A stretch of DNA of 64,000 bases, taken from contig CAXXLQ010000004.1 of assembly GCA_963668695.2 (NCBI GenBank), positions 2,624,001-2,688,000 on the forward strand, in the 5' to 3' direction. Position numbers and translations under genes: made by a program. How positions within the stretch are numbered: the first letter of the stretch is position 1; each line of letters starts with the position of its first letter. Positions 1 to 64,000 of the stretch are shown here, piece by piece. Under the pieces are notes generated by a model that saw nothing but the letters and a program-made list of their open reading frames with translations, did not search any database and had not been told where the DNA came from. The stretch is from Vicinamibacteria bacterium (lineage in GTDB: Bacteria; Acidobacteriota; Vicinamibacteria; Marinacidobacterales; Marinacidobacteraceae).

Positions 1-1281
1 CCCCTCCGTGGACGCTTCGGCGGTCTCCTCCCCCGGTTCGGGTTCGTTGGCCAGAATGCGGAAATCGCCGACATCGCCTACCCGGAAGAGCTGTTTGGCG
101 GTCTGGAAGGTCCACAGGAGTGAGTCGGCGTCCACCCGGGCCCGGTAGTCGGCGATCCGGATCTCCGGCTCCGGCCCGGCTGCGGTCACCACTCCCCGCA
201 CCACCGATCCCATGGCGAGCGGGGCGGTCCAGGAGTCGTCCTCGTATTCAGTGGGCTCGACTCCCTCGTCGACGACGTTTCTGGCGAACCCCCGGAATCC
301 CTGCCGCTTGTCGTGGGCGCGCAGCGCCAGCTCCACCGACTCGGTGGCCTCTCGCTGCATTCGGCTGTCGAGCGTCGTGTAAACCCGAAGTCCCCCCCGG
401 TAGGTCCTCGAGTCTCCGTAGTGGTCCCGCAGATAGCCGCGCACCATCTCCATGAAGTGAGGGGCGAAGCGATCCCTGCCGCGGGAGCGGAGCCGGACAG
501 GTTGTTCCCGTGCTGCCTGCGCCTCGTCCGAAGAAAGGAAGTCCTCGGCGACCATTCGTTCCAACACGATATCCCGCCGCCGTTCGGCCGCCGGGAGACT
601 CCGGAACGGGTTGAAGCGGGCGGGGTTCGGGGCGATGCCGACCAGCATGGCCGCCTCTCCGACGGAGAGGTCCGGACTGCTCTTGCCCAGATAGAACTGG
701 GCCGCCGCCTCGACACCATGGTTCCCGTAACCGAGGAACACCTGGTTGGCGTAGAAGGTGAGGATCTCCTCCTTGCGGTATGCCCGTTCGATCCAAAAGG
801 CCGTGATCGCTTCCTTGATCTTGCGCTCGAGCGTTTCTTCCCGGTTCAGGAACAGCTCGCGCGCCACCTGCTGCGTGATCGTGCTCGCCCCGGAGACGAT
901 GCGGCCGGTTCGGTAGTTGTCCCAGAGCGCCCTCGCGATTCCGATGGGATCGAAACCGAAGTGACGCCAGAAACGCTGATCCTCGGACGCCACCAGGGCG
1001 TCCCGAAGGTGCTGGGGCAGTTCCTCGTAACCCATCTCGATGCGGCGCTCGACGGCGAACTGCCCGATTTCGACTCCGCTCTCGTCATACACGATGGTGG
1101 TTGCGCTTGCTTCGTACCCCTCGAGTTCTTCGATCAGGGGGATGTCGCTCTGATACGCAGCCAACAGCCCGAGCATGGCGCCCCCGATCGCGCTTGCGGT
1201 GAACAGCAGGCCCACCACGACGATGCGGGCGAACTGGCGGCCCGCCGCCGGACGGCGTAGCGCTGATGGAGAACGGGGCAT
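1..1281 (-). CDS. Class A penicillin-binding protein (PBP1A family), runs off the left edge
   Basis: Manual minus-strand translation from ATG 1281: MPRSPSALRR..., TM helix, then transglycosylase motifs (EDQRFWRHFGFD, GASTITQQ, RKIKE, FNPFR). Absent from the ORF track because it has no stop in the window. Confidence 0.9.
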   Translation of the reverse strand, partial: MPRSPSALRRPAAGRQFARIVVVGLLFTASAIGGAMLGLLAAYQSDIPLIEELEGYEASATTIVYDESGVEIGQFAVERRIEMGYEELPQHLRDALVASEDQRFWRHFGFDPIGIARALWDNYRTGRIVSGASTITQQVARELFLNREETLERKIKEAITAFWIERAYRKEEILTFYANQVFLGYGNHGVEAAAQFYLGKSSPDLSVGEAAMLVGIAPNPARFNPFRSLPAAERRRDIVLERMVAEDFLSSDEAQAAREQPVRLRSRGRDRFAPHFMEMVRGYLRDHYGDSRTYRGGLRVYTTLDSRMQREATESVELALRAHDKRQGFRGFARNVVDEGVEPTEYEDDSWTAPLAMGSVVRGVVTAAGPEPEIRIADYRARVDADSLLWTFQTAKQLFRVGDVGDFRILANEPEPGEETAEASTEG

Positions 1282-1282
1282 T

Positions 1283-2209
1283 TCAGGAACCGACAAGGTC
1301 GTTCAACGCCGGCCCGATCGCGGGATGTCCGAACTGGAAGCCGGCAGCGAGCAGACGCCCGGGCATCACTCGCTGGCCGGAGAGCAGCAGCGCGTCGGCC
1401 ATCTCCCCGAAGGCCAATCGCATCGCCAGTCCCGGAGCCGGAAAGATGGTCGGTCTCCGGAGGGCCTTCCCCAGCGCCTTGGTGAAGGCGGCATTCGTGA
1501 CCGGGTTGGGAGACGTGAGGTTGTACGTCGATTCGAGAGACCCGGCGGGAGCCTCGAGGAGGTGGGCGATCGCGGCTGCCACGTCGGCAAGGTGGATCCA
1601 CGGCATCCACTGGCGTCCGCTCCCGAGCCGGCCGCCCACTCCCAGCCGGAACGGAGGAAGCATGGTGGCCAGAGCGCCCCCCTGCGGGGAGAGCACGACC
1701 CCGATTCGGAGGGAGGCGGTCTCGATTCCGCAGTCCCGGGCGGCGCCGGCGGCGGCCTCCCACTCCCTGCACACTTCGGCCAGGAAGTCGTGTCCGGAGG
1801 CGGCGTCTTCGACAAGCTCTTCGTCGCCGCGCGCCCCGTAGTAGCCGACGGCGGAGGCGGCGAGCAGTCGCGAGGGCCCATTCCGGGAGGCGCCCAGGGC
1901 CGCGACCAGGGCTTTCGTGCCTTCGACCCGGCTCTCGCGAATGGCGCGCTTCCGGGCGGTCGTCCAGCGTTTTCCGACCGGCTCTCCGGCAAGGTGGACC
2001 AGGGCGTCGAGCCCTTCCAGAACACCGGCCGGGTCGGCGTTGGTTCCGTCACCGCGAGGGTTCCAGCGGGCGGATCGGACTCCGGGCGGGAACCCCGTGA
2101 GCGCACCTTCGCGCCGGGTGAGCGCCACCACTTCGTGGCCCCGTCCGGCAAGTTCCGAAGCGAGCGCGCGGCCGATCAGGCCCGTCGCTCCCGTGATTCC
2201 AGTCCGCAT
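1283..2209 (-). CDS. TIGR01777 family NAD-dependent epimerase/oxidoreductase (YfcH-like)
   Basis: GATGLIG Rossmann motif, ASAVGYYG, FLAEVCREWE, GRQWMPWIH, and a DUF1731-like C-terminus. Confidence 0.92.
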   Translation of the reverse strand: MRTGITGATGLIGRALASELAGRGHEVVALTRREGALTGFPPGVRSARWNPRGDGTNADPAGVLEGLDALVHLAGEPVGKRWTTARKRAIRESRVEGTKALVAALGASRNGPSRLLAASAVGYYGARGDEELVEDAASGHDFLAEVCREWEAAAGAARDCGIETASLRIGVVLSPQGGALATMLPPFRLGVGGRLGSGRQWMPWIHLADVAAAIAHLLEAPAGSLESTYNLTSPNPVTNAAFTKALGKALRRPTIFPAPGLAMRLAFGEMADALLLSGQRVMPGRLLAAGFQFGHPAIGPALNDLVGS

Positions 2210-2329
2210 CCGAAGGCCAATTGCTCGGCGGCGATTCTAGCCCGCGGCCTCCCGGCCCCCCGACGTTTGAAGGCGGGTCGCACACGAGGGGACAATGAAT
2301 GGGACAATGGTCTGTCCGGGAGGCCTGTG

Positions 2330-4387
2330 ATGCTCCGTTTTCGTTTTCTCTTCGCTCTTTCCCTCGCCCTGTTGGTCGCTTCCGTCGTCACCGCGCAGGA
2401 CAAACGGCCCATGACGATCGTCGAACTGATCGACTTGCCGTCGGTGGGGAGCCCCCGCCTGTCTCCCGACGGGACCCAACTGCTCTACACCCGGAGCGGT
2501 ACCGACTGGAAGAAGAACGGCCGGACGACCCACATCCATCGGATCAACGCCGACGGAAGCGGCGAGGTTCAGCTCACCAACGGTGAGGAAGGGGAGTCCA
2601 GCCCTCGCTGGTCGCCCGACGGAATGCGCGTCGCGTTTCTCGCAAAGCGCGGCGAGGACTCCGAAACGCAGATCTACGGGATGCGCAACAGCGGCGGCGA
2701 GGCGTCCCCGCTGACCGAGCACGACAGCTCGGTGCGGTCGTTCCAGTTCTCTCCCGACGGCCGGCACATCTACTTCACGGCCCCGGACGCCAAGACGCCC
2801 GAGGAAAAGAAGAAGGACAAACTCAAGGACGACGTGTTCGCATTCGACGAGGACTACAAGCAGCACCATCTCTTCCGGGTTGCCCCCGACGGGGCAGGGC
2901 CGCAGCAGGCGGAACGGATCACCGAGGGCGACTATTCGGTGATCGGCTTCCGGCTTTCGGACGACGGCATGCGCGTCGCGCACCACCGGTCCCTCAGCCC
3001 GCTGGTTGACAACCGGGACGAGGGGGAGGTCTGGATCATGGACGTGGACGGCGGGAACGCCGTGCAGTTGACGGATAACACCGTCAGCGAATTCGGCGCC
3101 CAGCTCTCTCCCGATGGCACGCAGCTCATGTTCCTCTCCGATTCGAGCGCCGACTTCGAGACCTATTTCAACGACAACATCTTCGTGATGCCGGCTGCCG
3201 GGGGAGCGCACCGGGTGCTCTACGAGGACATGACCCACGAGGTCAACAGCGCCCGCTGGGCGCCCGACGGCTCGATCTATTTCACCGCCAACACCGGGGT
3301 CCGTACCGAACTCTTCCACGGCACGATGGAGGACGCCGCGCCCACGGCGCTCACCGCCGGCGACCATTCGCTCTCGGGATGGAACTTCCAATCCTCAGCC
3401 GGACAGCACGTCTTCGGGATCAGCAACCGCGAAAACAACGGCGACCTCCACCTCCTGCCGGCGAACGGCGGGGATCCGGTGAAGGTCACGAGCGTCTTCG
3501 ACTATCTGGCCGAGACCTTCGAGCTGCCCGTGCAGGAGGCGATCCGCTGGAAGGGCGAGGACGGGGTGGAAGTCGAAGGACTCCTCTATTACCCGCTCGA
3601 CTACCAGGAAGGGCAGCGCTATCCGCTGATCGTCCAGACCCACGGCGGGCCGGCGGCCTCCGACAAGTTCTCGTTCGGCCGCTGGAGCAGCTATGTCCAG
3701 GTGGCGACGGCTCGCGGTTGGGCGGTCTTCAAGCCCAACTACCGGGGAAGCACCGGTTACGGCGACGACGTTCTCAGGGACATGGTGGGCCACTACTTCA
3801 ACCAGTCCCACCTCGACGTGATGACCGGGGTGGATCACCTGATCGAGCTCGGGATCGCCGACGGGGACCGGATGGCCAAGATGGGCTGGAGCGGCGGCGG
3901 TCACATGACCAACAAGATCATCACCCACACCGACCGCTTCAAGGCGGCGGCGTCAGGCGCCGGAGCGGTGAACTGGATCTCGATGTACGGGACGAGTGAC
4001 GTGCGGATCTACCGGACCCCGTGGTTCGGCGGTACCCCCTGGCAGGAGGACGCGCCGATCGACACCTATTGGGGACACTCGCCGCTGAAGGACATCTACA
4101 AGGTGACCACCCCCACGATCGTGCTCGTCGGCGAGAACGACGTCCGGGTGCCGCCGAACCAGTCGGTGGAGCTCTACCGGGCGCTGAGAACGAACGGAGT
4201 GGACACGCACCTCTACATCGCGCCGCGGGAGCCGCATGGCTGGCAGGAGCTCCGTCACGAGCTCTTCAAGGTGAACATCGAGCTCGATTGGTTCGAGCGT
4301 CACGTGCGAGGCATCGAGTACGAGTGGGAGACGGCCCCCGGCGACGACGAAGAGGAGATGACCACCACGGACGAAGAAAGTCCCTGA
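2330..4387 (+). CDS. Secreted S9 family peptidase (dipeptidyl/acylaminoacyl peptidase), paralog 1
   Basis: Signal peptide MLRFRFLFALSLALL..., PD40/WSPDG propeller repeats, HGGP, NYRGSTGYG, nucleophile GWSGGG, D-V-R-V and EPH triad motifs. Start trimmed from ORF 1175. Confidence 0.92.
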   Translation: MLRFRFLFALSLALLVASVVTAQDKRPMTIVELIDLPSVGSPRLSPDGTQLLYTRSGTDWKKNGRTTHIHRINADGSGEVQLTNGEEGESSPRWSPDGMRVAFLAKRGEDSETQIYGMRNSGGEASPLTEHDSSVRSFQFSPDGRHIYFTAPDAKTPEEKKKDKLKDDVFAFDEDYKQHHLFRVAPDGAGPQQAERITEGDYSVIGFRLSDDGMRVAHHRSLSPLVDNRDEGEVWIMDVDGGNAVQLTDNTVSEFGAQLSPDGTQLMFLSDSSADFETYFNDNIFVMPAAGGAHRVLYEDMTHEVNSARWAPDGSIYFTANTGVRTELFHGTMEDAAPTALTAGDHSLSGWNFQSSAGQHVFGISNRENNGDLHLLPANGGDPVKVTSVFDYLAETFELPVQEAIRWKGEDGVEVEGLLYYPLDYQEGQRYPLIVQTHGGPAASDKFSFGRWSSYVQVATARGWAVFKPNYRGSTGYGDDVLRDMVGHYFNQSHLDVMTGVDHLIELGIADGDRMAKMGWSGGGHMTNKIITHTDRFKAAASGAGAVNWISMYGTSDVRIYRTPWFGGTPWQEDAPIDTYWGHSPLKDIYKVTTPTIVLVGENDVRVPPNQSVELYRALRTNGVDTHLYIAPREPHGWQELRHELFKVNIELDWFERHVRGIEYEWETAPGDDEEEMTTTDEESP

Positions 4388-4424
4388 GCCGGACTCCATC
4401 TCCATCCCTTCGAGCAGGAGTTCG

Positions 4425-6515
4425 GTGAAGGATTCCCCCTCGTCCTGTTTGTCGTCTTGTTTGCGGCTGGCGGCTGTCAGCCTGGTCGGGCTCGCCGCCG
4501 CCGCGCCGTTCGCGTCGGCGCAACAAAAGCGGCCGATGACCATCGTGGAGTTCGTCGAGGTCCCTCGGGTGGGGAGCCCGCGGCTGTCGCCGGACGGAAC
4601 ACAACTCCTCTACACCCGGACCGATGCCGACTGGAAGGAGAACGGCCGCACCACCCACATCCGCCGCATCGGGACCGACGGCACCGGCGACCTGCGGCTG
4701 ACGAACGGCGAGCGGGGCGAGTCGAGTCCCCGCTGGTCCCCTGACGGAGCGTGGGTGGCGTTTCTGGCGCAGCGGGGCGGGAGCCCCTCCGCCCAGATCC
4801 ACCGGATGCGCACCTCGGGCGGGGAGGCGGTTCCGCTGACCGAGCACGAGACTTCGGTGCAGTCGTTCACCTTCTCGCCCGCTGGGGACACCATCTATTT
4901 CATCGCCGCCGACCCCAAGACCCTCGACGAAAAAGAGAAGGACGAACTCCGGGACGATGTCTTCGCCTTCGACGAGAACTACCGGCAGCGTCATCTCTTC
5001 CGGGTGCCGACGGACGGCGACGGGCCGCGGGCGGCCGAGCGGATCACCGAGGGTGACTACTCGGTGGTGGAGTACCGGCTTTCCGACGACGGGAAGCGGA
5101 TCGCCCACTCGCGGGCGCCCACGCCGCTTTTCGACAACCGCGACGAGGGTGAGGTCTGGATCATGGACGTGGATGGTGGGAACGCCGTGCAACTGACCAC
5201 GAACACGGTCAGCGAGCGCGGGGCGCAGGTTTCCCCGGACGGCGGCCGGGTGCTGTTCCTTTCCGAATCGAGCGCCGATTTCGAGACCTATTTCAACACC
5301 AACATCTTTGTCGTGCCGGCCGGCGGAGGAGCGCACCGCCTTCTCTACGAGGACATGGCGCACGAGGTGACCGGCGCGCGGTGGGCGCCCGACGGCTCGA
5401 TCTACTTCATCGCCAACACGGGCGTTCGCACCCAGCTCTTCCACGCCCGGGTGGACGACGAAACGCCCGTGGCGCTCACCGGCGGGGACCAATCCCTGGT
5501 GGGATGGAACTACCACGCGCCCACCGCGCAGCACGTGTTCGGGATCAGCAGGCGCGACGACCGTGGCGACGTTCACCTCCTGGCGGCAGCGGGCGGGGAC
5601 CCGGTGAAGGTCACGAGCGTCTTCGACTACCCGGGCGAGACCTTCGAACTCCCGATCCAGGAAGCGATCCGCTGGAGGGGGGAGGACGGCGTGGAAGTCG
5701 AGGGCCTTCTCTACTACCCGCTCGACTACCGGGAGGGAGCGCGGTATCCGCTCGTCGTGCAGACCCACGGGGGACCCGCGGCTTCCGACAAGTTCTCCTT
5801 CGACTACTGGTCGAACTACACGCAGATTCTGGCCGCCCGGGGCTATCTGGTCTTCAAGCCCAACTACCGGGGGAGCACCGGCTACGGCGACGACTTTCTC
5901 AGGGACATGGTGGGGCACTACTTCCACCAGGCCCATCTGGACGTAATGACCGGGGTGGACCACCTCATCGAGATCGGGATTGCCGACGGCGACCGGATGG
6001 CCAAGATGGGCTGGAGCGGCGGCGGTCATATGACGAACAAGATCATCACCCACACCGATCGCTTCAGAGCGGCGGCCTCGGGCGCCGGGGCGGTGAACTG
6101 GATCTCGATGTACGGCCAGAGCGATGTCCGCACCTATCGGACACCGTGGTTCGGCGGAACGCCGTGGCAGCAGGACGCCCCGATCGATACCTACTGGGGG
6201 CACTCACCGCTCAAGGACATTTACCAGGTGACCACGCCCACCATCGTGCTGGTCGGAGAAAACGATGTCCGGGTTCCGCCGCCCCAATCGGTGGAGCTCT
6301 ACCGGGCGCTCAAGACCAACGGGGTGGACACCCACCTCTACATCGCGCCACGGGAACCGCACGGCTGGCGGGAACTGCGCCACGCGCTCTTCAAGGTCAA
6401 CGTGGAGATCGACTGGTTCGAGCGCCATGTCCGCGGAATCGAGTACCAGTGGGAAACGGCCCCGGATAATTACGAGCCCGAGACGGCCGCCACCACGGAC
6501 GGCCAAAACCCGTAG
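4425..6515 (+). CDS. Secreted S9 family peptidase, paralog 2
   Basis: Same architecture as paralog 1, GWSGGG. Confidence 0.92.
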   Translation: MKDSPSSCLSSCLRLAAVSLVGLAAAAPFASAQQKRPMTIVEFVEVPRVGSPRLSPDGTQLLYTRTDADWKENGRTTHIRRIGTDGTGDLRLTNGERGESSPRWSPDGAWVAFLAQRGGSPSAQIHRMRTSGGEAVPLTEHETSVQSFTFSPAGDTIYFIAADPKTLDEKEKDELRDDVFAFDENYRQRHLFRVPTDGDGPRAAERITEGDYSVVEYRLSDDGKRIAHSRAPTPLFDNRDEGEVWIMDVDGGNAVQLTTNTVSERGAQVSPDGGRVLFLSESSADFETYFNTNIFVVPAGGGAHRLLYEDMAHEVTGARWAPDGSIYFIANTGVRTQLFHARVDDETPVALTGGDQSLVGWNYHAPTAQHVFGISRRDDRGDVHLLAAAGGDPVKVTSVFDYPGETFELPIQEAIRWRGEDGVEVEGLLYYPLDYREGARYPLVVQTHGGPAASDKFSFDYWSNYTQILAARGYLVFKPNYRGSTGYGDDFLRDMVGHYFHQAHLDVMTGVDHLIEIGIADGDRMAKMGWSGGGHMTNKIITHTDRFRAAASGAGAVNWISMYGQSDVRTYRTPWFGGTPWQQDAPIDTYWGHSPLKDIYQVTTPTIVLVGENDVRVPPPQSVELYRALKTNGVDTHLYIAPREPHGWRELRHALFKVNVEIDWFERHVRGIEYQWETAPDNYEPETAATTDGQNP

Positions 6516-6544
6516 CCCGCACAGCGCGCCGCAGGAGAACCTTC

Positions 6545-8620
6545 ATGACGTATTCCCTTTTGCTTCGTTTGGGCTTTCTCGCTGCCGGGTTGGCGGCGAT
6601 GGCCGCCGCGGCCCCCAGCGCATCGGCTCAGGGAAAGCGGCCGATGACGATCGTCGACTTGATCGATGTCCCGCGGGTGGGCAGTCCACGCCTGTCCCCC
6701 GATGGGACCGAACTGCTCTACACCCGCTCGGACACCGATTGGAAACACAACGGCCGGACCACTCACATCCACCGGATAGCTACCGATGGCAGCGGGGACG
6801 TTCGGCTCACGGGCGGAGAGCGCGGAGAGTCCAGCCCGCGCTGGTCTCCCGACGGGGCCTGGATCGCGTTCCTGGCCCGGCGGGGGGAGAGTCCGTTTAC
6901 GCAGATCCACCGGATGTCCAACCGCGGAGGAGAAGCGACACCGCTCACCGAGCACGAAAGCTCGGTGCAGTCGTACGCCTTCTCACCGGACGGGGAGCAC
7001 ATCTACTTCATCGCTCCCGACCCCAAGACCCCCGAGGAAAAGGAGCAGGACGACCTCCGGGACGACATGTTCGCCTTCGACGAGGATTACAAGCAGCGGC
7101 ACCTGTTCCGCGTCCCCACTTCCGGGGAAGGCCCCCGGGATGCGGAACGAATCACCTCGGGCGACTTCTCGGTGCTGGAATTCCGGCTCTCCGGTGACGG
7201 GTCGCGGATCGCCCATTCGCGGGCGCCGACCCCGCTTCTCGACAACCGCGACGAGGGCGAGGTCTGGGTCATGGACACAGGTGGCGGAAACGCCCTCCAG
7301 TTGACCGACAACACGGTGATCGAGAGCGGCGCCCAGCTTTCTCCCGACGGCTCCCAGGTCCTCTTCGTGTCGGCGTCGAGCGCCGACTTCGAGACCTACT
7401 TCAACCGGAATGTCTTCCTGATTCCGGCCGCCGGCGGCCCGCACCGGGTCCTCTACGCGGACTGGCCGCACGAGGCGAACGGAGCCACCTGGGCCCCGGA
7501 CGGTTCGATCTACTTCATCGGCAACACCGGCGTGCGCAGCCAGCTCTTCCACGCCGCGGTGGATGACAACGCGCCCCGGGCGCTCACCGATGGCGACCAC
7601 TCGCTCACGGGATGGAACTTTGCGGCCGCCGCCGGTCAGCACGTCTTCGGGATCAGCAACCGCGAGAACAACGGGGACATCCATCTGCTCCCCGCCGCGG
7701 GAGGCGACCCGGTGAAGGTCACGAGCGTCTTCGACACCCTGGACGAGACCTTCGAGCTGCCGATCCAGGAAGCGGTCCGCTGGCAGGGGGAAGACGGTGT
7801 GGAGGTCGAGGGACTCCTCTACTACCCGCTCGACTACCAGGAGGGACAGCGCTATCCGCTCGTCGTGCAGACCCACGGCGGGCCGCGTTCCTCGGACAAG
7901 TTCTCCTTCGGCCGCTGGGGCAGCTACGTCCCGGTACTTACGGCTCGCGGTTACGCGGTCTTCAAGCCCAACTACCGAGGCAGCACCGGCTACGGTGACG
8001 ATTTCCTCCGGGACATGGTGGGGCACTACTTCAACCAGGCCCATCTGGACGTCATGGCCGGTGTGGACTACCTGATCGAGCGCGGAATCGCCGACGGGGA
8101 CCGGATGGCCAAGATGGGCTGGAGCGCCGGCGGGCACATGACCAACAAGATCATCACCCATACCGGCCGCTTCAAGGCGGCGTCCTCGGGCGCCGGCGCG
8201 GTGAACTGGATCTCCATGTACGGGCAGAGCGACGTGCGCCATCCGCGCACCCCCTGGTTCGGCGGGACTCCCTGGGAGGAGGACGCTCCGATCGACGCCT
8301 ACTGGGGGAATTCGCCGCTCAAGGACATCTACAAGGTCACGACGCCCACCATCGTGATCGTCGGCGAGAACGACGTGCGTGTGCCGATGCCGCAGTCGGT
8401 GGAGCTTTACCGGGCGCTCCGGACGAACGGGGTGGACACTCACCTGTACGTCGCGCCACGGGAGCCGCATGGCTTACGGGAACTCCGCCACCAGCTCTTC
8501 AAGGTCAACGTGGAGATCGACTGGTTCGAGCGACACGTCCGCGGGATGGAGTACGAGTGGGAGACGGCCCCCGGCGAGGACGAGGAGAAAAAGGCGGCCA
8601 CCGACGGCGAGCAGCAGTGA
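6545..8620 (+). CDS. Secreted S9 family peptidase, paralog 3
   Basis: Same architecture, GWSAGG, GGAG RBS upstream. Confidence 0.92.
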   Translation: MTYSLLLRLGFLAAGLAAMAAAAPSASAQGKRPMTIVDLIDVPRVGSPRLSPDGTELLYTRSDTDWKHNGRTTHIHRIATDGSGDVRLTGGERGESSPRWSPDGAWIAFLARRGESPFTQIHRMSNRGGEATPLTEHESSVQSYAFSPDGEHIYFIAPDPKTPEEKEQDDLRDDMFAFDEDYKQRHLFRVPTSGEGPRDAERITSGDFSVLEFRLSGDGSRIAHSRAPTPLLDNRDEGEVWVMDTGGGNALQLTDNTVIESGAQLSPDGSQVLFVSASSADFETYFNRNVFLIPAAGGPHRVLYADWPHEANGATWAPDGSIYFIGNTGVRSQLFHAAVDDNAPRALTDGDHSLTGWNFAAAAGQHVFGISNRENNGDIHLLPAAGGDPVKVTSVFDTLDETFELPIQEAVRWQGEDGVEVEGLLYYPLDYQEGQRYPLVVQTHGGPRSSDKFSFGRWGSYVPVLTARGYAVFKPNYRGSTGYGDDFLRDMVGHYFNQAHLDVMAGVDYLIERGIADGDRMAKMGWSAGGHMTNKIITHTGRFKAASSGAGAVNWISMYGQSDVRHPRTPWFGGTPWEEDAPIDAYWGNSPLKDIYKVTTPTIVIVGENDVRVPMPQSVELYRALRTNGVDTHLYVAPREPHGLRELRHQLFKVNVEIDWFERHVRGMEYEWETAPGEDEEKKAATDGEQQ

Positions 8621-8642
8621 GCGCCGGGGATCGCGCCGGCTC

Positions 8643-8696
8643 GGGAACGCCGGTCTTCAGACCGGCACCGCCGCCCGCAGGGCGGCGAGACGCGAA
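8643..8696 (+). repeat. REP-like double-hairpin repeat, empty form
   Basis: GGGAACGCCGGTCTTCAGACCGGCA followed by a second hairpin CGCCGCCCGCAGGGCGGCG; homologs elsewhere in the window. Confidence 0.75.
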
Positions 8697-8730
8697 GAGG
8701 CAACTCCGTTTGTGGCGCCCACTCGGTTAA

Positions 8731-8909
8731 CAGCCTGTGGATAAAGTGGCGTGAGCGCCGAGAGCGGTGAGGCGCCCGGCTGACAAGGCGCGCGAGGGAG
8801 GAATACCGGGTGTATTTCGACCGAAGCGCAACGATGAACGACGCGAAGCGGAGTGTTTCAGCCGGGATGGATCGCCGCTCGAACGCCGCGAGACTTTGTC
8901 CACAGGCTG
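8731..8909 (+). mobile_element. 179-bp MITE-like element, empty reference copy
   Basis: TIRs CAGCCTGTGGATAAAGT / ACTTTGTCCACAGGCTG (16/17 match), TTAA on both flanks, no coding capacity, homologous copies elsewhere. Confidence 0.85.
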
Positions 8910-8919
8910 TTAAGACGCG

Positions 8920-9666
8920 ATGTGTGGACGCTTCACCCAGTCATCCTCCTGGGAGGAGACCGCCGAACTCTTCGACCTCGAAGAGATTCCGGAGGATCTG
9001 CCCCCCCGCTACAACGTGGCGCCCACGCAGCTCGCGGCGGTAGTACGGAACGAGGGAGTCCGCCGCCTCCGGATGCTCCGCTGGGGGCTGATCCCGAGCG
9101 GAGCCCGGGATCCGTCGATCGGGAATCGGCTCATCAACGCCCGCGCCGAGACGGCCGGTAGTCGGCCTTCCTTCCGGGCGGCCTTCGCTGCCAGGAGGTG
9201 CCTCGTCCCGGTGGACGGTTTCTTCGAGTGGGAGCGTCTTGGGCGGCGCCGGCAACCCTGGCTCTTCCGCATGCGCGAGCCCGGCCCGTTCGCACTCGCC
9301 GGCCTCTTCGAGCGGTGGCGTGCGCCGCCGGCAATCCTCGCCGGTCAAACGTCCGGGATCGGTCGGCCGGAAATCCTGGAGACCTTCACCATCCTCACGA
9401 CGGACGCGAACGACGTCGTGGGCCCAATCCACGATCGGATGCCCGTCATCCTGCACCCCGACACATTTGATCGGTGGCTCACGGGAGGCGAGGTGCCTCT
9501 CGGGCCCTATCCGTCCGCCGCGATGGCGGCCTTCCGGGTCAGTTCCCTGGTGAACAATCCCGCGCACGACGACCCGCGTTGTATCGAGCCGCTCGGGGCG
9601 CGAGCTGAGAGCGGAACGGCCCGATCGGGGGGCAACTCGCCACCCAGCCTCTTCGGCGCCGGCTGA
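8920..9666 (+). CDS. SOS response-associated peptidase (SRAP/YedK/HMCES family)
   Basis: N-terminal MCGRF, RYNVAPTQ, WGLIP, INARAET, GFFEW, IHDRMPVIL. Confidence 0.95.
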   Translation: MCGRFTQSSSWEETAELFDLEEIPEDLPPRYNVAPTQLAAVVRNEGVRRLRMLRWGLIPSGARDPSIGNRLINARAETAGSRPSFRAAFAARRCLVPVDGFFEWERLGRRRQPWLFRMREPGPFALAGLFERWRAPPAILAGQTSGIGRPEILETFTILTTDANDVVGPIHDRMPVILHPDTFDRWLTGGEVPLGPYPSAAMAAFRVSSLVNNPAHDDPRCIEPLGARAESGTARSGGNSPPSLFGAG

Positions 9667-9729
9667 CGGACGGACTGCGGCTCCACCCGGATGCCCCGGC
9701 GGGGCGGGGTCCGGACTCCGGCCGGGCCC

Positions 9730-10842
9730 TCAGGGCTCCGGAGTGTGTTCCAGCGCCGCCTCGGCGAGGCGCCGGGCGGCTTCGGCGAGACCTTCGGCGT
9801 TTTGGACGTTCGAGAACACGGCGACTGCCGCTCCCCGTTCGGGAAGGCGGAGCAGACGCGTGGAGCCGCCGGTAGCGCCTCCCGAGTGGGCGACCCAGGT
9901 GCCCATCTCATCGGTGGAGATCCGCCAGCCCAGCGCGTACTCACTCATGGTCCCATCGGCGAGCTGATACGGCGTCGTCATCCGGGCATGGACATCGGCC
10001 GGGAGGATCGTCTCGGCATCGAGCGCGAGCGCGAAGCGGACGAGATCGGGGGCCGTGGAGATCATTCCGCCGCCGGCCCACTTGATGGAGAGATCCGCGA
10101 ACGGAGCGTTCAGAACGCCGGCGGCGTCCTCCCGCTTCACGTACTGGCGCACCCGACTCGGGACGATGTCACCCTGGTGCTCCAGGTACGTGACCTCCAT
10201 CCCCGCCGGTCCCCAGACGTTTTCCTGCAGGTAGTCGTCGAAGCTCTGTCCCGACACGTTCTCGACGATGCCGGCCACGATGTTCCAGGCGTAGGAGGAA
10301 TAGCTGTATTGCGTCCCGGGCTCGAAGACGAGCGGGTCGTCCTTGAAGATCTCGATGGCGGCCTCGATCGTGTCGAAATGGTCCTTCATGTCCATCTCGC
10401 CCGGGTTGTAGTGGCGGATGCCCGAGGTGTGCGTCATCAGATGGCGGACCGTGATCGGAAACTCCTTCTCGGGAAAGGCCGGGAAGTAGGTCTGAACCTC
10501 GGCGTCGAGGTCGACGGCGCCCTGGTCCACGAGCTGCATCATCGCGGTACCGGCGACGGGCTTCGAAACGGAAGCGATGCGGTACACGCTGTCCGCGGTT
10601 GCCGGCACCCCGTTCTCGACGTCGGCGAGTCCCGACGCGCCGCTCCAGATCAACTCTCCGTTCACTGCCACCGCGGCGGAGAGGCCGGGGCTGCCGGCGG
10701 TGTCCCGGGCTTCCGCCACGATCGCCATGAACGTCTCATCGAGCGTCGGCGCCGGTTCGGATCCGGCGCAGCCGGTGAGCAGCGCGAGGAGCAGAGCGGC
10801 CGGTGGCCACGGGTTCATATTCGGTAAAGCCGGGCGGTTCAT
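9730..10842 (-). CDS. Serine hydrolase, beta-lactamase/S12 family, probable lipoprotein
   Basis: SxxK (ASVSK), LMTHTSG, FEPGTQYSYSS, HSGG; LTGC lipobox; ATG overlaps the upstream stop. Confidence 0.88.
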   Translation of the reverse strand: MNRPALPNMNPWPPAALLLALLTGCAGSEPAPTLDETFMAIVAEARDTAGSPGLSAAVAVNGELIWSGASGLADVENGVPATADSVYRIASVSKPVAGTAMMQLVDQGAVDLDAEVQTYFPAFPEKEFPITVRHLMTHTSGIRHYNPGEMDMKDHFDTIEAAIEIFKDDPLVFEPGTQYSYSSYAWNIVAGIVENVSGQSFDDYLQENVWGPAGMEVTYLEHQGDIVPSRVRQYVKREDAAGVLNAPFADLSIKWAGGGMISTAPDLVRFALALDAETILPADVHARMTTPYQLADGTMSEYALGWRISTDEMGTWVAHSGGATGGSTRLLRLPERGAAVAVFSNVQNAEGLAEAARRLAEAALEHTPEP

Positions 10843-12056
10843 TGCTGTGCTCCTGGTGGGTTGTCGTCGGCGGTCAGGTGGGCGGTGACTTCCTCCCACA
10901 CCCGCTCGAAGTTGGCGCCGAGGATCCCCTCGACTTCATCACTGTCGAAACCGGCCTCGGCGAGCGCCTCGGCAATCGCTTCGAAGTTGGCTTCCTCGCC
11001 GAATCCTTCGCTGTAGGCGGACATCCCCCTCAGATCGCTCCCGATTCCCGCTGCGTCCATCCCCCCGAGGTCCGTAACGTAACGGATGTGCCGGGCCATG
11101 TCGGCGACGGTCGGGAGGAGACTCCCGTTCGGCCAGATCCCGATCACGCCTCCCGCCGCGGCGATCGCCTGGATTTCGGGATCGCGCAGGTTCCGGTCGG
11201 CCTCGCCGAGGGCAAACGCTCCGGTATGGCTGAAGATGACCGGAGCCCGGGAGAGCTCCAGCGTGTCCCGGATGGTCTCGGGATTCGCATGGGCGAGGTC
11301 AATGACGATGCCGAGCCGGTTGCACTCGCGAACCACCTCGCGCCCGAACTCGGTAAGCCCGCCGGGGGTGTAGGGCCACGTCTGGATGTGGCCCAGCCCG
11401 TTCGGCCGGAAATGCACGAGCTGCACCAGGGCGAGCCCCATTTCGTGGAGCTGGTGGAGCCGCCCGATCGCTCCCTCGAGCGAGTCCGCCCCTTCGAGCG
11501 CCGGAAGAATGCCGAGCACTCCCTCGGCGCGCGCCTTTCGGGCCTCGGCCGGGGTTCGCACGAAGACCGCGCGGCCCTCCGCCGCCGTGCGCGTCAACCG
11601 TTCGAAGCGGTCGAGGGTGTATTCCCAGGGTTCTGCGGGATCCGGGCGCCGGTTTCCGCTTTCGATCCGGGTTCCGTCGCGGAGCACGTAGCCGCCCCGG
11701 TACGGGGTGTCGGTGCTGATGGTGGCCACCACCGCGTCCATGCCCCGGTCGAGGTAGCGGGCGATCTCTTCGTCGCTGATCCGCGGCACGTTGGCGCGGT
11801 GGAACCGGGAGGGATGGGAGTGGAGGTCGATCCGGAGCGTTTCTTCACTCTGCCGGACCGTTTCTTCACTCTGCCGGACCGTTTCTTCACTCTGCCGGAC
11901 CGTTTCTTCACTCTGCCGGACCGTTTCTTCACTCTGCCGGACCGGGGCGCTCTCTCCCGGAGAGGTAGCGGCCGCCTCGGGTAGAGCTGTCCCAAAAGCG
12001 ACTCCCGGCGCCAGGGATACCAGGAAGCAAACGGCCGGCGGAAGCGAGCGCTTCAT
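10839..12056 (-). CDS. Membrane dipeptidase (M19 family) with an N-terminal VRQSEET repeat
   Basis: DLH, LEGAD, GLTEFGREVVRECNRLGIVIDLAH, FSH, GIGSD, ILGANF; signal peptide. Confidence 0.88.
   Translation of the reverse strand: MKRSLPPAVCFLVSLAPGVAFGTALPEAAATSPGESAPVRQSEETVRQSEETVRQSEETVRQSEETVRQSEETLRIDLHSHPSRFHRANVPRISDEEIARYLDRGMDAVVATISTDTPYRGGYVLRDGTRIESGNRRPDPAEPWEYTLDRFERLTRTAAEGRAVFVRTPAEARKARAEGVLGILPALEGADSLEGAIGRLHQLHEMGLALVQLVHFRPNGLGHIQTWPYTPGGLTEFGREVVRECNRLGIVIDLAHANPETIRDTLELSRAPVIFSHTGAFALGEADRNLRDPEIQAIAAAGGVIGIWPNGSLLPTVADMARHIRYVTDLGGMDAAGIGSDLRGMSAYSEGFGEEANFEAIAEALAEAGFDSDEVEGILGANFERVWEEVTAHLTADDNPPGAQQ
11838..11942. repeat. Perfect 21-bp tandem repeat x5 (in-frame VNTR)
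   Basis: CGTTTCTTCACTCTGCCGGAC repeated five times. Confidence 0.95.
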
Positions 12057-12159
12057 CCGATGACGTCCCGGCTCAGTTGGCGGCCTGTGACGAAGAGTCG
12101 CGCCCAGCATCGGATTGCGGCGCGGAGCGCCGCGGGGTCGGGTTTCCCTTCCCCACGGG

Positions 12160-13551
12160 CTATTGCTGCTGTTCGTCGGTCGTCTCCGACGGCAGCACCA
12201 CCCGGCCGACCCCGTCACGGATCTCGAGCTGCGTGCCGTAGGGCTCGGAGAGACGCACCACATCCTGAAGGATCTTGTCGGCGAGCGCTCCCTCGGCCAT
12301 CATCGGGCGGCCGCGAACGTGGCGCGGTTTGCCGTGATTCAGCGTGATCGGATGCAGCGTCAACTCCACCAATTGCCCACCGCTCCACTCGGGCACCGCG
12401 ATGACCGCCTCCCAGATCTCGGGGAGGGCCGGGAAGCCGGTGGTGTCGTTGTTGTAGCGCGCCTCGTTGAAGTCGGCGAGCCCGTCGGTCTCGCCAAGCC
12501 CGACCCCCGAGTAGTTCTCATAGGGCAGGCGCTGCAGCGTTTCGTTCTGGAACAGGAAGTCGCCGAGGCTGTAGAGGATCGGCGCTCCCTGGTAGATCTC
12601 GATCGCGCGCAGCGCGTGGGGTCCGTGCCCCACAAAGACCGAGGCTCCCGCATCCACCATCGCCCGGGCGAAGGTGACGAGGAACTGGGCGGGCACGAAG
12701 CGGCTGTCGGGGCCCGGCGCGCCCTCGTGGGCGTGGATGGTCACGATGACGTAGTCCGCCTGTCGGCTCGCGTTGTTCACCACCATGGCGATCTCCGCCA
12801 GATCCTCGGGATGCGGCTCGGTACGGACTCCCGGGGCATCCGCCAGTTCGAAGCGGTTGCGCAGGAAGTTCAGGCTCGTCCCCTCCGCGGGCGGGTTCAT
12901 CTTGAGGTCGCGCATGGTGGCGCGGATGCCCTCGAGCTGGTCCTTCGTGACCTCGTAGGTCCTGATGTGGCGCAGCGGATTCAATCCCGGCCGGGGCGGC
13001 ATGTCGTCGCGCGACTTGCCGGCCATCGCGTGGTTGGGGAAGGACGAGGAGAGCGAAATCAGCGCCACCCGGCCGTCCTTGGTCTCAACGAACTTGGCTT
13101 CGCGGGCCTCGGCGAGGCTTTGCCCCACTCCGGCAGCGACGATTCCGGCTTCCCTGATGTATTTTTCGGTCAGCAGCATGGCCGGCGGACCGAAATCTCC
13201 GGAGTGGTTGTTGGCCAGCGACCCCAGGTCGAACCCGGCCCACACGAATTCCTGCACGAGTTCGGGCTGGGCGCGCATGTAGGTGCCGCCGCTCGAACTC
13301 ATCGGGTAGGACTCGTAGTCGTGGAACAGCATTTCCACGTTGGTGAAGGCGAGGTCGGCATCCCGCAACAGGTCGATCATCCGGAGGAACTGGGGCTCCT
13401 CGTACACGCTCATCTTGCGGGTAATGATCGAATCGCCGGTGAGGGCCAGGGTGAAGCGGCTCTGTGCGAGGGCCTCGGCCGCGAGTCCAGCGGTCAGCGC
13501 CCCGGCGACGACGACGGCGAGAAAACGGGATTTCTTTGTTCTGTTGACCAT
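12160..13551 (-). CDS. CapA/PgsA family metallophosphatase-fold protein
   Basis: LTGD, NVE, ANNHSGDFG, IHAHE, GHGPH, YSLGDF; signal peptide; GGAGGA RBS. Confidence 0.88.
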   Translation of the reverse strand: MVNRTKKSRFLAVVVAGALTAGLAAEALAQSRFTLALTGDSIITRKMSVYEEPQFLRMIDLLRDADLAFTNVEMLFHDYESYPMSSSGGTYMRAQPELVQEFVWAGFDLGSLANNHSGDFGPPAMLLTEKYIREAGIVAAGVGQSLAEAREAKFVETKDGRVALISLSSSFPNHAMAGKSRDDMPPRPGLNPLRHIRTYEVTKDQLEGIRATMRDLKMNPPAEGTSLNFLRNRFELADAPGVRTEPHPEDLAEIAMVVNNASRQADYVIVTIHAHEGAPGPDSRFVPAQFLVTFARAMVDAGASVFVGHGPHALRAIEIYQGAPILYSLGDFLFQNETLQRLPYENYSGVGLGETDGLADFNEARYNNDTTGFPALPEIWEAVIAVPEWSGGQLVELTLHPITLNHGKPRHVRGRPMMAEGALADKILQDVVRLSEPYGTQLEIRDGVGRVVLPSETTDEQQQ

Positions 13552-13606
13552 GGACAGGGTCCTCCGCGGAAAACCCGAGTGTATGGCACCCGGGAACAAC
13601 GGGCCA

Positions 13607-13690
13607 GGAGCGCCGGCCAGTTCTCCCCCAGTTCTCCCCCGGTGGGGGCCTTCAGACCGGCATCGCCCCGCCTAGCGGGGCAAGACTCAC
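13607..13690 (+). repeat. REP-like repeat carrying a stuttered 18-nt micro-insert
   Basis: GGAGCGCCGG-[CCAGTTCTCCC CCAGTTCTCCCCCGGTGGGGG]-CCTTCAGACCGGCA plus a second hairpin. Confidence 0.75.
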
Positions 13691-13751
13691 GGTGCTGTTC
13701 GCGGTGATGACGCCACCGGGCAAGGAAAGCTGACCTCCCGGTCGCCGTTGG

Positions 13752-15203
13752 TCAGCGCCGGTAATCGAGCGGCGGCGGCCGGTCGCCCAGCAGCGGCTTG
13801 TACACGAAATCCGGTCCCCGCGCGGCGTTCAACTCGGCGAGCGCCGCGGTCAGGTAGGACGGATCCTGAAAGAGGTCGGCGCCGGTGCGCGCGAGCACCT
13901 GGGCGGCAAGATGCATGCCCTTCAGGCCGATGCTCGTTCCGCCGCAGGCGACCGCCTGCCAACTGTGCGCCGGCGTTCCCGGTACCCAGGTGGCAGTGCG
14001 GAACTGCGCGGTGGGAACCACCCAGCTCACGTCGGCCACGTCGGTCGAACCGCCCGCCGGCGTTCTCGCCCAGTCCATGACCTCCTCCTGGGAGCCGATC
14101 GGACGCGGTTGCTGCAGGTGCTTCTGGATTTCCTCGGCGAAAGCCCGCTCCTCGTCGGTGTAAGTGAAGCCGCCGACCGCCTTCATGTTCTTGAAGAGGA
14201 GCCGCCCGAGGTGCTCGTTCGGAAGGATGTTGTAGATCCCGTGGATCATCTCGTGCTCGACTTCGGTCTCGGTGCCGAGCGCCGCCGCGTCGGCGGTCTT
14301 CAGAATCCGCTCCCAGTTGGCGCGGGCCGTTTCCACCGAGGGATGGCGGTTGTAGTAATAGACCTCGGCGAAGTTGGGGACCACATTCGGGGCTTCGCCC
14401 CCCCGGGTGATCACGTAGTGGATCCGGCTGCGCTCATTGACGTGCTCGCGCATCATGTTCACCATGAAGTTCATGGCCTCCACCGCGTCGAGCGCCGATC
14501 GGCCCTGGTCCGGAGCTCCCGCCGCATGGGCGGAGACGCCCCGGAACCGGAACTTGGCCGACAGGTTGGCGAGCGAATCGCCCGGGCTCGCGTCGTTCCG
14601 GTCCCCGGGATGCCAGGCAAGCACGGCGTCCACGTCGGCAAAAAGACCCTCCCGGACCATGTACACCTTGCCGGCGCCGCCCTCTTCAGCGGGGGTGCCG
14701 TAGACGCGGATCCTTCCGGGCGTTCCCGACCGTTCGAGCCAGTCCCGGATTGCGAGTCCCGCGGCCACCGAGGCCGTCCCGAACAGGTGGTGACCGCAGG
14801 CATGCCCGGCGCCCACGCCTTCGCGCTCCATGGGTTCCGGGACGGCCGCCTGGCTCACGCCCGGCAGGGCGTCGAACTCGGCGAGGATGCCGATCACCGG
14901 GCTTCCCGATCCCCACTCGGCGACGAACCCGGTGGGCATCCCGGCGACCCCCGCTTCCACCGAGAAACCGCCGGCGGTGAGCTGTTCCTGGAGGAGGGTT
15001 GAACTCTGTTCCTCCTGGTAGCCCACTTCGGCCCAGTCCCAGATGCGAAGCGCCACCTCCTCGAAATCGGTGCGCTGGGCGTTCAGGAACCGGGAGACGA
15101 CGGCAGCGGCGTCCCCGCTCTGGGCGGCGGACAGCATCGGCAGGGAAAACACGGAAAACAGGACCAGGTTCAGCACACGGGCAACTCGCATCGGAACTCG
15201 CAT
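13752..15203 (-). CDS. M20 family amidohydrolase (AbgB-like)
   Basis: AEFDALPG, GHACGHH, GTPAEEGG, WHPG, GGSTDV; signal peptide; GAGGAGG RBS. Confidence 0.88.
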   Translation of the reverse strand: MRVPMRVARVLNLVLFSVFSLPMLSAAQSGDAAAVVSRFLNAQRTDFEEVALRIWDWAEVGYQEEQSSTLLQEQLTAGGFSVEAGVAGMPTGFVAEWGSGSPVIGILAEFDALPGVSQAAVPEPMEREGVGAGHACGHHLFGTASVAAGLAIRDWLERSGTPGRIRVYGTPAEEGGAGKVYMVREGLFADVDAVLAWHPGDRNDASPGDSLANLSAKFRFRGVSAHAAGAPDQGRSALDAVEAMNFMVNMMREHVNERSRIHYVITRGGEAPNVVPNFAEVYYYNRHPSVETARANWERILKTADAAALGTETEVEHEMIHGIYNILPNEHLGRLLFKNMKAVGGFTYTDEERAFAEEIQKHLQQPRPIGSQEEVMDWARTPAGGSTDVADVSWVVPTAQFRTATWVPGTPAHSWQAVACGGTSIGLKGMHLAAQVLARTGADLFQDPSYLTAALAELNAARGPDFVYKPLLGDRPPPLDYRR

Positions 15204-15316
15204 TGGGGGGCCTCCTCGGTCGGCGGGTGGGGTCTCGGAGCGGCTTTCGAGTGTACCCGGCTGCGGCGGCATTTCCGTTCTGTCGTAAGACTGGATCGGC
15301 GCGTTACAGTGGGCGC

Positions 15317-16300
15317 ATGACGATTGGAAAGACCCGATCAGCCTTGATGGTGGTTCTCATGCTGCTGTTCGCCGCCGTAGGGCAGGGTGATGACGTTGGT
15401 GCGAAGAACGGCACGCCGGCCGACGCAGAAGAGGCGAAGGAGGACATCAGGGAGCAACTCTCCGATTCCCTGGCAACGGACGCGACGACCGGGCTGCGGG
15501 GCGCGCTGGGGTTCTCGGTGGCCCCCGCGCAGAGCAACTACGGATCGTCCGGGATGCGGATCGAACTGTTCGGGCGCGTGGGTCTGCCGTTGCTCAACGT
15601 CTCGGCGGAGGACTCGGTCGGCTTCATGGGTGACCTGCCGGCTGGCGTGGAGGGCGGCGGGGGCACCATTTCCGCCTCCAGGCTCAGTTCGGAATTCGGT
15701 TGGGGCGTGGGAGCTCGCCTCATGTCGGGGAACTGGGGAATCGAAGGGAGCTACAACATCTTCGAGAGTCTCGATCTCACGCCGTCCTGGCTCGTCGCGG
15801 ATTCGAATGGAGCGACAGCGGAAGAAGCCGCACAGTTCGGCCAGCCGCTGGTGCCATCCCAGGCCCGACTGGTCCTCGGACAGGCCATCCGGGTCTTCCA
15901 GCTTGGGGGCGGCGCGGAGCTTTCCCTGGGGGTCGGCGCAGGGTGGCTCCAGGCGACCGATTCGGGAACGGATCTGCTGCTCTCCGGCGGGCCGTCCCAG
16001 TTCCCGTCGGAGGACCTCCCCATTCTGCCCGCCTTCGTTCCCGAGGTCGAATTCACCGCCGACCGGAAATCCGTGGTCTATGCCGGCTCGTTGGGAGTCG
16101 CGTTCCGTTTCGGCCGAATCATGCTTCGTCCCCGGGTTGACGTGGTGGTGTCCCGAGCCCTGACCACCGACCTGGCGATTGGGTTCGGGGACCTCGAGGA
16201 GTTGGGAGCGGAGGGGTTGGGTGAAGTCGGATTCCACTACGGCACGAGCGTGAAGCCGACCATCTTCCTCTTTTTGTTGGACATCGGCCTCGGGAACTGA
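15317..16300 (+). CDS. Hypothetical exported protein, possible outer-membrane beta-barrel
   Basis: Signal peptide, Gly/aromatic amphipathic strands, similar to the next gene. Confidence 0.55.
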   Translation: MTIGKTRSALMVVLMLLFAAVGQGDDVGAKNGTPADAEEAKEDIREQLSDSLATDATTGLRGALGFSVAPAQSNYGSSGMRIELFGRVGLPLLNVSAEDSVGFMGDLPAGVEGGGGTISASRLSSEFGWGVGARLMSGNWGIEGSYNIFESLDLTPSWLVADSNGATAEEAAQFGQPLVPSQARLVLGQAIRVFQLGGGAELSLGVGAGWLQATDSGTDLLLSGGPSQFPSEDLPILPAFVPEVEFTADRKSVVYAGSLGVAFRFGRIMLRPRVDVVVSRALTTDLAIGFGDLEELGAEGLGEVGFHYGTSVKPTIFLFLLDIGLGN

Positions 16301-16358
16301 CCGGGGCGAGGGAGACGCCGCGGACCGCCGCAGCCTCCAGGCCGGCATTGGAGGAACC

Positions 16359-17237
16359 ATGCTTCGTCTGGCGATCCTGACCACCCTCCTGGCAATGATC
16401 CAGGCTGCTCCCGTCGGCGGTACCGAGGAGCCGAAACGGCGCCTACCCGATGTCCAGCCGGGCGAACCCACCGAGCCGCCCCGTTCATCGGATGGGGACA
16501 GTTCCTGGGAGATCCAGTTCGCCGGCCACGGTGGGCTTGCCGGGCTGATCTCGCGTGGAGAGGTCAGGCTTCTGATAGCGAGTGCCGCGAGCCCGGTCGA
16601 CGAGACCGTGGGCTACTCCCGCGAGGGGAGCTGGGGCGCCGGCCTGCGGGTGATTCGGGGAGGGTGGGGCCTCGAGGTCCAGCATCACCGCGTTGCCGGA
16701 CGGGGCTTCATGCCGGCCGCGATGGTGCGCGAAACCAATTGGCGCGGCGCGCAGGAACTGGCACTCACGGACTCAGCAAACGACCTCTTGAGCGCGTTTG
16801 CCGTCCGGGAGTTCTCCCTCCGCGATGAGCGGGTCAGGTTCTATCTGGCCGCGGGCGCCGGGTACCTGCTGATGGGAGGGGATTCCGGCCGGCTGGCGGT
16901 GAACGACATCCCGCCCGGGATTTCCGGAGCCTACGACTTCGGCGGGGAGTCCTCCGACGCCTCTATCGAGGTGGTCGGGGGTGACTTCCGCGCAGACCGC
17001 GGTGTCGCGATCTTCGGCGGTTCGCTGGGCCTCACTCTGAGGATGGGACGGATGTTCCTGCGCCCGCGGCTTGATGCGTTCGTCGGGCGGGCGCGGGATA
17101 CCGAGGAGAGTTGGGACATGCGGTTCACCTTCCCCGAGCGCGAGGTACCTGGCGGGGACACGATGACGCTCCACACCAGCGTTCGACCGAGGTTCCTGTT
17201 CTTCAGCGTGGATGTCGGCTGGTCGGTGGGAAGGTAG
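16359..17237 (+). CDS. Hypothetical exported protein, possible outer-membrane beta-barrel (paralog of the previous gene)
   Basis: GGAGG RBS, signal peptide, shared motifs WG(A/V)GxR, GSLG, LRPR(V/L)D, D(I/V)G. Confidence 0.6.
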   Translation: MLRLAILTTLLAMIQAAPVGGTEEPKRRLPDVQPGEPTEPPRSSDGDSSWEIQFAGHGGLAGLISRGEVRLLIASAASPVDETVGYSREGSWGAGLRVIRGGWGLEVQHHRVAGRGFMPAAMVRETNWRGAQELALTDSANDLLSAFAVREFSLRDERVRFYLAAGAGYLLMGGDSGRLAVNDIPPGISGAYDFGGESSDASIEVVGGDFRADRGVAIFGGSLGLTLRMGRMFLRPRLDAFVGRARDTEESWDMRFTFPEREVPGGDTMTLHTSVRPRFLFFSVDVGWSVGR

Positions 17238-17247
17238 CGAAATAGGG

Positions 17248-18336
17248 GTGCCCCGCAAGAGGCGGGTGATTTCCGCGCGGCTCCTTTCGTATGCCGCTGT
17301 GGTCGCTTTGGTCGCGTCGCCTCTGCAGGCGTACCTCTTCTTCTCCGACACCGGCCGGCTGTGGGTGATGTCTTCGGAGCGGGCTGTCCGGTGGGAAAGA
17401 GACGCGTTTCCGCTGCGATTCCGCATTCTGGATACGGGCAACCTCCCCGAGTACGGGAACCTGACCCGCGAGAAATGGCGTGAGATCGTCCGAGCGGGAT
17501 TCGGCGCCTGGACCGCTGTCGAGACGGCGGACATCGGCATCGTTCTCGAAGACCTCCACATTGCTTCCATCCGGTCCGACGGGTCGGACAGGATCAACAC
17601 CATCGGGTTCGAGGTCGCTGAGGACCGCGGCTACCCGGCGTCCGCACTTTGGATTTACAGGGATGGCCGGATGCTCGAATGCGACATCCATCTTGATCCG
17701 ACGATCTTCGACAACTGGCCGCGAGATGATCCAGCGGTGCAGGAGTGGGCGGCTTACTTTCTCGAGGAGGTGGTCGCGCACGAGATGGGACACTGTCTAG
17801 GTCTGACTCACGCACCTGCAAACCCCGTTTGGCTCGGGCAAAGCGCAAACTCGGCGAACTGGCCTCCGGGTTTCCTTCCCGAGACGCTCGCCGGTCTTTC
17901 CTCCGACCCGCAGATGTCCATTGCCGCCAGCTACGGCGTCCCCCGACTGATGCCTGACGATCGGATCGGGGTGTCTCTCCTGTATCCGGCGCCCGGGTTC
18001 CTCGAGGAGCGCGGCTCCATCGGCGGGCGCGTCGCGTTTGCTGATGGTACGCCGGCAGCTTTTGTGTATGTCCAGGCGGTGGACTATGCCGCCGGGACGG
18101 CGGTCTTCGGTCCGGGCGCCTTCGCCGACGAACGGGGCCAGTTCCGAGTCGAGGGACTACCCCCCGGGCCGGTTCATCTCTGGGTGCGCCCGACCCGATT
18201 CTTCCCGGAGCAACCCGCCTTTCAGGATGCCGGAACGGCGGACATCCTGGACGAACACCGGTGGTTTTCCGTCCGGGCCGGGGTCGTGACCATCGTGCCG
18301 GAAATCACGGTGACCGCCGGCCGGAGCCCTCCATGA
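17248..18336 (+). CDS. Matrixin-like (metzincin) metalloprotease with a C-terminal carboxypeptidase-regulatory-like domain
   Basis: HEMGHCLGLTH zinc motif, Met-turn (PQMS), DDRIG; signal peptide; start approximate. Confidence 0.8.
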   Translation: MPRKRRVISARLLSYAAVVALVASPLQAYLFFSDTGRLWVMSSERAVRWERDAFPLRFRILDTGNLPEYGNLTREKWREIVRAGFGAWTAVETADIGIVLEDLHIASIRSDGSDRINTIGFEVAEDRGYPASALWIYRDGRMLECDIHLDPTIFDNWPRDDPAVQEWAAYFLEEVVAHEMGHCLGLTHAPANPVWLGQSANSANWPPGFLPETLAGLSSDPQMSIAASYGVPRLMPDDRIGVSLLYPAPGFLEERGSIGGRVAFADGTPAAFVYVQAVDYAAGTAVFGPGAFADERGQFRVEGLPPGPVHLWVRPTRFFPEQPAFQDAGTADILDEHRWFSVRAGVVTIVPEITVTAGRSPP

Positions 18337-19283
18337 GGACAGCGCCGGCGCTGGCGTTGCTGGGGTTCCTGCTGGCCACTGCCGGATGCGGCTCCCCGAC
18401 GGCCCCGCCCGGTCGCTGGATTCCAGAGCCGTCACCGCCGCCGCCAGAGCGCTTCCTTGTACGGCTCGATGGAGTGTTCTATGCGCCTGGGTCGGTGATC
18501 GAATTGAGTCCCGGCAACCCGATCGAGATCGAGGTACTCGTTTATCCGAACACGAGTTTCCCGTTGGAAGGGCCCACTCCGAACTGGGCCGGCTTCGTCG
18601 TGGAGACCGACGCGCCGGCGGAGAGGCTCTTGATTCGCCGGTCGATTGCGTGGCGAGAGGTCTATGAGCGAGAGGACCCGGAGACGGGCGACCCGACGCA
18701 GGTAGGCGTAGCCGTCGGGATAATCCGCCTCGAAGCTCTCGAGTCAGGTGAAACCACGGATCCCGGAGAAGTCCACGAAGTCCGGATCGGCGCCCCGGCC
18801 GGCGGTTTCCCGGGCCCGCCCGAGATCGAGGTGGATACCACCCCGCTGCGGTTCCGGGTGGTCGCGCCGAGCCCCGCGATCTCGTGCGACGAACTGACCC
18901 TGACGGCTGCACCGGACCACCGATCAGGCGAGCCCGGAGGTTTCTTCCGGCGTCTGTTCGAGGACGCCGGGGAGTTCAATTCCGGAAGATTCACGCTCCG
19001 GGCGCCCGGCTTCGGGGCCGGGCTGCGTCTTGTCGCTCCTTACCGGTTCCGGGGTGGCGAGTTAACGGACACCGAGTGGGATCCCTCGGCGCAGCGGAAG
19101 ACGGACGAGATCGGATTTCCCTTCCTCTTCGCGGCGGGAATGAATCTGCGAGCGGTGGAAGGCGGCTTCGAGCAGACGTTCGAGCTCGGATGGTTCGACG
19201 AGCTGGAACTCGCAGCGCACGCGCCCGGGTGTGAACCCCGCCGCCTCCGCTGCGACACGCGCGGAAGCTGTTTCATGGACTGA
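18333..19283 (+). CDS. Hypothetical lipoprotein
   Basis: ATGA overlap with the previous gene; MRTAPALALLGFLLATAGC lipobox. Confidence 0.65.
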   Translation: MRTAPALALLGFLLATAGCGSPTAPPGRWIPEPSPPPPERFLVRLDGVFYAPGSVIELSPGNPIEIEVLVYPNTSFPLEGPTPNWAGFVVETDAPAERLLIRRSIAWREVYEREDPETGDPTQVGVAVGIIRLEALESGETTDPGEVHEVRIGAPAGGFPGPPEIEVDTTPLRFRVVAPSPAISCDELTLTAAPDHRSGEPGGFFRRLFEDAGEFNSGRFTLRAPGFGAGLRLVAPYRFRGGELTDTEWDPSAQRKTDEIGFPFLFAAGMNLRAVEGGFEQTFELGWFDELELAAHAPGCEPRRLRCDTRGSCFMD

Positions 19284-19313
19284 CGCCTCGCAAGAGGCGG
19301 CGCCCAGCGGCGG

Positions 19314-19352
19314 AAAATAGAAAAGGCGCCGGCCCATGAGGGCCGGCGCCTT
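19314..19352 (-). terminator. Rho-independent terminator of the TonB receptor gene
   Basis: 13-bp stem AAGGCGCCGGCCC/GGGCCGGCGCCTT followed on the minus strand by TTCTATTTT. Confidence 0.8.
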
Positions 19353-19372
19353 GAAGGTGCTTGAGGGTGTGC

Positions 19373-22300
19373 CTAGAAGCGGAGGGTCGTCCGGAAGAGG
19401 AACGTCCGGGCGTTCTGCCGGCTCCTGAGCTGGAGGAAGTTCGGACTGTAGGTCCGGTTCGCCGAGCTGTAGGTGTACTGGTTGTGGTGGTAGGCGTCCA
19501 TCAGGTTGAAGATCTGCGCCGTCACCTCGAGCGAAGCCGGGCCGAAGTCGATGATCTTGCCAGCGGACAGACCTACCGTATGAACGGTCGGGGCCTGCAC
19601 CTGAAGGTCGCCGCGGGTGGCGGCTACGAAGCGGAAGCGCGTGGACAGCGGGTTCGTCCTGCCGTTGTTCGCGCTACCGGGACCGTACTGGGTGACCCTG
19701 GGATCGCTCGAGCTAAGCCGGTTGGTGACCGGGCCGGACCACGGACCAGCGTTGGCTGTGTAACTGATCCCGGCGGTGACGTCCCACGGCAGCAGATATG
19801 TCAGACCGCCGCGGACGGAGAACTGCCGCCAGGTGGGCGAGTAGGAACTCGTCGGCAGCGAGTTGTGCTCGTTGTTCCCGCGCGGCATGTTCAGCGCCTT
19901 GTTGTTCCCGAACGCCTCGGGCGAGATGTAGCGCGCCGGGTCGTTCGGATTCCAGTCGCCGGCGTAGTGCTGCCACTGCCGGTTGATGTTCAGCGTCGCC
20001 GACATGCGCTCGGTCCGCCGGGTGGTGGTGATCTCGAGGGCGGTATAGACCAGCTGGGACCAGGTGTTGTTCGTCTGCTGGTTGATGGTGCCCTGCGCGA
20101 TATCCACCTTGCCGAACTGGAACTCGCCGAGCGGCGGAACCGCGGGGGAGGCCGACGGGTAGTAACCGTTCTGCTCCAGGAAGGCGTAGTTGTGGTTGTA
20201 GCGCCGATGCACGACGGCGGCGTCCACTGCGAATTGTCCACCGAACTGGCGGCGCAAGCCTCCGATGAGTTCCTGCACGAACGGCTGTCCGACATCCGGG
20301 TCGAAGAGGACCTCGGGATTGAGATTGGATCGCGGCGGGCTGTACACGTTGTGGTCAGGGACCCCGTCGCCGTCGTGGTCGTACTCGGTGTACGAACCGA
20401 TGGTGGCCCCGGAGTGGCTTGAGGTGATGTTGTCGCGGCCGTTCATCTGCTCGTGGACCCGACCGACGCTGCCCCGGAGAACGGTGCGGCCGTCCTCGGT
20501 GAGCATGTAGGAGAACCCGAAGCGAGGTCCGAGGGCGAGCGTGTCCATCCGGTCGTGGTTCAGGATGCCGTCGTGGCGCTTTACGAAGTCGGCGCGGAGG
20601 CCGAGGTTCAGCGTGAGGCGGTCAATCGGCTTCCAGGCATCCTGGAGGTAGAACGCGATGTCGCTGTCCTGGGCGTCGCGGGTCTGGAGTTGACTGGCGG
20701 CGCTGGTCTGGTCACCGTTGCGGCTGCGGCTGTACCAGACGGTGCCGACCGCCTGGGACAGGTTGTTCCGCGTCACGATGTTGCCGTTTGCATCCACCGG
20801 CGTGTGCCTCTCCGAGTTCCAGCCGGTTGAGTCCGCATACACCGTGTACTGCGGGTACCGGTTCAAGGGAGCCGCATAGACGCCGAATCCGATCTCGTGC
20901 GAGCCGGCCGCGTCCTCAACGTAGCGGGTGATGTCACCCCGGAGCAGCAGGAGTCGTGTCGGACGGGTCGTTCCGCCCCCGGTACCCAACGCTGCGAGGC
21001 GGCCGCCGTCCCCGGTCGTTCCGCTGTCGTTCACGGTGAATCCGCTGTGGATCTCGACGGAGAGCGGGAGGTCGCCGAACTGCGGCTGCGACGGACGGTC
21101 CACTTCCGCCGCTTTGTTGTTCCAGGAAACGAGGAACTGCCCGGTGGTGTTCGTCCCGAAGACGGAGGTGAGCTTGGCGCCGAGGAGGTCGCCGCCCGTC
21201 TTTACCACGAACCGCGGCGCGAGGTCGTATTCGCGGTTCGACGTGTTTTGCAACTGGTCGCGCTGGTAGTAGGTGGAGAGTTCGTGATTCGGGTTCAACT
21301 GCGCCGTCAGCTTGAGGTAGGGCTGGTGGCTCTTCGTGGTGTTCGGGAACTCGCTGTAGGTGGGTGTCGTACCCAGTCCTCCGCCGAGCGGAAGTCCGGA
21401 AAGATCCCTCAGGAACCCGACATCCAGAGCCGAGCGGCTGATGCGGGCGGCGAGGTCCGCGACGCGATAGGTGGCGAAGAACCAGGCCCTGTCCTGCATG
21501 ATCGGGCCGCCGATGGAGAAGTCAGCCTGCTTCACCAGGTGCGCGGTCGGAGTGCCGGCGCCGGCGTTCGTCTCGGCGGGCGGGTCATATGCACCCAAGG
21601 CCGCAAAGTTCGACTTCTCCGAGGCGAAGGGGTCAAAGCCCTGGGAAGCTGGTTGTCGCCGAAGAAACCCTCGAGGCCGTCCTCGTTGCCGGTGCCCCAG
21701 TCGTACTCCTGGTGGTCGTAGGCGGCGGACATCGAGAGGTCGTTACCACCGCTCTTCGTGACGATGTTGATGATCAACCCCGTCCCCATCGGATCCTTCG
21801 CCTCGGCGCCCCCGGTCTTGACCGAAGCGTCCTCGATCATGTCCGCACCCATGCCGACGTAGGTGATCTGGGCGTCGTTGTAGCCGGCGGCGGCCATGCC
21901 CTCGATCTGGATCACATGGGCAAAGTGCTCGGTCGCGTGACCGAAATACACCATCCGGCCGGAACCATCATCGAATGGCCGAGCGTTCACGCCGGGAGTC
22001 ATCTCGAGGAAGTCGCTCCAGTTGCCGCGGGCCTGGATGGGCAGCTCGCGCTGGAATTCGCCCTCGATCGTAAGAATGTTGCCGGCCCGGGCGATTTCGA
22101 GCATCGGCGTTTCCGCCGTGACCGTGATCGTCTCCTCCACGCCGCTGATGGCCAACACGACATCGACCCCGATGTTGGTGCTGGCGCGGACCAGGATGCC
22201 TTCCTGCCGGGAGGTGGCGAAGCCGGACAGGGAGGCTTCCAGCACATAGTCGCCCGGAGGCAGGTTCAGCAGCCGATAGGTCCCCGAGCCGTCGGAGACG

Positions 22301-22476
22301 GCGGTGGCCGCGCTGATCAGAGCGGGGCTCGTCGCAGTGATCGTGACTCCAGGAAGCACGGCGGCCGAGTCGTCGGTGACCGTGCCGCGGATGCTGGAAT
22401 CGCCGCCCTGTCCGAACGCGAGTGCCGGAAGGGCGAGGGACGCCGCAAGAAGCAGCGCGAAAGTGGACTTCCGCAT
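19373..22476 (-). pseudogene. Oar-like TonB-dependent receptor with a single frameshift near 21643-21645 (real lesion or sequencing error)
   Basis: ORF 21532..22476 has the signal peptide, carboxypeptidase-regulatory domain and plug; ORF 19373..21598 has the barrel ending in F. One extra base at CTT CCC AGG joins the frames (QLPQGFDPFASEK). Confidence 0.8.
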
Positions 22477-22722
22477 GGTTCCTCCTATATGAGGTGTCTG
22501 AGATTTGTTGGGACGCGGCCCGAGTACGCTCGGATTCCGCGGGATGAACAGCCTGAAAGAGGCAACGATTATGCCATGCTTCGGGGTCTGAAGGAACCAC
22601 CTATCTAACGGTTCGACTTTTGTTTGGTTTACGCACCGAAGTGCGAATGCGTCGCCGGGCTTCGGTGTCCAATCAACCGAACGAACGGGTTGGAATCTTG
22701 GAGAGGCCGCTCGCCGGATCGT

Positions 22723-24819
22723 TCAATTTCGGCCGGGAGACGGTCCGGAGCGCAGGGCCGCCAGCAGTTCGCGGACATCCGGCTGCTCGGGAAAGAGGGT
22801 GAGCGACTGCTCGAGATAGGGAATGGCGCGTGCGTTTTCTCCGGTCGCCGCGAGCGACCACGCCAGCGCGTTCAGGAGAGCCGGGTCGGCGGCCTGGAGG
22901 GCCAGGGAACGCTCATAAAGCTCCGCCGCCCGGGGGTGGTTCCCGGACTCGCGATGGGCGTCGCCCAATACCCGCAGGACCATCGCGTTCTCGGGAGCCT
23001 GGGCGAGCGCCGGCTCGAGGAGTCGCACCGCGGCGCGCGGATCGCCGTCGTCGAGCGCGAACCTGCCGAGGGCGAGCCGCACGCGCCCGAGATTCGGGTT
23101 TTCGGCGAGCGCTGCCTCGAACATCGCGCGGCCGCGCTCGTGGTCTCCTACGCGGAGCCACTGTTCGCCGAGGGCTGCGGAGACGGCTCCCGGAGACTTG
23201 GTGTCCGGGGAATCGCTGAGACCCCAGGGAACCGCGACCCGGCTGCGCGCATTCAAATCGAAAGTCACCATCCTGGGGTTGTCGTCCGCGCTCACCGAAA
23301 GCACGTAGCGACCCGAGTCCCATGCGGTCGTTGGCGGCTGCCAGGTGGCGAGACCGTCCTGCACCGCGACCTCCTCTTCCAGAACGGCCGACTCCATGGC
23401 CACCGATTCGTCGGATGCGTCCCACGGAATAACCCGGAACACCACGCTCTCATGCCCGATTGCCGACGCCACCGCCCGGATCGGGCTTCCGACGGACACT
23501 ACGCCGCGCCCGTTGGGGACCAGTTGGGCACCATCCGTCAGCCAGGCGCGCAGGTGGTCGCCTTCAACCGGCTGCGGCGGCGTGTGAATCAGCCAGGGGC
23601 GCGAGAGCGAGGGCTCACTTTCTGGAACGCTGAGTTCGTCCTCGAACACGGTGTACTCGGTCCGTGCGTCGTTCTTGAAGATGATCCGGAACCGGAAATC
23701 GCCGGGAATCAGCGGGAACACGCCGCGGTAGGCGAACGGACGGGCGCCGATGTCCTGAAGCTGGCTCTCGGTCAGCCGCAGGAAGGGGGTGACCACGAAG
23801 TCGTGAACGACCTCGCCCTCGGGCGTGGTGACCTCTCCGGTGACCTCGAACCGGGTGAAATACTCGTTGCCGTCCTCTTGCTTGGCGAGCGTGAAGTGCT
23901 GCGGCTCGATCTCAAGGGCGTAGTGCACGAACCAGAACCCTGACGCCGGGCCGGGCAATACGCGGGCGAGCCCGGCGCTCGGGACGAAGTTGAAGAGGTA
24001 GTCGCTCTCGACCAGCCCGCGGCCCGCTTCGGCTCCCGTCACCCAACCGGTGTCCAGCAGTCGGTACGGGGCGCGATTGATGTCTGAGAGGATGGTCTGA
24101 GTCTGGAGGATTTCCATGTCCGGCTGGAGCAGGCTCGCGGCCACCCCGCGGTCCGCCCGCATCGTGATGCTCGCGTGGGCGAGCTGCGGCGAAATCTCCT
24201 GCAGGGTCTCGAACGCCTCTGCCCGGGAGTCCCCGATCGTGAAGGATTGGGCCGGCAGGAGTTCTTCCGGCTGGTGGATGACGTGGTTGAACTGGATGAA
24301 GGGTCCGGCGTTGTATTGGCGGAAGAAGAGGATGTAGAGGGGCGGGAGCAGTTGCTCGTCCCGCGCCAGGTAGAACCAGAGTTCCACCGGATAGAGCCCT
24401 GGCAAGGAGGCGAAGCTCTCCCGCTCCTCCGGCTCCCCGAGCTGGATGTACATGCGCCCCCGATCGGTCATCCAGCCGGGGACTGCTGCTTCACGGCCGA
24501 GGTAGGTGTTGGCGTACTCGATGCGTTCGTAATGTTCGGTTCGGTACTCGTTCTCCGGAGTCAGCGGTTCGGGGTCACGGCGCTGCCAGAAGGCTGCGAT
24601 GAACGCCTCGCGTTCGGCCCCCGACTGGAGCCTCTCGAAGGCGTCCTTCTCTCGGTCGCTGATGATGTAGACGACGTCGTATTCGAGCCACTTCTGGTGT
24701 TCGTCGGAGAGCGGGAAGCGGTCCTGCCCGGCGGCGGTCAGGGGGACGGCGAGGAGGACGGCGAGGAGGAAGGCCGTGAGCAGCATCGGCGGGAGGCCTC
24801 GCGGGAAGGACTGGGTCAT
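22723..24819 (-). CDS. GWxTD domain protein with C-terminal TPR repeats
   Basis: FWQRRDP, EHYERIEYAN, GWMTDRGRMYIQLGEP; TPR-like C-terminus; signal peptide. Confidence 0.9.
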   Translation of the reverse strand: MTQSFPRGLPPMLLTAFLLAVLLAVPLTAAGQDRFPLSDEHQKWLEYDVVYIISDREKDAFERLQSGAEREAFIAAFWQRRDPEPLTPENEYRTEHYERIEYANTYLGREAAVPGWMTDRGRMYIQLGEPEERESFASLPGLYPVELWFYLARDEQLLPPLYILFFRQYNAGPFIQFNHVIHQPEELLPAQSFTIGDSRAEAFETLQEISPQLAHASITMRADRGVAASLLQPDMEILQTQTILSDINRAPYRLLDTGWVTGAEAGRGLVESDYLFNFVPSAGLARVLPGPASGFWFVHYALEIEPQHFTLAKQEDGNEYFTRFEVTGEVTTPEGEVVHDFVVTPFLRLTESQLQDIGARPFAYRGVFPLIPGDFRFRIIFKNDARTEYTVFEDELSVPESEPSLSRPWLIHTPPQPVEGDHLRAWLTDGAQLVPNGRGVVSVGSPIRAVASAIGHESVVFRVIPWDASDESVAMESAVLEEEVAVQDGLATWQPPTTAWDSGRYVLSVSADDNPRMVTFDLNARSRVAVPWGLSDSPDTKSPGAVSAALGEQWLRVGDHERGRAMFEAALAENPNLGRVRLALGRFALDDGDPRAAVRLLEPALAQAPENAMVLRVLGDAHRESGNHPRAAELYERSLALQAADPALLNALAWSLAATGENARAIPYLEQSLTLFPEQPDVRELLAALRSGPSPGRN

Positions 24820-24893
24820 GGGATTCCGTTCATTCTGACCTGAAACGGCGATGGGTGCCTCGGGCGGGCAGGACGGTTCCCACTGATCCGGCG

Positions 24894-25283
24894 TCAGTCG
24901 TCCCACAAACTCTCCACGTCCGGACAGCGGCGAAGTCGGGTGTCCGCGGTGACGAGACGCAGGCCGAACACCTTGGCGGTGGCGACGATGAAGCGGTCGG
25001 CCGGATCCTCATGGTCCAGGCGAAGCTGCCGGCTGGCGGCCGCGACCTCAAAGGTGAGGGGTACCTCCCGGACGGTTCGCGCCGCCTCCCGGAGCCAGGT
25101 TCGGGGGTTGGGGGACAGTGTGATGCGACCCCGTTCGGCAAGGAGGATGACTTCCCAGAGGCTGATCGGCGACAGCCGAGGAGGTTCGGACGCCATCTCG
25201 AGTTCCGTTCTGACGGACGTCGGCAGCCGCTCCGGCTCGTTGATGCCCCAAAGCCAGACGTGGGTATCGAGGAGGAACGGCAC
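24894..25283 (-). CDS. Type II TA PIN-domain toxin (VapC family)
   Basis: LLDTHVWLW, SPISLWE, HEDPADRFIVATA, LVTAD. Confidence 0.92.
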   Translation of the reverse strand: MPFLLDTHVWLWGINEPERLPTSVRTELEMASEPPRLSPISLWEVILLAERGRITLSPNPRTWLREAARTVREVPLTFEVAAASRQLRLDHEDPADRFIVATAKVFGLRLVTADTRLRRCPDVESLWDD

Positions 25284-25287
25284 TTAG

Positions 25288-25485
25288 CAGCCGGCAGACA
25301 ACGTCACGCGGTGTTCGACCGGCGATGCATCCCGGCTGAACCGCGCCGCTTCGCGTCGCTCATCGTTGCGCTCCGGTCGAAAGACACGGGGTATTCCTCC
25401 CTTGCGCGCCTTGTCAGCCGGGCGCCTCACCGGCCAGTTCTCCCGGTGGGGGCCTCGGCACTCGCGCCACCTTGTCCACCGGCTA
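25288..25485 (-). mobile_element. MITE-like element (198 bp = 179+19) between antitoxin and toxin
   Basis: Reverse complement of the 8731 element with one micro-insert at 25434; flanked by TTAG and CTAG. Confidence 0.85.
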
Positions 25486-25722
25486 CTAGCTGAGGGCTTC
25501 CCAGTCGGACGGCTCGGATACCGGCGCAACGATGTCGCCGTGGATCGTGACCGAGCCTTTCATGGAGCCGAGCCAGCTCCCGGCGGGGTTTGGGGCTGGA
25601 GGGACGATCCTGGCGATCGGTTTGCCGCGGCGCGTGACCAGAACGGGTTCCCGGGTTTGTGCAACCCGATCCAGCACGGCCAGGCAGGTGGCCTTGAACT
25701 TTGAAATCTGTATGCGCTCCAT
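25486..25722 (-). CDS. Type II TA antitoxin, Phd/YefM family
   Basis: ISKFKATCLAVLDRV...PVLVTRRGKPIARIVP; GSMKGSVTIHGDIVAP. Confidence 0.92.
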   Translation of the reverse strand: MERIQISKFKATCLAVLDRVAQTREPVLVTRRGKPIARIVPPAPNPAGSWLGSMKGSVTIHGDIVAPVSEPSDWEALS

Positions 25723-25832
25723 GGACCAATCTTACTATGGTCCATTCCTATGGTCACTTCGAGTTCCCGTTTCGCCGCTGATCCAGCGCGCGTTGGCAGT
25801 GTCATCGGCGCTGGTTTCGCGCTCCCGCGCGA

Positions 25833-25873
25833 TGCCGGCCAGAGGCCGGCCCAGTTCTCCCGGTGGGGGCTCC
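25833..25873 (-). repeat. REP-like repeat with an 18-nt micro-insert at a second internal site
   Basis: TGCCGGCCAGAGGCCGGC|CCAGTTCTCCCGGTGGGG|GCTCC. Confidence 0.7.
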
Positions 25874-25958
25874 AAGCCGTCCCCGCGCCTCTTCGCAGTT
25901 GGCGATGCGCGATCTCGCTGCGCGTGGCGCAGCGGTGCCGGATGGGGTCGGCTTGGCG

Positions 25959-28565
25959 CTACAACTCCGCAAGCGCCTCGCGGAGGGCTCTGGCGGCGTC
26001 CGCGACGGCTTCCCCGTCATCCCCGTCCAGCGTGATGCGAGTCCCCTCGGAACCGGGGTACGAGCCGATCTCGACTGTCGGATAGGCCGCAACCAGGCGG
26101 TCAAGAAGGGGGATCAGCTCCTCTTCGGGGCGCGGAACCAGTTCCTCGTCGGCGAAGTACCGAGGTCCTTCGGGAAGACACTCGGCGAGGATCCCGAGCT
26201 TCTTTTCGAAGACGGGTGGCAGGCCCGGGAGGATCCAGACGTTCCGCATGACGACCACCGGCCAGGCGCCGCTTTGTCCTTCGCGGAGCTCGCATCCCTC
26301 CGGAACGCGGGCGAGATCGCGGTGGGTGGTTTCGAGGCCGCGCTGCCTCAGCGTGTCGAGAAAGCGGGGGTGATGGATCACCCCGGTTCCGAACGCGCGG
26401 GCGACGCCCTCCATGGTGACATCGTCGTGCGTGGCGCCTACACCTCCGGAAGTGAACACGAGATCGTGACCCGCGGCGAGTGCGGCCGTCTCCGCGGCGA
26501 TGACTTCCGGTTCGTCGGGAATCGTCAACACCCGCTGCAGAGCCACCCCCTTTTCCCGAAGCAGGCGGGCGAGGAGGCGGGTGTTCGTGTCGGTCACTTT
26601 CCCGGAGAGGATTTCGTTGCCGATCACCAGGAAGGCGGCGGTCCTTCTCCGCGGCGCCCGAGGGGATCCCTCCGGCGGGGGGCGATCCGTCGCTGCGGGG
26701 TCCGGGTCCTCCGGAAGGGAGTCCCGCACGGCGGCGAGAAAGCGGGCGCCGTACTTCTCGATCTTCGCCGGGCCGACTCCGCGCAGGCGCGCGAACTCCG
26801 CCGCGGAGGGCGGCCTGCGGGCGGCCATTTCGTGGAGGGTGGCGTTCGAGAACACCATGAAGGCCGGAAGCCCTTCCTCCCGTGCGATAGCGAGGCGCAG
26901 CGCCCGCAGCTTCTCGATGAGAGCCGGGTCGGGAGCGGGCGCTTCGCCGTCGGCCGCTGCGGAGTCGCGGGACTCTTGGTCCGGGGGCGCCGCCTTCGGA
27001 CGGGTCAGGGTGAGGGACTCCCGGTTCCGGAGAAACGCCCACCCCGCGGGGGTCAGGGACATGGTTGGGAACCCGCTGTCGCCGGCGCGGCGGAGCAGGT
27101 CCCGGGCGACGAGCTTGTCCGCGGTGTCCCGCAAATCCTCCTCCCGATGATCGCGTGCGATGCCGTGGACGCTCAGCCGGTCGTGCCCGAGGTCCAGAAC
27201 CCGCTTCGCCCGCGAGCCGCGCAGCACCGCCACGACGTGGGCCATGCCGAAACGCTGTCCGGTGCGGACCACCCCGGAGAGGATCTTCTGGGTGATCTCG
27301 GTGGCGTCGTACTCCTCGATCTCGCCGCCGGTTCCGGGTCCCAGGCAGTTGTCGCAGCCCCCGCAGTTCTCCAATTCCTCAAGCGAGGCGTCCGAGAAGT
27401 AGTCGAGCAGGTAGCGTCGCCGGCAGGAGGTGAGTTCGCAGTAGGCGATCATCTGGGCGAGCCTTTCCTGCGCGCGCTGGCGTTCGGCGGGATCTTCGAT
27501 CTCGTGGATGAACCGCTGCTGGGCGGCCCGATCGGCGACGCTGAAGAACAGGACACATTCGCTCGAAAGGCCGTCGCGTCCGGCGCGCCCGGTCTCCTGG
27601 TAGTAGCCCTCCACCGACTTCGGGAGGTTGTAGTGCGCAACGAGGCGCAGGTCGGGCATGTCAATCCCCATCCCGAACGCGATCGTGGCCGCCACGATCA
27701 ACGCCTCCTTGCTGGCGAACCGGTCCTGCGCCGACCGGCGCTCCTCGTGGTCGAGTCCGGCGTGGTAGGCCAGAGCGCGGAAACCCAGCGCGCGGAGCCG
27801 CTCGGCCACCGATTCCGTTTCCCTCCGCGAGAGGCAGTACACGATGGCGGACTCCCCCTCGTGTTCCCGCAGGAGTCCGACGAGAAGGTCGAAGGAACGC
27901 CGTTTGGGTCGCACCCGGTAGTTGAGGTTGGGACGATTGAAGCTCCCCACGAAGAACTCGGGGTCCTCCATCCGGAGTTCGGAGGCGATTTCCCGGCGGA
28001 CCCGCTCAGTGGCGGTCGCGGTGAGCGCCAGAAAGGGGGCCGCCGGGAAGCGGTCGCGCAGCGCTCCCAGGTTCCGGTAGTCAGGCCGGAACTCATGACC
28101 CCACTGGGAGATGCAGTGGGCCTCGTCCACCGCCACCAGCGCCACCCGGATCCGTTCGAGGAACCGCCCGAAGCCCGCGGAGGCGAGACGCTCCGGCGCT
28201 ACGTAGAGCAGCTTTACCTTGCCGGCTTGCGCCTCCTCCCGGACGAGCCGCGCCTCTTCGGAGGTGAGCGAACTGTTGAGGGAGCGGGCGGCGATCCCCC
28301 GCGCCCGGAGCGCATCCACCTGGTCCTTCATCAGGGCGATCAGGGGCGAAATGACCAGGGTGACGCCGTCGAGGGCGAGCGCCGGAAGTTGGTAGCAAAG
28401 CGATTTGCCCCCGCCAGTGGGCATCAGCACCACCGTGTCCCGCCCGGCCAGGACGCTGGTGATCGCCGGTTCCTGCAGCGGTCGGAAGCTCTGGTAGCCG
28501 AAGTGTTCCTTCAGCAGGGAAAGCGGAGTGGGCTTCGCCGACCCGGCCTCTGGTGCGCTCTGCAT
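25959..28565 (-). CDS. recQ: DNA helicase RecQ fused to a C-terminal molybdopterin-binding (CinA N-terminal/COG1058-like) domain
   Basis: MPTGGGKSLCYQ, VDEAHCISQWGHEFRP, YYQETGRAGRDG, Zn-binding CRR...CGGCDNC, RQC, HRDC; then IGNEILSGK..DTN, TSGGVGATHDDVT, ILPGLP. Confidence 0.9.
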   Translation of the reverse strand: MQSAPEAGSAKPTPLSLLKEHFGYQSFRPLQEPAITSVLAGRDTVVLMPTGGGKSLCYQLPALALDGVTLVISPLIALMKDQVDALRARGIAARSLNSSLTSEEARLVREEAQAGKVKLLYVAPERLASAGFGRFLERIRVALVAVDEAHCISQWGHEFRPDYRNLGALRDRFPAAPFLALTATATERVRREIASELRMEDPEFFVGSFNRPNLNYRVRPKRRSFDLLVGLLREHEGESAIVYCLSRRETESVAERLRALGFRALAYHAGLDHEERRSAQDRFASKEALIVAATIAFGMGIDMPDLRLVAHYNLPKSVEGYYQETGRAGRDGLSSECVLFFSVADRAAQQRFIHEIEDPAERQRAQERLAQMIAYCELTSCRRRYLLDYFSDASLEELENCGGCDNCLGPGTGGEIEEYDATEITQKILSGVVRTGQRFGMAHVVAVLRGSRAKRVLDLGHDRLSVHGIARDHREEDLRDTADKLVARDLLRRAGDSGFPTMSLTPAGWAFLRNRESLTLTRPKAAPPDQESRDSAAADGEAPAPDPALIEKLRALRLAIAREEGLPAFMVFSNATLHEMAARRPPSAAEFARLRGVGPAKIEKYGARFLAAVRDSLPEDPDPAATDRPPPEGSPRAPRRRTAAFLVIGNEILSGKVTDTNTRLLARLLREKGVALQRVLTIPDEPEVIAAETAALAAGHDLVFTSGGVGATHDDVTMEGVARAFGTGVIHHPRFLDTLRQRGLETTHRDLARVPEGCELREGQSGAWPVVVMRNVWILPGLPPVFEKKLGILAECLPEGPRYFADEELVPRPEEELIPLLDRLVAAYPTVEIGSYPGSEGTRITLDGDDGEAVADAARALREALAEL

Positions 28566-28679
28566 TCGGCACCCGGCAGCCTACCCGACCGCGCTCGGCG
28601 GATGGCCGAGCGGCGGTTTGGAGTGCCTTCGTTGTGGTGTCCAGCAGGCGCGGCCCATCCCGTCCCGGAACCGGGGGCA

Positions 28680-29837
28680 TGCCGCCGTGTGGTGGGAGCG
28701 GCTCACTCTTCAGGAGGTGTCCCTCGCCGGGTTCGTCCGGAGCGTGGGACATCGCGAACCACCGGCGCTCGACAGGATCCTGATCGCGCGGGCGCGGCAG
28801 TGCCCGCTGGTCCTGCTGCTGGACGAGGCGCATACGCTCGACCTCGGGCGGGTTTAGCAGCCGGTGATGAAACCCACGCGGCCCAGTTCTCCCGGTGGGG
28901 GCTCGGCCGGCGATCCATCCCGGCCAAACAACCGGTGATGAAACCCACGCGGCCCAGTTCTCCCGGTGGGGGCTCGGCCGGCGATCCATCCCGGCCAAAC
29001 AACCGGTGATGAAACCCTCGCGGCACCAGTTCTCCCGGTGGGGGCTCACGTGGGTTCCATCCATCCCGGCTGAACCGCGTCGCTGCGCGCCGCTCATCGT
29101 TGCGTTTCGGTTGGAATACACGCGGTATTCCTCCCTCACGCGCCTTGTCAGCCGGGCCCCCACCGGGAGGACTGGCCCCACCGGGAGAACTGGGCCTCGC
29201 CCCCACCGGGAGAACTGGCCGACCTCGGCGCTCACGTGGGTTCCACCACCGGCTGTTCACCGCGTCGCTTCGCGCCGCTCATCGTTGCGTTTCGGTCGGA
29301 ATACACGCGGTATTCCTCCCTCACGCGCCTTGTCAGCCGGGCCCCCACCGGGAGAACTGGGCCTCGCCCCCACCGGGAGAACTGGGCCTCGCCCCCACCG
29401 GGAGAACTGGCCGACCTCGGCGCTCACGTGGGTTCCACCACCGGCTGTTCACCGCGTCGCTGCGCGCCGCTCATCGTTGCGTTTCGGTCGGAATACACGC
29501 GGTATTCCTCCCTCACGCGCCTTGTCAGCCGGGCCCCCACCGGGAGGACTGGCCCCACCGGGAGAACTGGGCCTCGCCCCCACCGGGAGAACTGGCCAGC
29601 CTCGGCGCTCACGTGGGTTCCACCACCGGCTGCTAGCTGAACGCGAGCCAAATGGTGGGACGTGACCTTCCCTTCCTGCTCGTGCTCGCCGGGACGCCCA
29701 ACCTGGAGACGCACCTGAACCGGTTGGGCGCCTCGTGCTGGAGTCGCGCCGAACGCCCGCGTATCGGGACGCTGGATGGGAACGCCACCGCCCTGGCTTT
29801 CCGGGAGCCGTTCCGGCCCGTAGCCGCCGTCCTCTGA
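28680..29837 (+). pseudogene. AAA+ ATPase gene remnant interrupted by a MITE array
   Basis: Walker B PLVLLLDEAHTLD before the array; the same frame resumes after it as LNASQMVGRDLPFLLVLAGTPNL; no Walker A or start visible. Confidence 0.7.
28858..29632 (-). mobile_element. Tandemly amplified MITE array (71-bp end units plus three ~185-190-bp units) with about 12 micro-inserts
   Basis: Ends CAGCCGGTGATGAAACCC / GGGTTCCACCACCGGCTG flanked by TTAG and CTAG; 71-bp period at 28858, 28929, 29000. Confidence 0.8.
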
Positions 29838-29844
29838 ACGGCGT

Positions 29845-30684
29845 TCAGGGTTCGCTTACCAGGTATGCAATCCAGGTTTCGTCGGCGGAGCCTTCGGTGA
29901 CCTCGTCGAACTCCCCGTTGCCGTCACCGTTTTCGTCGGCCCCTTCCCAGAGCACGACGGTTTTCGAGAACCCCGCCTCCGCCAGGAGTTCATGGAGCTC
30001 GGGAAGCGACCAGAAACGCCACTGGTAGCGGAAGGCGTTTCTCAGCCGGCTCCCATCCGGAAACTCGTAGTGGATCGCGCACCGCATGCGTCCGCTGATG
30101 GGGTCGAAGGCCACCTGGTCCCAGATGAAGTCGAATCCGTCCTCTTCGCGCGCGTACTCCTTTTCTTCGTGGCAATCCGAACCACCGTAGGCGTCGATAA
30201 AGAAGAGTCCGTCGGAGTTGAGAGTTCTTCGGACGCGCTCGAAGTAGTCCCGCACCAGGTCCCGCGTCTCGAAGATCCAGTAGCTGAAGTTCATCGCGGC
30301 GATCAGATCCACCCGGGGCTCGGTGACATCCAGGACGTCGCTTTCGACCAGGTCGATCCGCCCTTGTTCCGAGCGGCTCAGTTTCGCGATGTTGTTTTCG
30401 CGGCCCCAGGCGAGCGGGTCCGGATCGAGATCCACCCCGATCGCCCGGCTTTCGGGATGCCGTACGACAAATTCGCAGGAGAGGGCGGCGGTGCCGCAAA
30501 AATCCTCGCGGAAGGAGAGCGCCCGGCGAGCGCGACGGCGGTGAAATTCGTCATCCAGGAAAGCGGCGTCGGCCGGCGCGTCCTGAACCGAATTCTGGTA
30601 GAGCAGATAGCGGTCCGCCCGGTCGGCCATCGACGGACGGCGCCTGCCGCCCCGGCTCGGGCTTCGACTCACGCGACGACTCAT
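29845..30684 (-). CDS. Class I SAM-dependent methyltransferase
   Basis: REDFCGTA motif I variant, GVDLD, NFSYW. Confidence 0.8.
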   Translation of the reverse strand: MSRRVSRSPSRGGRRRPSMADRADRYLLYQNSVQDAPADAAFLDDEFHRRRARRALSFREDFCGTAALSCEFVVRHPESRAIGVDLDPDPLAWGRENNIAKLSRSEQGRIDLVESDVLDVTEPRVDLIAAMNFSYWIFETRDLVRDYFERVRRTLNSDGLFFIDAYGGSDCHEEKEYAREEDGFDFIWDQVAFDPISGRMRCAIHYEFPDGSRLRNAFRYQWRFWSLPELHELLAEAGFSKTVVLWEGADENGDGNGEFDEVTEGSADETWIAYLVSEP

Positions 30685-30699
30685 GCGGCGAGACCGTAA

Positions 30700-30878
30700 C
30701 AGCCGGTGGTGGAACCCGGGTGAGCGCCGAGGCCGGTGAGGCGCCCGGCTGACAAGGCGCGTGAGGGAGGAATACCGGGTGTATTTCGACCGAAACGCAA
30801 CGCAGAGCGCCGCAAGGCGGCGCGGTTCAGGCGGGATGGATCGCCGCTCGAACGCCGCCTGGGTTTCCCCACAGGCTG
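30700..30878 (+). mobile_element. 179-bp MITE-like element, second empty copy
   Basis: Collinear with 8731..8909, same length; TAA...TTA flanks; variant TIRs. Confidence 0.85.
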
Positions 30879-30951
30879 TTAAGGGTTACCCCGGAACGAA
30901 CGTCAGGAGGTGTGATTCAGGGTCATCGGGGGGCTACTCCCCGGCTCTTCG

Positions 30952-31350
30952 TCAGTGCAGCGTGACCGGTTCACTCAACGTGAACTCCGCGATCTCGACC
31001 TTGAAGCGGTCCCCTCCGGGGATCTCCATCAGGTAGGAGCCTCGCATCGAGCCGAAGGGTGCGCGCAGTGGACACCATGAGGAGTAGTGAAAGGACTCGC
31101 CCGGGACGAGATAGGGGCGAGCCCCGACCACTCCGGGACCTCGCACCTCTTCGAGCTGTCCTTCGCCGTGCTCGATGACCCAGTGACGACTCAGGAGTTG
31201 CACCAATTCCTGTGACTCGTTGGTGATGGCGACGTCGTACCGAAACAGCCACGCCGGGTCCGGCTCGGGGCGCCGGTCGGCGAAACGCGCTTCCACATCC
31301 ACTCGAATTCCCCGGGTTATGGAGGAAGAAGTGAAGACCTCCTGGCGCAC
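30952..31350 (-). CDS. apaG: ApaG protein
   Basis: VQLLSRHWVI, EVRGPGVVG, FHYSSWCPL, GSMRGSY. Confidence 0.92.
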   Translation of the reverse strand: MRQEVFTSSSITRGIRVDVEARFADRRPEPDPAWLFRYDVAITNESQELVQLLSRHWVIEHGEGQLEEVRGPGVVGARPYLVPGESFHYSSWCPLRAPFGSMRGSYLMEIPGGDRFKVEIAEFTLSEPVTLH

Positions 31351-31490
31351 GGATTTGATCGTAGCACGCGGTCAGCCAGCCCGTGGGCGGAGTCGCGTGC
31401 GCACCGAGGTCCCACGGGAAGAGTCGGAATTCGCCAGTTGAGCATCCCCCGAGAGAACCGGGCCGCGCGGTTTTGTCCAGGCGCTGGTAG

Positions 31491-31968
31491 CAGCCGGTGG
31501 TGGAACCCGGGTGAGCGCCGAGGCGGGCGAGACGCCCGGCTGACCAGGCGCGTGAGGGAGGAGCCCCCACCGGGAGAACTGGCCCGGGTGTATTTCGACC
31601 GAAACGCAACACAGAACGGAGCGCAGCGGAGTGGGTAACAGCCGGTGGTGGAACCCGGGTGAGTGCCGGGTCCGGCGAGGCGCCCGGCTGACCAGGCGCG
31701 TGAGGGAGGAGCCCCCACCGGGAGAACTGGGCCGCGCGGGTTTCATTACCGGCTGTTTGGCCGGGATGGATCGCCGGCCGAGCCCCCACCGGGAGAACTG
31801 GGCCGCGCGGGTTTCATTACCGGCTGTTTGGCCGGGATGGATCGCCGGCCGAGCCCCCACCGGGAGAACTGGGCCGCTTGGGTTCCACTACCGGCTGTTT
31901 GGCCGGGATGGATCGCCGGCCGAGCCCCCACCGGGAGAACTGGGCCGCCTGGGTTTCGCCACCGGTTG
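31491..31968 (+). mobile_element. Nested/tandem MITE array with 71-bp repeats and five micro-inserts
   Basis: Two left ends (31491, 31639); 71-bp period at 31711, 31782, 31853, 31924. Confidence 0.8.
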
Positions 31969-31988
31969 GTCGGGCTAGGGTTCGCACC

Positions 31989-33992
31989 GTGAGCGCTTCT
32001 TGCAGCCGATTCCCGGTGGCCGTGTTCATCGCGGCTCTCTCCGTGGTCGCGTTTGGCCGCGGAGCGTCCGCCGGGGAAGACCGCCTCCTGGTCCTTGCGG
32101 TGGATGGCGGCGGTTACGAGCTTGTTCAGGAGTTTCTCCGGGACGGAGTACTCCCGAACTTCTCCCGGCTTCGCGAGGAGGGGGCCTTTTCGGACGGCAT
32201 GGTGACCGCCTTCCCCTCGAAAACTGCGGCGTCCTTCGCCATGATCTGGACCGGGCTCCCCGGGCGGGAAAGCGGAATCACCGGGAACTCGATCCTTGCG
32301 CTGCCGGCGGCTTCCCATTCCCTGCTGGACACGCGCGACGGGTTCTCCGCCGCATGGCTCCGTACCGATCCGCTCTGGACGCGGGTGGCTCGCGCCGGCC
32401 GTCGCGCCGTCGCGCTTCATACGACCCACACCTACCCACTCGATGCTGCATTGAGCCGGCTGCGTAGCGAAGAACGCGGACAGCTCTTCATCCTCACCGG
32501 ATATGGAGACGTTCGGTTGCCTCCAGCGACCCTCAATGAGGTGCGCAATCCTTTCCTCACGGAGTCTCCGGTCCCTCTCGCCGAAGGACAGGAGTCCGCG
32601 CGGGTTGGTGGCAGACCCGGGTTCTTCCGGTTCGAAGTGGGGGAGTCGCGTTTCCTCGGAGTCTTCCTCGATGATCCCCTGACTCCGGCGAGCGGCTGGG
32701 ACACGTTCGGGGTGATGCAGGGGCCGGGCGAGCGGGATCCGGAAGCAGGAGCGCCGATCTGGCTCGCGCGGGTCGGGATAGGGCCCGACGCCGGCTTTTC
32801 CGGGCCCATCAGCGCCGACTCCGGAGGCCGCCGCGTGGAGTTCCAGGTGCGAGCCTTCGCCGCGGCGCCCCCGGCCTCCGGATCTCCGGGGCAGTACGTC
32901 GTTTTCCGCGGCGGAGCGAGCGAAGTAGCGATCCATCCGGAGGAGATGTGGCGAGAGCGGCTCGGCGAACCCGAGTGGCCCCGGACGGTTGGCGCCCCCG
33001 AGTACGCCTCGGGCCGGCTGGGCAGACCGAGGACGGAGGGTGGCGAGGGGATCGCCGAGTCGCGCCTTCTCGAAATAGCCGGCGCGATTGCGGATTCCGC
33101 GCTCGTCCACCTGGATGCCGCCGCGTCCGTGCCGGACTGGAACCTCATCGCTCTCTATTTGCCGATCGCCGACGAGATCGGCCATCTGCTCTACGGGAGG
33201 CTCGACGATCGGCTCGTTACGCATGATCTGTCGCTGGACCGAGCGCTCCGGCCGGTTCTCGCCGGAGCGTTCGGCGAGGTGGACCGCGTTCTCGGACGAA
33301 TGTTTGCGCTGGCCGAAGCGTCGGGGTCCCACCTCTTAGTGGTGAGCGATCACGGGATGTCCGGTACCGATCGGCTCCTGCACGTCAATGTGGCGCTTGA
33401 ACGGGCCGGGCTCCTGGCCTTCGGCCCCGACCGAACGGTGGATCTTTCGCGCACGAAGGCGATGCTGCTGACGACGGCGGACGGCAGCGTGGCCATCAAC
33501 CGGGCTTCACGTCCGCAGGGGATCGTGTCGCCGGATCAGGAACCGGAGGTGGCCGCCGCGGTTCGGGCCGCGCTCCTCGAGATTCGCAGCGACGGAGAAC
33601 CTGTCGTTACCGGTTTCCTCGTACCGAGCACCGATGGAAGGGTGCAGCCCGGCGGTCCAACGACCGGGGATCTCTTCCCCGTGTTGCGGCCGGGGTTCGT
33701 CCCCTCCGCCCGGTTCGCGGAAGACGTCGTGATGCCGGCCCGCGCGGCCGGGAACCACGGCTTCGCCCCCACCCGGCGCGACATGCTCGCGGTGCTGGCT
33801 GCCTGGGGGCCGAGGATTCCCCGGCAGTCGGAATGGCCACGGGCCAGTGCCCTGGATGTGGTTCCCACCGCACTGGATCTCCTGGGGCTGCCGGCGGATC
33901 CGACCCTGCCGGGGCGCTCGCTGCTCGGGGGAGCCCCGCTGGTCCGTCCCACCGGCGGCGCCCGGGGAACGCCGTCGCCCCGCGGACGTTAA
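31989..33992 (+). CDS. Alkaline phosphatase superfamily protein (nucleotide pyrophosphatase/phosphodiesterase)
   Basis: LAVDG, FPSKTAA..WTG, DEIGH, VVSDHGM, GNHGF; signal peptide; start trimmed to exclude the repeat-derived N-terminus. Confidence 0.82.
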   Translation: MSASCSRFPVAVFIAALSVVAFGRGASAGEDRLLVLAVDGGGYELVQEFLRDGVLPNFSRLREEGAFSDGMVTAFPSKTAASFAMIWTGLPGRESGITGNSILALPAASHSLLDTRDGFSAAWLRTDPLWTRVARAGRRAVALHTTHTYPLDAALSRLRSEERGQLFILTGYGDVRLPPATLNEVRNPFLTESPVPLAEGQESARVGGRPGFFRFEVGESRFLGVFLDDPLTPASGWDTFGVMQGPGERDPEAGAPIWLARVGIGPDAGFSGPISADSGGRRVEFQVRAFAAAPPASGSPGQYVVFRGGASEVAIHPEEMWRERLGEPEWPRTVGAPEYASGRLGRPRTEGGEGIAESRLLEIAGAIADSALVHLDAAASVPDWNLIALYLPIADEIGHLLYGRLDDRLVTHDLSLDRALRPVLAGAFGEVDRVLGRMFALAEASGSHLLVVSDHGMSGTDRLLHVNVALERAGLLAFGPDRTVDLSRTKAMLLTTADGSVAINRASRPQGIVSPDQEPEVAAAVRAALLEIRSDGEPVVTGFLVPSTDGRVQPGGPTTGDLFPVLRPGFVPSARFAEDVVMPARAAGNHGFAPTRRDMLAVLAAWGPRIPRQSEWPRASALDVVPTALDLLGLPADPTLPGRSLLGGAPLVRPTGGARGTPSPRGR

Positions 33993-33993
33993 G

Positions 33994-34244
33994 CAGCCTG
34001 TGGATAAAGTGGCGTGAGCGCCGAGAGCGGCGAGGCCCAGTTCTCCCGGTGGGGCCAGTTCTCCCGGTGGGGGCCCGGCTGACAAGGCGTGCGAGGGAGG
34101 AGCCCCCACCGGGAGAACTGGCCCGAGTGTCTTTCGACCGAAGCGCAACGATGAGCGACGGGAAACGGCGCGGTTCAGCCGGGATGGATCGCCGCTCGAG
34201 CCCCCACCGGGAGAACTGGGCCGCGGCACTTTGTTCACAGGTTG
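33994..34244 (+). mobile_element. MITE-like element with four 18-nt micro-inserts (251 bp)
   Basis: Aligns gap-free to 8731..8909 apart from inserts at 34037, 34055, 34104 and 34202. Confidence 0.88.
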
Positions 34245-34272
34245 CTCATTCCGGAATGCGTGCCAATACGCG

Positions 34273-35526
34273 ATGGATGTAGCCAGAGAGGGAGTCGCCG
34301 AGAATCGGCGCCGGCGGCGCCTTGTCTTCGGCGCGCTCGCGGGTGCCCTGTTCGTGGCGCTCGCCCTGTTCGCCCTCCGCTTGCAGCCGGCGGCCCCGAG
34401 CGTGGATCGGGAAACGGTTTTCATTGACACCGTACGTCGCGGAGAGATGTTGCTGACGGTGCGGGGACCGGGCACGCTGGTGCCGGTAGAGGTTCGGCGG
34501 ATCGCGGCGGGAAGCTCCGGGAGGGTCGCTCGCGTGCATGCGCTCCCCGGGGTCCGGGTGGAGTCCGATACGGTGATTCTGACGCTCGAGAATCAGAACC
34601 TGGCTCAAGAACTGACGGGGGCGGAGCTGGAACTCGCGGCCGCCGAGGCAAATCTGGACGACCGGCGAGTTCAGTTGCGCCGTCAGGTGCTGAATCAGCG
34701 ATCACTGCTCGCCTCGGTCGACGCGGAAGCCCGCCAGGCCGCCCTCGACGCGGAGGCGGACGCCGAGATCTACGCGGAGGGGATCATCGGCCGGATCGCT
34801 CTGGAAGACAGTCAAGACGCCGCTGCGGAACTCGGGACACGAGCTCGGCACGAAGCCGAACGACTTCGGCTCGCCGAAGCGGTGGCGGCGGCGGAGCTCG
34901 CGGCCGAAGAGGCGGGCGTCGCGCGACTCCGCGCCGTTTTCGAGCTGAAACGCGAACTCGTCTCACGGCTCGAGGTTCGCGCAGGAATTGCGGGCGTCCT
35001 TCAGGAGGTGTCTGCGGAGGCCGGCCAGCAGGTATCGGAGGGCGACAACCTCGCTCGGGTCGCCGAACCCGATCACCTGAAGGCGGAACTGAGAATCGCC
35101 GAAGTCCAGGCGAAGGACATCGAAATCGGGCAAACGGCGCGGGTGGACACCCGGAACGGAATCGTCGCCGGTCGCGTAACCCGAGTGGAGCCCACGGTCC
35201 GCGACGGCGCCGTGATCGTGGATGTGCAGTTGACCGATGACTTGCCGCGCGGAGCCCGTAGCGAACTCTCGGTAGATGGTCTCGTTGAGATTGAGAGCCT
35301 CGACGACGTGCTGCACGTGGGACGTCCCGCGTTCGGGCAGGAGGGGGAAGTGGTGGACCTGTTCCGGCTGGTTGCCGGCGGGGACCACGCGGTGCGGGTA
35401 CGGGTGCTCCTCGGCAAGGCTTCGGTCAACACCGTAGAGATCCGCGAGGGGCTGGCGGAGGGCGACACCGTGATCCTCTCCGACACCTCGGCCTGGGAGG
35501 GGCAGGACCGTATCCGTCTACGATGA
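34273..35526 (+). CDS. Efflux periplasmic adaptor (HlyD/MacA-like membrane fusion protein)
   Basis: N-terminal TM helix, VRGPGTLVP, coiled-coil hairpin, lipoyl half-motifs, GLAEGDTVILSD. Confidence 0.88.
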   Translation: MDVAREGVAENRRRRRLVFGALAGALFVALALFALRLQPAAPSVDRETVFIDTVRRGEMLLTVRGPGTLVPVEVRRIAAGSSGRVARVHALPGVRVESDTVILTLENQNLAQELTGAELELAAAEANLDDRRVQLRRQVLNQRSLLASVDAEARQAALDAEADAEIYAEGIIGRIALEDSQDAAAELGTRARHEAERLRLAEAVAAAELAAEEAGVARLRAVFELKRELVSRLEVRAGIAGVLQEVSAEAGQQVSEGDNLARVAEPDHLKAELRIAEVQAKDIEIGQTARVDTRNGIVAGRVTRVEPTVRDGAVIVDVQLTDDLPRGARSELSVDGLVEIESLDDVLHVGRPAFGQEGEVVDLFRLVAGGDHAVRVRVLLGKASVNTVEIREGLAEGDTVILSDTSAWEGQDRIRLR

Positions 35527-35572
35527 TCGCCCTCGAATTCAACCCACCGACCGGAAAACGGCCGAGAATGGG

Positions 35573-36286
35573 ATGTCCAACTCGGCGCCGAAAGGAGAAC
35601 CCGTGCCCGACCCCGTCATCCGACTGACCGGAATCAGCAAGATCTTCTATACCGATGAGGTCGAAACTCACGCCCTTGCCGAGGTGAGTCTCAGCTTCGA
35701 CGCCGGCGACTATGTGGCGATCTCAGGCCCTTCGGGGTGCGGCAAATCCACGCTGCTTTCGATACTGGGCCTGTTGGACACGCCGAACGCCGGGGAATAC
35801 CTGCTGAATGGTCGCTCGGTGGCGAATCTCGGACTGACCGAACGGGCGCGGATTCGCAACCGGGAAGTCGGGTTCATCTTCCAGGCGTTCAACCTGATCG
35901 GTGACCTCACCGTGTTCGAGAACGTGGAGTTGCCGCTCGTGTACCGGGGAACTCCCGCCGGCGAGCGGAAACGGCGGACCCTCGAGGCCCTGGAGCGCGT
36001 GGGGATGTCCCACCGCCGGAAGCACTTCCCGTCCCAGTTGTCAGGAGGCCAGCAGCAGCGGGTCGCGGTGGCCCGGGCGGTCGTGGGAGAACCCTCGATC
36101 CTTCTCGCCGACGAGCCGACAGGGAATCTGGACTCGAAGAACGGCACCGAGGTCATGGACATGCTCGACACGCTCCATCAGGGGGGAGCGACCATCTGCA
36201 TGGTTACCCACGATCCGCGCTACGCCGACCGCGCCGCCCGGAGCATCCACCTGTTCGACGGGCGCATCGTGTCGAGCGCGGCCTGA
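35573..36286 (+). CDS. ABC transporter ATP-binding protein (MacB/LolD-like)
   Basis: [32 protein letters not shown]. Confidence 0.95.
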
Positions 36287-36316
36287 CCGGCGCCGGCCCG
36301 TAGAATCCCGACCGTC

Positions 36317-38209
36317 ATGGGTCGGCTCGACGCGCGCGTGGTTTCGGGGGAGGAACTGCGCCGATTCGAGAAGAGGTTGTTCACCGATCTGCGGAAGCTG
36401 AGCGACATGATCCAAGAGGGAAGAATCGAGGAGGGGGTCTATCGGGTCGGCGTCGAGCAGGAGATGTTCCTGATCGGGGACGGGAACCGTCCCGCGCCGA
36501 TGGCGATGGAGGTTCTGAAGGAGCTGGACGACCCCTCATTCACCACCGAGATCGCCCGCTTCAACCTCGAGGCGAACCTGGAACCGATGCTGATGTCCGG
36601 GGACATCCTTTCGCGGACGGAAAAACGCCTCGAAGAGGTCATGAGCGCCGCAGCCGAAGCGGCGCGCCGCGTAGGGGTGGATGTGTGTCTGACCGGCATC
36701 CTGCCGACGCTGCGGCTTTCGGACATGACGCTCGACAACATGACGCCGCTGGCGCGTTACCACGCGCTCAACGAGGCTCTGAGCCGGCTCCGCGGGTATG
36801 AGCCGTACCACCTCCATATGGAGGGGGCCGACGAGATCCACTCGACCCACGACAACGTCATGCCCGAGGGTTGCAACGCCAGCTTCCAGATCCATCTGCA
36901 GGTCGGCGCGGCGGAATTCTCCCGGCTCTACAACCTGGCGCAGCTCGTTACCGCGCCGATCCTCGCCTGCTCCTGCAATTCGCCTCTGCTCTTCGGACGC
37001 CGGCTCTGGCGGGAGACCCGGATCGGGCTCTTCCAGCAGAGTCTGGATACCCGCGGCGCCCGCGCCACGGAACGCCAACGGGCGGCGCGCGGCGCGTTCG
37101 GCCGCGACTGGATAAGCGGCGGCGTGCTCGAGATCCTGCGGGAGAACATCACCCACCACTCGGTGCTGCTCGATGCCGGAGAGGAGCACGAGGACGATGA
37201 AGATCCGCCCCGCCTTTCTGCGCTGACGCTCCACAACGGCACCGTCTGGCGCTGGAATCGTCCCTGCTACGGAGTGACCGAAGGCAAACCCCACCTGCGT
37301 ATCGAAAGCCGCTACCTGCCCTCCGGGCCGACCATTCCGGACGAAGTGGCCAACATGGCGCTGTGGCTCGGGCTGATGAGCGCGCTCTCCGGTGATGGCG
37401 TCGAACCGCACGAGGCCATCCCCTTCGCCGACGTGGCGGAGAACTTCCTGGCGGCCAGCAGGTTGGGACAAAAGGCGGAACTGACCTGGCTCGACGGGAA
37501 GCATTGGCCCGTCCGCGATCTGCTGCTCGAGGACCTCCTCCCCCGGGCGCGCGACGGGCTCGCCCGGAAACAGGTGGACTCCTCTGATATCGATCACTAC
37601 ATCGGCATCGTCGAGGAGAGGGTCCGAACCGGCCGTTCCGGGGCGCGCTGGATGCTCGACGGCTATGAGTCGCTGCGGAGCCATGCGTCCCTCTCGGAGC
37701 GGCTGAGTGCGATCACCGGCGCCGCCCGCCGGCAGCAGGGAGCCGGGATCCCGGTTGCCCGCTGGGAACTCCCAACGCTCGGTGACTCGGGCGGGTGGAA
37801 GCATCACTACCTTCGCGTTGACCAGTTCATGACCCGGGACATTCTCACGGTCCACCCCGACGAATCCGTCCGCCGCGCCGCCATCCTCATGGATTACGGT
37901 CGGATTCGGCATGTCCCGGTGGAAGAGAACGAGAAGCTGGTGGGCATCGTCTCCTACCGGACGATCATCAAGCTGGTCGCCGAAAGCGGTCTCGATGAGA
38001 ACGAGTTCCTCTCGGTGCGCGAGGTAATGAAGAAAGACCCGATCAGCATTCCCCCCTCGACTCCATCGATGGACGCGATCCGTCTCATGAACGACAGGGG
38101 TGTGGGGTCGCTTCCCGTGGTGGAGGACGGCCGGCTGGTGGGCATCGTGACGGAGCACGACTTCACATTCATCGCCCGCGGCCTCCTGGAGGAAAAACTC
38201 GCGGAGTAG
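36317..38209 (+). CDS. Glutamate-cysteine ligase family 2 (GCS2) protein with a C-terminal CBS pair
   Basis: GVEQE, TTEIARFNLE, SFQIHLQ, NSPLLFG, WRWNRPCY, HLRIESR; two CBS domains. Confidence 0.85.
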   Translation: MGRLDARVVSGEELRRFEKRLFTDLRKLSDMIQEGRIEEGVYRVGVEQEMFLIGDGNRPAPMAMEVLKELDDPSFTTEIARFNLEANLEPMLMSGDILSRTEKRLEEVMSAAAEAARRVGVDVCLTGILPTLRLSDMTLDNMTPLARYHALNEALSRLRGYEPYHLHMEGADEIHSTHDNVMPEGCNASFQIHLQVGAAEFSRLYNLAQLVTAPILACSCNSPLLFGRRLWRETRIGLFQQSLDTRGARATERQRAARGAFGRDWISGGVLEILRENITHHSVLLDAGEEHEDDEDPPRLSALTLHNGTVWRWNRPCYGVTEGKPHLRIESRYLPSGPTIPDEVANMALWLGLMSALSGDGVEPHEAIPFADVAENFLAASRLGQKAELTWLDGKHWPVRDLLLEDLLPRARDGLARKQVDSSDIDHYIGIVEERVRTGRSGARWMLDGYESLRSHASLSERLSAITGAARRQQGAGIPVARWELPTLGDSGGWKHHYLRVDQFMTRDILTVHPDESVRRAAILMDYGRIRHVPVEENEKLVGIVSYRTIIKLVAESGLDENEFLSVREVMKKDPISIPPSTPSMDAIRLMNDRGVGSLPVVEDGRLVGIVTEHDFTFIARGLLEEKLAE

Positions 38210-38259
38210 GAGCGCCGGTGTTCACACCGGCATCGCGGCCGGAGGCCGCGAGACTCACA
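38209..38259 (+). repeat. REP-like double-hairpin repeat, empty form
   Basis: GGAGCGCCGGTGTTCACACCGGCATCGCGGCCGGAGGCCGCGAGACTCAC. Confidence 0.75.
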
Positions 38260-38441
38260 GCGCCATGATCGTCTGTTGCCCGGACCTATCCGGCGATGGC
38301 GGAGCGTTCTTCCCGATTGCGCTGGTGGCGCCGGGCCGTCCCCGCCGCCTGCAACGAAATGCGGACAAGGGCGAGGGCGACGGGATTCCTTTTCCCCGGG
38401 GGGACGGCCCAACCGGGAGAATTGGCCGGCGTTCCCTTCCC

Positions 38442-41400
38442 CTACCGCGACTCCCCGCTACCCGTGGGCAAGACCGGCGCCAGACCCGCCCCGGACAGGT
38501 GTTCGTTGAACGCTGCGAGTTCGTCGCCGACGAGCTGATCGAGCATCTCCCGAGTGTCGGTGAGTTCCTGCTCGTAGAGAGCCAGCACTTCAAGGTGCTG
38601 ATCCGTAGGCCGGTGATCGCTCCCGCCGATGTAGCCGTGGAGACTGCTCAGCTTGGCGTGGAGCCTCCTGGGCCAGCGGAGGGTGTCCTGCCCGGCGTTT
38701 TCGCCGGTTAACCGCAGCTCGAAGAAGCGGGCTTCCAGTTCCATCAGCGCGCTGTCGTATTCCCCGGCCGCGACCTCCACGCTCGCGGTGAGGGCAAACC
38801 CCAGGGCGCGCCGGTCCGCGGTCTGCTTCCGCAGCCACTCGATCTCTTCGATCATCGTCCCGACCGCGCCGACCATCTTCTGGATCCGCAGGAGGGTCCC
38901 GACCTGCTCGCGGATCTGCGCTCCCCCTTCCGGAGCTTCGGGGTCCGCCCGGACCGCCAGGGGCTCTTCGAACGATTCGTCACCCACCCGGAGCCTCACG
39001 GTGTACGTGCCGGGAGGGAGCAGGGTCGACACCGGGCGCGACTCGGTCAGCAGGCGAAAGCCCCGGGCCGGCAGCACGTGGTGGGCGCTTCCGAGGGGCG
39101 GGGTCCGGAGGCGGGGCTGCTGCGTCGGTTCGTTGCGCAGGTTCCAAACCACCCGGTGGAGTCCCGCGGAACTCTCGCCTTCGAGAGTGCGCACCGTTTC
39201 TCCCGTGGAGTCCACGATCTCGACGGACACCTCGTCTGCCTGATCCTCAGCGAGCCGATAGTGGATCGTTGCTCCGTAGGGCGGGTTCTCGCCGGCGCCG
39301 GGATCCTCGGGCTGGCTCATGGGACTCGGGCGCATGCGAAAACGCCACGCCTCCCGCGGCTCGAACAGATGGGCCGGGGCATCTTCGACCGCCGAGGTCA
39401 ACTGCCGGATGGGCGTAATGTCGTCCAGAATCCAGAAGCCCCGCCCGTAGGTGGCCGCCACCAGGTCCGAGAACCCCTCCTGGATCGTGAGCCAGTGCAC
39501 CGGAGCGTGGGGCAGGTTGGACTGCAGGGACTCGAAGGTCTCGCCGTCGTCCAAGGACACGTACACGGCGTTCTCGGTCCCGAGGAACAGGAGACCGGGA
39601 CGCACCGGGTCCTCACGCAGGGTGTGCGCGTAGCTGTGGGTGTGCTGTGGGGTGTTCTCTCCCAGCCGCCGCCAACTCGCACCGAAGTTCTCGGTCTTGT
39701 AGGCGTAGGTGTTGGTGTCGCCGATCTGGTGCAGATCCACCGTCACGTAGGCGGCGCCCGCCGCGTGGCGGGAGGGCTCGATGCTGCTGAAGGTCCCGAG
39801 CGGCGGGAGCCCGGGGAGGTTCGCCGAGACGTCGTCCCACGATTCCCCGCTATTCCGGGATACGTGGATCCTGCCGTCGTTGCTCCCCGCCCAGAGGACG
39901 CCGGCGGTATGGGACGACTCGGCCAGTGAGAAGAGCACCGCGGCGTAGGTGGGGCTCACGTCGTCGAAGGTCAGGCCGCCGGTCTTTAGCTGAAGGTCGG
40001 GGTCGTCGGTCGTCAGGTCCGGGCTGATCGCTTCCCAGCTCTGCCCGCCGTCGGTGGTTACGTGCACCCGCTGGCTGCCGGCGTACACCCGATCGGAGTC
40101 GTGGGGAGAGATCTGGATCGGGAACGTCCACTGGAAGCGGTCCCGCAGCTCGCTGGCCGCCCATCCCTCCGGGTTGTCGGGCCAGACGCTTACATTGCGG
40201 GCCTGCCCGGTGCGGTCCTCGTAGCGTTCGAGGATCCCCTCGAAACAACCCGACCAGATGACCCCCGGATCGCTGGGATCCGGGATCGCGAAACCGGACT
40301 CGCAGCCCCCCACCGGCCCCCAGGCGCCGATGGGGATGCCGCCACCGGTCAGGCTGTTGGACGGCCCGCGGGAAGAGGGACCGTCCTGACGGTTCCCCAT
40401 GACCTGGTAAGGGATCCGGTTGTCCGTGTACACGTGGTACATCTGGGCGATCGGCAGCCGGGGGCGGTGCCAGGTCTCGCCGCGGTTCGTGGAGATGCTG
40501 ACCCCGCCGTCGTGCCCCACGATCATCCGGTCTGGCTGGTCAGGGGCGATCCACATGTCGTGGTGGTCGCCGCCCGAGTTGTTCAGGAACGTCGTGAGTC
40601 CGCCGTCGGTGGTCGTGGTGTGCCGGGTGGCGAGGAAATGCGCCTCGTCGGCGTCGTCGGGTGCGGCCACCACCCGGGTGTAGTAGTGGGGCCGCTGCAT
40701 CAGCGTGTGGTCCCGGCTCGCGAGCTGCCAGTTGTTCCCGCCGTCGTCCGACCGCCAGAGCACGCCGTCTTGTTCGTCAAGCGGAGCGAACTCCTCGTTC
40801 GAGCTGGTTTCGATAAGCGCGTAAATGCGGCGCGGGTCCTCGGCGGTAAGGGAGAGCGCGACCTTGCCCCAGGGACGTTGTGGAAGTCCGTTCCCTTCGA
40901 GCCGCTCCCAGGTATCGCCGCTGTCCCGGCTCCGGAAGATGCCGCTGCCCGGCCCGCCGCTCTCCCGGCCCCAGGTCCACATCCGCATCTGCCACATCCC
41001 CGCGAACAGCAGGCTCGGGTTTGCCGGGCTGATGACGACCTCCGAGGCGCCCGTGTTCTCGTCCACGAACAGGACCCGCTCCCAGGTTCCCCCGCCGTCG
41101 GTCGTCCGGAAGATCCCCCGCTCCTCCTGTGGCCCGTAGAGGTGGCCGAGGGCGGCAACCCACGCGGTATCGGGGTCGGACGGGTGGGTGACGATCCGCG
41201 AGATCCGGCCGGTGGCGTCCAGTCCGGTGTGGGTCCAGTTCTCGCCGGCGTCCGTCGAGCGGTACACGCCGTTGCCGAGCGAGACGTTGCTCCGGATGTG
41301 GGCCTCGCCGGTGCCTACCCACACGACGTTCGGATCGGCGGTGGATACCGCGATCGCCCCCACCGAGAGCACGGGCTGGTCGTCGAAGACCGGAGCCCAG

Positions 41401-41609
41401 TGGATTCCGCCGTCGGTCGTCTTGAACACTCCGCCGGAGGCCGCCCCGAAGTAGTAGGTGTTCGGGTCCCCGGAAACTCCGTACACCGCAGGAACCCGGT
41501 TCCCGACCGGACCGATGTGCCGCCAGCGGAGGGCGTCGAAGCGGCCCTCGGCGGCGAAGGCCGAGGCCGCGCAAAGGAGGACGAGACCGGACAGGGGAGC
41601 AAGGCGCAT
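38442..41609 (-). CDS. VPS10/sortilin-like BNR (Asp-box) repeat glycosyl hydrolase family protein
   Basis: WRHIGP..NRV, repeated SxDxGxTW Asp-boxes, ATYGRGFWILDD; signal peptide. Confidence 0.88.
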   Translation of the reverse strand: MRLAPLSGLVLLCAASAFAAEGRFDALRWRHIGPVGNRVPAVYGVSGDPNTYYFGAASGGVFKTTDGGIHWAPVFDDQPVLSVGAIAVSTADPNVVWVGTGEAHIRSNVSLGNGVYRSTDAGENWTHTGLDATGRISRIVTHPSDPDTAWVAALGHLYGPQEERGIFRTTDGGGTWERVLFVDENTGASEVVISPANPSLLFAGMWQMRMWTWGRESGGPGSGIFRSRDSGDTWERLEGNGLPQRPWGKVALSLTAEDPRRIYALIETSSNEEFAPLDEQDGVLWRSDDGGNNWQLASRDHTLMQRPHYYTRVVAAPDDADEAHFLATRHTTTTDGGLTTFLNNSGGDHHDMWIAPDQPDRMIVGHDGGVSISTNRGETWHRPRLPIAQMYHVYTDNRIPYQVMGNRQDGPSSRGPSNSLTGGGIPIGAWGPVGGCESGFAIPDPSDPGVIWSGCFEGILERYEDRTGQARNVSVWPDNPEGWAASELRDRFQWTFPIQISPHDSDRVYAGSQRVHVTTDGGQSWEAISPDLTTDDPDLQLKTGGLTFDDVSPTYAAVLFSLAESSHTAGVLWAGSNDGRIHVSRNSGESWDDVSANLPGLPPLGTFSSIEPSRHAAGAAYVTVDLHQIGDTNTYAYKTENFGASWRRLGENTPQHTHSYAHTLREDPVRPGLLFLGTENAVYVSLDDGETFESLQSNLPHAPVHWLTIQEGFSDLVAATYGRGFWILDDITPIRQLTSAVEDAPAHLFEPREAWRFRMRPSPMSQPEDPGAGENPPYGATIHYRLAEDQADEVSVEIVDSTGETVRTLEGESSAGLHRVVWNLRNEPTQQPRLRTPPLGSAHHVLPARGFRLLTESRPVSTLLPPGTYTVRLRVGDESFEEPLAVRADPEAPEGGAQIREQVGTLLRIQKMVGAVGTMIEEIEWLRKQTADRRALGFALTASVEVAAGEYDSALMELEARFFELRLTGENAGQDTLRWPRRLHAKLSSLHGYIGGSDHRPTDQHLEVLALYEQELTDTREMLDQLVGDELAAFNEHLSGAGLAPVLPTGSGESR

Positions 41610-41973
41610 CGGCGAAGTTTCCCGCATTCCGGGCACTGGCCAAGCACGCCGGAAGGCGGAAAGGTCAGGGACCGCCGCCCTCTGGTCGGCATCGCCGCCG
41701 TTTTGCGGCGGCGACGACGCGTTGGGCCGCTCAGCCCTGTGGTGCCCCAACCGTCTGGGCCAGGAACGTACCTGTTGCTCGATTACATCCGGGTCGCCAG
41801 CTATCGAATCGCCTGTAAATCCGTTCGCGTTGTGAACAAATTTACAGGCGATTCGTTCGCATCTAGGGATGTGAGAGTGAGGCGTCAGCCTCAGCTCTCA
41901 CATCTTGGGCGATTTCGCTGCGCTGCCGCGCAGCGGTGCCGGCCTGAAGACCGGCTTTCCCTTCCTGGCGTCA

Positions 41974-42888
41974 TTACCGCTCGCCTTCGTAGGTATCCGG
42001 CCCGGTGAACGTCACCCGGTGCATCAGCCGGGCCTCGGTTTCGTCGAACGGGGATCCGGCGTGCATCGCCGAGCGGTTGTCCCAGACGGCGATATCGCCG
42101 GGACGCCACTGCCAGTACACGGCAAACTGCGGGCTGGTTGCATGCGCCTGGAGTTCGGCCAGCAGCGACCGGGTTTCCGATTCCTCGAGCCCGCTGACGG
42201 ACTCGATGTGGCAGTCGGGGATCAGCAGCGCCGGACGCCCGGTTTCCGGATGGTGGACGACCAGCGGACGGACCACCGGGGGGTGTGTGCACCGCACTTC
42301 CATCGGCATCTTCCGCCGGTGCGGGTTGGTCCGTCGGAGCTGGTCGTCGAGAAACGGGTAGGAGTGGACGGCGAACCGCCCGTCGATCCGCTTGCGGAGT
42401 CGGGAGGGCAGGGAGTCGTAGGCGTGCGCCATTCCGGCGTACCAGGTCCCACCCCCGGTTTCGGGATGGGTCCGGCAGTGGAAGATCGAGCCCGCCGGCT
42501 GCGGACAGCGAAAGCTGTCATCGGTGTGCCAGAGCACTTCCCCGGGTTCGGCGCGGACGAAGAGCGCCCGGTACTTCCCGTCCCGGTACAGGTTCCCGAG
42601 CCGGAGGATCTCCGGATATCCGGGAAGCCGGAAGTCGGGGTCGTACTTTTCGTTCTTCTCCAGCGGCCCGAACGCCCGGCAGAAACGGAGGAAATCCTTC
42701 GGGCAGACCGCTTCTTCTCCGCGCAGGACGAGCAGCCCGCCGGAATCGAGCCATAGCTGACGCAGAGCGGCAAGCTGGCGGTCCGTTGCTTCCCCGAGGT
42801 GGAACCCTTCGACAACCCGGCCGAAACCGGACGGTGTGACCGCCTCGGTTTGGAGGAATCCGGTTTGCGCTGCCGCTGCGGGACTCAC
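41974..42888 (-). CDS. TauD/TfdA family 2-oxoglutarate/Fe(II) dioxygenase
   Basis: WHTD, HPETGRPAL, WRPGDIAVWDNRSAMH, R-V-T. Confidence 0.9.
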   Translation of the reverse strand: MSPAAAAQTGFLQTEAVTPSGFGRVVEGFHLGEATDRQLAALRQLWLDSGGLLVLRGEEAVCPKDFLRFCRAFGPLEKNEKYDPDFRLPGYPEILRLGNLYRDGKYRALFVRAEPGEVLWHTDDSFRCPQPAGSIFHCRTHPETGGGTWYAGMAHAYDSLPSRLRKRIDGRFAVHSYPFLDDQLRRTNPHRRKMPMEVRCTHPPVVRPLVVHHPETGRPALLIPDCHIESVSGLEESETRSLLAELQAHATSPQFAVYWQWRPGDIAVWDNRSAMHAGSPFDETEARLMHRVTFTGPDTYEGER

Positions 42889-42898
42889 GGACGAGTCG

Positions 42899-44341
42899 TC
42901 ACCCCCCGTGGGGGAGGCGGTCGGGCATGTCCGCGAGCACGAACCCGAGGACCGCCAGCATCCCGACCGCCCGGCGGAAGTTGTCGGGATCCACCTTGTC
43001 GAGGGTGTCCGACTCGGTGTGGTGCCAGTCGAAATAGTGGTCGCCCACCGTGCGGAAGCCGATCCCGGGGACCCCGTCGGCCATCAGGGCGCGGATGTCG
43101 GCGCCGCCGCCGCCCCGGCTCATGCCATCGGCGTCGATCGCCGAGAAGAGGCTCCCGATGGGGCGCAGGATGGCGAGGGCCTCGGCATACGCCGCATCGC
43201 CCTCCGGCCCGTCAGCCACCCAGGGAAGTCCGATGCCGAATCCCACCGGCCGCTCGTTGCCGCCGTCCATCTCGATGGCCGCCACCTGGTTCTGAATCCC
43301 ATCCCCGACGAACTCCCGGTAGGCGGTTCCACCGGCGCCACCGTTTTCCTCATTCGTCCAGAGGACGACCCGGAGCGTGCGGCGCGGCCGTAGTCCAAGC
43401 CGCCGGATGAGGGTGAGTCCGTGCCAGGCCGCGATGCAGGCGGCCCCATCGTCGTGCACCCCGTGTCCGACGTCCCACGAGTCGTAGTGGCCGCCCATGA
43501 CCACGACCTCGTCGGGCAATTCGCTACCGGTGATCTCGGCCATCACGTTGTGGGAAAGCGCGTCGGGAAGCGTCTCGGCCTCGAGTTCCAGCCGGATCTC
43601 GATGGACTGCCCGAGGTCGTCGAGGCGGCGGAGACGTTCCGCGTCCTCGACGGTCAGCGCCGCCGCTGGAATCCGGGGTGTCCCTTCCTCGTAGCCCATG
43701 TTGCCGGTGTGCGGCGTGTTGAGGCTTCTTCCCGTCGCCGAGCGGGTGAGGCTCGCCACCGCGCCCTGCTGGGCGGCGCGAATCGCTCCCAGGCGCCGGT
43801 AGGCGCCGGTTCCGCCGTACCCCATCCAGGGAACGGCCCAGACGACGATCCGGCCCTCCACTGCTTCCCGCGGCATGGCCGCCAGCTCGTCGAAGGAGCG
43901 GGCGACCACCACCGGGGCGGTGATGCCTTCGGGCGGCGTGCCCACGCTGCCTCCCAGCGCGAGGATCGGGAGGTCATCCTCCGACGGCGCGATCAGCGTC
44001 GCCCGCGCCCGGCCGCGCACCCAGTGGGGAACCATGACCTCCTGCAGGTGGACCCGGTCCAGCTCTTCCTCCCGCATGCTGTCCGCCGCCCACTGGATGG
44101 CGCGTTCGAGCCCGGCGGACCCGCTCAGCCGGTGGCCGATACCGAGGGCCAGGTGCTCCAGCTTCGCCCAGCCGTCCACGTCGGTGAGCGCTGCCCCGAG
44201 AATCTGCCCGGCGGTCTCGCGGTAGCGGTCCGCGAGTTCATGCCGGTCGCCGGGATGCGTCGGCCGCTCCGGCGGCTGGGCGTGGGCGGCGCACGCGATG
44301 AGGAGCGCCGCGGTCAGCAGGAAGAAAATGGCTCGCCGCAT
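42899..44341 (-). CDS. M28 family metallopeptidase (carboxypeptidase Q-like, PA domain)
   Basis: GGHYDSWD, HDDG, NEENG, EMDGG, YFDWHHT..DT; signal peptide. Confidence 0.9.
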   Translation of the reverse strand: MRRAIFFLLTAALLIACAAHAQPPERPTHPGDRHELADRYRETAGQILGAALTDVDGWAKLEHLALGIGHRLSGSAGLERAIQWAADSMREEELDRVHLQEVMVPHWVRGRARATLIAPSEDDLPILALGGSVGTPPEGITAPVVVARSFDELAAMPREAVEGRIVVWAVPWMGYGGTGAYRRLGAIRAAQQGAVASLTRSATGRSLNTPHTGNMGYEEGTPRIPAAALTVEDAERLRRLDDLGQSIEIRLELEAETLPDALSHNVMAEITGSELPDEVVVMGGHYDSWDVGHGVHDDGAACIAAWHGLTLIRRLGLRPRRTLRVVLWTNEENGGAGGTAYREFVGDGIQNQVAAIEMDGGNERPVGFGIGLPWVADGPEGDAAYAEALAILRPIGSLFSAIDADGMSRGGGGADIRALMADGVPGIGFRTVGDHYFDWHHTESDTLDKVDPDNFRRAVGMLAVLGFVLADMPDRLPHGG

Positions 44342-44365
44342 GGGCGGCGAATCATAGGAGAGCCG

Positions 44366-45130
44366 CTATCTCCAGGTCACTTCCATCGCGAAGAAATGGT
44401 CGAACACTTCCCGGCCGGGGTGGTTCGCCTCGTTCCGCCCCGGGCTCCGAATGTAGAAGTCCAGTTGTTGGGCTGCCGGATTCACCGCGCCGGCCGGAGA
44501 ATCGCCCGTCTTCGGAAGAACCGCCAGGGTCTCCCGGTCGCGCATGCCCTGCGTCACCATGAAGTGGATCTGGTAGTCCTCGTAGAGGGTCTCTCCGTTC
44601 AGGGTTGCCGACCCGGTGCCCCACCCGGCGATGTAGAGAAGGCTCTTGGGCCAGTTTGCGTCACCGCAACCGGCGTCGCCGTGCTCATAGAGGAAAGCGG
44701 CGATCCCGCCGTCCTGGCACGGATCGAACTCCACGATTTCTTCGAGGGTGACCACATAGGTCCCTTCCGGCAGCTCGAGTTCGGCCCGGAAGGTTCCGGT
44801 GTTTTCGATCTCGTTGACGGCGACCTCGATGGTCCCGCCCACCTCGCGGAGATTCGAAGCGTCGTCGCCCATGTGGTCCCAGGGGCTCTCGTCGTCCAGC
44901 GTGCCCGCCTGGACGATGCGGCTGCCCGACAGCACGAAGCGCCCGTCGTAGAGGTCGTGCTGCTCCGGAGCGTAGATCCGCATCGCGGCTCCCGGCTGCG
45001 ATCTCGCGCCGGGCGTTTCGACCGGCGCATCCGGAACGGGGTCGGGCTCCGGAGCCGCGCAGCCCCAGCCGACCGCAAGCGCGAGTCCGGCAAGGACGAA
45101 GGGACGCAGGTGGCTGTCGGAGCTTCTCAA
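44366..45130 (-). CDS. Hypothetical lipoprotein
   Basis: C-terminal part of ORF 44366..46594 with hydrophobic stretch plus Cys (LALAVGWGC) and globular composition; TTG start assumed. Confidence 0.6.
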   Translation of the reverse strand: MRSSDSHLRPFVLAGLALAVGWGCAAPEPDPVPDAPVETPGARSQPGAAMRIYAPEQHDLYDGRFVLSGSRIVQAGTLDDESPWDHMGDDASNLREVGGTIEVAVNEIENTGTFRAELELPEGTYVVTLEEIVEFDPCQDGGIAAFLYEHGDAGCGDANWPKSLLYIAGWGTGSATLNGETLYEDYQIHFMVTQGMRDRETLAVLPKTGDSPAGAVNPAAQQLDFYIRSPGRNEANHPGREVFDHFFAMEVTWR

Positions 45131-45141
45131 GCGAGTACGCC

Positions 45142-46776
45142 CTACGCGCTCAGGAACGGGTAGCGGTAGTCCTTCGCCGGAGCGAAATTCTCCTTGACCG
45201 TGCGGATGTTGGTCCAGCGCAGAAGGTGGGAACCGAGGCCCGTCTTGTCGTTCGTCCCCGAGGCCCGGCCTCCGCCAAAAGGCTGCTGGCCGATCACGGC
45301 GCCGGTGGGTTTGTCGTTGATGTAGAAGTTGCCGGCGGCGTGACGGAGCGCCCGGTACGCCTGTTCCGTGGCCAACCGGTCGTTCGCGAAGATCGCGCCG
45401 GTCAGACCGTACGGGGACGTGTTCGTGCAAAGGTCGAGGGTCTCGGCGTACTGGGCGTCCGGATAGAAGTAGACAGTCAGTACCGGCCCGAAGATTTCCT
45501 CGGTCATCAGCCGATTCCGCGGGTTGTCGGTAACCACCAGCGTCGGTTCCACGAACCAGCCAACGGACCGGTCGGCGTTCCCGCCCATCATCACGGTGCA
45601 CGACGGATCCTCCCGGGCGATGTCGAGGTAGCCCGAATTCTTGTTGAAGGAGCGTTCGTCGATAACCGCGCCCATGAAGTTGCCGAAGTCCGTCGGGTCG
45701 CCCATGGTCACGGTGTCCGCCTCGGCGAGGAACCGCTCCAGGAACTCGTCCTTGATGCTGGCCGGCAGGTAGGCGCGGGACGCAGCGGAACACTTTTGTC
45801 CCTGGAACTCGTAAGCGCCTCGAATCAAGTTGGCGACCAGCGCCTCCGCATCGGCGGACTCGTGGGCCACCACGAAGTTCTTGCCGCCGGTCTCGCCGAC
45901 GATCCGGGGGTAGGAACGGTAGTTCGCGATGTTTTCCCCGACCGTCTTCCAGATGTGCTGGAAGGTGGCCGTGGAGCCCGTGAAATGGACTCCGGCGAGG
46001 GTTTCCTGAGCCAGAGCCCGGGCGCCGATGGTGGGCCCGTGACCGGGGAGCATGTTCACGATGCCGTCGGGCAAGCCGGCTTCCCGGTAGAGCTCCATCA
46101 GGTAGTAAGCGGAGAGCATCTGCGTCTCCGCGGGCTTCCAGACGACGGTGTTCCCCATGATCGCCGGAGCCATCGCCAGGTTCCCGCCGAGGGCGGTGAA
46201 GTTGAACGGGCTCACCGCGAAGATGAATCCCTCGAGGGCGCGATACTCGAGGTAGTTCCAGACGCCGGGGTCGGCCGCGGCCACCGGCTGCTGCCGGACG
46301 AGCTGGTCGAGGAAGTAGGCGTTGAACCGCAGCATGTCCGCGAACTCGCAGGCCGCTTCGATCTCCGCCTGATGGCAGGTCTTCGACTGGCCCAGCATGG
46401 TGGCGGCGTTCATCCGGTAGCGGTGGGGGCCGACCAGCAGGTCGGCCATTCGCAGGTAGAGACTGGCGCGCGCCCGGTAGTCGAGTTCGGACCAGGTGTG
46501 CCACGCGTCGGCGGCAGCGGCGACCGCCTGCTCGACGATCTCCGGGGTGGCCTCGTGATAGCGGGCCAGCACGTGGGAGTGGTCGTGCGGACAACGGACT
46601 TCCGCGATCTTCCCCGTCCGGATTTCCTTGCCGCCGACGATGATCGGGATTTCGACGATCTGGTTGGACTGGCGGGTGATTTCGGCCTGGAGCGCGGCGC
46701 GCTCCGGGCTTCCTGGCTCATAGCCGCGTACCGACTCGTTGGCCGGTCGGGGGACGGCTTGAATTCCTTGGCTCAT
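45142..46776 (-). CDS. pruA: L-glutamate gamma-semialdehyde (P5C) dehydrogenase
   Basis: SPFNF, FTGST, GETGGKN, FQGQKCSA, EEIFGP, QQPFGGGRASGTNDK. Confidence 0.92.
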   Translation of the reverse strand: MSQGIQAVPRPANESVRGYEPGSPERAALQAEITRQSNQIVEIPIIVGGKEIRTGKIAEVRCPHDHSHVLARYHEATPEIVEQAVAAAADAWHTWSELDYRARASLYLRMADLLVGPHRYRMNAATMLGQSKTCHQAEIEAACEFADMLRFNAYFLDQLVRQQPVAAADPGVWNYLEYRALEGFIFAVSPFNFTALGGNLAMAPAIMGNTVVWKPAETQMLSAYYLMELYREAGLPDGIVNMLPGHGPTIGARALAQETLAGVHFTGSTATFQHIWKTVGENIANYRSYPRIVGETGGKNFVVAHESADAEALVANLIRGAYEFQGQKCSAASRAYLPASIKDEFLERFLAEADTVTMGDPTDFGNFMGAVIDERSFNKNSGYLDIAREDPSCTVMMGGNADRSVGWFVEPTLVVTDNPRNRLMTEEIFGPVLTVYFYPDAQYAETLDLCTNTSPYGLTGAIFANDRLATEQAYRALRHAAGNFYINDKPTGAVIGQQPFGGGRASGTNDKTGLGSHLLRWTNIRTVKENFAPAKDYRYPFLSA

Positions 46777-46794
46777 TAAACTCTGGCTCCTTAC

Positions 46795-47892
46795 GTGACT
46801 ACGCCTGTTTCAAGGGCTTCCGAAGGCGGGAATGCTACCCGAGCGGGCCCGCCCGGGGACGCCCCACGGCCGGACGGCGGATTGCTCCACCAGTTGCCGG
46901 ACCGGGTGCGGGAAGCCGCCTCCAGGATCCGGCCCTTTCTCATCGAGACTCCGTTCGAGATCGCGAACGGCCTCGGCCGCCGCAGTGCCGACTCATCGGG
47001 GGGAGGGACGGTCCGTTGGAAGCTCGAATGCTTCGGCGCTACCGGCTCGTTCAAGATCCGAGGCGCGCTGAACAAGTTGTTGGTCCTGCGGGACACCGGA
47101 GGCCCGCGGGTGCTGCGCGCGGGAGTCGTCACGGCGTCCACGGGGAATCACGGGCGGGCGACGGCTCACGCGCTCTCGCTGCTCGGCGGGCGGGGTGTCG
47201 TGTACCTCCCCCGCACGGTGGCCGACTCGAAGAGGCGGGTCCTCGCCGAGCAATACGGCGAAGTGGTCGAACTGCGCCTCGTGGGCGACGACGCGGTGGA
47301 GTCCGAGGTTGCCGCCCGGGAAGAGGCGGCGCGCAGCGGGCTGCCGTTCATTTCCCCCTACAACGATGCGGACATCATCGCGGGGCAGGGGACGGTCGGT
47401 CTCGAAATGGATACCGCACTCGGTGACGAGCCACTCGACGCGGTTCTGGTGCCCGTCGGTGGGGGCGGCTTGATTGCGGGAATCGCGGGCTGGCTGAAAC
47501 ACGCCCGCCCCAGGATTCGCGTGGTCGGATGCCAGCCGCGGGCATCTGCGGTGATGGCGGCGTCGGTGCGCGCCGGCCGGATGCTCGAATCGGGACGCGA
47601 TGTCCCGTTTGAGCCGACGCTCGCCGATGCCGTCGCGGGCGGGGTGGAGGAGGGCGCCGTCACCCTTGAGCTATGCACCGAACTTGTGGACGAATGGGTT
47701 CTGCTCGGTGAGGACGAAATCGCCGCCGCAATGCGGCTCGTGCTGCGGGAGCGTTTCGCGATGGTCGAGGGTTCGGCGGCCCTGCCGGTGGCGGCGCTCG
47801 CGCACCTCGATCCGCGCCTCGCCTCCGTCGCGCTGGTGCTCAGCGGGGCCGGAATCAGCGGAGAGGGCCTCCGGGCGCTGTTAGGGGAGTAG
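46795..47892 (+). CDS. PLP-dependent threonine/serine dehydratase family enzyme
   Basis: TGSFKIRGA, ASTGNHG, GQGT, VPVGGGGLIAG. Confidence 0.88.
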   Translation: MTTPVSRASEGGNATRAGPPGDAPRPDGGLLHQLPDRVREAASRIRPFLIETPFEIANGLGRRSADSSGGGTVRWKLECFGATGSFKIRGALNKLLVLRDTGGPRVLRAGVVTASTGNHGRATAHALSLLGGRGVVYLPRTVADSKRRVLAEQYGEVVELRLVGDDAVESEVAAREEAARSGLPFISPYNDADIIAGQGTVGLEMDTALGDEPLDAVLVPVGGGGLIAGIAGWLKHARPRIRVVGCQPRASAVMAASVRAGRMLESGRDVPFEPTLADAVAGGVEEGAVTLELCTELVDEWVLLGEDEIAAAMRLVLRERFAMVEGSAALPVAALAHLDPRLASVALVLSGAGISGEGLRALLGE

Positions 47893-47938
47893 GGCGAAAC
47901 CGCGTATCGCCGGCAGAGAGGAAGCGCGGGGACGGCTT

Positions 47939-48086
47939 GGAACGCCGACTTCAGACCGGCACTGCGGCCCGGAGGGCCGCGAGACACCCTGTGCTCCTTG
48001 TCCGGATGGCGCCGCCGGGCAGGGAACGCTGGCCAGTTCTTTCGGTGGGCGCCTTCAGCCCGGCATAGCCCGCCGAAGGCGGGCGA
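47939..48086 (+). repeat. Two REP-like repeats, the second with a degenerate micro-insert
   Basis: GGAACGCCGACTTCAGACCGGCA and GGGAACGCTGG-CCAGTTCTTTCGGTGGGC-GCCTTCAGCCCGGCA. Confidence 0.65.
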
Positions 48087-48159
48087 AACGCAGCACGGGA
48101 ACCGCTCCTGCGGTGCCAACTCCGATGCCTCGAAAGGCGATCAGCATGAGAAAAACGGG

Positions 48160-49332
48160 TCAGGCGTTCGCAGCAGCGAGTTCCGACGCGAGTTCCCGGA
48201 GCCCGATCACTTCCACGTTGTCGCCGATGGGATAGCGGTTGTCTCCGGTGCCGAGGAGGAAACAGCGGTTCGGCTTGAGCGTCTCGCGAGCAAAATGAAA
48301 CCCTCGCGTCGGGGATGGCGACGACGCCCACTTGACCTCGACGGCCCAACGGGCCCCGCCGGGGAGATCCAGGACCAGATCCATCTCCGCGCCTCCCGCG
48401 GTCCGGAAGAAGCTCGCGTGGGTGAGGTCGGGAGCCGCCGCCAGGAGGTTCTCGATCGCGAATCCCTCGAAGGAAGCGCCTACCACTGGATGGCCGGCCA
48501 CCGCGTCGAGCGACGGAAGGTTGAGTAGCGCGTGTACGAGTCCGGAGTCCCGCAAATAGATCTTGGGGGCTTTCACCAGTCGTTTCCCGATGTTCGCCGC
48601 CAGCGGCGGCAGGCGCCGAATGAGCAACAGGTCGGTGAGCGTGTCGAGGTACCGGGCGACGGTGTTGGCGCTGACCCCAAGCGACCCAGCGAGGCGGGAG
48701 GCGTTGAGCAGCGCTCCCTGCGAGTGCGCGAGCATCGTCCAAAGACGCCCGAGCGTCTCGGCGGGGAGGCGTGGGCTCAGCCACGCGACTTCCCGTTGCA
48801 GGTAAGTCCTCACCAGGTCGCGGCGGCGCCGGAAGCTCTGCCGGTCGCTTGCGGCAAGAAACGCCCGCGGATAGCCGCCGCGCAGGAAGAGCGTCGCCAG
48901 CAGATCGGAGTCGGGCGGGACTTCCGAAACGTCGAAAGGGAGCAGGTCAAAATAGGCGATCCTGCCGGCAAGCGTCTCTCCAGTCGTTCGCAGGACATCG
49001 AACGACGCCGAGCCGAGGATCAGGAAGCGCGACGTTCCCTTGCCCGAGAGCCTGCCCCGGTCGATCACCCCCCGCAGGGTGTGGAGCAGTTCCGGCGCGC
49101 GACGAATTTCGTCGAGAATGACGAGGCGGTCTTCAAGACGGTCGAGAACGGCCCTCGGTTCTCGGAGTCGCAGCCGTTCTTCCGGGTCTTCAAGGTCGAA
49201 GTACGTCGCGTTCTGTCCCCGGCCGATTTCGCGCGCCAGCGTCGTCTTGCCGACTTGCCGCGGCCCGACGAGAACGACGGCCGCCTCTTCGGCGAGCGCC
49301 TCGCGAACGAGCGGCTCCAGTCGTCGTTTCAT
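48160..49332 (-). CDS. AAA+ ATP-binding protein (AAA_14 + DUF4143)
   Basis: GPRQVGKTT, ILDEI, LAGR, RGGYP, KAPKIYLRDSG, EMDLV...VEVK. Confidence 0.9.
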   Translation of the reverse strand: MKRRLEPLVREALAEEAAVVLVGPRQVGKTTLAREIGRGQNATYFDLEDPEERLRLREPRAVLDRLEDRLVILDEIRRAPELLHTLRGVIDRGRLSGKGTSRFLILGSASFDVLRTTGETLAGRIAYFDLLPFDVSEVPPDSDLLATLFLRGGYPRAFLAASDRQSFRRRRDLVRTYLQREVAWLSPRLPAETLGRLWTMLAHSQGALLNASRLAGSLGVSANTVARYLDTLTDLLLIRRLPPLAANIGKRLVKAPKIYLRDSGLVHALLNLPSLDAVAGHPVVGASFEGFAIENLLAAAPDLTHASFFRTAGGAEMDLVLDLPGGARWAVEVKWASSPSPTRGFHFARETLKPNRCFLLGTGDNRYPIGDNVEVIGLRELASELAAANA

Positions 49333-49336
49333 GTGC

Positions 49337-49365
49337 GTATATTCTCCATCAGATGGAGAATATAC
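49337..49365. promoter_or_regulatory. Perfect 14-1-14 palindrome, candidate operator
   Basis: GTATATTCTCCATC-A-GATGGAGAATATAC, AT-rich, 4 nt upstream of the ATPase ATG. Confidence 0.6.
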
Positions 49366-49449
49366 AAGGATGACTCGCAACGGCGCCGCCACGCCGATGC
49401 CCCGCGAGCCGCGGTGCGGCGGACGGCGAACCGCGGAGGCCAGCCCTGG

Positions 49450-49971
49450 TCAGTTGTCGGCCGGTGCGGAGGCGGCTTTCGCAGGCGGAGGCGCCGCGTG
49501 CGGGGTGTTGGTGGTGATCAGCAGGGTGGAAAGGAGCACTCCGGCGATCCCGAGCCAGAGAATCGGACCGCCCCGTAGCCGCCCGCCGGAGAGCAGCAGG
49601 GTCGAGACCGCGGTGATGGTCACCGCGCCGCCGAAGACCACCGGCATCACCGCATGGGGGATGCGGGCGCCGCCGGTGAACATGGCCATGGTGAGGCCGA
49701 AGGCTCCGAGCGCTCCCAAGAGGCCCGCGGCGAAACCCCAGGCCAGGCTGCTGCCGGCGAGCGGTAAGAACGTGAAGGTGTCTCCCCGCTGCCACATCCC
49801 GAGCGCGCCCCCCAGGATCGCGACCACCAGGTAGGCGATCCCGATGCCGAGGTACGGCTTGAACGGGCTCGCGGTCGCGTCGGCGAGCCGCGCCTGTCCC
49901 AGGGTCGGTCCGTAAAGCCCCCAGGCGAGGGCCGTGATCAGGGCGAAGAGAAAGGGCAGGGCGGTACGCAT
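49450..49971 (-). CDS. Small integral membrane protein (DMT/EamA-like)
   Basis: About five hydrophobic helices, WGLYG motif. Confidence 0.7.
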   Translation of the reverse strand: MRTALPFLFALITALAWGLYGPTLGQARLADATASPFKPYLGIGIAYLVVAILGGALGMWQRGDTFTFLPLAGSSLAWGFAAGLLGALGAFGLTMAMFTGGARIPHAVMPVVFGGAVTITAVSTLLLSGGRLRGGPILWLGIAGVLLSTLLITTNTPHAAPPPAKAASAPADN

Positions 49972-51223
49972 GGAGGCCTCCGGGCCGCCCGATCATACGG
50001 AGGCGGCCCGCTATGGCCGAACCCCGTGGCACACTCCGCCCGCCCGAACATGTGTTACCTCTTCGCGCCCCAATGACCACGGAATCTCTTCGGCGGCTGG
50101 CGCTGAGGGCGGTGTTCCGGGGCCACGCGGTTTCCTGCCGCCCTATGAGCCGCTCCGGCGGTTGCCGCCCGGCTTCGAGGCGTGGGAAGAGATTGCCGCC
50201 GACCTTTCCGTTCGCTACCTGGTGGGCCGGATCCGCGCGGATCTCGCCGGGCTCCCGGAGCTTGACCCGGCTCCCCTCCTGGACGGTCCGGAAGTGGAGC
50301 GCGCCATGCTGCTCCTCGGCTTCTTCGCGGGCGCGTACGTTCACGCCAGCGATCCCCCGGTGGCCAGCCTCCCGCCGCCGCTCGCGCGTCCGTTGCTCGC
50401 TCTGTCCCGGAGGCTTGGACGCCCGCCGATTCTGGCGTATGCCAGCCTCAATATGCACAACTGGCGGCGGCTCGACCCGGCGGGCCCGATCGCCCTTCAA
50501 AACCTGGTGAACCTGCTCGGCGTTCACGGCAGCACCGACGAAACCTGGTTCCTCACCGGGGCGGTGGCGATCGAAGCGTGCGGGGGGGAAGAGCCGGCCC
50601 GGATCGTTCGGGCGACGATCGCGGCGGAAGAGGGAGACGCCGATACGGTTGCCTCCGAACTCGAGCGGCTGACCCGGACGATCGGCAAGATCACCGAACT
50701 GACCGAGCGGACCCGCGAGGCGTGCGACCCGTACATCTTCTATCGGCGGGTGCGCCCCCCGTTCTCGGGCTGGTCCGAGCCCGGGGTGATCTACGAGGGG
50801 ACCGATCTGGCGGAGCCACTCGTCCTCGCCGGGGCGAGCGCCGCCCAGAGCCCCCTCATCCAATGTTTCGATGCCGCGCTTTCCATCGAACACCCGGAAG
50901 AGGCGAGGTTCCCGTACCTCGAGATGCGCCGATACATGAACCCGGCGCACCGGCGCTTCGTGGCCGCCGTGGAGAAGAGCGGCGCCATGCGCCGGCTGGC
51001 CGCCGCGGGGATCAGCCCGGCGGTCACCGATGCCTACGACGCGGCGCTGGCCGCGTTCATCCAGTTTCGACGGGTCCACATGGCGATCGTTACCGACTAC
51101 ATCGCGCGCCAGGCCGATCCGGGAACGCCGGCACGCGGGACCGGAGGGACGGATTTCGCGCGTTTCCTCGGAGGGACGCTCGCGGGAGTCAGGCAGGCTC
51201 GGTTGAAAGGTCGGGTGGGCTGA
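49970..51223 (+). CDS. Indoleamine 2,3-dioxygenase family protein (start uncertain)
   Basis: RGFLP, DETWF, GASAAQS, MRRYMNPAHR, FRRVH..IVTDYI (proximal His), GTGGT loop. Confidence 0.85.
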   Translation: MEASGPPDHTEAARYGRTPWHTPPARTCVTSSRPNDHGISSAAGAEGGVPGPRGFLPPYEPLRRLPPGFEAWEEIAADLSVRYLVGRIRADLAGLPELDPAPLLDGPEVERAMLLLGFFAGAYVHASDPPVASLPPPLARPLLALSRRLGRPPILAYASLNMHNWRRLDPAGPIALQNLVNLLGVHGSTDETWFLTGAVAIEACGGEEPARIVRATIAAEEGDADTVASELERLTRTIGKITELTERTREACDPYIFYRRVRPPFSGWSEPGVIYEGTDLAEPLVLAGASAAQSPLIQCFDAALSIEHPEEARFPYLEMRRYMNPAHRRFVAAVEKSGAMRRLAAAGISPAVTDAYDAALAAFIQFRRVHMAIVTDYIARQADPGTPARGTGGTDFARFLGGTLAGVRQARLKGRVG

Positions 51224-51289
51224 GCGGCAGCCTTACGATATCCTCCTATTCAGGGATATCCGGAAAGCGCCGATATCCGGGAGAGCGCC

Positions 51290-51520
51290 ATGGTGGTTTC
51301 GAGATGGGGTAACAGTCTCGGCGTGCGGTTGCCGCGAACGCTGGTCAAGAGTCTCGGGCTGAAGCCCGGCGATGAGTTGGAGGTGGTCTCGGCCTCTCGA
51401 GCGCGCATCATCCTGGCCGTTGACGACCGCCGCGCAAAGGCGGTGGAGCGCATGCGCGCCCGCGCGCTGCGCCGTCCCGAGGGTACCGCCTTCGACCGTG
51501 AGGACGCCAACGCCCGATGA
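51290..51520 (+). CDS. AbrB/MazE-family antitoxin
   Basis: VSRWGNSLGVRLP...LGLKPGDE, FDREDANAR. Confidence 0.92.
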   Translation: MVVSRWGNSLGVRLPRTLVKSLGLKPGDELEVVSASRARIILAVDDRRAKAVERMRARALRRPEGTAFDREDANAR

Positions 51521-51909
51521 CCGCCTTCATCGACACCAACGTGCTGATCTACGGTCAGGAAGCCGGTGCAAAGAGCGAGACGGCGCGACGGGTGATCCTG
51601 GCGGGCGGCGTCATCAGCGTTCAGGTGCTCAACGAATTCGCCGCCGTGCTTCGGCGCAAGTTCGGTTTGGAATGGGCGGTGATCGCCGATTCTCTCGCCG
51701 ACGTCCGCACTGCACTGGATCCCGTTCGGCCCATCGGTGTCGAAATCCACACGAGCGCCGTCGCGCTCGCACGGTCCCACGGCTTCAGTTTCTATGACGC
51801 GCTGATCGTGGCATCGGCGCTCGACGCGGGCTGCGAAACGCTGCTGACGGAGGATCTTCAGGCCGGCCGGCGGGTAAACGGCCTGACCATCGTCAACCCG
51901 TTCGCCTGA
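51517..51909 (+). CDS. PIN-domain toxin (VapC family)
   Basis: FIDTNVLIY, SVQVLNEF, FSFYDALIVASA, LLTEDL; ATGA overlap with the antitoxin. Confidence 0.92.
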   Translation: MTAFIDTNVLIYGQEAGAKSETARRVILAGGVISVQVLNEFAAVLRRKFGLEWAVIADSLADVRTALDPVRPIGVEIHTSAVALARSHGFSFYDALIVASALDAGCETLLTEDLQAGRRVNGLTIVNPFA

Positions 51910-51966
51910 GCGAAGGCGCCGGCTGCCGGTTCGCCCGGGTCTTTGCGAGTGGTTCCGGGGGCTCGT

Positions 51967-54147
51967 TTACGGAGTCGCCGGCGAGCGGTCCTCGTGGGGC
52001 ACGAGCCGGACCGCCCAGAGGCCGCTGTTGAAGTCCGAGAAGAAAATGGTGCCCTTGTGGGGCTGTGGGCCCCAGACGAAGGGTGCGTTCGCGATGAATC
52101 CGTCCGGATCGTCCGAATAGAACTTCGCGACTTCCCGGCCCTGCCGGTAGAGGTCGCCGACGAGCTCCCCGGAGACGTCCACCACCCGGAGTCCCCCGTT
52201 GAAGTAGGCGACGTACATGAGGTCCTGCTCGGTGTCGATCCAGAGGTTGTGGGGCCCTGCCTCCGGCACCCGATACCGGGCGATCTCCACCGGGTTCTGG
52301 GGGTCGTCGAACTCGTTGAAGTGGATGAAACCCATCGCCCGGGAGGGCATTCGCTCCTGCCAGGAGATGATCGGACCGGGAATACGGGGATTGATTGGGT
52401 GGGATTCATCGCCGGTTACCACGTAGAAGCGGTCCGCCGAACGGCTCCGGAAGGGCCAGATGGCGTGGTTCCACCCGGTGAGCTGATAGAGACGGCCCAT
52501 CTCGACGGGGTTCTGCGGCGAGCCGCCCATGCCGCCGCCGCCCACGTCCACGACGACCATTCCATCGGTGTTTCCCGCCTGGAAGGCGATCCCGTCATGG
52601 ATCCAGACGTCATGAACGCTGCGTCCGGGGCGGGGGTCCTCGAACCGGGACACCCGGAAAGGGTTCCTGGGATCCTCGGCGTTCACCACGTCCCAGCGCC
52701 GGCCGTTGTTGATGGCGTAGATGTGCCCCTCGTGGAAGAACACGTTGTGGACGCCGCCCGTCAGCTCGTCGTCGAAGCGCGACAGGATCTCGGGGTTCCG
52801 CGGGTCGGAAACGTCCAGGATCACGAAACCGTTGCGGCGGTTCGAGGCGCCTTCCCGGGTGATGACGGCGATGGTCCCGTCGGCGGACACCTTCACGTCG
52901 TTCACGGTCCGGGCGTCCACCTGCACCTCCGAGATGCGCTGCATGTTCGCGGGATCGGTCACGTCGAAGAACAACGCGTGCCCGTCGGCGTTCCAGGTGC
53001 CGAGTGCGGCGTAGTCCCGCCCGTCGATCCCCTCCCAGATCCACAGATCGGAACTCGCGCGGTCACGCACGGGGGCGTGGCCGACGAACTCCATGGCCAT
53101 CCCGACGTCCCGGGGCACGACCCGGATCGCACGTTCGGAGCGCGCCGACCCGGAGGTGGCCGAGACCACGTAGAGCCCCGGCTGTTCGGCCACGAACCGG
53201 CCGTCGGCCAGCAGCTGGGCCGGCGCCCCCGCTCCCACCGTGTCGAAGCGACTCGGATCAGGATGGGACTCCAGCGAAAAGCGCACGGGAGCGTCGCCGA
53301 CATTCCCACCGCCGTCGCCCATGACGGACGCGGAGAACCGCACCACGTCTCCGGTCCGCACCGCGCCCGGTGGCGGGGCTCCGCCGTGCGAAGCGGTCAG
53401 CTCGAGGGACCGCGCCGGATTCGGGATGACCTCGATCTCCGCCTCCACCGAAAGTTCGCCCAGGCGCGCGCTCAGGGTTGCCCTGCCGGGAGCGAGCGCC
53501 CGGAAGACCCCGGCGGCGTCCCCGATGTAGGTCGAAGGCCGGGGCCGGTCGTAGAAGGGATGGGCGTGGTACGTGCCCTCGAACAGCGGACCGAAGGCGG
53601 TCACCGCGCCGACTTCCTCCGGCTGGACGGTGATTTCCGCCCGAACGTCGCGAGGCTCGGATCCCTCGTCCTCGGCGAGCAGCCGGATGGGAAGGCTCGC
53701 TCCGGCGATCACCTGCTCGGGCAAACCCACAAAGCGCAGGGTGGCGAGTTCGGAAGGGAGGATCTCGACGGGGATCTCCACCCGGATTCCAGGATCGTCG
53801 GGCCGGGTGAACCCCGGGGTGGTGCCGGCCGTTGGCGAAAGCGCCACCAGGGTGTGCCGGCCCGCCCGGTGGGCGCTGACCACTCCGGTGTGCGAGACGC
53901 TGACGTCGGCGGGGTCCAGCGAGAAGAAGAGCACCCGAGCCCCCGAGTCCGCGGTCCCGTCGGCGGCGGTGACGGTGGCCGTAACGCTCCCCGTCTGTCC
54001 CACCCGAAGCTGTAGGGATTCCGGGCTGACCGTGAGCTGCCGCTCCTGCTCCGGCGCTGCGGTGGCAAAGCCGACGAGGACCACACCGAACGTCAAGTAG
54101 CTCGGAACGGCCGAAATCACCCGCTGGTAGATCCGCTCGAACGTCAT
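51967..54147 (-). CDS. Exported Ig-like domain + LVIVD-repeat beta-propeller protein
   Basis: Big_2-like N-terminus; repeats FVILDVSDPRNP, LRVVDVSG; His-containing HN/HD motifs. Confidence 0.75.
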   Translation of the reverse strand: MTFERIYQRVISAVPSYLTFGVVLVGFATAAPEQERQLTVSPESLQLRVGQTGSVTATVTAADGTADSGARVLFFSLDPADVSVSHTGVVSAHRAGRHTLVALSPTAGTTPGFTRPDDPGIRVEIPVEILPSELATLRFVGLPEQVIAGASLPIRLLAEDEGSEPRDVRAEITVQPEEVGAVTAFGPLFEGTYHAHPFYDRPRPSTYIGDAAGVFRALAPGRATLSARLGELSVEAEIEVIPNPARSLELTASHGGAPPPGAVRTGDVVRFSASVMGDGGGNVGDAPVRFSLESHPDPSRFDTVGAGAPAQLLADGRFVAEQPGLYVVSATSGSARSERAIRVVPRDVGMAMEFVGHAPVRDRASSDLWIWEGIDGRDYAALGTWNADGHALFFDVTDPANMQRISEVQVDARTVNDVKVSADGTIAVITREGASNRRNGFVILDVSDPRNPEILSRFDDELTGGVHNVFFHEGHIYAINNGRRWDVVNAEDPRNPFRVSRFEDPRPGRSVHDVWIHDGIAFQAGNTDGMVVVDVGGGGMGGSPQNPVEMGRLYQLTGWNHAIWPFRSRSADRFYVVTGDESHPINPRIPGPIISWQERMPSRAMGFIHFNEFDDPQNPVEIARYRVPEAGPHNLWIDTEQDLMYVAYFNGGLRVVDVSGELVGDLYRQGREVAKFYSDDPDGFIANAPFVWGPQPHKGTIFFSDFNSGLWAVRLVPHEDRSPATP

Positions 54148-54239
54148 CGTTCAAGGGTAAGTCAAGAGACGGCGCCCCGGCCAAGCCGTTCCGGGAGCCG
54201 GTCCGCTCCGCACTCTGGCTCAGCAACTTTCCGCGGCGA

Positions 54240-54265
54240 TGAAGAATTCGGGTCTCTCCTGCGTA
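54240..54265 (+). promoter_or_regulatory. Candidate ECF-type autoregulatory promoter
   Basis: TGAAGA-N16-CGTA upstream of the ECF sigma gene, resembling SigW-type TGAAAC-N16-CGTA. Confidence 0.35.
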
Positions 54266-54290
54266 GTCCCTCTATAGAAGCCGACAGAAG

Positions 54291-54902
54291 TTGAACGACC
54301 AGACCCCTACCGAGGTGACTCCCGGCAGCGGCCGGCCCGGCGCGCCCGACCCCGAGGAGCAGGAGTGGATCCGGCGCTGCCGGAACGGCAGCCGCCGCGC
54401 CTACGAGCCGCTGGTCCGCCGCTATGCCCGCTGGGCCGAGTCCTACGCCTTCCGCCGCGTCGGAGACCGGGACGAGGCGCGCGATCTGGCGCAGGAGGCC
54501 TTCGCCCGCGCCTTCCACGCGATGCCGCGGTTTCGCCTTGGGCGCCCCTTTCTTCCGTGGTTTCTGACGATTCTTGACAACGTCTGCCGGAGCTATCTGC
54601 GCCGGCGCCGGCCCGAAATCGGGCTTGACCATGTCCCGGAACCCGCCTCCGACGGCGGCATGCGTGCGGTGGGCCAGCGCCTTTTGCTGGAACGCGGCCT
54701 CCGCGGCCTTTCCGAGGAGCAGCGCCGGGTGGTCGTGATGCGGGATCTGGAGGGATACGTCCACCGCGAGGTGGCCGAGCGACTCGGTATTCCCCAAGGA
54801 ACGGTCATGTCTCGTCTGCACGCCGCCCGCAGGAAGCTGCGGCGCATTCTCGCCGGTGAGCGGCCCGGTCGGCCCCGCCGACCAAAGGAGGGATCGCAAT
54901 GA
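54291..54902 (+). CDS. ECF RNA polymerase sigma factor
   Basis: ARDLAQEAF, FLPW..ILDN, EVAERLGIPQGTVMSRLHAAR. Confidence 0.92.
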   Translation: MNDQTPTEVTPGSGRPGAPDPEEQEWIRRCRNGSRRAYEPLVRRYARWAESYAFRRVGDRDEARDLAQEAFARAFHAMPRFRLGRPFLPWFLTILDNVCRSYLRRRRPEIGLDHVPEPASDGGMRAVGQRLLLERGLRGLSEEQRRVVVMRDLEGYVHREVAERLGIPQGTVMSRLHAARRKLRRILAGERPGRPRRPKEGSQ

Positions 54903-55282
54903 ACGATCACGATGCCAACCGGGGCCCGGGAGCTTCGGGACGGATTCCCGAAGACGCTCCGGGCGCGGCCGATCTCGAAGCCCGTCCCGGCGACTGGGAC
55001 GACGCCGCCATGGACCGTTTCTGGCTCGGTGTCTATTCCCGGCTGGAACGGGGTCTTGCCTGGACGCTCGTTTCCGCCTCGACGGCGGTGCTGCTCGGTT
55101 ACTGGGCCTACGTGTTCGCGACCGAATTCATGGCCGAATTCATGGCCGACGCGTCCGTCCCGGCGATTGTCCGTTTTGGGACCGCCGGGCTGCTGCTCGG
55201 CATTCTCCTTCTCCTGCTGGGCGCGCTCCGTGAACGGATCCGCGCCCATTCCACCGACCCGTTTCGGAGGGTTCGACGATGA
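54899..55282 (+). CDS. Two-TM membrane protein, putative anti-sigma factor
   Basis: ATGA-coupled to the sigma gene; FW..VYSRLERG, two TM helices, DPF..VRR C-terminus. Confidence 0.65.
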   Translation: MNDHDANRGPGASGRIPEDAPGAADLEARPGDWDDAAMDRFWLGVYSRLERGLAWTLVSASTAVLLGYWAYVFATEFMAEFMADASVPAIVRFGTAGLLLGILLLLLGALRERIRAHSTDPFRRVRR

Positions 55283-55596
55283 TTGTATGTACCACCAACG
55301 AGGTTCCCGGCGCCGAGATCGCCGAGGTTCTGGGTGTGGCCCGCGGCAACACGATCCGCGCCCGCCACCTCGGCCGCGACATCATGGCCGGCCTCAAGGG
55401 GCTCGTCGGGGGCGAGGTCGAGTCCTATACGAAGCTCATGGCCGAAAGCCGCGAGCAGGCGATCGCCCGAATGATCGAGCATGCCGAGGCGCTCGGCGCC
55501 GACGCCATTCTCGGAATGCGGCTCACGACTTCCGTCTTGATGACTACCGCCGCCGAGATCCTTGCCTACGGCACCGCCGTGAAGCTGCGTAGGTAG
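55279..55596 (+). CDS. YbjQ/UPF0145 family protein
   Basis: GRDIMAGLKGLVGGE..YTKL..SREQA..GADA..AYGTAV. Confidence 0.92.
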   Translation: MIVCTTNEVPGAEIAEVLGVARGNTIRARHLGRDIMAGLKGLVGGEVESYTKLMAESREQAIARMIEHAEALGADAILGMRLTTSVLMTTAAEILAYGTAVKLRR

Positions 55597-55600
55597 AGAA

Positions 55601-55826
55601 GGGAACGCCGGTGTTCACACCGGCATCGCTGCGCGAGAGCGCAGCGAAACCCGCGTACCGCTCCTCGCGCAGATGGCGCGCGGCAGCGGGAACGCCGGCC
55701 GCCGGCCGGCACCGCCCGCCGGAGGCGGGCGGACAACGTAAACCCTACGCACCCTCACGGCGCGCGACAGCGGAGCGCTGGCCTCCGGCCGGCATCGCCG
55801 CCCGCAGGGCCGCGAGACCGCGTACC
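55601..55826 (+). repeat. Cluster of three empty REP-like repeats
   Basis: GGGAACGCCGGTGTTCACACCGGCA, GGGAACGCCGGCCGCCGGCCGGCA, GGAGCGCTGGCCTCCGGCCGGCA, each followed by a hairpin. Confidence 0.7.
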
Positions 55827-55864
55827 CCCCGATCCGCGTCCACAGCAGATAGGCTAGGAAAGCC

Positions 55865-56356
55865 ATGTCCGATATCGGCCCGCCGGAGCGTGATCGCGGA
55901 CGCTTCCATGAGGATTTCCACGTCGGCCAGCGGATCGTGCATCCTTTGGGCCGCACCATCCTGTCGACCGACAACTCCTGGTTCTCGCTGCTCACCCAGA
56001 ACCAGAACCCGATCCACATCGACCACCACCACAGCGAGCGCACCCCGTTCGGCAAGCCGCTCGTGAACTCGTGCCTCACGCTGGCGCTCGCCACCGGTCA
56101 GTCGGTGAACGACCTCACCCGGAACGTGATGGCGAACCTCGGCTGGGAGGAGGTGCGGCTGCCCGCGCCGCTGTTCGAAGGCGACACGCTGTACTCGGAG
56201 AGCGAAGTGCTCGCTACCCGGGAATCCCGCTCTCGTCCGGAAGCCGGGATCGTGACCGTCCGCACCCGCGGGAAGAATCAGGACGGCGTGGTGGTGATCG
56301 AGTTCCGGCGCACGTTCCTGATCTGGAAGCGCGACCACGCGCCGCGAGGACGCTGA
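55865..56356 (+). CDS. MaoC family dehydratase
   Basis: GRFHEDF, DNSWF..NQNPIHID, NLGWEEV, PLFEGDTL. Confidence 0.9.
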   Translation: MSDIGPPERDRGRFHEDFHVGQRIVHPLGRTILSTDNSWFSLLTQNQNPIHIDHHHSERTPFGKPLVNSCLTLALATGQSVNDLTRNVMANLGWEEVRLPAPLFEGDTLYSESEVLATRESRSRPEAGIVTVRTRGKNQDGVVVIEFRRTFLIWKRDHAPRGR

Positions 56357-56387
56357 ACTCAGCGAATTTCGCTCGCTTCCAGCGGGC

Positions 56388-56540
56388 GATGCCGGTCTGA
56401 TCTGAGGGCCCCCGCCGGGAGGATCGGCCGGCGCTCGTGGACTAGGTCGGTGCGAGAGGAGTGAATAGGACGTGAGTTTCGCGGCCTGCGGCCGCGATGC
56501 CGGTCTGAAGGCCCCCACCGGGAGGACTGGCCGGCGCTCC
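56388..56540 (-). repeat. Two REP-like repeats, each with a micro-insert
   Basis: Reverse complement of the second copy: GGAGCGCCGG-CCAGTCCTCCCGGTGGGGG-CCTTCAGACCGGCATCGCGGCCGCAGGCCGCG; a degenerate copy lies at about 56390-56437. Confidence 0.7.
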
Positions 56541-56543
56541 TGG

Positions 56544-58232
56544 CTAGCGCGACGCTCCGCTCTCGCCCCGTAGCATCGCCACCATCTTGGCGGCGTGAGG
56601 CGGCGGAGACCCGGTGCGGCTGACGAACCAGGTCACACCGAAGTTGATCAGCATCCCGAAGGTGCCGATGCCCTCCGGACTGATTCCGAACCACCACGCC
56701 TCGGGGCCGCTCCATTCGAAGATCTTGAACCAGCCGATATAGACGGCGGTGAACCCGGTCCCCGCGATCATGCCGGCGACGGCGCCCCGGGCGGTCACCC
56801 ACGTCGTAAAGACCCCCAGTACCAGCGCCGGGAAGAAGCTGGCGGCGGCCAGGCCGAAGGCGAACGCCACGACGGCAGCGACGTAATCGGGCGGATAAAT
56901 ACCCACGATGATCGCCACCACACACGCTCCGGCGGCCGACAGCCGCGCAGCGATGAGTTCCTTCCGCTCGCTCATCCCGGGCCGCAGGAAGCTCTTCAGC
57001 AGGTCGTGGGACACAGAAGCGGAAATGACCAGCAGAAGCCCCGCCGCGGTGGAAAGCGCCGCCGCCAGGCCGCCCGCAGCCACCAGCCCCACCACCCACG
57101 CCGGCAGTTCGGCGATTTCCGGGTTGGCGAGGACCATGATGTCCCGGTCGATGAACAGCTCGGCGCCGGCTCCTTCGCCGTACTGGATGAGGCCGTCGCC
57201 GTTCACGTCGGTGAACCGGATGAGGCCGGTTGCCTCCCAGTTCCGGAACCAATCAGGGGCTTCGGCGATGGGCCTGTTGTGGAGGGTCTGGATCATGTTG
57301 ACCCGGGCGAAGGCCGCCACCGCCGGCGCGGTCGTATAGAGGATGGCGATGAAGAAGAGCGCCCACATCACGCTCCAGCGCGCGAGGCGCGCGCTCTTTA
57401 CCGTGTAGAAACGGATCAGCACATGCGGAAGCCCGGCGGTGCCGGTCATGAGCGCCAGGGTGATCGCGAAGACATCGGGCAGCGTCTTTTTCCCGGCGAG
57501 GAACGCTCCGGTGTATTCGGGTAACCCGAGGTCCGTATGGATCTGGTCGATCGCCCGCAGCAGGAACACCCCCGCGCGTTCGCCCTCGATCAGCGGGGAG
57601 CCGAACCCGATCTGCGGGATCGGGTTGCCGGTCATCATCCAGGAGATGGCGCCGGCGGGGATGAGGAACGCAACGATGAGCACGCAGTACTGGGCCACCT
57701 GGGTGTAGGTGATCCCCCGCATGCCCCCGAGCGTCGCGTAGAGCAGCACGATGACCCCGCCGATCACCACGCCGTACTCCACCGGAATCGTCAGGAACCG
57801 GGAGAAGACCACCCCAACCCCGCGCATCTGCCCCGCCACGTAGGTGAAGGAGATGAACACCGCGCAGACGACCGCGGTCATCCGGGCAGCGTGGGAGGCG
57901 AACCGGTCCCCCACGAACTCCGGGATCGTGTAGCGGCCGTAGCGGCGCAGGTAGGGCGCTACCAGCAGGGCCAGGAGGACGTAGCCGCCGGTCCACCCCA
58001 TGAGGTAGATCGCCCCGTCGTAGCCCATGAAAGAGATGAGCCCGGCCATGGAGATGAACGATGCCGCGCTCATCCAGTCCGCTCCGGTCGCCATGCCGTT
58101 GGCTACTGCAGAGACGCCCCGGCCGGCGACATAGAAGCCGGAGGTGGTCTGCACCCGGCTCGCTATCGCGATGGTGCTGTAGAGGGCGAAGCTCCCGACC
58201 ACGAAGACGAGGGTCCAGCCGGCGATGCTCAC
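56544..58232 (-). CDS. Sodium:solute symporter, ActP-like cation/acetate family
   Basis: ADWMSAASF, YVAGQMRG, GTAGLPHVLIRFYTV, AALSTAAGLL. Confidence 0.9.
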   Translation of the reverse strand: MSIAGWTLVFVVGSFALYSTIAIASRVQTTSGFYVAGRGVSAVANGMATGADWMSAASFISMAGLISFMGYDGAIYLMGWTGGYVLLALLVAPYLRRYGRYTIPEFVGDRFASHAARMTAVVCAVFISFTYVAGQMRGVGVVFSRFLTIPVEYGVVIGGVIVLLYATLGGMRGITYTQVAQYCVLIVAFLIPAGAISWMMTGNPIPQIGFGSPLIEGERAGVFLLRAIDQIHTDLGLPEYTGAFLAGKKTLPDVFAITLALMTGTAGLPHVLIRFYTVKSARLARWSVMWALFFIAILYTTAPAVAAFARVNMIQTLHNRPIAEAPDWFRNWEATGLIRFTDVNGDGLIQYGEGAGAELFIDRDIMVLANPEIAELPAWVVGLVAAGGLAAALSTAAGLLLVISASVSHDLLKSFLRPGMSERKELIAARLSAAGACVVAIIVGIYPPDYVAAVVAFAFGLAAASFFPALVLGVFTTWVTARGAVAGMIAGTGFTAVYIGWFKIFEWSGPEAWWFGISPEGIGTFGMLINFGVTWFVSRTGSPPPHAAKMVAMLRGESGASR

Positions 58233-58504
58233 GACGATTCCTCACCGTCATCGGACCGGTCGGCGTCCCGTTCGATCCGGTCCATGGCGATCGCGTTCAC
58301 GAGCAGCAGGACCAGAAAGATCACGATCGAGCCCTGTTGGGCGAACCAGAACCCCAGCGGGAACCCGCCGACCCAGATCCGGTTGAGCGGTTCGGCGAGC
58401 AGCACCCCGAGGCCCAGCGAGGCGGTGAACCAGATCGCCAGGAGGATGCCGATCAGGCGAAGGCTGCGCTTCCAGGGACCGGCGCTTGGGTGGGGGGCGG
58501 GCAC
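58229..58504 (-). CDS. DUF4212 small membrane subunit of the symporter
   Basis: GFPLGFWFAQQGSI; GTGA overlap with the symporter; start approximate. Confidence 0.85.
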   Translation of the reverse strand: MPAPHPSAGPWKRSLRLIGILLAIWFTASLGLGVLLAEPLNRIWVGGFPLGFWFAQQGSIVIFLVLLLVNAIAMDRIERDADRSDDGEESS

Positions 58505-58750
58505 GGTGGACCGACGAATGGTGCGGCAGGAAGACGGGCGTCCGCAAGGGGGCGGGCTCCGCAACGCCCGGGGATCGATCAATCGGTCCAGGAAGGCGAA
58601 GCCCTGAACCGGGGTCCTTGGGGCTCGCCAGCACCCGATGAGGAACAGATTGGGGTGTCGCTACCCGACGCGGCCGGTTCGGGAGGGGGATGGAACCTGC
58701 GGGACGCCTTTAACGAACTCGGCCCGTGGGCGGCAGCGCCCACCCCGTAG

Positions 58751-60112
58751 TCAACTCCCGGCTCGCCACTCAACGGTCGCGCCGCACCGGATCAAGGCGG
58801 TCGCGTCCACGAAGTCGAACATGGCGAAAGTCTCGGACTGGCCCGCGGCCAAGCCGGTTACATGGTCGAACCCGGCGTATTCGCCGTTCACATAGCTCCG
58901 GACGGTGGCAAAGCCCAGTGCTTGATGGGCGCGCACCTCTCCTTCAATGTTCACCCGTACCCTGCTCGTGGTGAAAGATTCCGTTTCGCACTTGCTGATC
59001 GTGATGGTTGCGGGGCCGCCCCCGTCACCGACTGTTATCGGAACCCGCAATTCCGCGCTGAGGCCTTCGGGATCGGTTGCGGTCACGGCGATCGTGGCGG
59101 TTCCCGCATTTACCGGACGAAGAGCGAGGGAGAGTTCCGCTCCGGAGTCGTCGACCCGCATCACCCGCACGACGTCGCGGTTCGTCGAAGTCGCAGCATA
59201 GACGAGGGGATCGCCGTTCGGATCATGGAAGATGGGATCGCGGAAAGGAGCGCCCTCAAGGTTCACCAGTACATCACCGCCCTCCGCGAGCGCAAAAACC
59301 TTCGCAGTGTTCCCGGCGCGCGGGGGAGCGTTCCCCACCTTTATCTCGAAGGACTGCGATGCGCTCAGTCCGTCTGGATCGGTGGCGGTGACCTGGATCA
59401 GAGTGGTCCCGTCACTAACCGGCGTGATTTCCAGTCGGTTCCCCGAAACGACCACGCGCGCGACACTTTCCCTGCTGGAAGTGGCCGTGTAGGTCAGGGA
59501 ATCCTCGTCGGGATCCTGGAAGTTCCGCGACAGATCCAGTGTTAGTGGACTTCCGCCCGCATTGAGGATCTGATCCGGAACACTCCCCACCCAGACGGGC
59601 GCGCCGTTCGACCCTCCTGACTGGCCTCCTGACTGGCCTCCTGACTGGGTGGTGGCCTCCCGGGTGATCAACCCCAGGGTCACTACGCCGTCGACGATGA
59701 TGCACTGGACGGCTTGGCACCGGTAGGTGTCGTCGCTCGTCTGGACCCACCCGAAGTATTCCAGGGTAATGGTGAGTGATTCGCCAATTGAACTGATCGT
59801 TCCGTTGAAGACATCCGGCAGCGCCACACTCGTCGGGAAGCCCGGGATCGTGTCACCCACCGTGAACGAGCCGACCGCATCGCCGACCGCGCCGACCGCG
59901 CCGCCGACCGCGCCGCCGACCGCGCCGAGCGCATCGCCGACCGCTTCAAGGGGCGCGATCAGCCCGTCGGCTGCCCCGCATGCGGTGTTCATCCCTCCCG
60001 CGGCAAGCAGGGATGCGATAGCGAGACTTCGAATGAGGCTTGGAAGACTGGCTCGCCCGAAAACGGAGTGCGGCCGGTTGGGTGGATCAAATCCGGCAGC
60101 ACTCACGCTCAT
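58751..60112 (-). CDS. Hypothetical surface lipoprotein with two cadherin/Ig-like domains and low-complexity linkers
   Basis: Two F(Q/H)DP(D/N)xDxLxY..S...VTATDPxGLSA units; AVGG and QSGG repeats; start uncertain. Confidence 0.65.
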   Translation of the reverse strand: MSVSAAGFDPPNRPHSVFGRASLPSLIRSLAIASLLAAGGMNTACGAADGLIAPLEAVGDALGAVGGAVGGAVGAVGDAVGSFTVGDTIPGFPTSVALPDVFNGTISSIGESLTITLEYFGWVQTSDDTYRCQAVQCIIVDGVVTLGLITREATTQSGGQSGGQSGGSNGAPVWVGSVPDQILNAGGSPLTLDLSRNFQDPDEDSLTYTATSSRESVARVVVSGNRLEITPVSDGTTLIQVTATDPDGLSASQSFEIKVGNAPPRAGNTAKVFALAEGGDVLVNLEGAPFRDPIFHDPNGDPLVYAATSTNRDVVRVMRVDDSGAELSLALRPVNAGTATIAVTATDPEGLSAELRVPITVGDGGGPATITISKCETESFTTSRVRVNIEGEVRAHQALGFATVRSYVNGEYAGFDHVTGLAAGQSETFAMFDFVDATALIRCGATVEWRAGS

Positions 60113-60428
60113 TGGTTCGGCGCCCGGAAGATCCCTTGCCGGGCACGCGATGGCCGAAAGCGACAAGTCGTGCCCTGATTGGAACTGCACCACGCCACCT
60201 GTCGAAGGTACCGCATAGGCCTGCACGCGCGGCGAAGGGGCGTCGCCGCCGGGGTTGTCCCAGTCCGCCCGAGGCATCGCTGGCGAAAAGTCCTGGCTCC
60301 ACCCGCAGGTGCCTGATAAGAGCTGCGGCCGACATAGATGGCGGACGCGTGGCAGGGGCGTCGGTGCCCGATTGCGGGTGGAAGGGGCAGAGGCTATATG
60401 CTCGGTTGTCCGCAAAGGAGGGGACTCC

Positions 60429-61298
60429 GTGATTCCACCGTCTTTCGACTATCACGCTCCCGAGAATCTGGAGGAGGCGAGCCGGCTGCTGCTGGCCGAC
60501 CCCGAGGCCAAACTGTTGGCCGGGGGACACAGCCTCATCCCCATGATGCGGTTCCGCCTCGCGGAACCCACCGCGCTGGTGGACCTGCGGCGCATTCCCG
60601 GGCTCTCCGGAATCCGGGAGGACGGCGGTTCGCTGTGCATCGGGGCGATGACCCGCGAATCGGAGCTCGACAAATCCGAACTCGTCCGGAGCCGTTACCC
60701 GCTACTCGCCGACACGACGCGCGTCATCGCGGACCCGGTGGTGCGGAACCTGGCCACCGTCGGCGGGAACGTCGCTCACGCGGACCCGGGGAACGACCAT
60801 CCCGCGACGATGCTGGCCTACCGGGCGTCGTTCGTCGCCAGCGGCCCGTCCGGCCAGCGGACGGTCGCCGCTTCCGACTTCTTCACCGGGCCTTTCTCCA
60901 CCTGCCTGGAGGCGGGGGAGATCCTTACGGAGATCCGCATTCCGGCGTTCCGAGCCGGGGCGGGCGGCGCCTACCAGAAGTTCGAACGCAAGGTTGGTGA
61001 CTACGCCGTCGCGGCGGTCGCCGTCCAGGTTCAGCTCGCTGGTGGTCGAATCGCCAGCGCCGGGGTGGCTCTCACCAACGTCGGCCTGACCGCAATCCAG
61101 GCTGACGCGGCGGAAGCGGCGCTCATCGGCTCCGACGGGGGCGATGCCGCGCTCGACGCGGCGGCGGCAGCGGCGGCGGGTGCGGCGGACCCTGGCGACG
61201 ATCACCGGGGATCTGCCGATTACAAGCGCGCGTTGGTCCGCACGCTCACCTATCGGGCGGCGGCCAGCGCCCTCGCCCGGGCGAAGGAGGCGTCATGA
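60429..61298 (+). CDS. coxM: Aerobic CO dehydrogenase medium (FAD) subunit
   Basis: [28 protein letters not shown]; AAGGAGG RBS. Confidence 0.88.
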
Positions 61299-61777
61299 GT
61301 TCCCACCGAATCAGCGTCACCATCAACGGTGAAGAGCACACGCGCGAGGTCGAAGCACGCCTGTTGCTCGTGCACTTCATCCGCGAGGACGTCGGCCTCA
61401 CCGGCACCCATATCGGGTGCGATACGACCTCGTGCGGCGCCTGCACGGTGCTCTTGGCCGGCGTACCGGCCAAGAGCTGTACGGTGTTCGCGGTGGCCGC
61501 GGACGGCTCCGAGGTCACGACCGTCGAAGGGCTCGCGAACGGTGGGCTCCATCCGGTTCAGCAGGGCTTCACGGAGAAGCACGGCCTGCAGTGCGGGTTC
61601 TGTACGCCGGGCATGATGCTGACCTCGAAGGCGCTCCTGGAGGAGAACCCGGATCCCACCGAAGCGGAGATCCGCTGGGGGATCTCCGGCAACCTGTGCC
61701 GCTGCACCGGCTACTTGAACATCGTGAAGGCCGTGCAGCGCGCCGCGGAACTGATGAAGGAGAACAGCGATGGCTGA
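61295..61777 (+). CDS. coxS: Aerobic CO dehydrogenase small (2Fe-2S) subunit
   Basis: [28 protein letters not shown]. Confidence 0.9.
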
Positions 61778-64000
61778 GTGCAGAGGTATCGGACACTCCG
61801 TCCAGAGGAAAGAAGACGCCCGCTTCATCAGAGGACAGGGGCGCTATATCGATGACATCAAGCTCCCGGGGATGCTCTATCTGGACATCGCCCGGAGTCC
61901 CTACGCGCACGCGAAGATCACGAAGATCCACGAGGACACCGCGACGTCGGTGCCTGGTGTTGCCGCCGTGATCACCGGCAAGACGCTCGAGGGATTCAAG
62001 CTCACCTGGATGCCCACGCTGATGAGCGACCAGCAGATGGTGCTGCCGGTGGACACCGTCAAGTACCAGGCACAGGAAGTGGCCGCCATCGTGGCGACCA
62101 CGCGCTATGCCGCGGCCGACGGAGTGGCAGCCCTCGAGGTGGACTACGACCCGCTTCCGGTGGTCGTGGACCCGCACGAGGCGCTGAAGCCGGGCGCCAC
62201 CAAGGTTCGGGACGACAAGGAGAGCAACCACATCTTCCACTGGGAGCATGGCGATGCCGATGCGACGGCACGATCGCTCGCCGAGTGCGACACCGTCGTC
62301 AAGCAGAAGATGCACCTCCCGCGGATCCACGTGGTGTCCATCGAGACCTGCGGCTGCGTGGCGAGCTGGAATCCGGTGGAGGGTCACCTGACCCTTTACC
62401 TGACCACCCAGGCGCCCCACGCCATCCGTACCGTGGTGGCGCTGGTGACCGCCCACCTCGGACTCGAGGAGCACAAGATCCGGGTCATTTCCCCCGACAT
62501 CGGCGGCGGATTCGGCGGCAAGGTACCGGTCTATCCCGGCTACGTGCTGGCGATCGCCGCGTCGGTGGTGACCGGGAAGCCGGTCAAGTGGATCGAGGAC
62601 CGCTCGGAGAATCTCCAGGCGGATTCGTTCGCCCGGGATTACCACATCAGCGCGACGCTCGGGTCGAGGAACGGCAAGGTGGTGGCGCTGAAGCTGGACA
62701 CCGTAGCCGATCACGGCTACACCGACGCGGCGGCCAATCCGTCGAAGTTTCCCGCCGGGCTCTACCACATCGCCACCGGGTCCTACGATCTCGAAAACGC
62801 CCACGTGGCGGTGGACGGGGTGTATACGAACAAGCCGCCGGGCGGAATCGCCTACCGGTGTTCGTTCCGGGTGACCGAGGCGGTACATGCCATCGAGCGG
62901 ATGGTGGATCTCCTGGCCCGCGAGAACGGGGAGGATCCCGCCGACTTCCGCCTCCGGAACTTCATCAAGCCGGAGCAGTTCCCCTATACGTCGGTACTCG
63001 GCTGGGAGTACGACAGCGGGAATTACGGGGCGGCGCTCGAAAAGGCCATGGGCATGATCGGCTACCAGGAGCTTCGCGCCGAGCAGGCGGAAAAGCGCGC
63101 GCGCGGCGAGCTGATGGGGATCGGGATTTCGTCGTTCACGGAGATCGTCGGGGCCGGGCCGTCCAAGACCTTCGACATCCTGGGAATCAAGATGTTCGAT
63201 TCGAGCGAGATCCGGATCCACCCCACCGGAAAGGCGATCGCCCGCTTCGGAACCAAATCCCAGGGCCAGGGGCACGAAACCACCTATGCCCAGATCATCG
63301 CCGAGGAACTCGGGATCCCACCCGAGCACATCCAGGTCGAAGAGGGGGATACCGACACCGCTCCCTACGGCCTCGGAACCTACGCGAGCCGTTCGACCCC
63401 CGTCGCGGGAGCAGCCGCGGCGATGGCTTCCCGGAAGATCCGGGAGAAGGCGAAAAAGATCGCTGCCCACCTCCTGGAGGCCGACGAGGCCGATCTCGTG
63501 TGGGAGCGGGGGAAGTTCTACGTGAAGGGCTCGCCCGACCGGGCCAAGACCATCCAGGACATCGCCTTCGCGGCCTACACGAACCACCCCCCGGGGATGG
63601 AAGCGGGGCTCGAAGCGGTCTCCTACTACGACCCGCCGAACCTGACCTTCCCGTTCGGGTCCTACATCTGCTGCGTGGACATTGACCGGGGGACCGGTCA
63701 GGTCAAGATTCGCCGCTTCGTGGCGGTGGACGACTGCGGCGTGCGGATCAACCCGATGATCGTGGAGGGACAGATCCACGGCGGGCTCGCGATGGGCATC
63801 GCGCCGGCACTGTTCGAGGAGATTTCCTACGACGCCGAGGGCAACATCACGGGGGGCAACCTCATGGAGTACCTGGTGCCCACCGCGATGGAGACCCCGC
63901 ACTGGGAACTGGGCGAAACGGTGACGCCGTCGCCGCACCACCCCATCGGCGCCAAGGGAGTCGGCGAGTCCGCCACGGTGGGCGCCCCCCCGGCCGTCGT
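61770..64000 (+). CDS. coxL: Form I aerobic CO dehydrogenase large subunit, runs off the right edge
   Basis: Manual translation from ATG 61770 ([16 protein letters not shown]); GGGFGGK; active-site loop AYRCSFR at 62850-62870; QGQGHETT; AKGVGE. Confidence 0.93.

Follow-up and report, generated by a model that had tools for sequence, protein, structure and literature searches.

An 18-nt module gained recurrently and with exact borders inside the repeats of a marine acidobacterial genome

How does one fixed sequence of 18 nt come to lie, time and again, inside other repeats? The question is raised by a window of 64,000 nt (the whole stretch of DNA that was analysed), in which a preliminary description had counted about 28 copies of an 18-mer by eye. 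A search allowing up to 2 mismatches recovers 25 of these, 21 of them exact, while those at 13617, 48033 and 56410 are degenerate copies; an additional 3-mismatch match at 41358 was missing from that count. When the window was shuffled 100 times, the mean number of matches was 0.01 and 25 was never reached. The features are as follows (strand given for 18-mer copies; G000 is the genome of the window and the other G numbers are relatives).

13617..13650, + strand: degenerate, partly duplicated 18-mer with an indel in a REP-like hairpin host (GGAGCGCCGG...GCCTTCAGACCGGC); C4:2637617 and 2637628 are window 13617 and 13628
25434..25451, + strand: exact 18-mer in a REP-like context (CACCGG^18^GCCTCGGCAC), from the sequence search; its 3' half can pair with its left flank
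25851..25868, + strand: exact 18-mer, single copy, from the sequence search
28719..29716: 998-bp segment without counterpart where G001 and G008 align collinearly, containing a TA-flanked composite MITE array (about 28857-29633) with 12 18-mers, three on the + strand in 71-bp tandem units (28883, 28954, 29026) and nine on the - strand (29158-29595) occupying a1 and a2 in three incomplete MITE copies
30697..30884: MITE-A copy of 188 bp with all sites empty (no 18-mers), absent at the corresponding place in G001
31490..31975: composite MITE-A at a TA site, with five 18-mers on the - strand (31565, 31713, 31784, 31855, 31926)
33992..34247: full MITE-A without counterpart in G001, with a double 18-mer at a2 (+,+; 34037, 34055) and single ones at b (-; 34104) and d (-; 34202)
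38408..38425, - strand: 18-mer with 2 mismatches, 3' of GGGAACGCCGG (REP-like), from the sequence search
48033..48050, + strand: decayed 18-mer with 3 mismatches, from the 3-mismatch search
56410..56427, - strand: decayed 18-mer (CCCCGCCGGGAGGATCGG) with about 4 mismatches in a REP-like hairpin host, from sequence inspection
56513..56530, - strand: variant 18c (CCAGTCCTCCCGGTGGGG) within the REP hairpin GCCGGTCTGAAGGC^18^CCGGC, from the sequence search

The window is one sample of a very abundant sequence. The 4.1-Mb genome holds 1,631 copies with up to 2 mismatches, 1,288 of them exact; in the count of 1,566 made for comparison between genomes, the two strands are balanced (791 and 775 copies). 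Information content falls steeply beyond G-[G/C]-18-G-C (n=1,630), and half-sites occur at background level only. When copies were picked by host anchors only, the minor-allele frequency was 0.005 in the 18-mer columns against 0.049 in the host columns at site b (n=135) and 0.003 against 0.129 at site d (n=127), a variability 10-40 times below that of the hosts. As had been stated before, the 18-mer has no terminal inverted repeats (CCAGTT.. at one end is not an inverted form of ..TGGGG at the other); nor is there a target-site duplication in filled compared with empty forms, which differ by 0-3 replaced bases, a fold of the 18-mer and its flanks better than that of shuffles (z -0.9 to +1.0), or a stable palindrome of the REP/REPIN type. 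Both flanks are repeated in 1,184 of 1,479 18-mer blocks and both are unique by k-mer in only 60, most of which are diverged repeats. A crude ORF/GC3 finder places 142 of the 1,631 copies inside ORF calls; among the five deepest, which were inspected, three are clear 5' over-extensions, one is unclear and one is an in-frame part of an RND/AcrB-like ORF (C4:393184-396339). The earlier remark that intact coding sequences are free of the 18-mer is, therefore, nearly right genome-wide, with this one in-frame copy as the exception.

Two hosts had been described, which is too few: the 18-mer is found in MITE-A and MITE-C, which are both TA-flanked, in REP-like hairpins of at least three contexts and, on rare occasions, in a gene. 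MITE-A has inverted termini (CAGCCKGTGG...CCACMGGCTG), TA flanks and a presence or absence that varies among relatives, as befits a TA-flanked MITE, and may, judging by the TA flanks, be of the IS630/Tc1 kind; the genome yielded neither an autonomous element nor a partner transposase bearing the MITE termini. The four MITE positions, both orientations and empty versions reported earlier are borne out and extend to five sites (a1, a2, b, c and d), each of which occurs both filled and empty. Site b is empty in 276 and filled in 285 of 587 anchor pairs, site a is empty in 219 of 599, site c is empty in 333 and filled in 56 of 506, and site d is empty in 224 and filled in 159 of 465; the REP hairpins are dimorphic in the same way. 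A fill has exact borders and substitutes 0-3 target bases, following reproducible junction rules: GTAT->GG[18]GC at b, GCGT->GC[18]GC at d, GGY->GG[18]GC at a1 and CGGC->CG[18]GG at c. Typical targets are GC-rich and the 18-mer usually lies 3' of CCGG or GGC.

A simple account of this pattern is that the 18-mer entered each site once and has since been carried passively, by amplification of MITE and REP subfamilies and by tandem duplication. A few stereotyped junction classes do hold most copies, linked junction substitutions exist, MITE copies present in one sister species are missing in another, and the number of 71-bp tandem units varies (four at the 31490..31975 locus in G000, two in G001). 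However, passive carriage would tie filling to the host subfamily, and this is not what is seen among 256 canonical MITE-A copies: 28 of 32 filling patterns are present, and mean r2 is 0.018 between filling and SNPs compared with 0.113 (maximum 0.95) between SNPs, in a test that handles paralogues as one population and in which some host positions (e.g., the loop base beside site b) may mutate recurrently and so lower r2. Two SNPs that bracket site b have an r2 of 0.81 with each other and 0.00 with the filling of b, and filling of b likewise has an r2 of 0.00 with SNPs 3, 10 and about 25 nt away. The low variability of the 18-mer relative to its hosts also stands against this account, as do orthologous MITE copies that differ at 18-mer sites only and 18-mer switches between nearly identical contigs. 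We consider passive carriage very improbable.

The orthologues show these changes individually. The TA site of the composite MITE-A at 31490..31975 is occupied in common with G001 and G004 and is empty in G014 and G009; its a2 site is empty in G000 and G001 and holds a precise 36-bp double in G004, with private host bases kept on its left (2 nt away) and on its right (13 nt away). At C4:2778234, where the flanks are about 99% identical, G001 has b filled, a double at a2 and an extra 71-nt unit, and the private variants between the changed sites are unaltered. With G004 as the outgroup, G001 has gained fills at d and at the MITE-C site as well as a second unit at a2, and G000 has gained site b, against one possible loss; gains thus exceed losses in a small polarised sample (about 5 events in 400 kb) from alignments that are error-prone within repeats (17 G000 copies 'misaligned', many site states scored '?'). 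Shared filling across all three genomes is limited to 6 of 226 site columns. Between contigs that are 99.3-99.9% identical, 5 of 15 indel events of at least 6 nt are 18-mer switches; the contigs concerned, C1 and C3, may represent either haplotigs of different strains or genuine duplications. The repeated independent acquisition proposed in the preliminary description is therefore observed as recent, recurrent gains at defined sites, with sister species differing by exact 18-mer gains, and the converse idea, that all copies trace to one or two junctions, is largely refuted by the orthologue, SNP and contig comparisons.

The 18-mer is not confined to one species. It is present in 15 of 15 other genomes searched of the genus and in 20 of 24 genomes of the family, where four further genera carry it, and is absent from two sister families (0 of 8 and 0 of 8 genomes, a sample that includes the unpublished genome G033). 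G019 has a new site type, e, and G018 has another, f, together with a self-nested 18-mer and hairpin arrays. As the relatives are metagenome-assembled genomes and the genome studied here has near-duplicate contigs, one might suspect adapter sequence, or mistakes made in assembling or polishing long-read metagenomes. However, the 18-mer is no such artefact, because exact copies are carried by many independent assemblies (produced in different years by different methods, fragmented bins of short reads among them); copies also occupy orthologous places in different species and decay by mutation as real DNA does, and the surrounding 8-kb stretch is present in runs of several studies. We give an artefact almost no credence.

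DNA uptake sequences (DUS and USS) are conserved at the family level, have about a thousand copies and are strand-symmetric, often forming inverted pairs; they are common in genes and arise by point mutation. The 18-mer may be such a signal, or another kind of host-level site (that of a nucleoid protein, or a terminator), maintained by selection or uptake bias, with insertions arising as rare template-switch or SPDIR-type accidents. It resembles DUS and USS in being exactly conserved across the family, with hundreds to more than 1,000 copies equally divided between the strands, and inverted pairs make strong hairpins: + and - copies pair within the MITE hairpin, and 33992..34247 as a single strand forms one long hairpin (-99.7 kcal/mol, z -11.0). 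In SPDIR, an ectopic single strand replaces a short patch via microhomology annealing (bioRxiv 10.1101/2023.11.22.568220), much as the 18-mer brings donor-specific neighbours; here, however, one fixed unit recurs faster than point substitution at the same loci. Moreover, the 18-mer is almost missing from coding DNA, lies nearly always within other repeats and appears as an exact insertion rather than by point mutation, and we regard an uptake or binding signal spread by accident as improbable.

Other known systems offer partial parallels. BIME/REP systems are accompanied by a RAYT (Y1) gene, which the PF01797 search did not find here, and we know of no report of BIME motifs gained or lost at fixed sites independently of the host repeat. 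The 18-mer forms a mosaic of the BIME/NIME kind, being a short conserved module that is combined with other repeats in arrays that vary among relatives. To our knowledge, it is also 3-10 times shorter than any MITE. The BIMEs of Escherichia coli similarly join palindromic units to short conserved pieces, which serve to bind proteins (PMC2817692, PMC3333891). The 20-bp dRS3 of Neisseria is likewise a short repeat with hundreds of copies in intergenic mosaic arrays with other repeat families, whose copy number varies between syntenic arrays of close relatives; it is hypothesised to be the binding site of a site-specific recombinase, with a phage recombinase as the candidate (PMC1797815). However, dRS3 has 6-bp terminal inverted repeats and a variable 8-bp core (PMC1797815) and bounds RS blocks, whereas the 18-mer is non-palindromic and invariant and sits at fixed positions within MITEs and hairpins; and whereas the candidate phage recombinase uses dRS3 itself, the IS110 elements found here target the neighbouring hairpin. 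REPs are known targets of insertion sequences (PMC1525189), and nested MITEs and REP-targeting insertion sequences, IS110 in this genus among them, also place a mobile sequence inside another repeat, but the 18-mer lacks inverted termini and a target duplication and replaces 0-3 bases. No known class of mobile DNA explains its spread with exact borders.

An enzyme encoded elsewhere had been suggested as the writer of the 18-mer, either a reverse transcriptase, a HUH/RAYT-type transposase or a recombinase. The first two fare badly: in G000, PF00078 (RVT_1) had no match and there were no first-look candidates, although a very divergent reverse transcriptase could still be encoded, and PF01797 (Y1_Tnp/RAYT) had no match in G000 or in the 18-mer-rich G004, G018 and G019. 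The best TnpB domain match in G000, at 21.7 bits, is under the cut-off of 26.3, so that neither gene expected of an IS200/IS605 or TnpB-linked element (TnpA of the Y1 type, or TnpB) was detected. A recombinase or other sequence-specific factor is possible as the agent. IS110 was also considered, with the 18-mer as its footprint, end or target, and rejected: all seven aligned copies adjoin the junction GAAGGTC/CGGCGTTCC, a hairpin of the REP-like type (seen in full at the G000 copy), their ends do not resemble the 18-mer, G000 has 1 IS110 copy and 1,566 18-mers while G014 has 10 and 87, and the scarcity of half-sites points the same way.

A dedicated trans-acting enzyme (transposase- or recombinase-like, or a fixed-template polymerase) that inserts the 18-mer de novo each time, with junction bases determined by the target, would nevertheless account for much of what is seen: exact borders in at least 12 different target contexts across genera, partial 18-mers at no more than background level, classes of target motif, targets hit twice per element (C^GAGGCGC in G018; ..GC^..CCCGGCTGA in both MITE arms), insertion of the 18-mer into its own CCGG^T, filling unlinked to SNPs 3-25 nt off, and several sites altered in one orthologous MITE with private SNPs kept. 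The domain searches and the ends, target and copy number of IS110 tell against such an enzyme, and the bases that travel with the 18-mer are hard to obtain from a fixed template. At a2, GT goes with almost all single fills and GC with almost all doubles, the second unit of doubles is often the 18c variant (CCAGTCC...), fills of the MITE-C site bring A..GG, and switches between the 99.3-99.9%-identical contigs bring allele-specific neighbour bases. De novo insertion at every event is thus rather unlikely in our judgement. The earlier notion that a fixed oligomer is written is weakened: the 18-mer is an independent unit, but site-specific neighbours hitch-hike with it. As these neighbours and the CCAGTCC... 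variant travel along, the newest copies appear to have been copied from filled paralogues and not from one master template. Donor-specific neighbour bases are co-transferred as in gene conversion, but nearby SNPs are not converted (r2 0.00; private variants kept).

The reading that we favour, and to which we give an even chance, is that the 18-mer is a self-contained, family-wide module that colonises GC-rich sites by rare primary jumps combined with short-patch copying between paralogues. Primary jumps would set the whole 18-mer, as a rule with G and C after it, in a new target, and the filled state would then pass among hundreds of paralogous repeat copies. Because filling is nearly independent of SNPs, orthologues gain the 18-mer exactly and neighbour bases co-travel, recent spread looks mostly like very short copying from filled paralogues (the insert and about 2 bases on each side), with MITEs transposing in the usual way and 71-bp units duplicating in tandem as further routes. 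The simplest form of patch copying may be a heteroduplex between paralogues in which large-loop repair proceeds towards the insertion and flanking mismatches are restored. Such loop-limited repair is a proposal, and needs a patch of about 22-40 nt that spares a SNP 3 nt away; usual bacterial gene-conversion tracts are far longer.

That the 18-mer hardly varies between sites or between genera suggests that a sequence-specific factor reads it; this factor is pure inference, since no enzyme or binding protein was found. The most likely reading of the sequence is that the 18-mer is a candidate protein-binding site. One may go further and tentatively suppose, although we would sooner doubt than accept it, that the 18-mer is a micro-insertion of 18-20 bp, with neither termini nor duplication, moved in trans by a putative protein that recognises GC-rich targets (CCGG^T, GGC^G) as well as the 18-mer itself and is conserved in this uncultured marine Acidobacteria family, and that spread among paralogues is homing-like, biased towards insertion and due to the same machinery. 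If this is true, the 18-mer would rank as mobile DNA of the smallest kind observed so far. A possible lead to the factor is the MITE's own transposase. The 18-mer can be written as CAG + TTCTC + CCGGTGGGG and the MITE terminus as CAG + CCGGTGGTGG, a likeness that is short and could be chance, and the orientation of the 18-mer matches the nearer MITE terminus at four of the five MITE-A sites.

The 18-base unit CCAGTTCTCCCGGTGGGG on which the preliminary description was built is borne out: the window holds 25 copies at ≤2 mismatches, 21 of them exact, against a mean of 0.01 over 100 shuffles, none of which attained 25. The list of copies counted by eye stands for these 25, while three other listed places are decayed or rearranged copies. 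The window corresponds to contig C4, positions 2624001-2688000, of the genome under study (G000; 4,095,246 bp in four contigs, 67.5% G+C). Across that genome we find 1,631 copies at ≤2 mismatches (1,288 without a mismatch, 278 with one and 65 with two), a count slightly raised by the small contigs C1 and C3 (52 and 14 copies) and equal, by our arithmetic, to about 0.7% of the DNA. They lie in 594 islands, 253 of which consist of a single 18-mer. A per-position count over 1,630 copies gives near-total conservation across the 18 bases and partial conservation for two bases on either side (G-[G/C]-18-G-C), followed by an abrupt drop to background. Ten-base words from the left half occur merely 19-22 times in the genome beyond the full copies; hence there are no frequent half-copies and no evidence of an insertion sequence (IS) splitting the unit.

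Most copies reside in other repeats. In a 13-mer test, both flanks were repeated in 1,184 of 1,479 18-mer blocks and seemingly unique in just 60, most of these being visibly diverged MITE or REP copies. The principal host, MITE-A, is an element of ~180 bp with termini CAGCCKGTGG...CCACMGGCTG and TA on both flanks, whose termini occur ~500 times in each orientation on the chromosome contig C4. When sites are defined by host anchors, independently of the 18-mer itself, all those in MITE-A are dimorphic by exactly 18, 19 or 36 bases. Host B comprises REP-like hairpins (one case is GGGAACGCCGGTCTTCAGACCGGCA -> GCCGG[18]GCCTTCAGACCGGC, where [18] is the unit), and MITE-C is a second TA-flanked MITE with termini similar to those of MITE-A. 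All ~25 anchored MITE-C copies in G000 are empty, while filled copies number four, two and four in the relatives G001, G004 and G008, respectively.

Sites of the 18-mer, with the empty -> filled junction, anchor pairs in G000 and filling frequency in 256 canonical MITE-A copies
MITE-A site a1: GGY -> GG[18]GC; filling frequency 0.29
MITE-A site a2: GC^GC -> GC[18][18]GC, singles GC[18]GT; filling frequency 0.32
MITE-A a region: 599 anchor pairs, 219 empty, the remainder with one to three 18-mers at a1 and/or a2
MITE-A site b: GTAT -> GG[18]GC; 587 anchor pairs, 276 empty, 285 filled; filling frequency 0.41
MITE-A site c: CGGC -> CG[18]GG; 506 anchor pairs, 333 empty, 56 filled; filling frequency 0.15
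MITE-A site d: GCGT -> GC[18]GC; 465 anchor pairs, 224 empty, 159 filled; filling frequency 0.36
REP site: GGT -> GG[18]GC
MITE-C site: GAT -> A[18]GG

Genic 18-mers are very rare. One lies in frame at G000:C4:394435, within an RND/AcrB-like ORF (C4:393184-396339) of high GC3 throughout, and may represent six residues inserted into a genuine protein; it reads PHRENW and has a twin at C1:39964. Several unusual arrangements were also seen. A 998-bp composite MITE array with 12 18-mers (window 28719-29716) is missing from both G001 and G008, whose alignments run on across the gap within 0-3 bases; because the flanks read like coding sequence, a gene may have been interrupted here in G000. A mini-MITE of ~75 bp near C4:666800-668300 consists of two termini around one 18-mer. 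In G018, from another genus of the family, the hairpin CCGGACTGGAGTCCGG and the 18-mer form tandem arrays of 44-nt period (L048 and L049, G018:C1:1842650-1843100 and 1848000-1848550) that are superficially CRISPR-like but lack variable spacers.

Comparison of filled and empty forms revealed no target duplication and no inverted ends at 18-mer fills. Each fill replaces 0-3 target bases, reproducibly per site, and there are few target classes, namely, after CCGG and after GGC or TGC. One target word, C^GAGGCGC, is used at two places within one element in G018, and the word ..GC^..CCCGGCTGA is targeted in both MITE arms, as site a2 in G000 and as site e in G019, a genome of another genus. The CCGG^T within the 18-mer is itself a target, giving nested 13+18 copies. 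When empty, site b forms a small, perfect hairpin (GGAATAC...GTATTCC), and other genera retain it, which indicates that the empty form is the older state at this site. Three simple origins were rejected by inspection: the halves of the unit agree at just 4 of 9 positions, against two abutted 9-bp target duplications; the site b junction bases are not complementary to those at a2, against quasi-palindrome correction; and the junctions lack TA, against an excision footprint of a TA-flanked MITE.

Repeated independent acquisition, as had been proposed, is upheld by three lines of evidence: filling is decoupled from host SNPs, gains can be polarised by an outgroup and near-identical contigs differ by 18-mer switches. 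In the 256 canonical MITE-A copies, 28 of the 32 possible filling patterns are present. Linkage between host SNPs spans the whole element (mean r2 0.113, up to 0.95), indicating strong subfamily structure, whereas between filling and host SNPs the mean r2 is 0.018, with a highest value of 0.167 at site c; a SNP pair flanking site b has a mutual r2 of 0.81 but 0.00 with the filling of b. To examine orthologues, G000:C4:2.64-3.06 Mb was compared with its collinear 400-kb segments in G001 (~94-96% identical) and G004. Across 69 analysable islands, only 6 of the 226 columns for 18-mer sites were filled in all three genomes, and much of this turnover reflects gain and loss of whole MITEs. At loci whose host copy exists in all three genomes, several events could be polarised with G004 as the outgroup: G001 gained site d, a second unit at a2 and the MITE-C site (whose flanks are identical in the three genomes), G000 gained site b, one possible loss (a2) falls in G000, and three events assign to the G004 branch or its complement; one locus enters this tally twice, and one FFE call reflects misalignment. 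At window 31490-31975, a2 holds a double 18-mer in G004 and none in G000 and G001, and private host bases at distances of 2 and 13 nt from the change are retained. At C4:2778234, where the flanks are ~99% identical, site b is filled in G001 and a2 carries a double, and this genome also has an additional 71-nt unit bearing a d-type 18-mer as well as a partial MITE of 147 nt; the private variants between the changed sites are unaltered.

Contig C1 (144 kb; 144,504 bp) is 99.3-99.9% identical to C4:304-421 kb and C3 (31 kb; 31,195 bp) is 97.6-99.7% identical to C4:3.505-3.538 Mb. Among 15 distinct indel events of ≥6 nt between them, five are clean 18-mer switches: two between absent and single and one between single and double at a2, and two at b. 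Instead of being plasmids, C1 and C3 could represent strain haplotigs, a reading consistent with the 9.34% 'contamination' value. The remaining contig, C2, is partly similar to the chromosome (91.6% over 3.9 kb).

The unit is far better conserved than its hosts. In copies chosen by host anchors and length alone, the mean minor-allele frequency was 0.005 in 18-mer columns versus 0.049 in adjoining host columns at site b (n=135) and 0.003 versus 0.129 at site d (n=127). Each of the other 15 genomes of the genus that were searched carries the exact 18-mer, at 8 to ~780 copies (≤1 mismatch), and so do genomes of another four genera in the family, among them G018 with 259 copies and G019 with 70; low counts in fragmented assemblies may be underestimates, and closed or near-closed genomes ranged from 0 to 1,566. 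Of the closed genomes in the family, G010 has 15 copies and G020 one, while G017, G022 and G024 have none. In two sister families it was present in 0/8 and 0/8 genomes, one of these genomes, G033, being unpublished and contributing only to this zero count and to the IS110 table. In a scan of one genome per species, exact copies occurred almost only in Candidatus Marinacidobacterium, Vicinamibacteria and Acidobacteria assemblies, from several independent projects, with four unrelated records having a single match each, among the matches listed. This spread over independent assemblies, together with orthologous placement and the fact that some copies decay by ordinary mutation, rules out an adapter or assembly artefact. 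Of the words sampled from the 8-kb stretch around the copies, two metatranscriptome runs contain fractions of 0.47 and 0.32. Among the papers searched, there was none with the 18-mer, its complement or its 16-nt cores, none naming 'Marinacidobacterium' and, for MITEs in Acidobacteria or sponge, nothing relevant among the matches listed.

The form of the newest events bears on how the unit spreads. Single units at a2 are nearly always followed by GT and doubles by GC, and the second unit of a double is often the variant beginning CCAGTCC. In the single/double switch between C1/C3 and C4, the following bases and the second-unit variant change together, and the absent/single switches also alter bases 2 nt to each side. 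At the MITE-C site, the fill junction, A..GG, is identical in three species. Such allele-specific neighbour bases would not be expected of an enzyme writing a fixed oligomer, as had been suggested, but would be expected of copying from a filled paralogue. The writer is therefore weakened, as site-specific bases move with the 18-mer, and copying is favoured. Any patch so copied has to be very short, covering the insert and ~2 bases per side, because SNPs 3-25 nt away are unaffected. In the model that we favour, a heteroduplex would form between paralogous repeats, the large loop then being repaired as one unit with a bias to retaining the insert, while single mismatches would be restored. Ultra-short, insertion-biased copying among paralogues is our best explanation of the recent spread, a reading to which we give an even chance.

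Paralogue copying does not account for everything. The same exact unit occupies twelve or more contexts (a1, a2, b, c, d, e, f, MITE-C, at least three in REPs, one nested in the unit itself and one genic), and new site types have emerged repeatedly across genera; partial copies are absent across these contexts, and half-site words occur only at background level in G000. The origin of new site types with an identical 18-mer is outside the copying model, as is its identity across site types and genera, since copying between non-homologous sites cannot homogenise them. Hence, something appears to read the sequence of the 18-mer, and the simplest reading is that it is a predicted protein site. Two candidate leads are visible by eye: the unit is CAG and CCGGTGGGG with TTCTC between, against CAG and CCGGTGGTGG for the MITE terminus, and at a1, a2, b and d the unit is oriented inward, like the nearer terminus. 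This orientation is reminiscent of the inner binding sites of IR/DR-type Tc1-like elements. In a full MITE-A, plus copies in the left arm pair with minus copies in the right (hairpin −99.7 kcal/mol, z −11.0), whereas the 18-mer on its own has no significant fold. To the existence of dedicated insertion machinery we give a lower but appreciable chance.

Two of the enzymes proposed earlier, an RT and a RAYT, find no support: profile searches gave no RVT_1 match in G000 and no Y1_Tnp/RAYT match in G000, G004, G018 or G019. In the sister-family genomes G034 and G036 (6.9-9.2 Mb), Y1_Tnp (IS200/IS605-type) matches number 76 and at least 81, some G036 copies with an in-frame TAG, while the 18-mer-bearing family has few or none. 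TnpB gave nothing above the cut-off in G000. DDE_3 (IS630-like) gave four matches at three loci, none bounded by MITE-A termini. The IS630-like gene at C4:666800-668300 lies between two MITE-A-type elements at TA sites, but its own termini (GTGTGGTGTCC...) differ, against a role as the autonomous partner of MITE-A; the other two loci have no MITE terminus within ~1.5 kb. A repeated 1,455-bp candidate, found by pairing MITE termini 0.7-3 kb apart, is a gene fragment beside a MITE.

IS110 was also considered. G000 has one copy, and IS110 numbers across genomes do not track those of the 18-mer. Seven aligned copies (G000:C4:481700-484300 and six in G008 and G004; L169-L175) all adjoin a REP-like GAAGGTC|CGGCGTTCC, the G000 insertion point being 9 nt from the 18-mer position in that hairpin, and their ends are unrelated to the 18-mer. 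As numbers, ends and target all differ, IS110 is rejected as the agent. The 18-mer as a split IS target or footprint fails likewise, as half-sites are at background level; with IS110 ends unlike the unit, the suspicion that it is the end or footprint of a known IS is not sustained where IS110 is concerned. The IS110 elements of the genus look active and target-specific, judging from the 5-6 near-identical copies in each of G008 and G004. A search for viral carriers gave one chance match, in low-GC DNA. The window contained no Rfam family at the gathering threshold, and at E≤1 window 28500-34500 gave a single chance-level match.

By the defining tests, the 18-mer does not behave as a MITE, a REP/RAYT system, an RT-templated element, an IS200/605 element, an IS110 end or target or a classical uptake sequence. 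The nearest described systems are mosaic intergenic repeats, and we file it as a variant of that kind. BIMEs, NIMEs and the like have been catalogued for decades, and we know of no mechanism for the assembly of their modules. The 18-mer differs from them in that the unit is invariant and non-palindromic, its sites in MITEs and hairpins are exact and dimorphic, and its filling is combinatorial, decoupled from the host and of measurably fast turnover. The closest system is the neisserial NIME array, a short unit (20-bp dRS3) in hundreds of copies that vary between syntenic arrays (PMC1797815), and E. coli BIMEs are also close (PMC2817692, PMC3333891).

The present case is unusually clean, with one invariant unit, exact borders, ~1,600 copies and five dimorphic sites. 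The MITE that carries these sites exists in hundreds of copies, closed genomes are available for several sister species, and even contigs with 99% identity can be seen to differ by a single event; hence, the rate, direction and donor of each event are measurable, and the question of how mosaic repeats form becomes answerable by read-level population data and a plasmid assay. A dedicated factor, if true, would define a minimal class of mobile DNA not described before and might provide a compact tool for inserting sequences; loop-biased micro-conversion, if true, would be a clear natural example of an insertion driving itself through dispersed repeats.

Two features of C4 were noted in passing. 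Several 18-mer loci at ~30-95 kb have identical 70-nt flanks at ~3.80-3.87 Mb (for example, 34645/3804341, 61069/3834977 and 92470/3866468), and these matches suggest a large duplication within the contig. At C4:976-979 kb and 2554-2556 kb, a G001 segment aligns in many staggered registers ~63 bp apart, which suggests long tandem repeats unrelated to the 18-mer.

Follow-up and report, generated by a model that had tools for sequence, protein, structure and literature searches.

The hairpin MITE at positions 33994..34244 of the window, by which we mean the whole 64,000-nucleotide stretch of acidobacterial DNA that was analysed, appears to be a mobile element that carries a second, separate one. 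This micro-cassette is an 18-mer, referred to as U (CCAGTTCTCCCGGTGGGG; its reverse complement is rcU), that would enter DNA as a short patch, spread passively with the MITE in which it has landed and be exchanged between copies of the same slot by short templated patches, a reading that we favour with little better than even confidence.

The first-pass annotation had described the element as 179 bp plus exactly four 18-nt units that aligns to an empty copy without gaps except at three sites. This description holds: the MAFFT alignment with the copy at 8731-8909 spans 251 columns and is interrupted by just three gaps (36, 18 and 18 columns), which are four copies of U, and the two backbones are identical at 161 of 179 aligned columns (counted from the same alignment). 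The MITE copies concerned and their slots are, in window coordinates:

33994..34244, forward strand: filled hairpin MITE of 251 bp at a TTAG/TTAA insertion site at a gene end (MAFFT alignment).
34037..34072, forward strand: slot s1, two head-to-tail copies of U (34037-34054 and 34055-34072) between GAGGC and GCCCGG (U search and alignment).
34102..34122, reverse strand: slot s2, GC, rcU (34104-34121) and C in place of the ATA of the empty form (alignment).
34200..34219, reverse strand: slot s3, GC and rcU (34202-34219) in place of the AC of the empty form (alignment).
8731..8909, forward strand: empty 179-bp MITE copy with TTAA on both flanks (alignment).
30700..30878, forward strand: second empty MITE copy; the orthologous site is without MITE in the related genomes G001 and G004.
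25288..25484, reverse strand: MITE copy with one U (25434-25451), at a site where G001 has an IS5-type element.

Beside the reverse units, the filled copy has GC...C (site 2) and GC (site 3) in place of AT...A and AC in the copy at 8731, and the empty copy at 30700-30878 has the same bases as the latter at both sites, so the contrast first noticed between the filled and both empty copies is real. Throughout the 64-kb window, U has 27 matches at up to three mismatches (21 of them exact) versus 0.14 expected. The predicted single-strand fold goes from -49.1 kcal/mol for the empty copy to -95.7 kcal/mol for the filled copy at 33994, which gains long stems because its forward U units pair with the reverse ones.

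Filled and empty copies had been set side by side in the first reading of this DNA, yet those at 33994 and 8731 are paralogues and not the before and after states of one locus. In G001 (95-96% identity), G004 and G008, the flanks of 33994-34244 adjoin each other at a site without the MITE that reads GCGTTAG, which makes the element a recent insertion in the lineage of G000, the genome holding the window. Given this absence from the three nearest species, the four copies of U may have arrived together with an already filled MITE; their slot pattern (double s1, s2 and s3) is common to 7 of 148 full-length copies. Logan contigs from four runs of four studies have identical unique flanks at this locus and the MITE occupies it in all of them, though they end at 34021 and resume at 34167-34226, breakpoints inside the element that leave its U state unseen. 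A 30-base flank of this locus, used to scan metagenomes, gave 0 matches.

The carrier has terminal inverted repeats (CAGCCTGTGG.../...CCACAGGCTG), is small, contains no ORF and is found at filled and empty orthologous sites, as expected of a MITE. At the site of the window copy 25288-25484, G001 (L174:7568-9083) has a full-length element of 1.5 kb that shares the termini of the MITE, is flanked by TTAA at either end and contains an ORF of 484 aa matching DUF772 (1.8e-16) and DDE_Tnp_1 (1.1e-10); the parent of the MITE is therefore IS5-type. This 484-aa transposase has no match in G000 at E<=1e-20. A 4-bp YTAR target duplication is typical of the IS5 group; TTAA stands on both sides of the copy at 8731-8909 and of the G001 element, and the copy at 33994 has TTAA on its left, a degenerate right side and TTAG as its empty site.

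The 18-nt unit noticed in the first-pass annotation is a genome-wide entity, found in two repeat families and in sister species. The G000 assembly (4.1 Mb, 67% G+C, four contigs) contains 1,288 exact copies, 1,566 at up to one mismatch and 1,631 at up to two mismatches that are dispersed over the whole chromosome; its two orientations balance out in each 200-kb bin, and no replication-strand bias of U was found. Its sole common variant is T6C with 156 copies, each other variant amounting to 26 copies or fewer, and none of its six frames has a stop codon. At up to one mismatch, all 15 of the other congeneric species searched contain U, with 8 to 776 copies each, as do two of three other genera of the family; its sequence is identical across genera, and it was absent from 12 of 12 genomes that represent two further families in the order. 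A scan of 185,579 species genomes gave at least 112 matching stretches, and among the 84 listed nearly all come from Acidobacteria MAGs; two lone matches in Actinobacteria and one contig of a 'Gammaproteobacteria' MAG, the latter in a context resembling the repeats of this clade, are also among the matches listed. In Rfam, no family reached its gathering score anywhere in the window and the repeats gave only matches at chance level, and a literature search found no report of such a repeat in Acidobacteria.

Most copies of U in G000 (1,383 of 1,631) lie inside MITE-homologous intervals, the MITE itself being present in about 650-700 copies. Of the 248 outside, 180 are near hallmarks of an unrelated hairpin repeat, family ii (GGGAACGCCGG-TC-TTCAGACCGGCA..., a second variable hairpin and then GAAAC), which has 277 matches in G000, 74 of them with U. 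When 148 full-length MITE copies were stripped of U and aligned, U was found in five slots, each with a single fixed orientation, and in three singletons:

s4, reference position 37, forward: 47 of 148 copies.
s1, reference position 44, forward: 44 of 148 copies.
s2, reference position 75, reverse: 53 of 148 copies.
s5, reference position 121, forward: 16 of 148 copies.
s3, reference position 155, reverse: 55 of 148 copies.

Fully empty MITEs make up 48 of the 148, and the slots occur in 28 distinct combinations. The window also holds family-ii repeats and clusters in which whole and partial MITEs are joined:

8636..8692, forward strand: empty family-ii example with the hairpin GCCGGTC-TTCA-GACCGGC, a second hairpin and GA(G/A)AC; no Rfam match.
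25851..25868, forward strand: lone U, lying in a hairpin repeat of family-ii type; G004 has no U at the orthologous site.
28858..29595, no strand assigned: cluster of whole and partial MITEs with 12 copies of U and arrays of U plus 7 bases (25-nt period).
31491..31968, no strand assigned: MITE cluster with five copies of U and 71-nt tandem right-end pieces; U state differs in the orthologous loci of G001 and G004.

At 25851, G000 reads GGCCGGC[U]GCTCCAAGCC and the G004 orthologue GGCCGGC-GT-TCCAAGCC (GGCCGGCGTTCCAAGCC); in the cluster at 31491-31968 it is G004 that is filled, with GAC[U][U]GCC versus GAC-GCC in G000. In low-copy relatives, such hairpins carry U at still other positions and the MITEs carry it the other way round, and loci of another genus carry U inside U (ccagttctcccgg[U]gcgggg) at no fewer than three different slots, a nesting that was not found in G000. 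Recurrent slots number at least a dozen, in two unrelated hairpin-repeat families.

Comparison of filled and empty slots, written here in the orientation of U, showed that the flanking bases are co-written with it. At site 2, empty copies read GG-TAT-T and filled ones GG-G[U]GC-T (252 TAT and 272 G[U]GC among 543 copies, three of which carry a truncated U), and 0 of its 257 empties have GC (252 TAT, two TAC, two CAT and one TATT). In the main cluster of s3, 291 copies with GGC[U]GC-T stand against 226 with GGC-GT-T; its empties are GT or AT, with no GC-only class among the classes listed. Slot s4 is CGG-(T/C/G)-G or CGG[U]GC-G and family ii CGG-T-C or CGG[U]GC-C, both with a net gain of 19 bases. 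Slot s1 differs in that GGC-GC-C is replaced by GGC[U][U]GC-C or GGC[U]GT-C; the [U][U]GC allele occurs 125 times genome-wide (75 U+U6C, 50 U+U), plain GGC[U]GCC being seen in just 6 of 206.

The first-pass annotation had offered two explanations for the GC beside the filled sites, a required target or bases written together with the insert. As GC is confined to filled copies in these slot tables, it comes with U and is not a pre-existing target, for which empties with GC would have had to turn up among the 257 copies of site 2 or the listed classes of site 3. The same conclusion is supported by the switch between ATA and GC[rcU]C at one locus between 99% identical haplotypes (see below) and by the G004 orthologue with GGC-GT-T where G000 has GGC[U]GC-T. 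Templated synthesis with a short homology arm, already suggested in the earlier reading, is a plausible source of the co-written GC.

Depending on the slot, U brings a net gain of 18 or 19 bases and overwrites one to three. In filled family-ii copies, the 3' arm that had paired with the lost T is kept (44 with GA versus one with GG), so the T was overwritten by [U]GC. A 16-base element with a GGC target duplication would fit the +19 slots on paper; it needs a CC hairpin variant as target and fails this hairpin-arm test (GA 44 versus GG one). U keeps the same ends in 83 distinct contexts, whose flanks show preferences (G at -2 in 70%, G or C at -1, G at +1 in 80% and C at +2 in 73%). The junction bases vary: U is followed by GC, GG, GT or CC and preceded by G, C, A or no extra base. 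U has neither the constant target duplication nor the terminal inverted repeats of a classical transposable element. We also considered U as the footprint of two transposon ends after excision and set this idea aside, as its halves are, by eye, not inverted copies of each other.

Per-genome counts of a 15-base MITE core and of U (at up to one mismatch) showed U to be independent of the MITE:

G000: 642 MITE cores, 1,566 U.
G008: 391 MITE cores, 692 U.
G010: 104 MITE cores, 15 U.
G014: 28 MITE cores, 87 U.
G009: 42 MITE cores, 121 U.

The G010 assembly consists of two contigs, so assembly does not account for the emptiness of almost all of its MITEs. Together with the empty orthologues of the mfd gene and with family-ii hairpins that are perfect 7-bp stems when empty, these 104 cores with 15 U showed the empty form to be older than the filled one, in line with the view of the units as insertions that underlay the first-pass annotation. 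In mfd of G012, rcU lies in frame (...GGPPPGELVRP...) with a net gain of exactly 18 bases, or six codons; 13 of 15 mfd orthologues in the genus are without U, including that of G007 at 93% identity, and G010 has a 12-base remnant at the position of the G012 unit. CoaBC of G010 was left uncounted as a clean insertion because U lies there in a low-complexity loop and the alignment with G000 is unclean.

U turns over fast at orthologous loci. G000 contains near-identical duplicates (contig C1 equals C4:304-421 kb, C3 equals C4:3505-3538 kb, and the first 13.6-148 kb of C4 equal its last 130 kb), haplotypes stemming from one metagenome assembly that have 1,770 mismatches in 265,395 aligned columns (99% identical). 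After re-alignment of indel sites, they differ eight times in U state, in 6 of 41 MITE intervals, with gain and loss undirected:

s1, empty GC versus [U]GT: three times.
s1, [U]GT versus [U][U]GC: twice.
s2, ATA versus GC[rcU]C: twice, in two adjacent partial MITEs.
A 15-base deletion inside U: once.

In each difference, the flanks switch along with U to the typical allele of that slot. Gap openings are 4.5 times as frequent in MITE intervals as elsewhere (3.82/kb versus 0.84/kb, p=2e-11). Mismatches are fewer there than in other DNA (4.06/kb versus 6.77/kb), and long-tract gene conversion was rejected as a general cause on this ground. The switching MITE intervals have 8.2 mismatches/kb versus 3.0 (Fisher p=0.005), an excess of which the co-written flanks are part. 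Three of the six are free of any extra mismatch, so the change is limited to the cassette and a few adjoining bases, and since no conversion tract is visible the process may be cassette-specific and not ordinary gene conversion. An outgroup polarity was sought at C4:90726, where G001 lacks the MITE cluster; the C3 loci with haplotype differences are rearranged in G001.

A phylogeny of MITE backbones had been suggested as a way to count independent gains. We built one with FastTree from the 148 U-stripped backbones with slot-adjacent columns masked; it rests on ~140 columns and is weak. At every slot, the fewest state changes that the tree requires nearly equal those for shuffled states (36 observed versus 40.8 shuffled for s4, 29 versus 38.0 for s1, 41 versus 43.6 for s2, 11 versus 15.4 for s5 and 37 versus 44.6 for s3), and U state is almost unrelated to the backbone tree. 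Because the tree is both short and weak, these numbers are upper bounds. Backbones that are only 1-3 of 179 columns apart can have different U states.

The T6C variant is nearly confined to two positions (75 copies in the second unit of the s1 double and 41 in s4, as opposed to 2 of 169 in s2, 1 of 320 in s3 and 0 of 56 in s5), from which it follows that most copies were inherited or copied within their own slot. Slot-specific alleles such as [U]GT at s1 and T6C seem to point to same-slot copying rather than to one universal template. The identical outcome of GT to [U]GC at two unrelated GGC sites, s3 and 25851, suggests a rule of the process and not only founder alleles.

In the reading that we favour, U would enter as a patch of ~20-21 bases, made up of U and GC and sometimes a G in front, that takes the place of the one to three bases next to a CGG or GGC on its 3' side, which is why GC is seen only with the insert. 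First landings would be rare and include one clean in-frame case in a gene (mfd of G012). A landed U would then spread passively as the filled MITE transposes, and copies of the same slot would exchange it as a slot-specific allele through very short templated patches. The copying itself would most likely proceed by template switching, or by gene conversion over a very short tract, with an existing copy as the source, at G+C-rich hairpin stems and without need of a dedicated enzyme. Searches of G000 (91.7% complete) gave 0 matches to RVT_1 with the PF00078 model and 0 to Y1_Tnp/RAYT (PF01797), the latter with a control that was positive in 6 of 14 known genomes.

The main alternative, which we think rather unlikely, is that a dedicated activity moves U, e.g., a nuclease, recombinase or polymerase that is site-specific, works from a fixed template of DNA or RNA, recognises CGG or GGC, often in hairpin stems, and writes a fixed ~20-base patch in bursts in some lineages. 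The exact ends of U over 83 contexts and the nesting of U in U fit better with such an activity than with loose microhomology template switching. The same change of CGG-T to CGG[U]GC in the TC and TG variants of family ii, at s4 and, in another genus, inside U points in this direction as well, as do the identity of U across genera and the net gain of exactly 18 bases in mfd. Exact copies make up 82% in G000 (1,288 of 1,566 at up to one mismatch) versus 6 of 15 in low-copy G010, which looks like recent bursts versus old relics, and the cyanobacterial analogue SDR5 is mentioned to enter a fixed place in HIP1 (PMC4390886). However, G000 (91.7% complete) has yielded no RVT_1, no Y1_Tnp and no candidate gene, and the variable junction bases come with no constant target duplication, the GGC version of which fails the hairpin-arm test. 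Furthermore, [U]GT is involved in all five site-1 haplotype differences (three versus GC, two versus [U][U]GC) and T6C is slot-bound, which fits copying from the same slot elsewhere and not from one template. A bacterial DNA-writing enzyme with a built-in or guide template, which cuts after CGG or GGC in hairpin-prone DNA and installs a fixed 20-base patch in lineage-specific bursts, with U and the SDRs as traces of a class of protein-less micro-elements, is a speculation that we put forward as doubtful.

We regard it as improbable that U is not independently mobile and that founder MITE slots were filled once, followed by subfamily descent and ordinary recombination. Such a history would account for the slot-specific flanks and variants, for the 1,383 of 1,631 copies of U in MITE-homologous intervals and for the lineage-specific MITE at 33994, which could copy a filled master (its pattern is seen in 7 of 148 copies). 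It is already strained by the mfd and family-ii cases, and U is found not only in this unrelated family and in mfd but also at many further slots in other species and inside U. The numbers of U are uncoupled from those of the MITE, the 28 slot combinations are placed near-randomly on the backbone tree, and orthologous loci switch state without an excess of mismatches in MITEs, all of which speaks against founder slots.

A filled ancestral form with empties that arose by deletion of U is very unlikely: the partial 15-base deletion inside U between haplotypes and the rare truncated U at site 2 (3 of 543) are what it could build on, but the empties read TAT, GT or T versus G..GC in filled copies with no repeat to guide a precise deletion, empty family-ii hairpins are perfect 7-bp stems, G010 has 104 MITE cores and 15 U genome-wide, and 13 of 15 mfd orthologues are empty. 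Least credible of all is an origin of the haplotype differences, or of U, in errors of assembly or sequencing, which the metagenomic origin of G000 (9.34% contamination from duplicated markers) and the reliance on k-mer contigs at the 33994 locus might suggest, given that U is present in 17 of 18 independently assembled family genomes besides G000, in records of several submitters, that each difference amounts to a complete known allele together with its flanks and that the unique flanks at 33994 are identical in contigs of four studies.

The small dispersed repeats (SDRs) of cyanobacteria are also found within other mobile elements and within each other. SDR1-8 of Nostocaceae, with the 21-nt SDR5 as an example, are reportedly the subject of Elhai et al. 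2008 (Genome Res 18:1484). SDRs are mentioned as ~20 bases long and possibly mobile (PMC2884548), and SDR5 as 21 bases of which the function is not known (PMC13756078) and which split HIP1 after its third base, ahead of the fourth (PMC4390886). For the HIP1-rich genomes of cyanobacteria that it examined, PMC5861425 reports no SDR-like repeat outside Nostocaceae. Where citing papers up to 2026 speak of such ~20-base elements, they place them in one cyanobacterial family (PMC5861425, PMC4390886, PMC13756078, PMC2884548).

Like SDRs, U is about 20 bases long, non-coding and highly repeated over the whole chromosome (SDRs being ~20-27 nt), is present or absent in otherwise matching DNA, including inside mobile elements, and enters precisely in a short G+C motif, which is HIP1 for SDR5 in the source cited above and GGC^GCC or CGG^ for U. 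Unlike them, as compared by description, it has 18 bases (20-21 with junction bases) and not 21-27, differs in sequence and in the phylum of its hosts (marine and sponge Acidobacteria), overwrites one to three bases, brings GC and was observed to turn over between 99% haplotypes. Its host being an acidobacterium, membership of U by descent in SDR1-8, sequence families of heterocyst-forming cyanobacteria, is unlikely; by analogy, U seems to work like an SDR, its nearest described counterpart, and we do not file it as a member.

Quasi-palindrome correction by template switching produces an insertion and nearby substitutions in one step and makes a hairpin more perfect. The shift of the fold from -49 to -96 kcal/mol by paired U resembles this, but the explanation fails for a single U in family-ii hairpins, for the [U]GT allele and for mfd. 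BOX elements are composed of boxA, a variable number of boxB and boxC modules. Those of pneumococci and the BIMEs of E. coli are named as repeats in PMC3184786; their copies, too, vary in which short internal modules they contain and in how many, tandems included, whereas U is found in two unrelated families, in itself and in genes, in either orientation as set by the slot. REP and REPIN sequences share with U that they are short, G+C-rich, often arranged as inverted pairs forming long hairpins and present in hundreds of copies, as far as PMC3116915 describes them, but U alone has no hairpin, its pairs come from separate slots and G000 has no Y1_Tnp/RAYT. The Rickettsia palindromic elements mentioned in PMC3184786 occur in frame in genes, much as the stop-free U adds six codons to mfd of G012, yet they are given as palindromic and 100-150 bases long, and coding insertions of U are rare exceptions.

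Mobile DNA is usually explained by an enzyme and the ends that it recognises, a scheme for which elements of ~20 bases are too small. With U as a second, unrelated case of this size in another phylum, the phenomenon is wider than one cyanobacterial family, and U offers handles on its mechanism in the form of more than 1,000 copies, insertion rules, insertion into itself and into a gene, and turnover between haplotypes. For the genomes of these bacteria it means that internal variation among MITEs need not reflect descent of subfamilies, and that 18-base indels in their genes may be cassette insertions.

A 1.5-kb insertion sequence (IS) in G001, a sister species of the same genus, shares its termini with the MITE, is flanked by TTAA and occupies the exact site at which G000, the assembly that holds the window, carries a MITE (window 25288-25484). 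It lies in a stretch of G001 here called L174:

L174, 7568-9083: 1.5-kb IS
L174, 17185-18700: 1.5-kb IS

The 484-aa ORF of this element contains the domains DUF772 and DDE_Tnp_1 and, judged by these, the IS is of the IS5 type and not IS630; its protein found no match in G000 at E<=1e-20. As a separate observation made by eye, the 7-mer CCGGTGG is common to the 18-base repeat U (34037-34054) and the MITE terminus (33994-34011), a likeness that may be due to chance; in many copies the shared stretch reads CAGCCGGTGGTGG.

Pieces of the MITE also form tandem arrays at window 31713-31943 and 29158-29595, with periods of 71 nt (MITE right end plus U) and 25 nt (U plus 7 bases), and the copy number of such arrays varies at orthologous loci in the sister species G001 and G004. 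Two housekeeping genes of other sister species carry U in frame:

mfd, G012, stretch L122, 1206-3017: clean 18-base gain, by which Mfd acquires PPPGEL
coaBC, G010, stretch L119, 1158-2573: gain that is not clean, with TSSPGG in a variable loop of CoaBC

Family ii, the second dispersed hairpin repeat that hosts U, is found at window 8636-8692 and about 277 places across the genome, and consists of GGGAACGCCGG, the hairpin GCCGGTC-TTCA-GACCGGC, a second hairpin with a covarying stem and a terminal GAAAC. It has no match in Rfam, and its hairpin and GAAAC tail resemble the end of a CRISPR repeat, as judged by eye only.

In another genus (record OZ246946.1; stretches L018, L019, L034, L050 and L065), U sits within U, after the recipient copy's own CCCGG, and an older U-like repeat (ccggttctcccggtagggg) of the same record also carries inserted U, with these insertions occupying several different slots. 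Among the matches listed (stretches L044, L079 and L055), Georgenia ruanii and Pseudarthrobacter sp. J47 have one exact U each in unrelated contexts, possibly by chance, and a "Gammaproteobacteria" MAG contig has U within a family-ii repeat of the Marinacidobacteraceae clade, a placement that may be a binning error.

Outside the window, comparison of G000 with itself revealed ca. 265 kb in duplicate versions that are 97.6-99.7% identical:

contig C1 versus contig C4, 304-421 kb
contig C3 versus contig C4, 3505-3538 kb
head of contig C4 versus its tail

The duplicates probably represent strain haplotypes, whose presence would account for the contamination value of 9.34% given for the assembly, and they constitute a natural experiment for recent changes.
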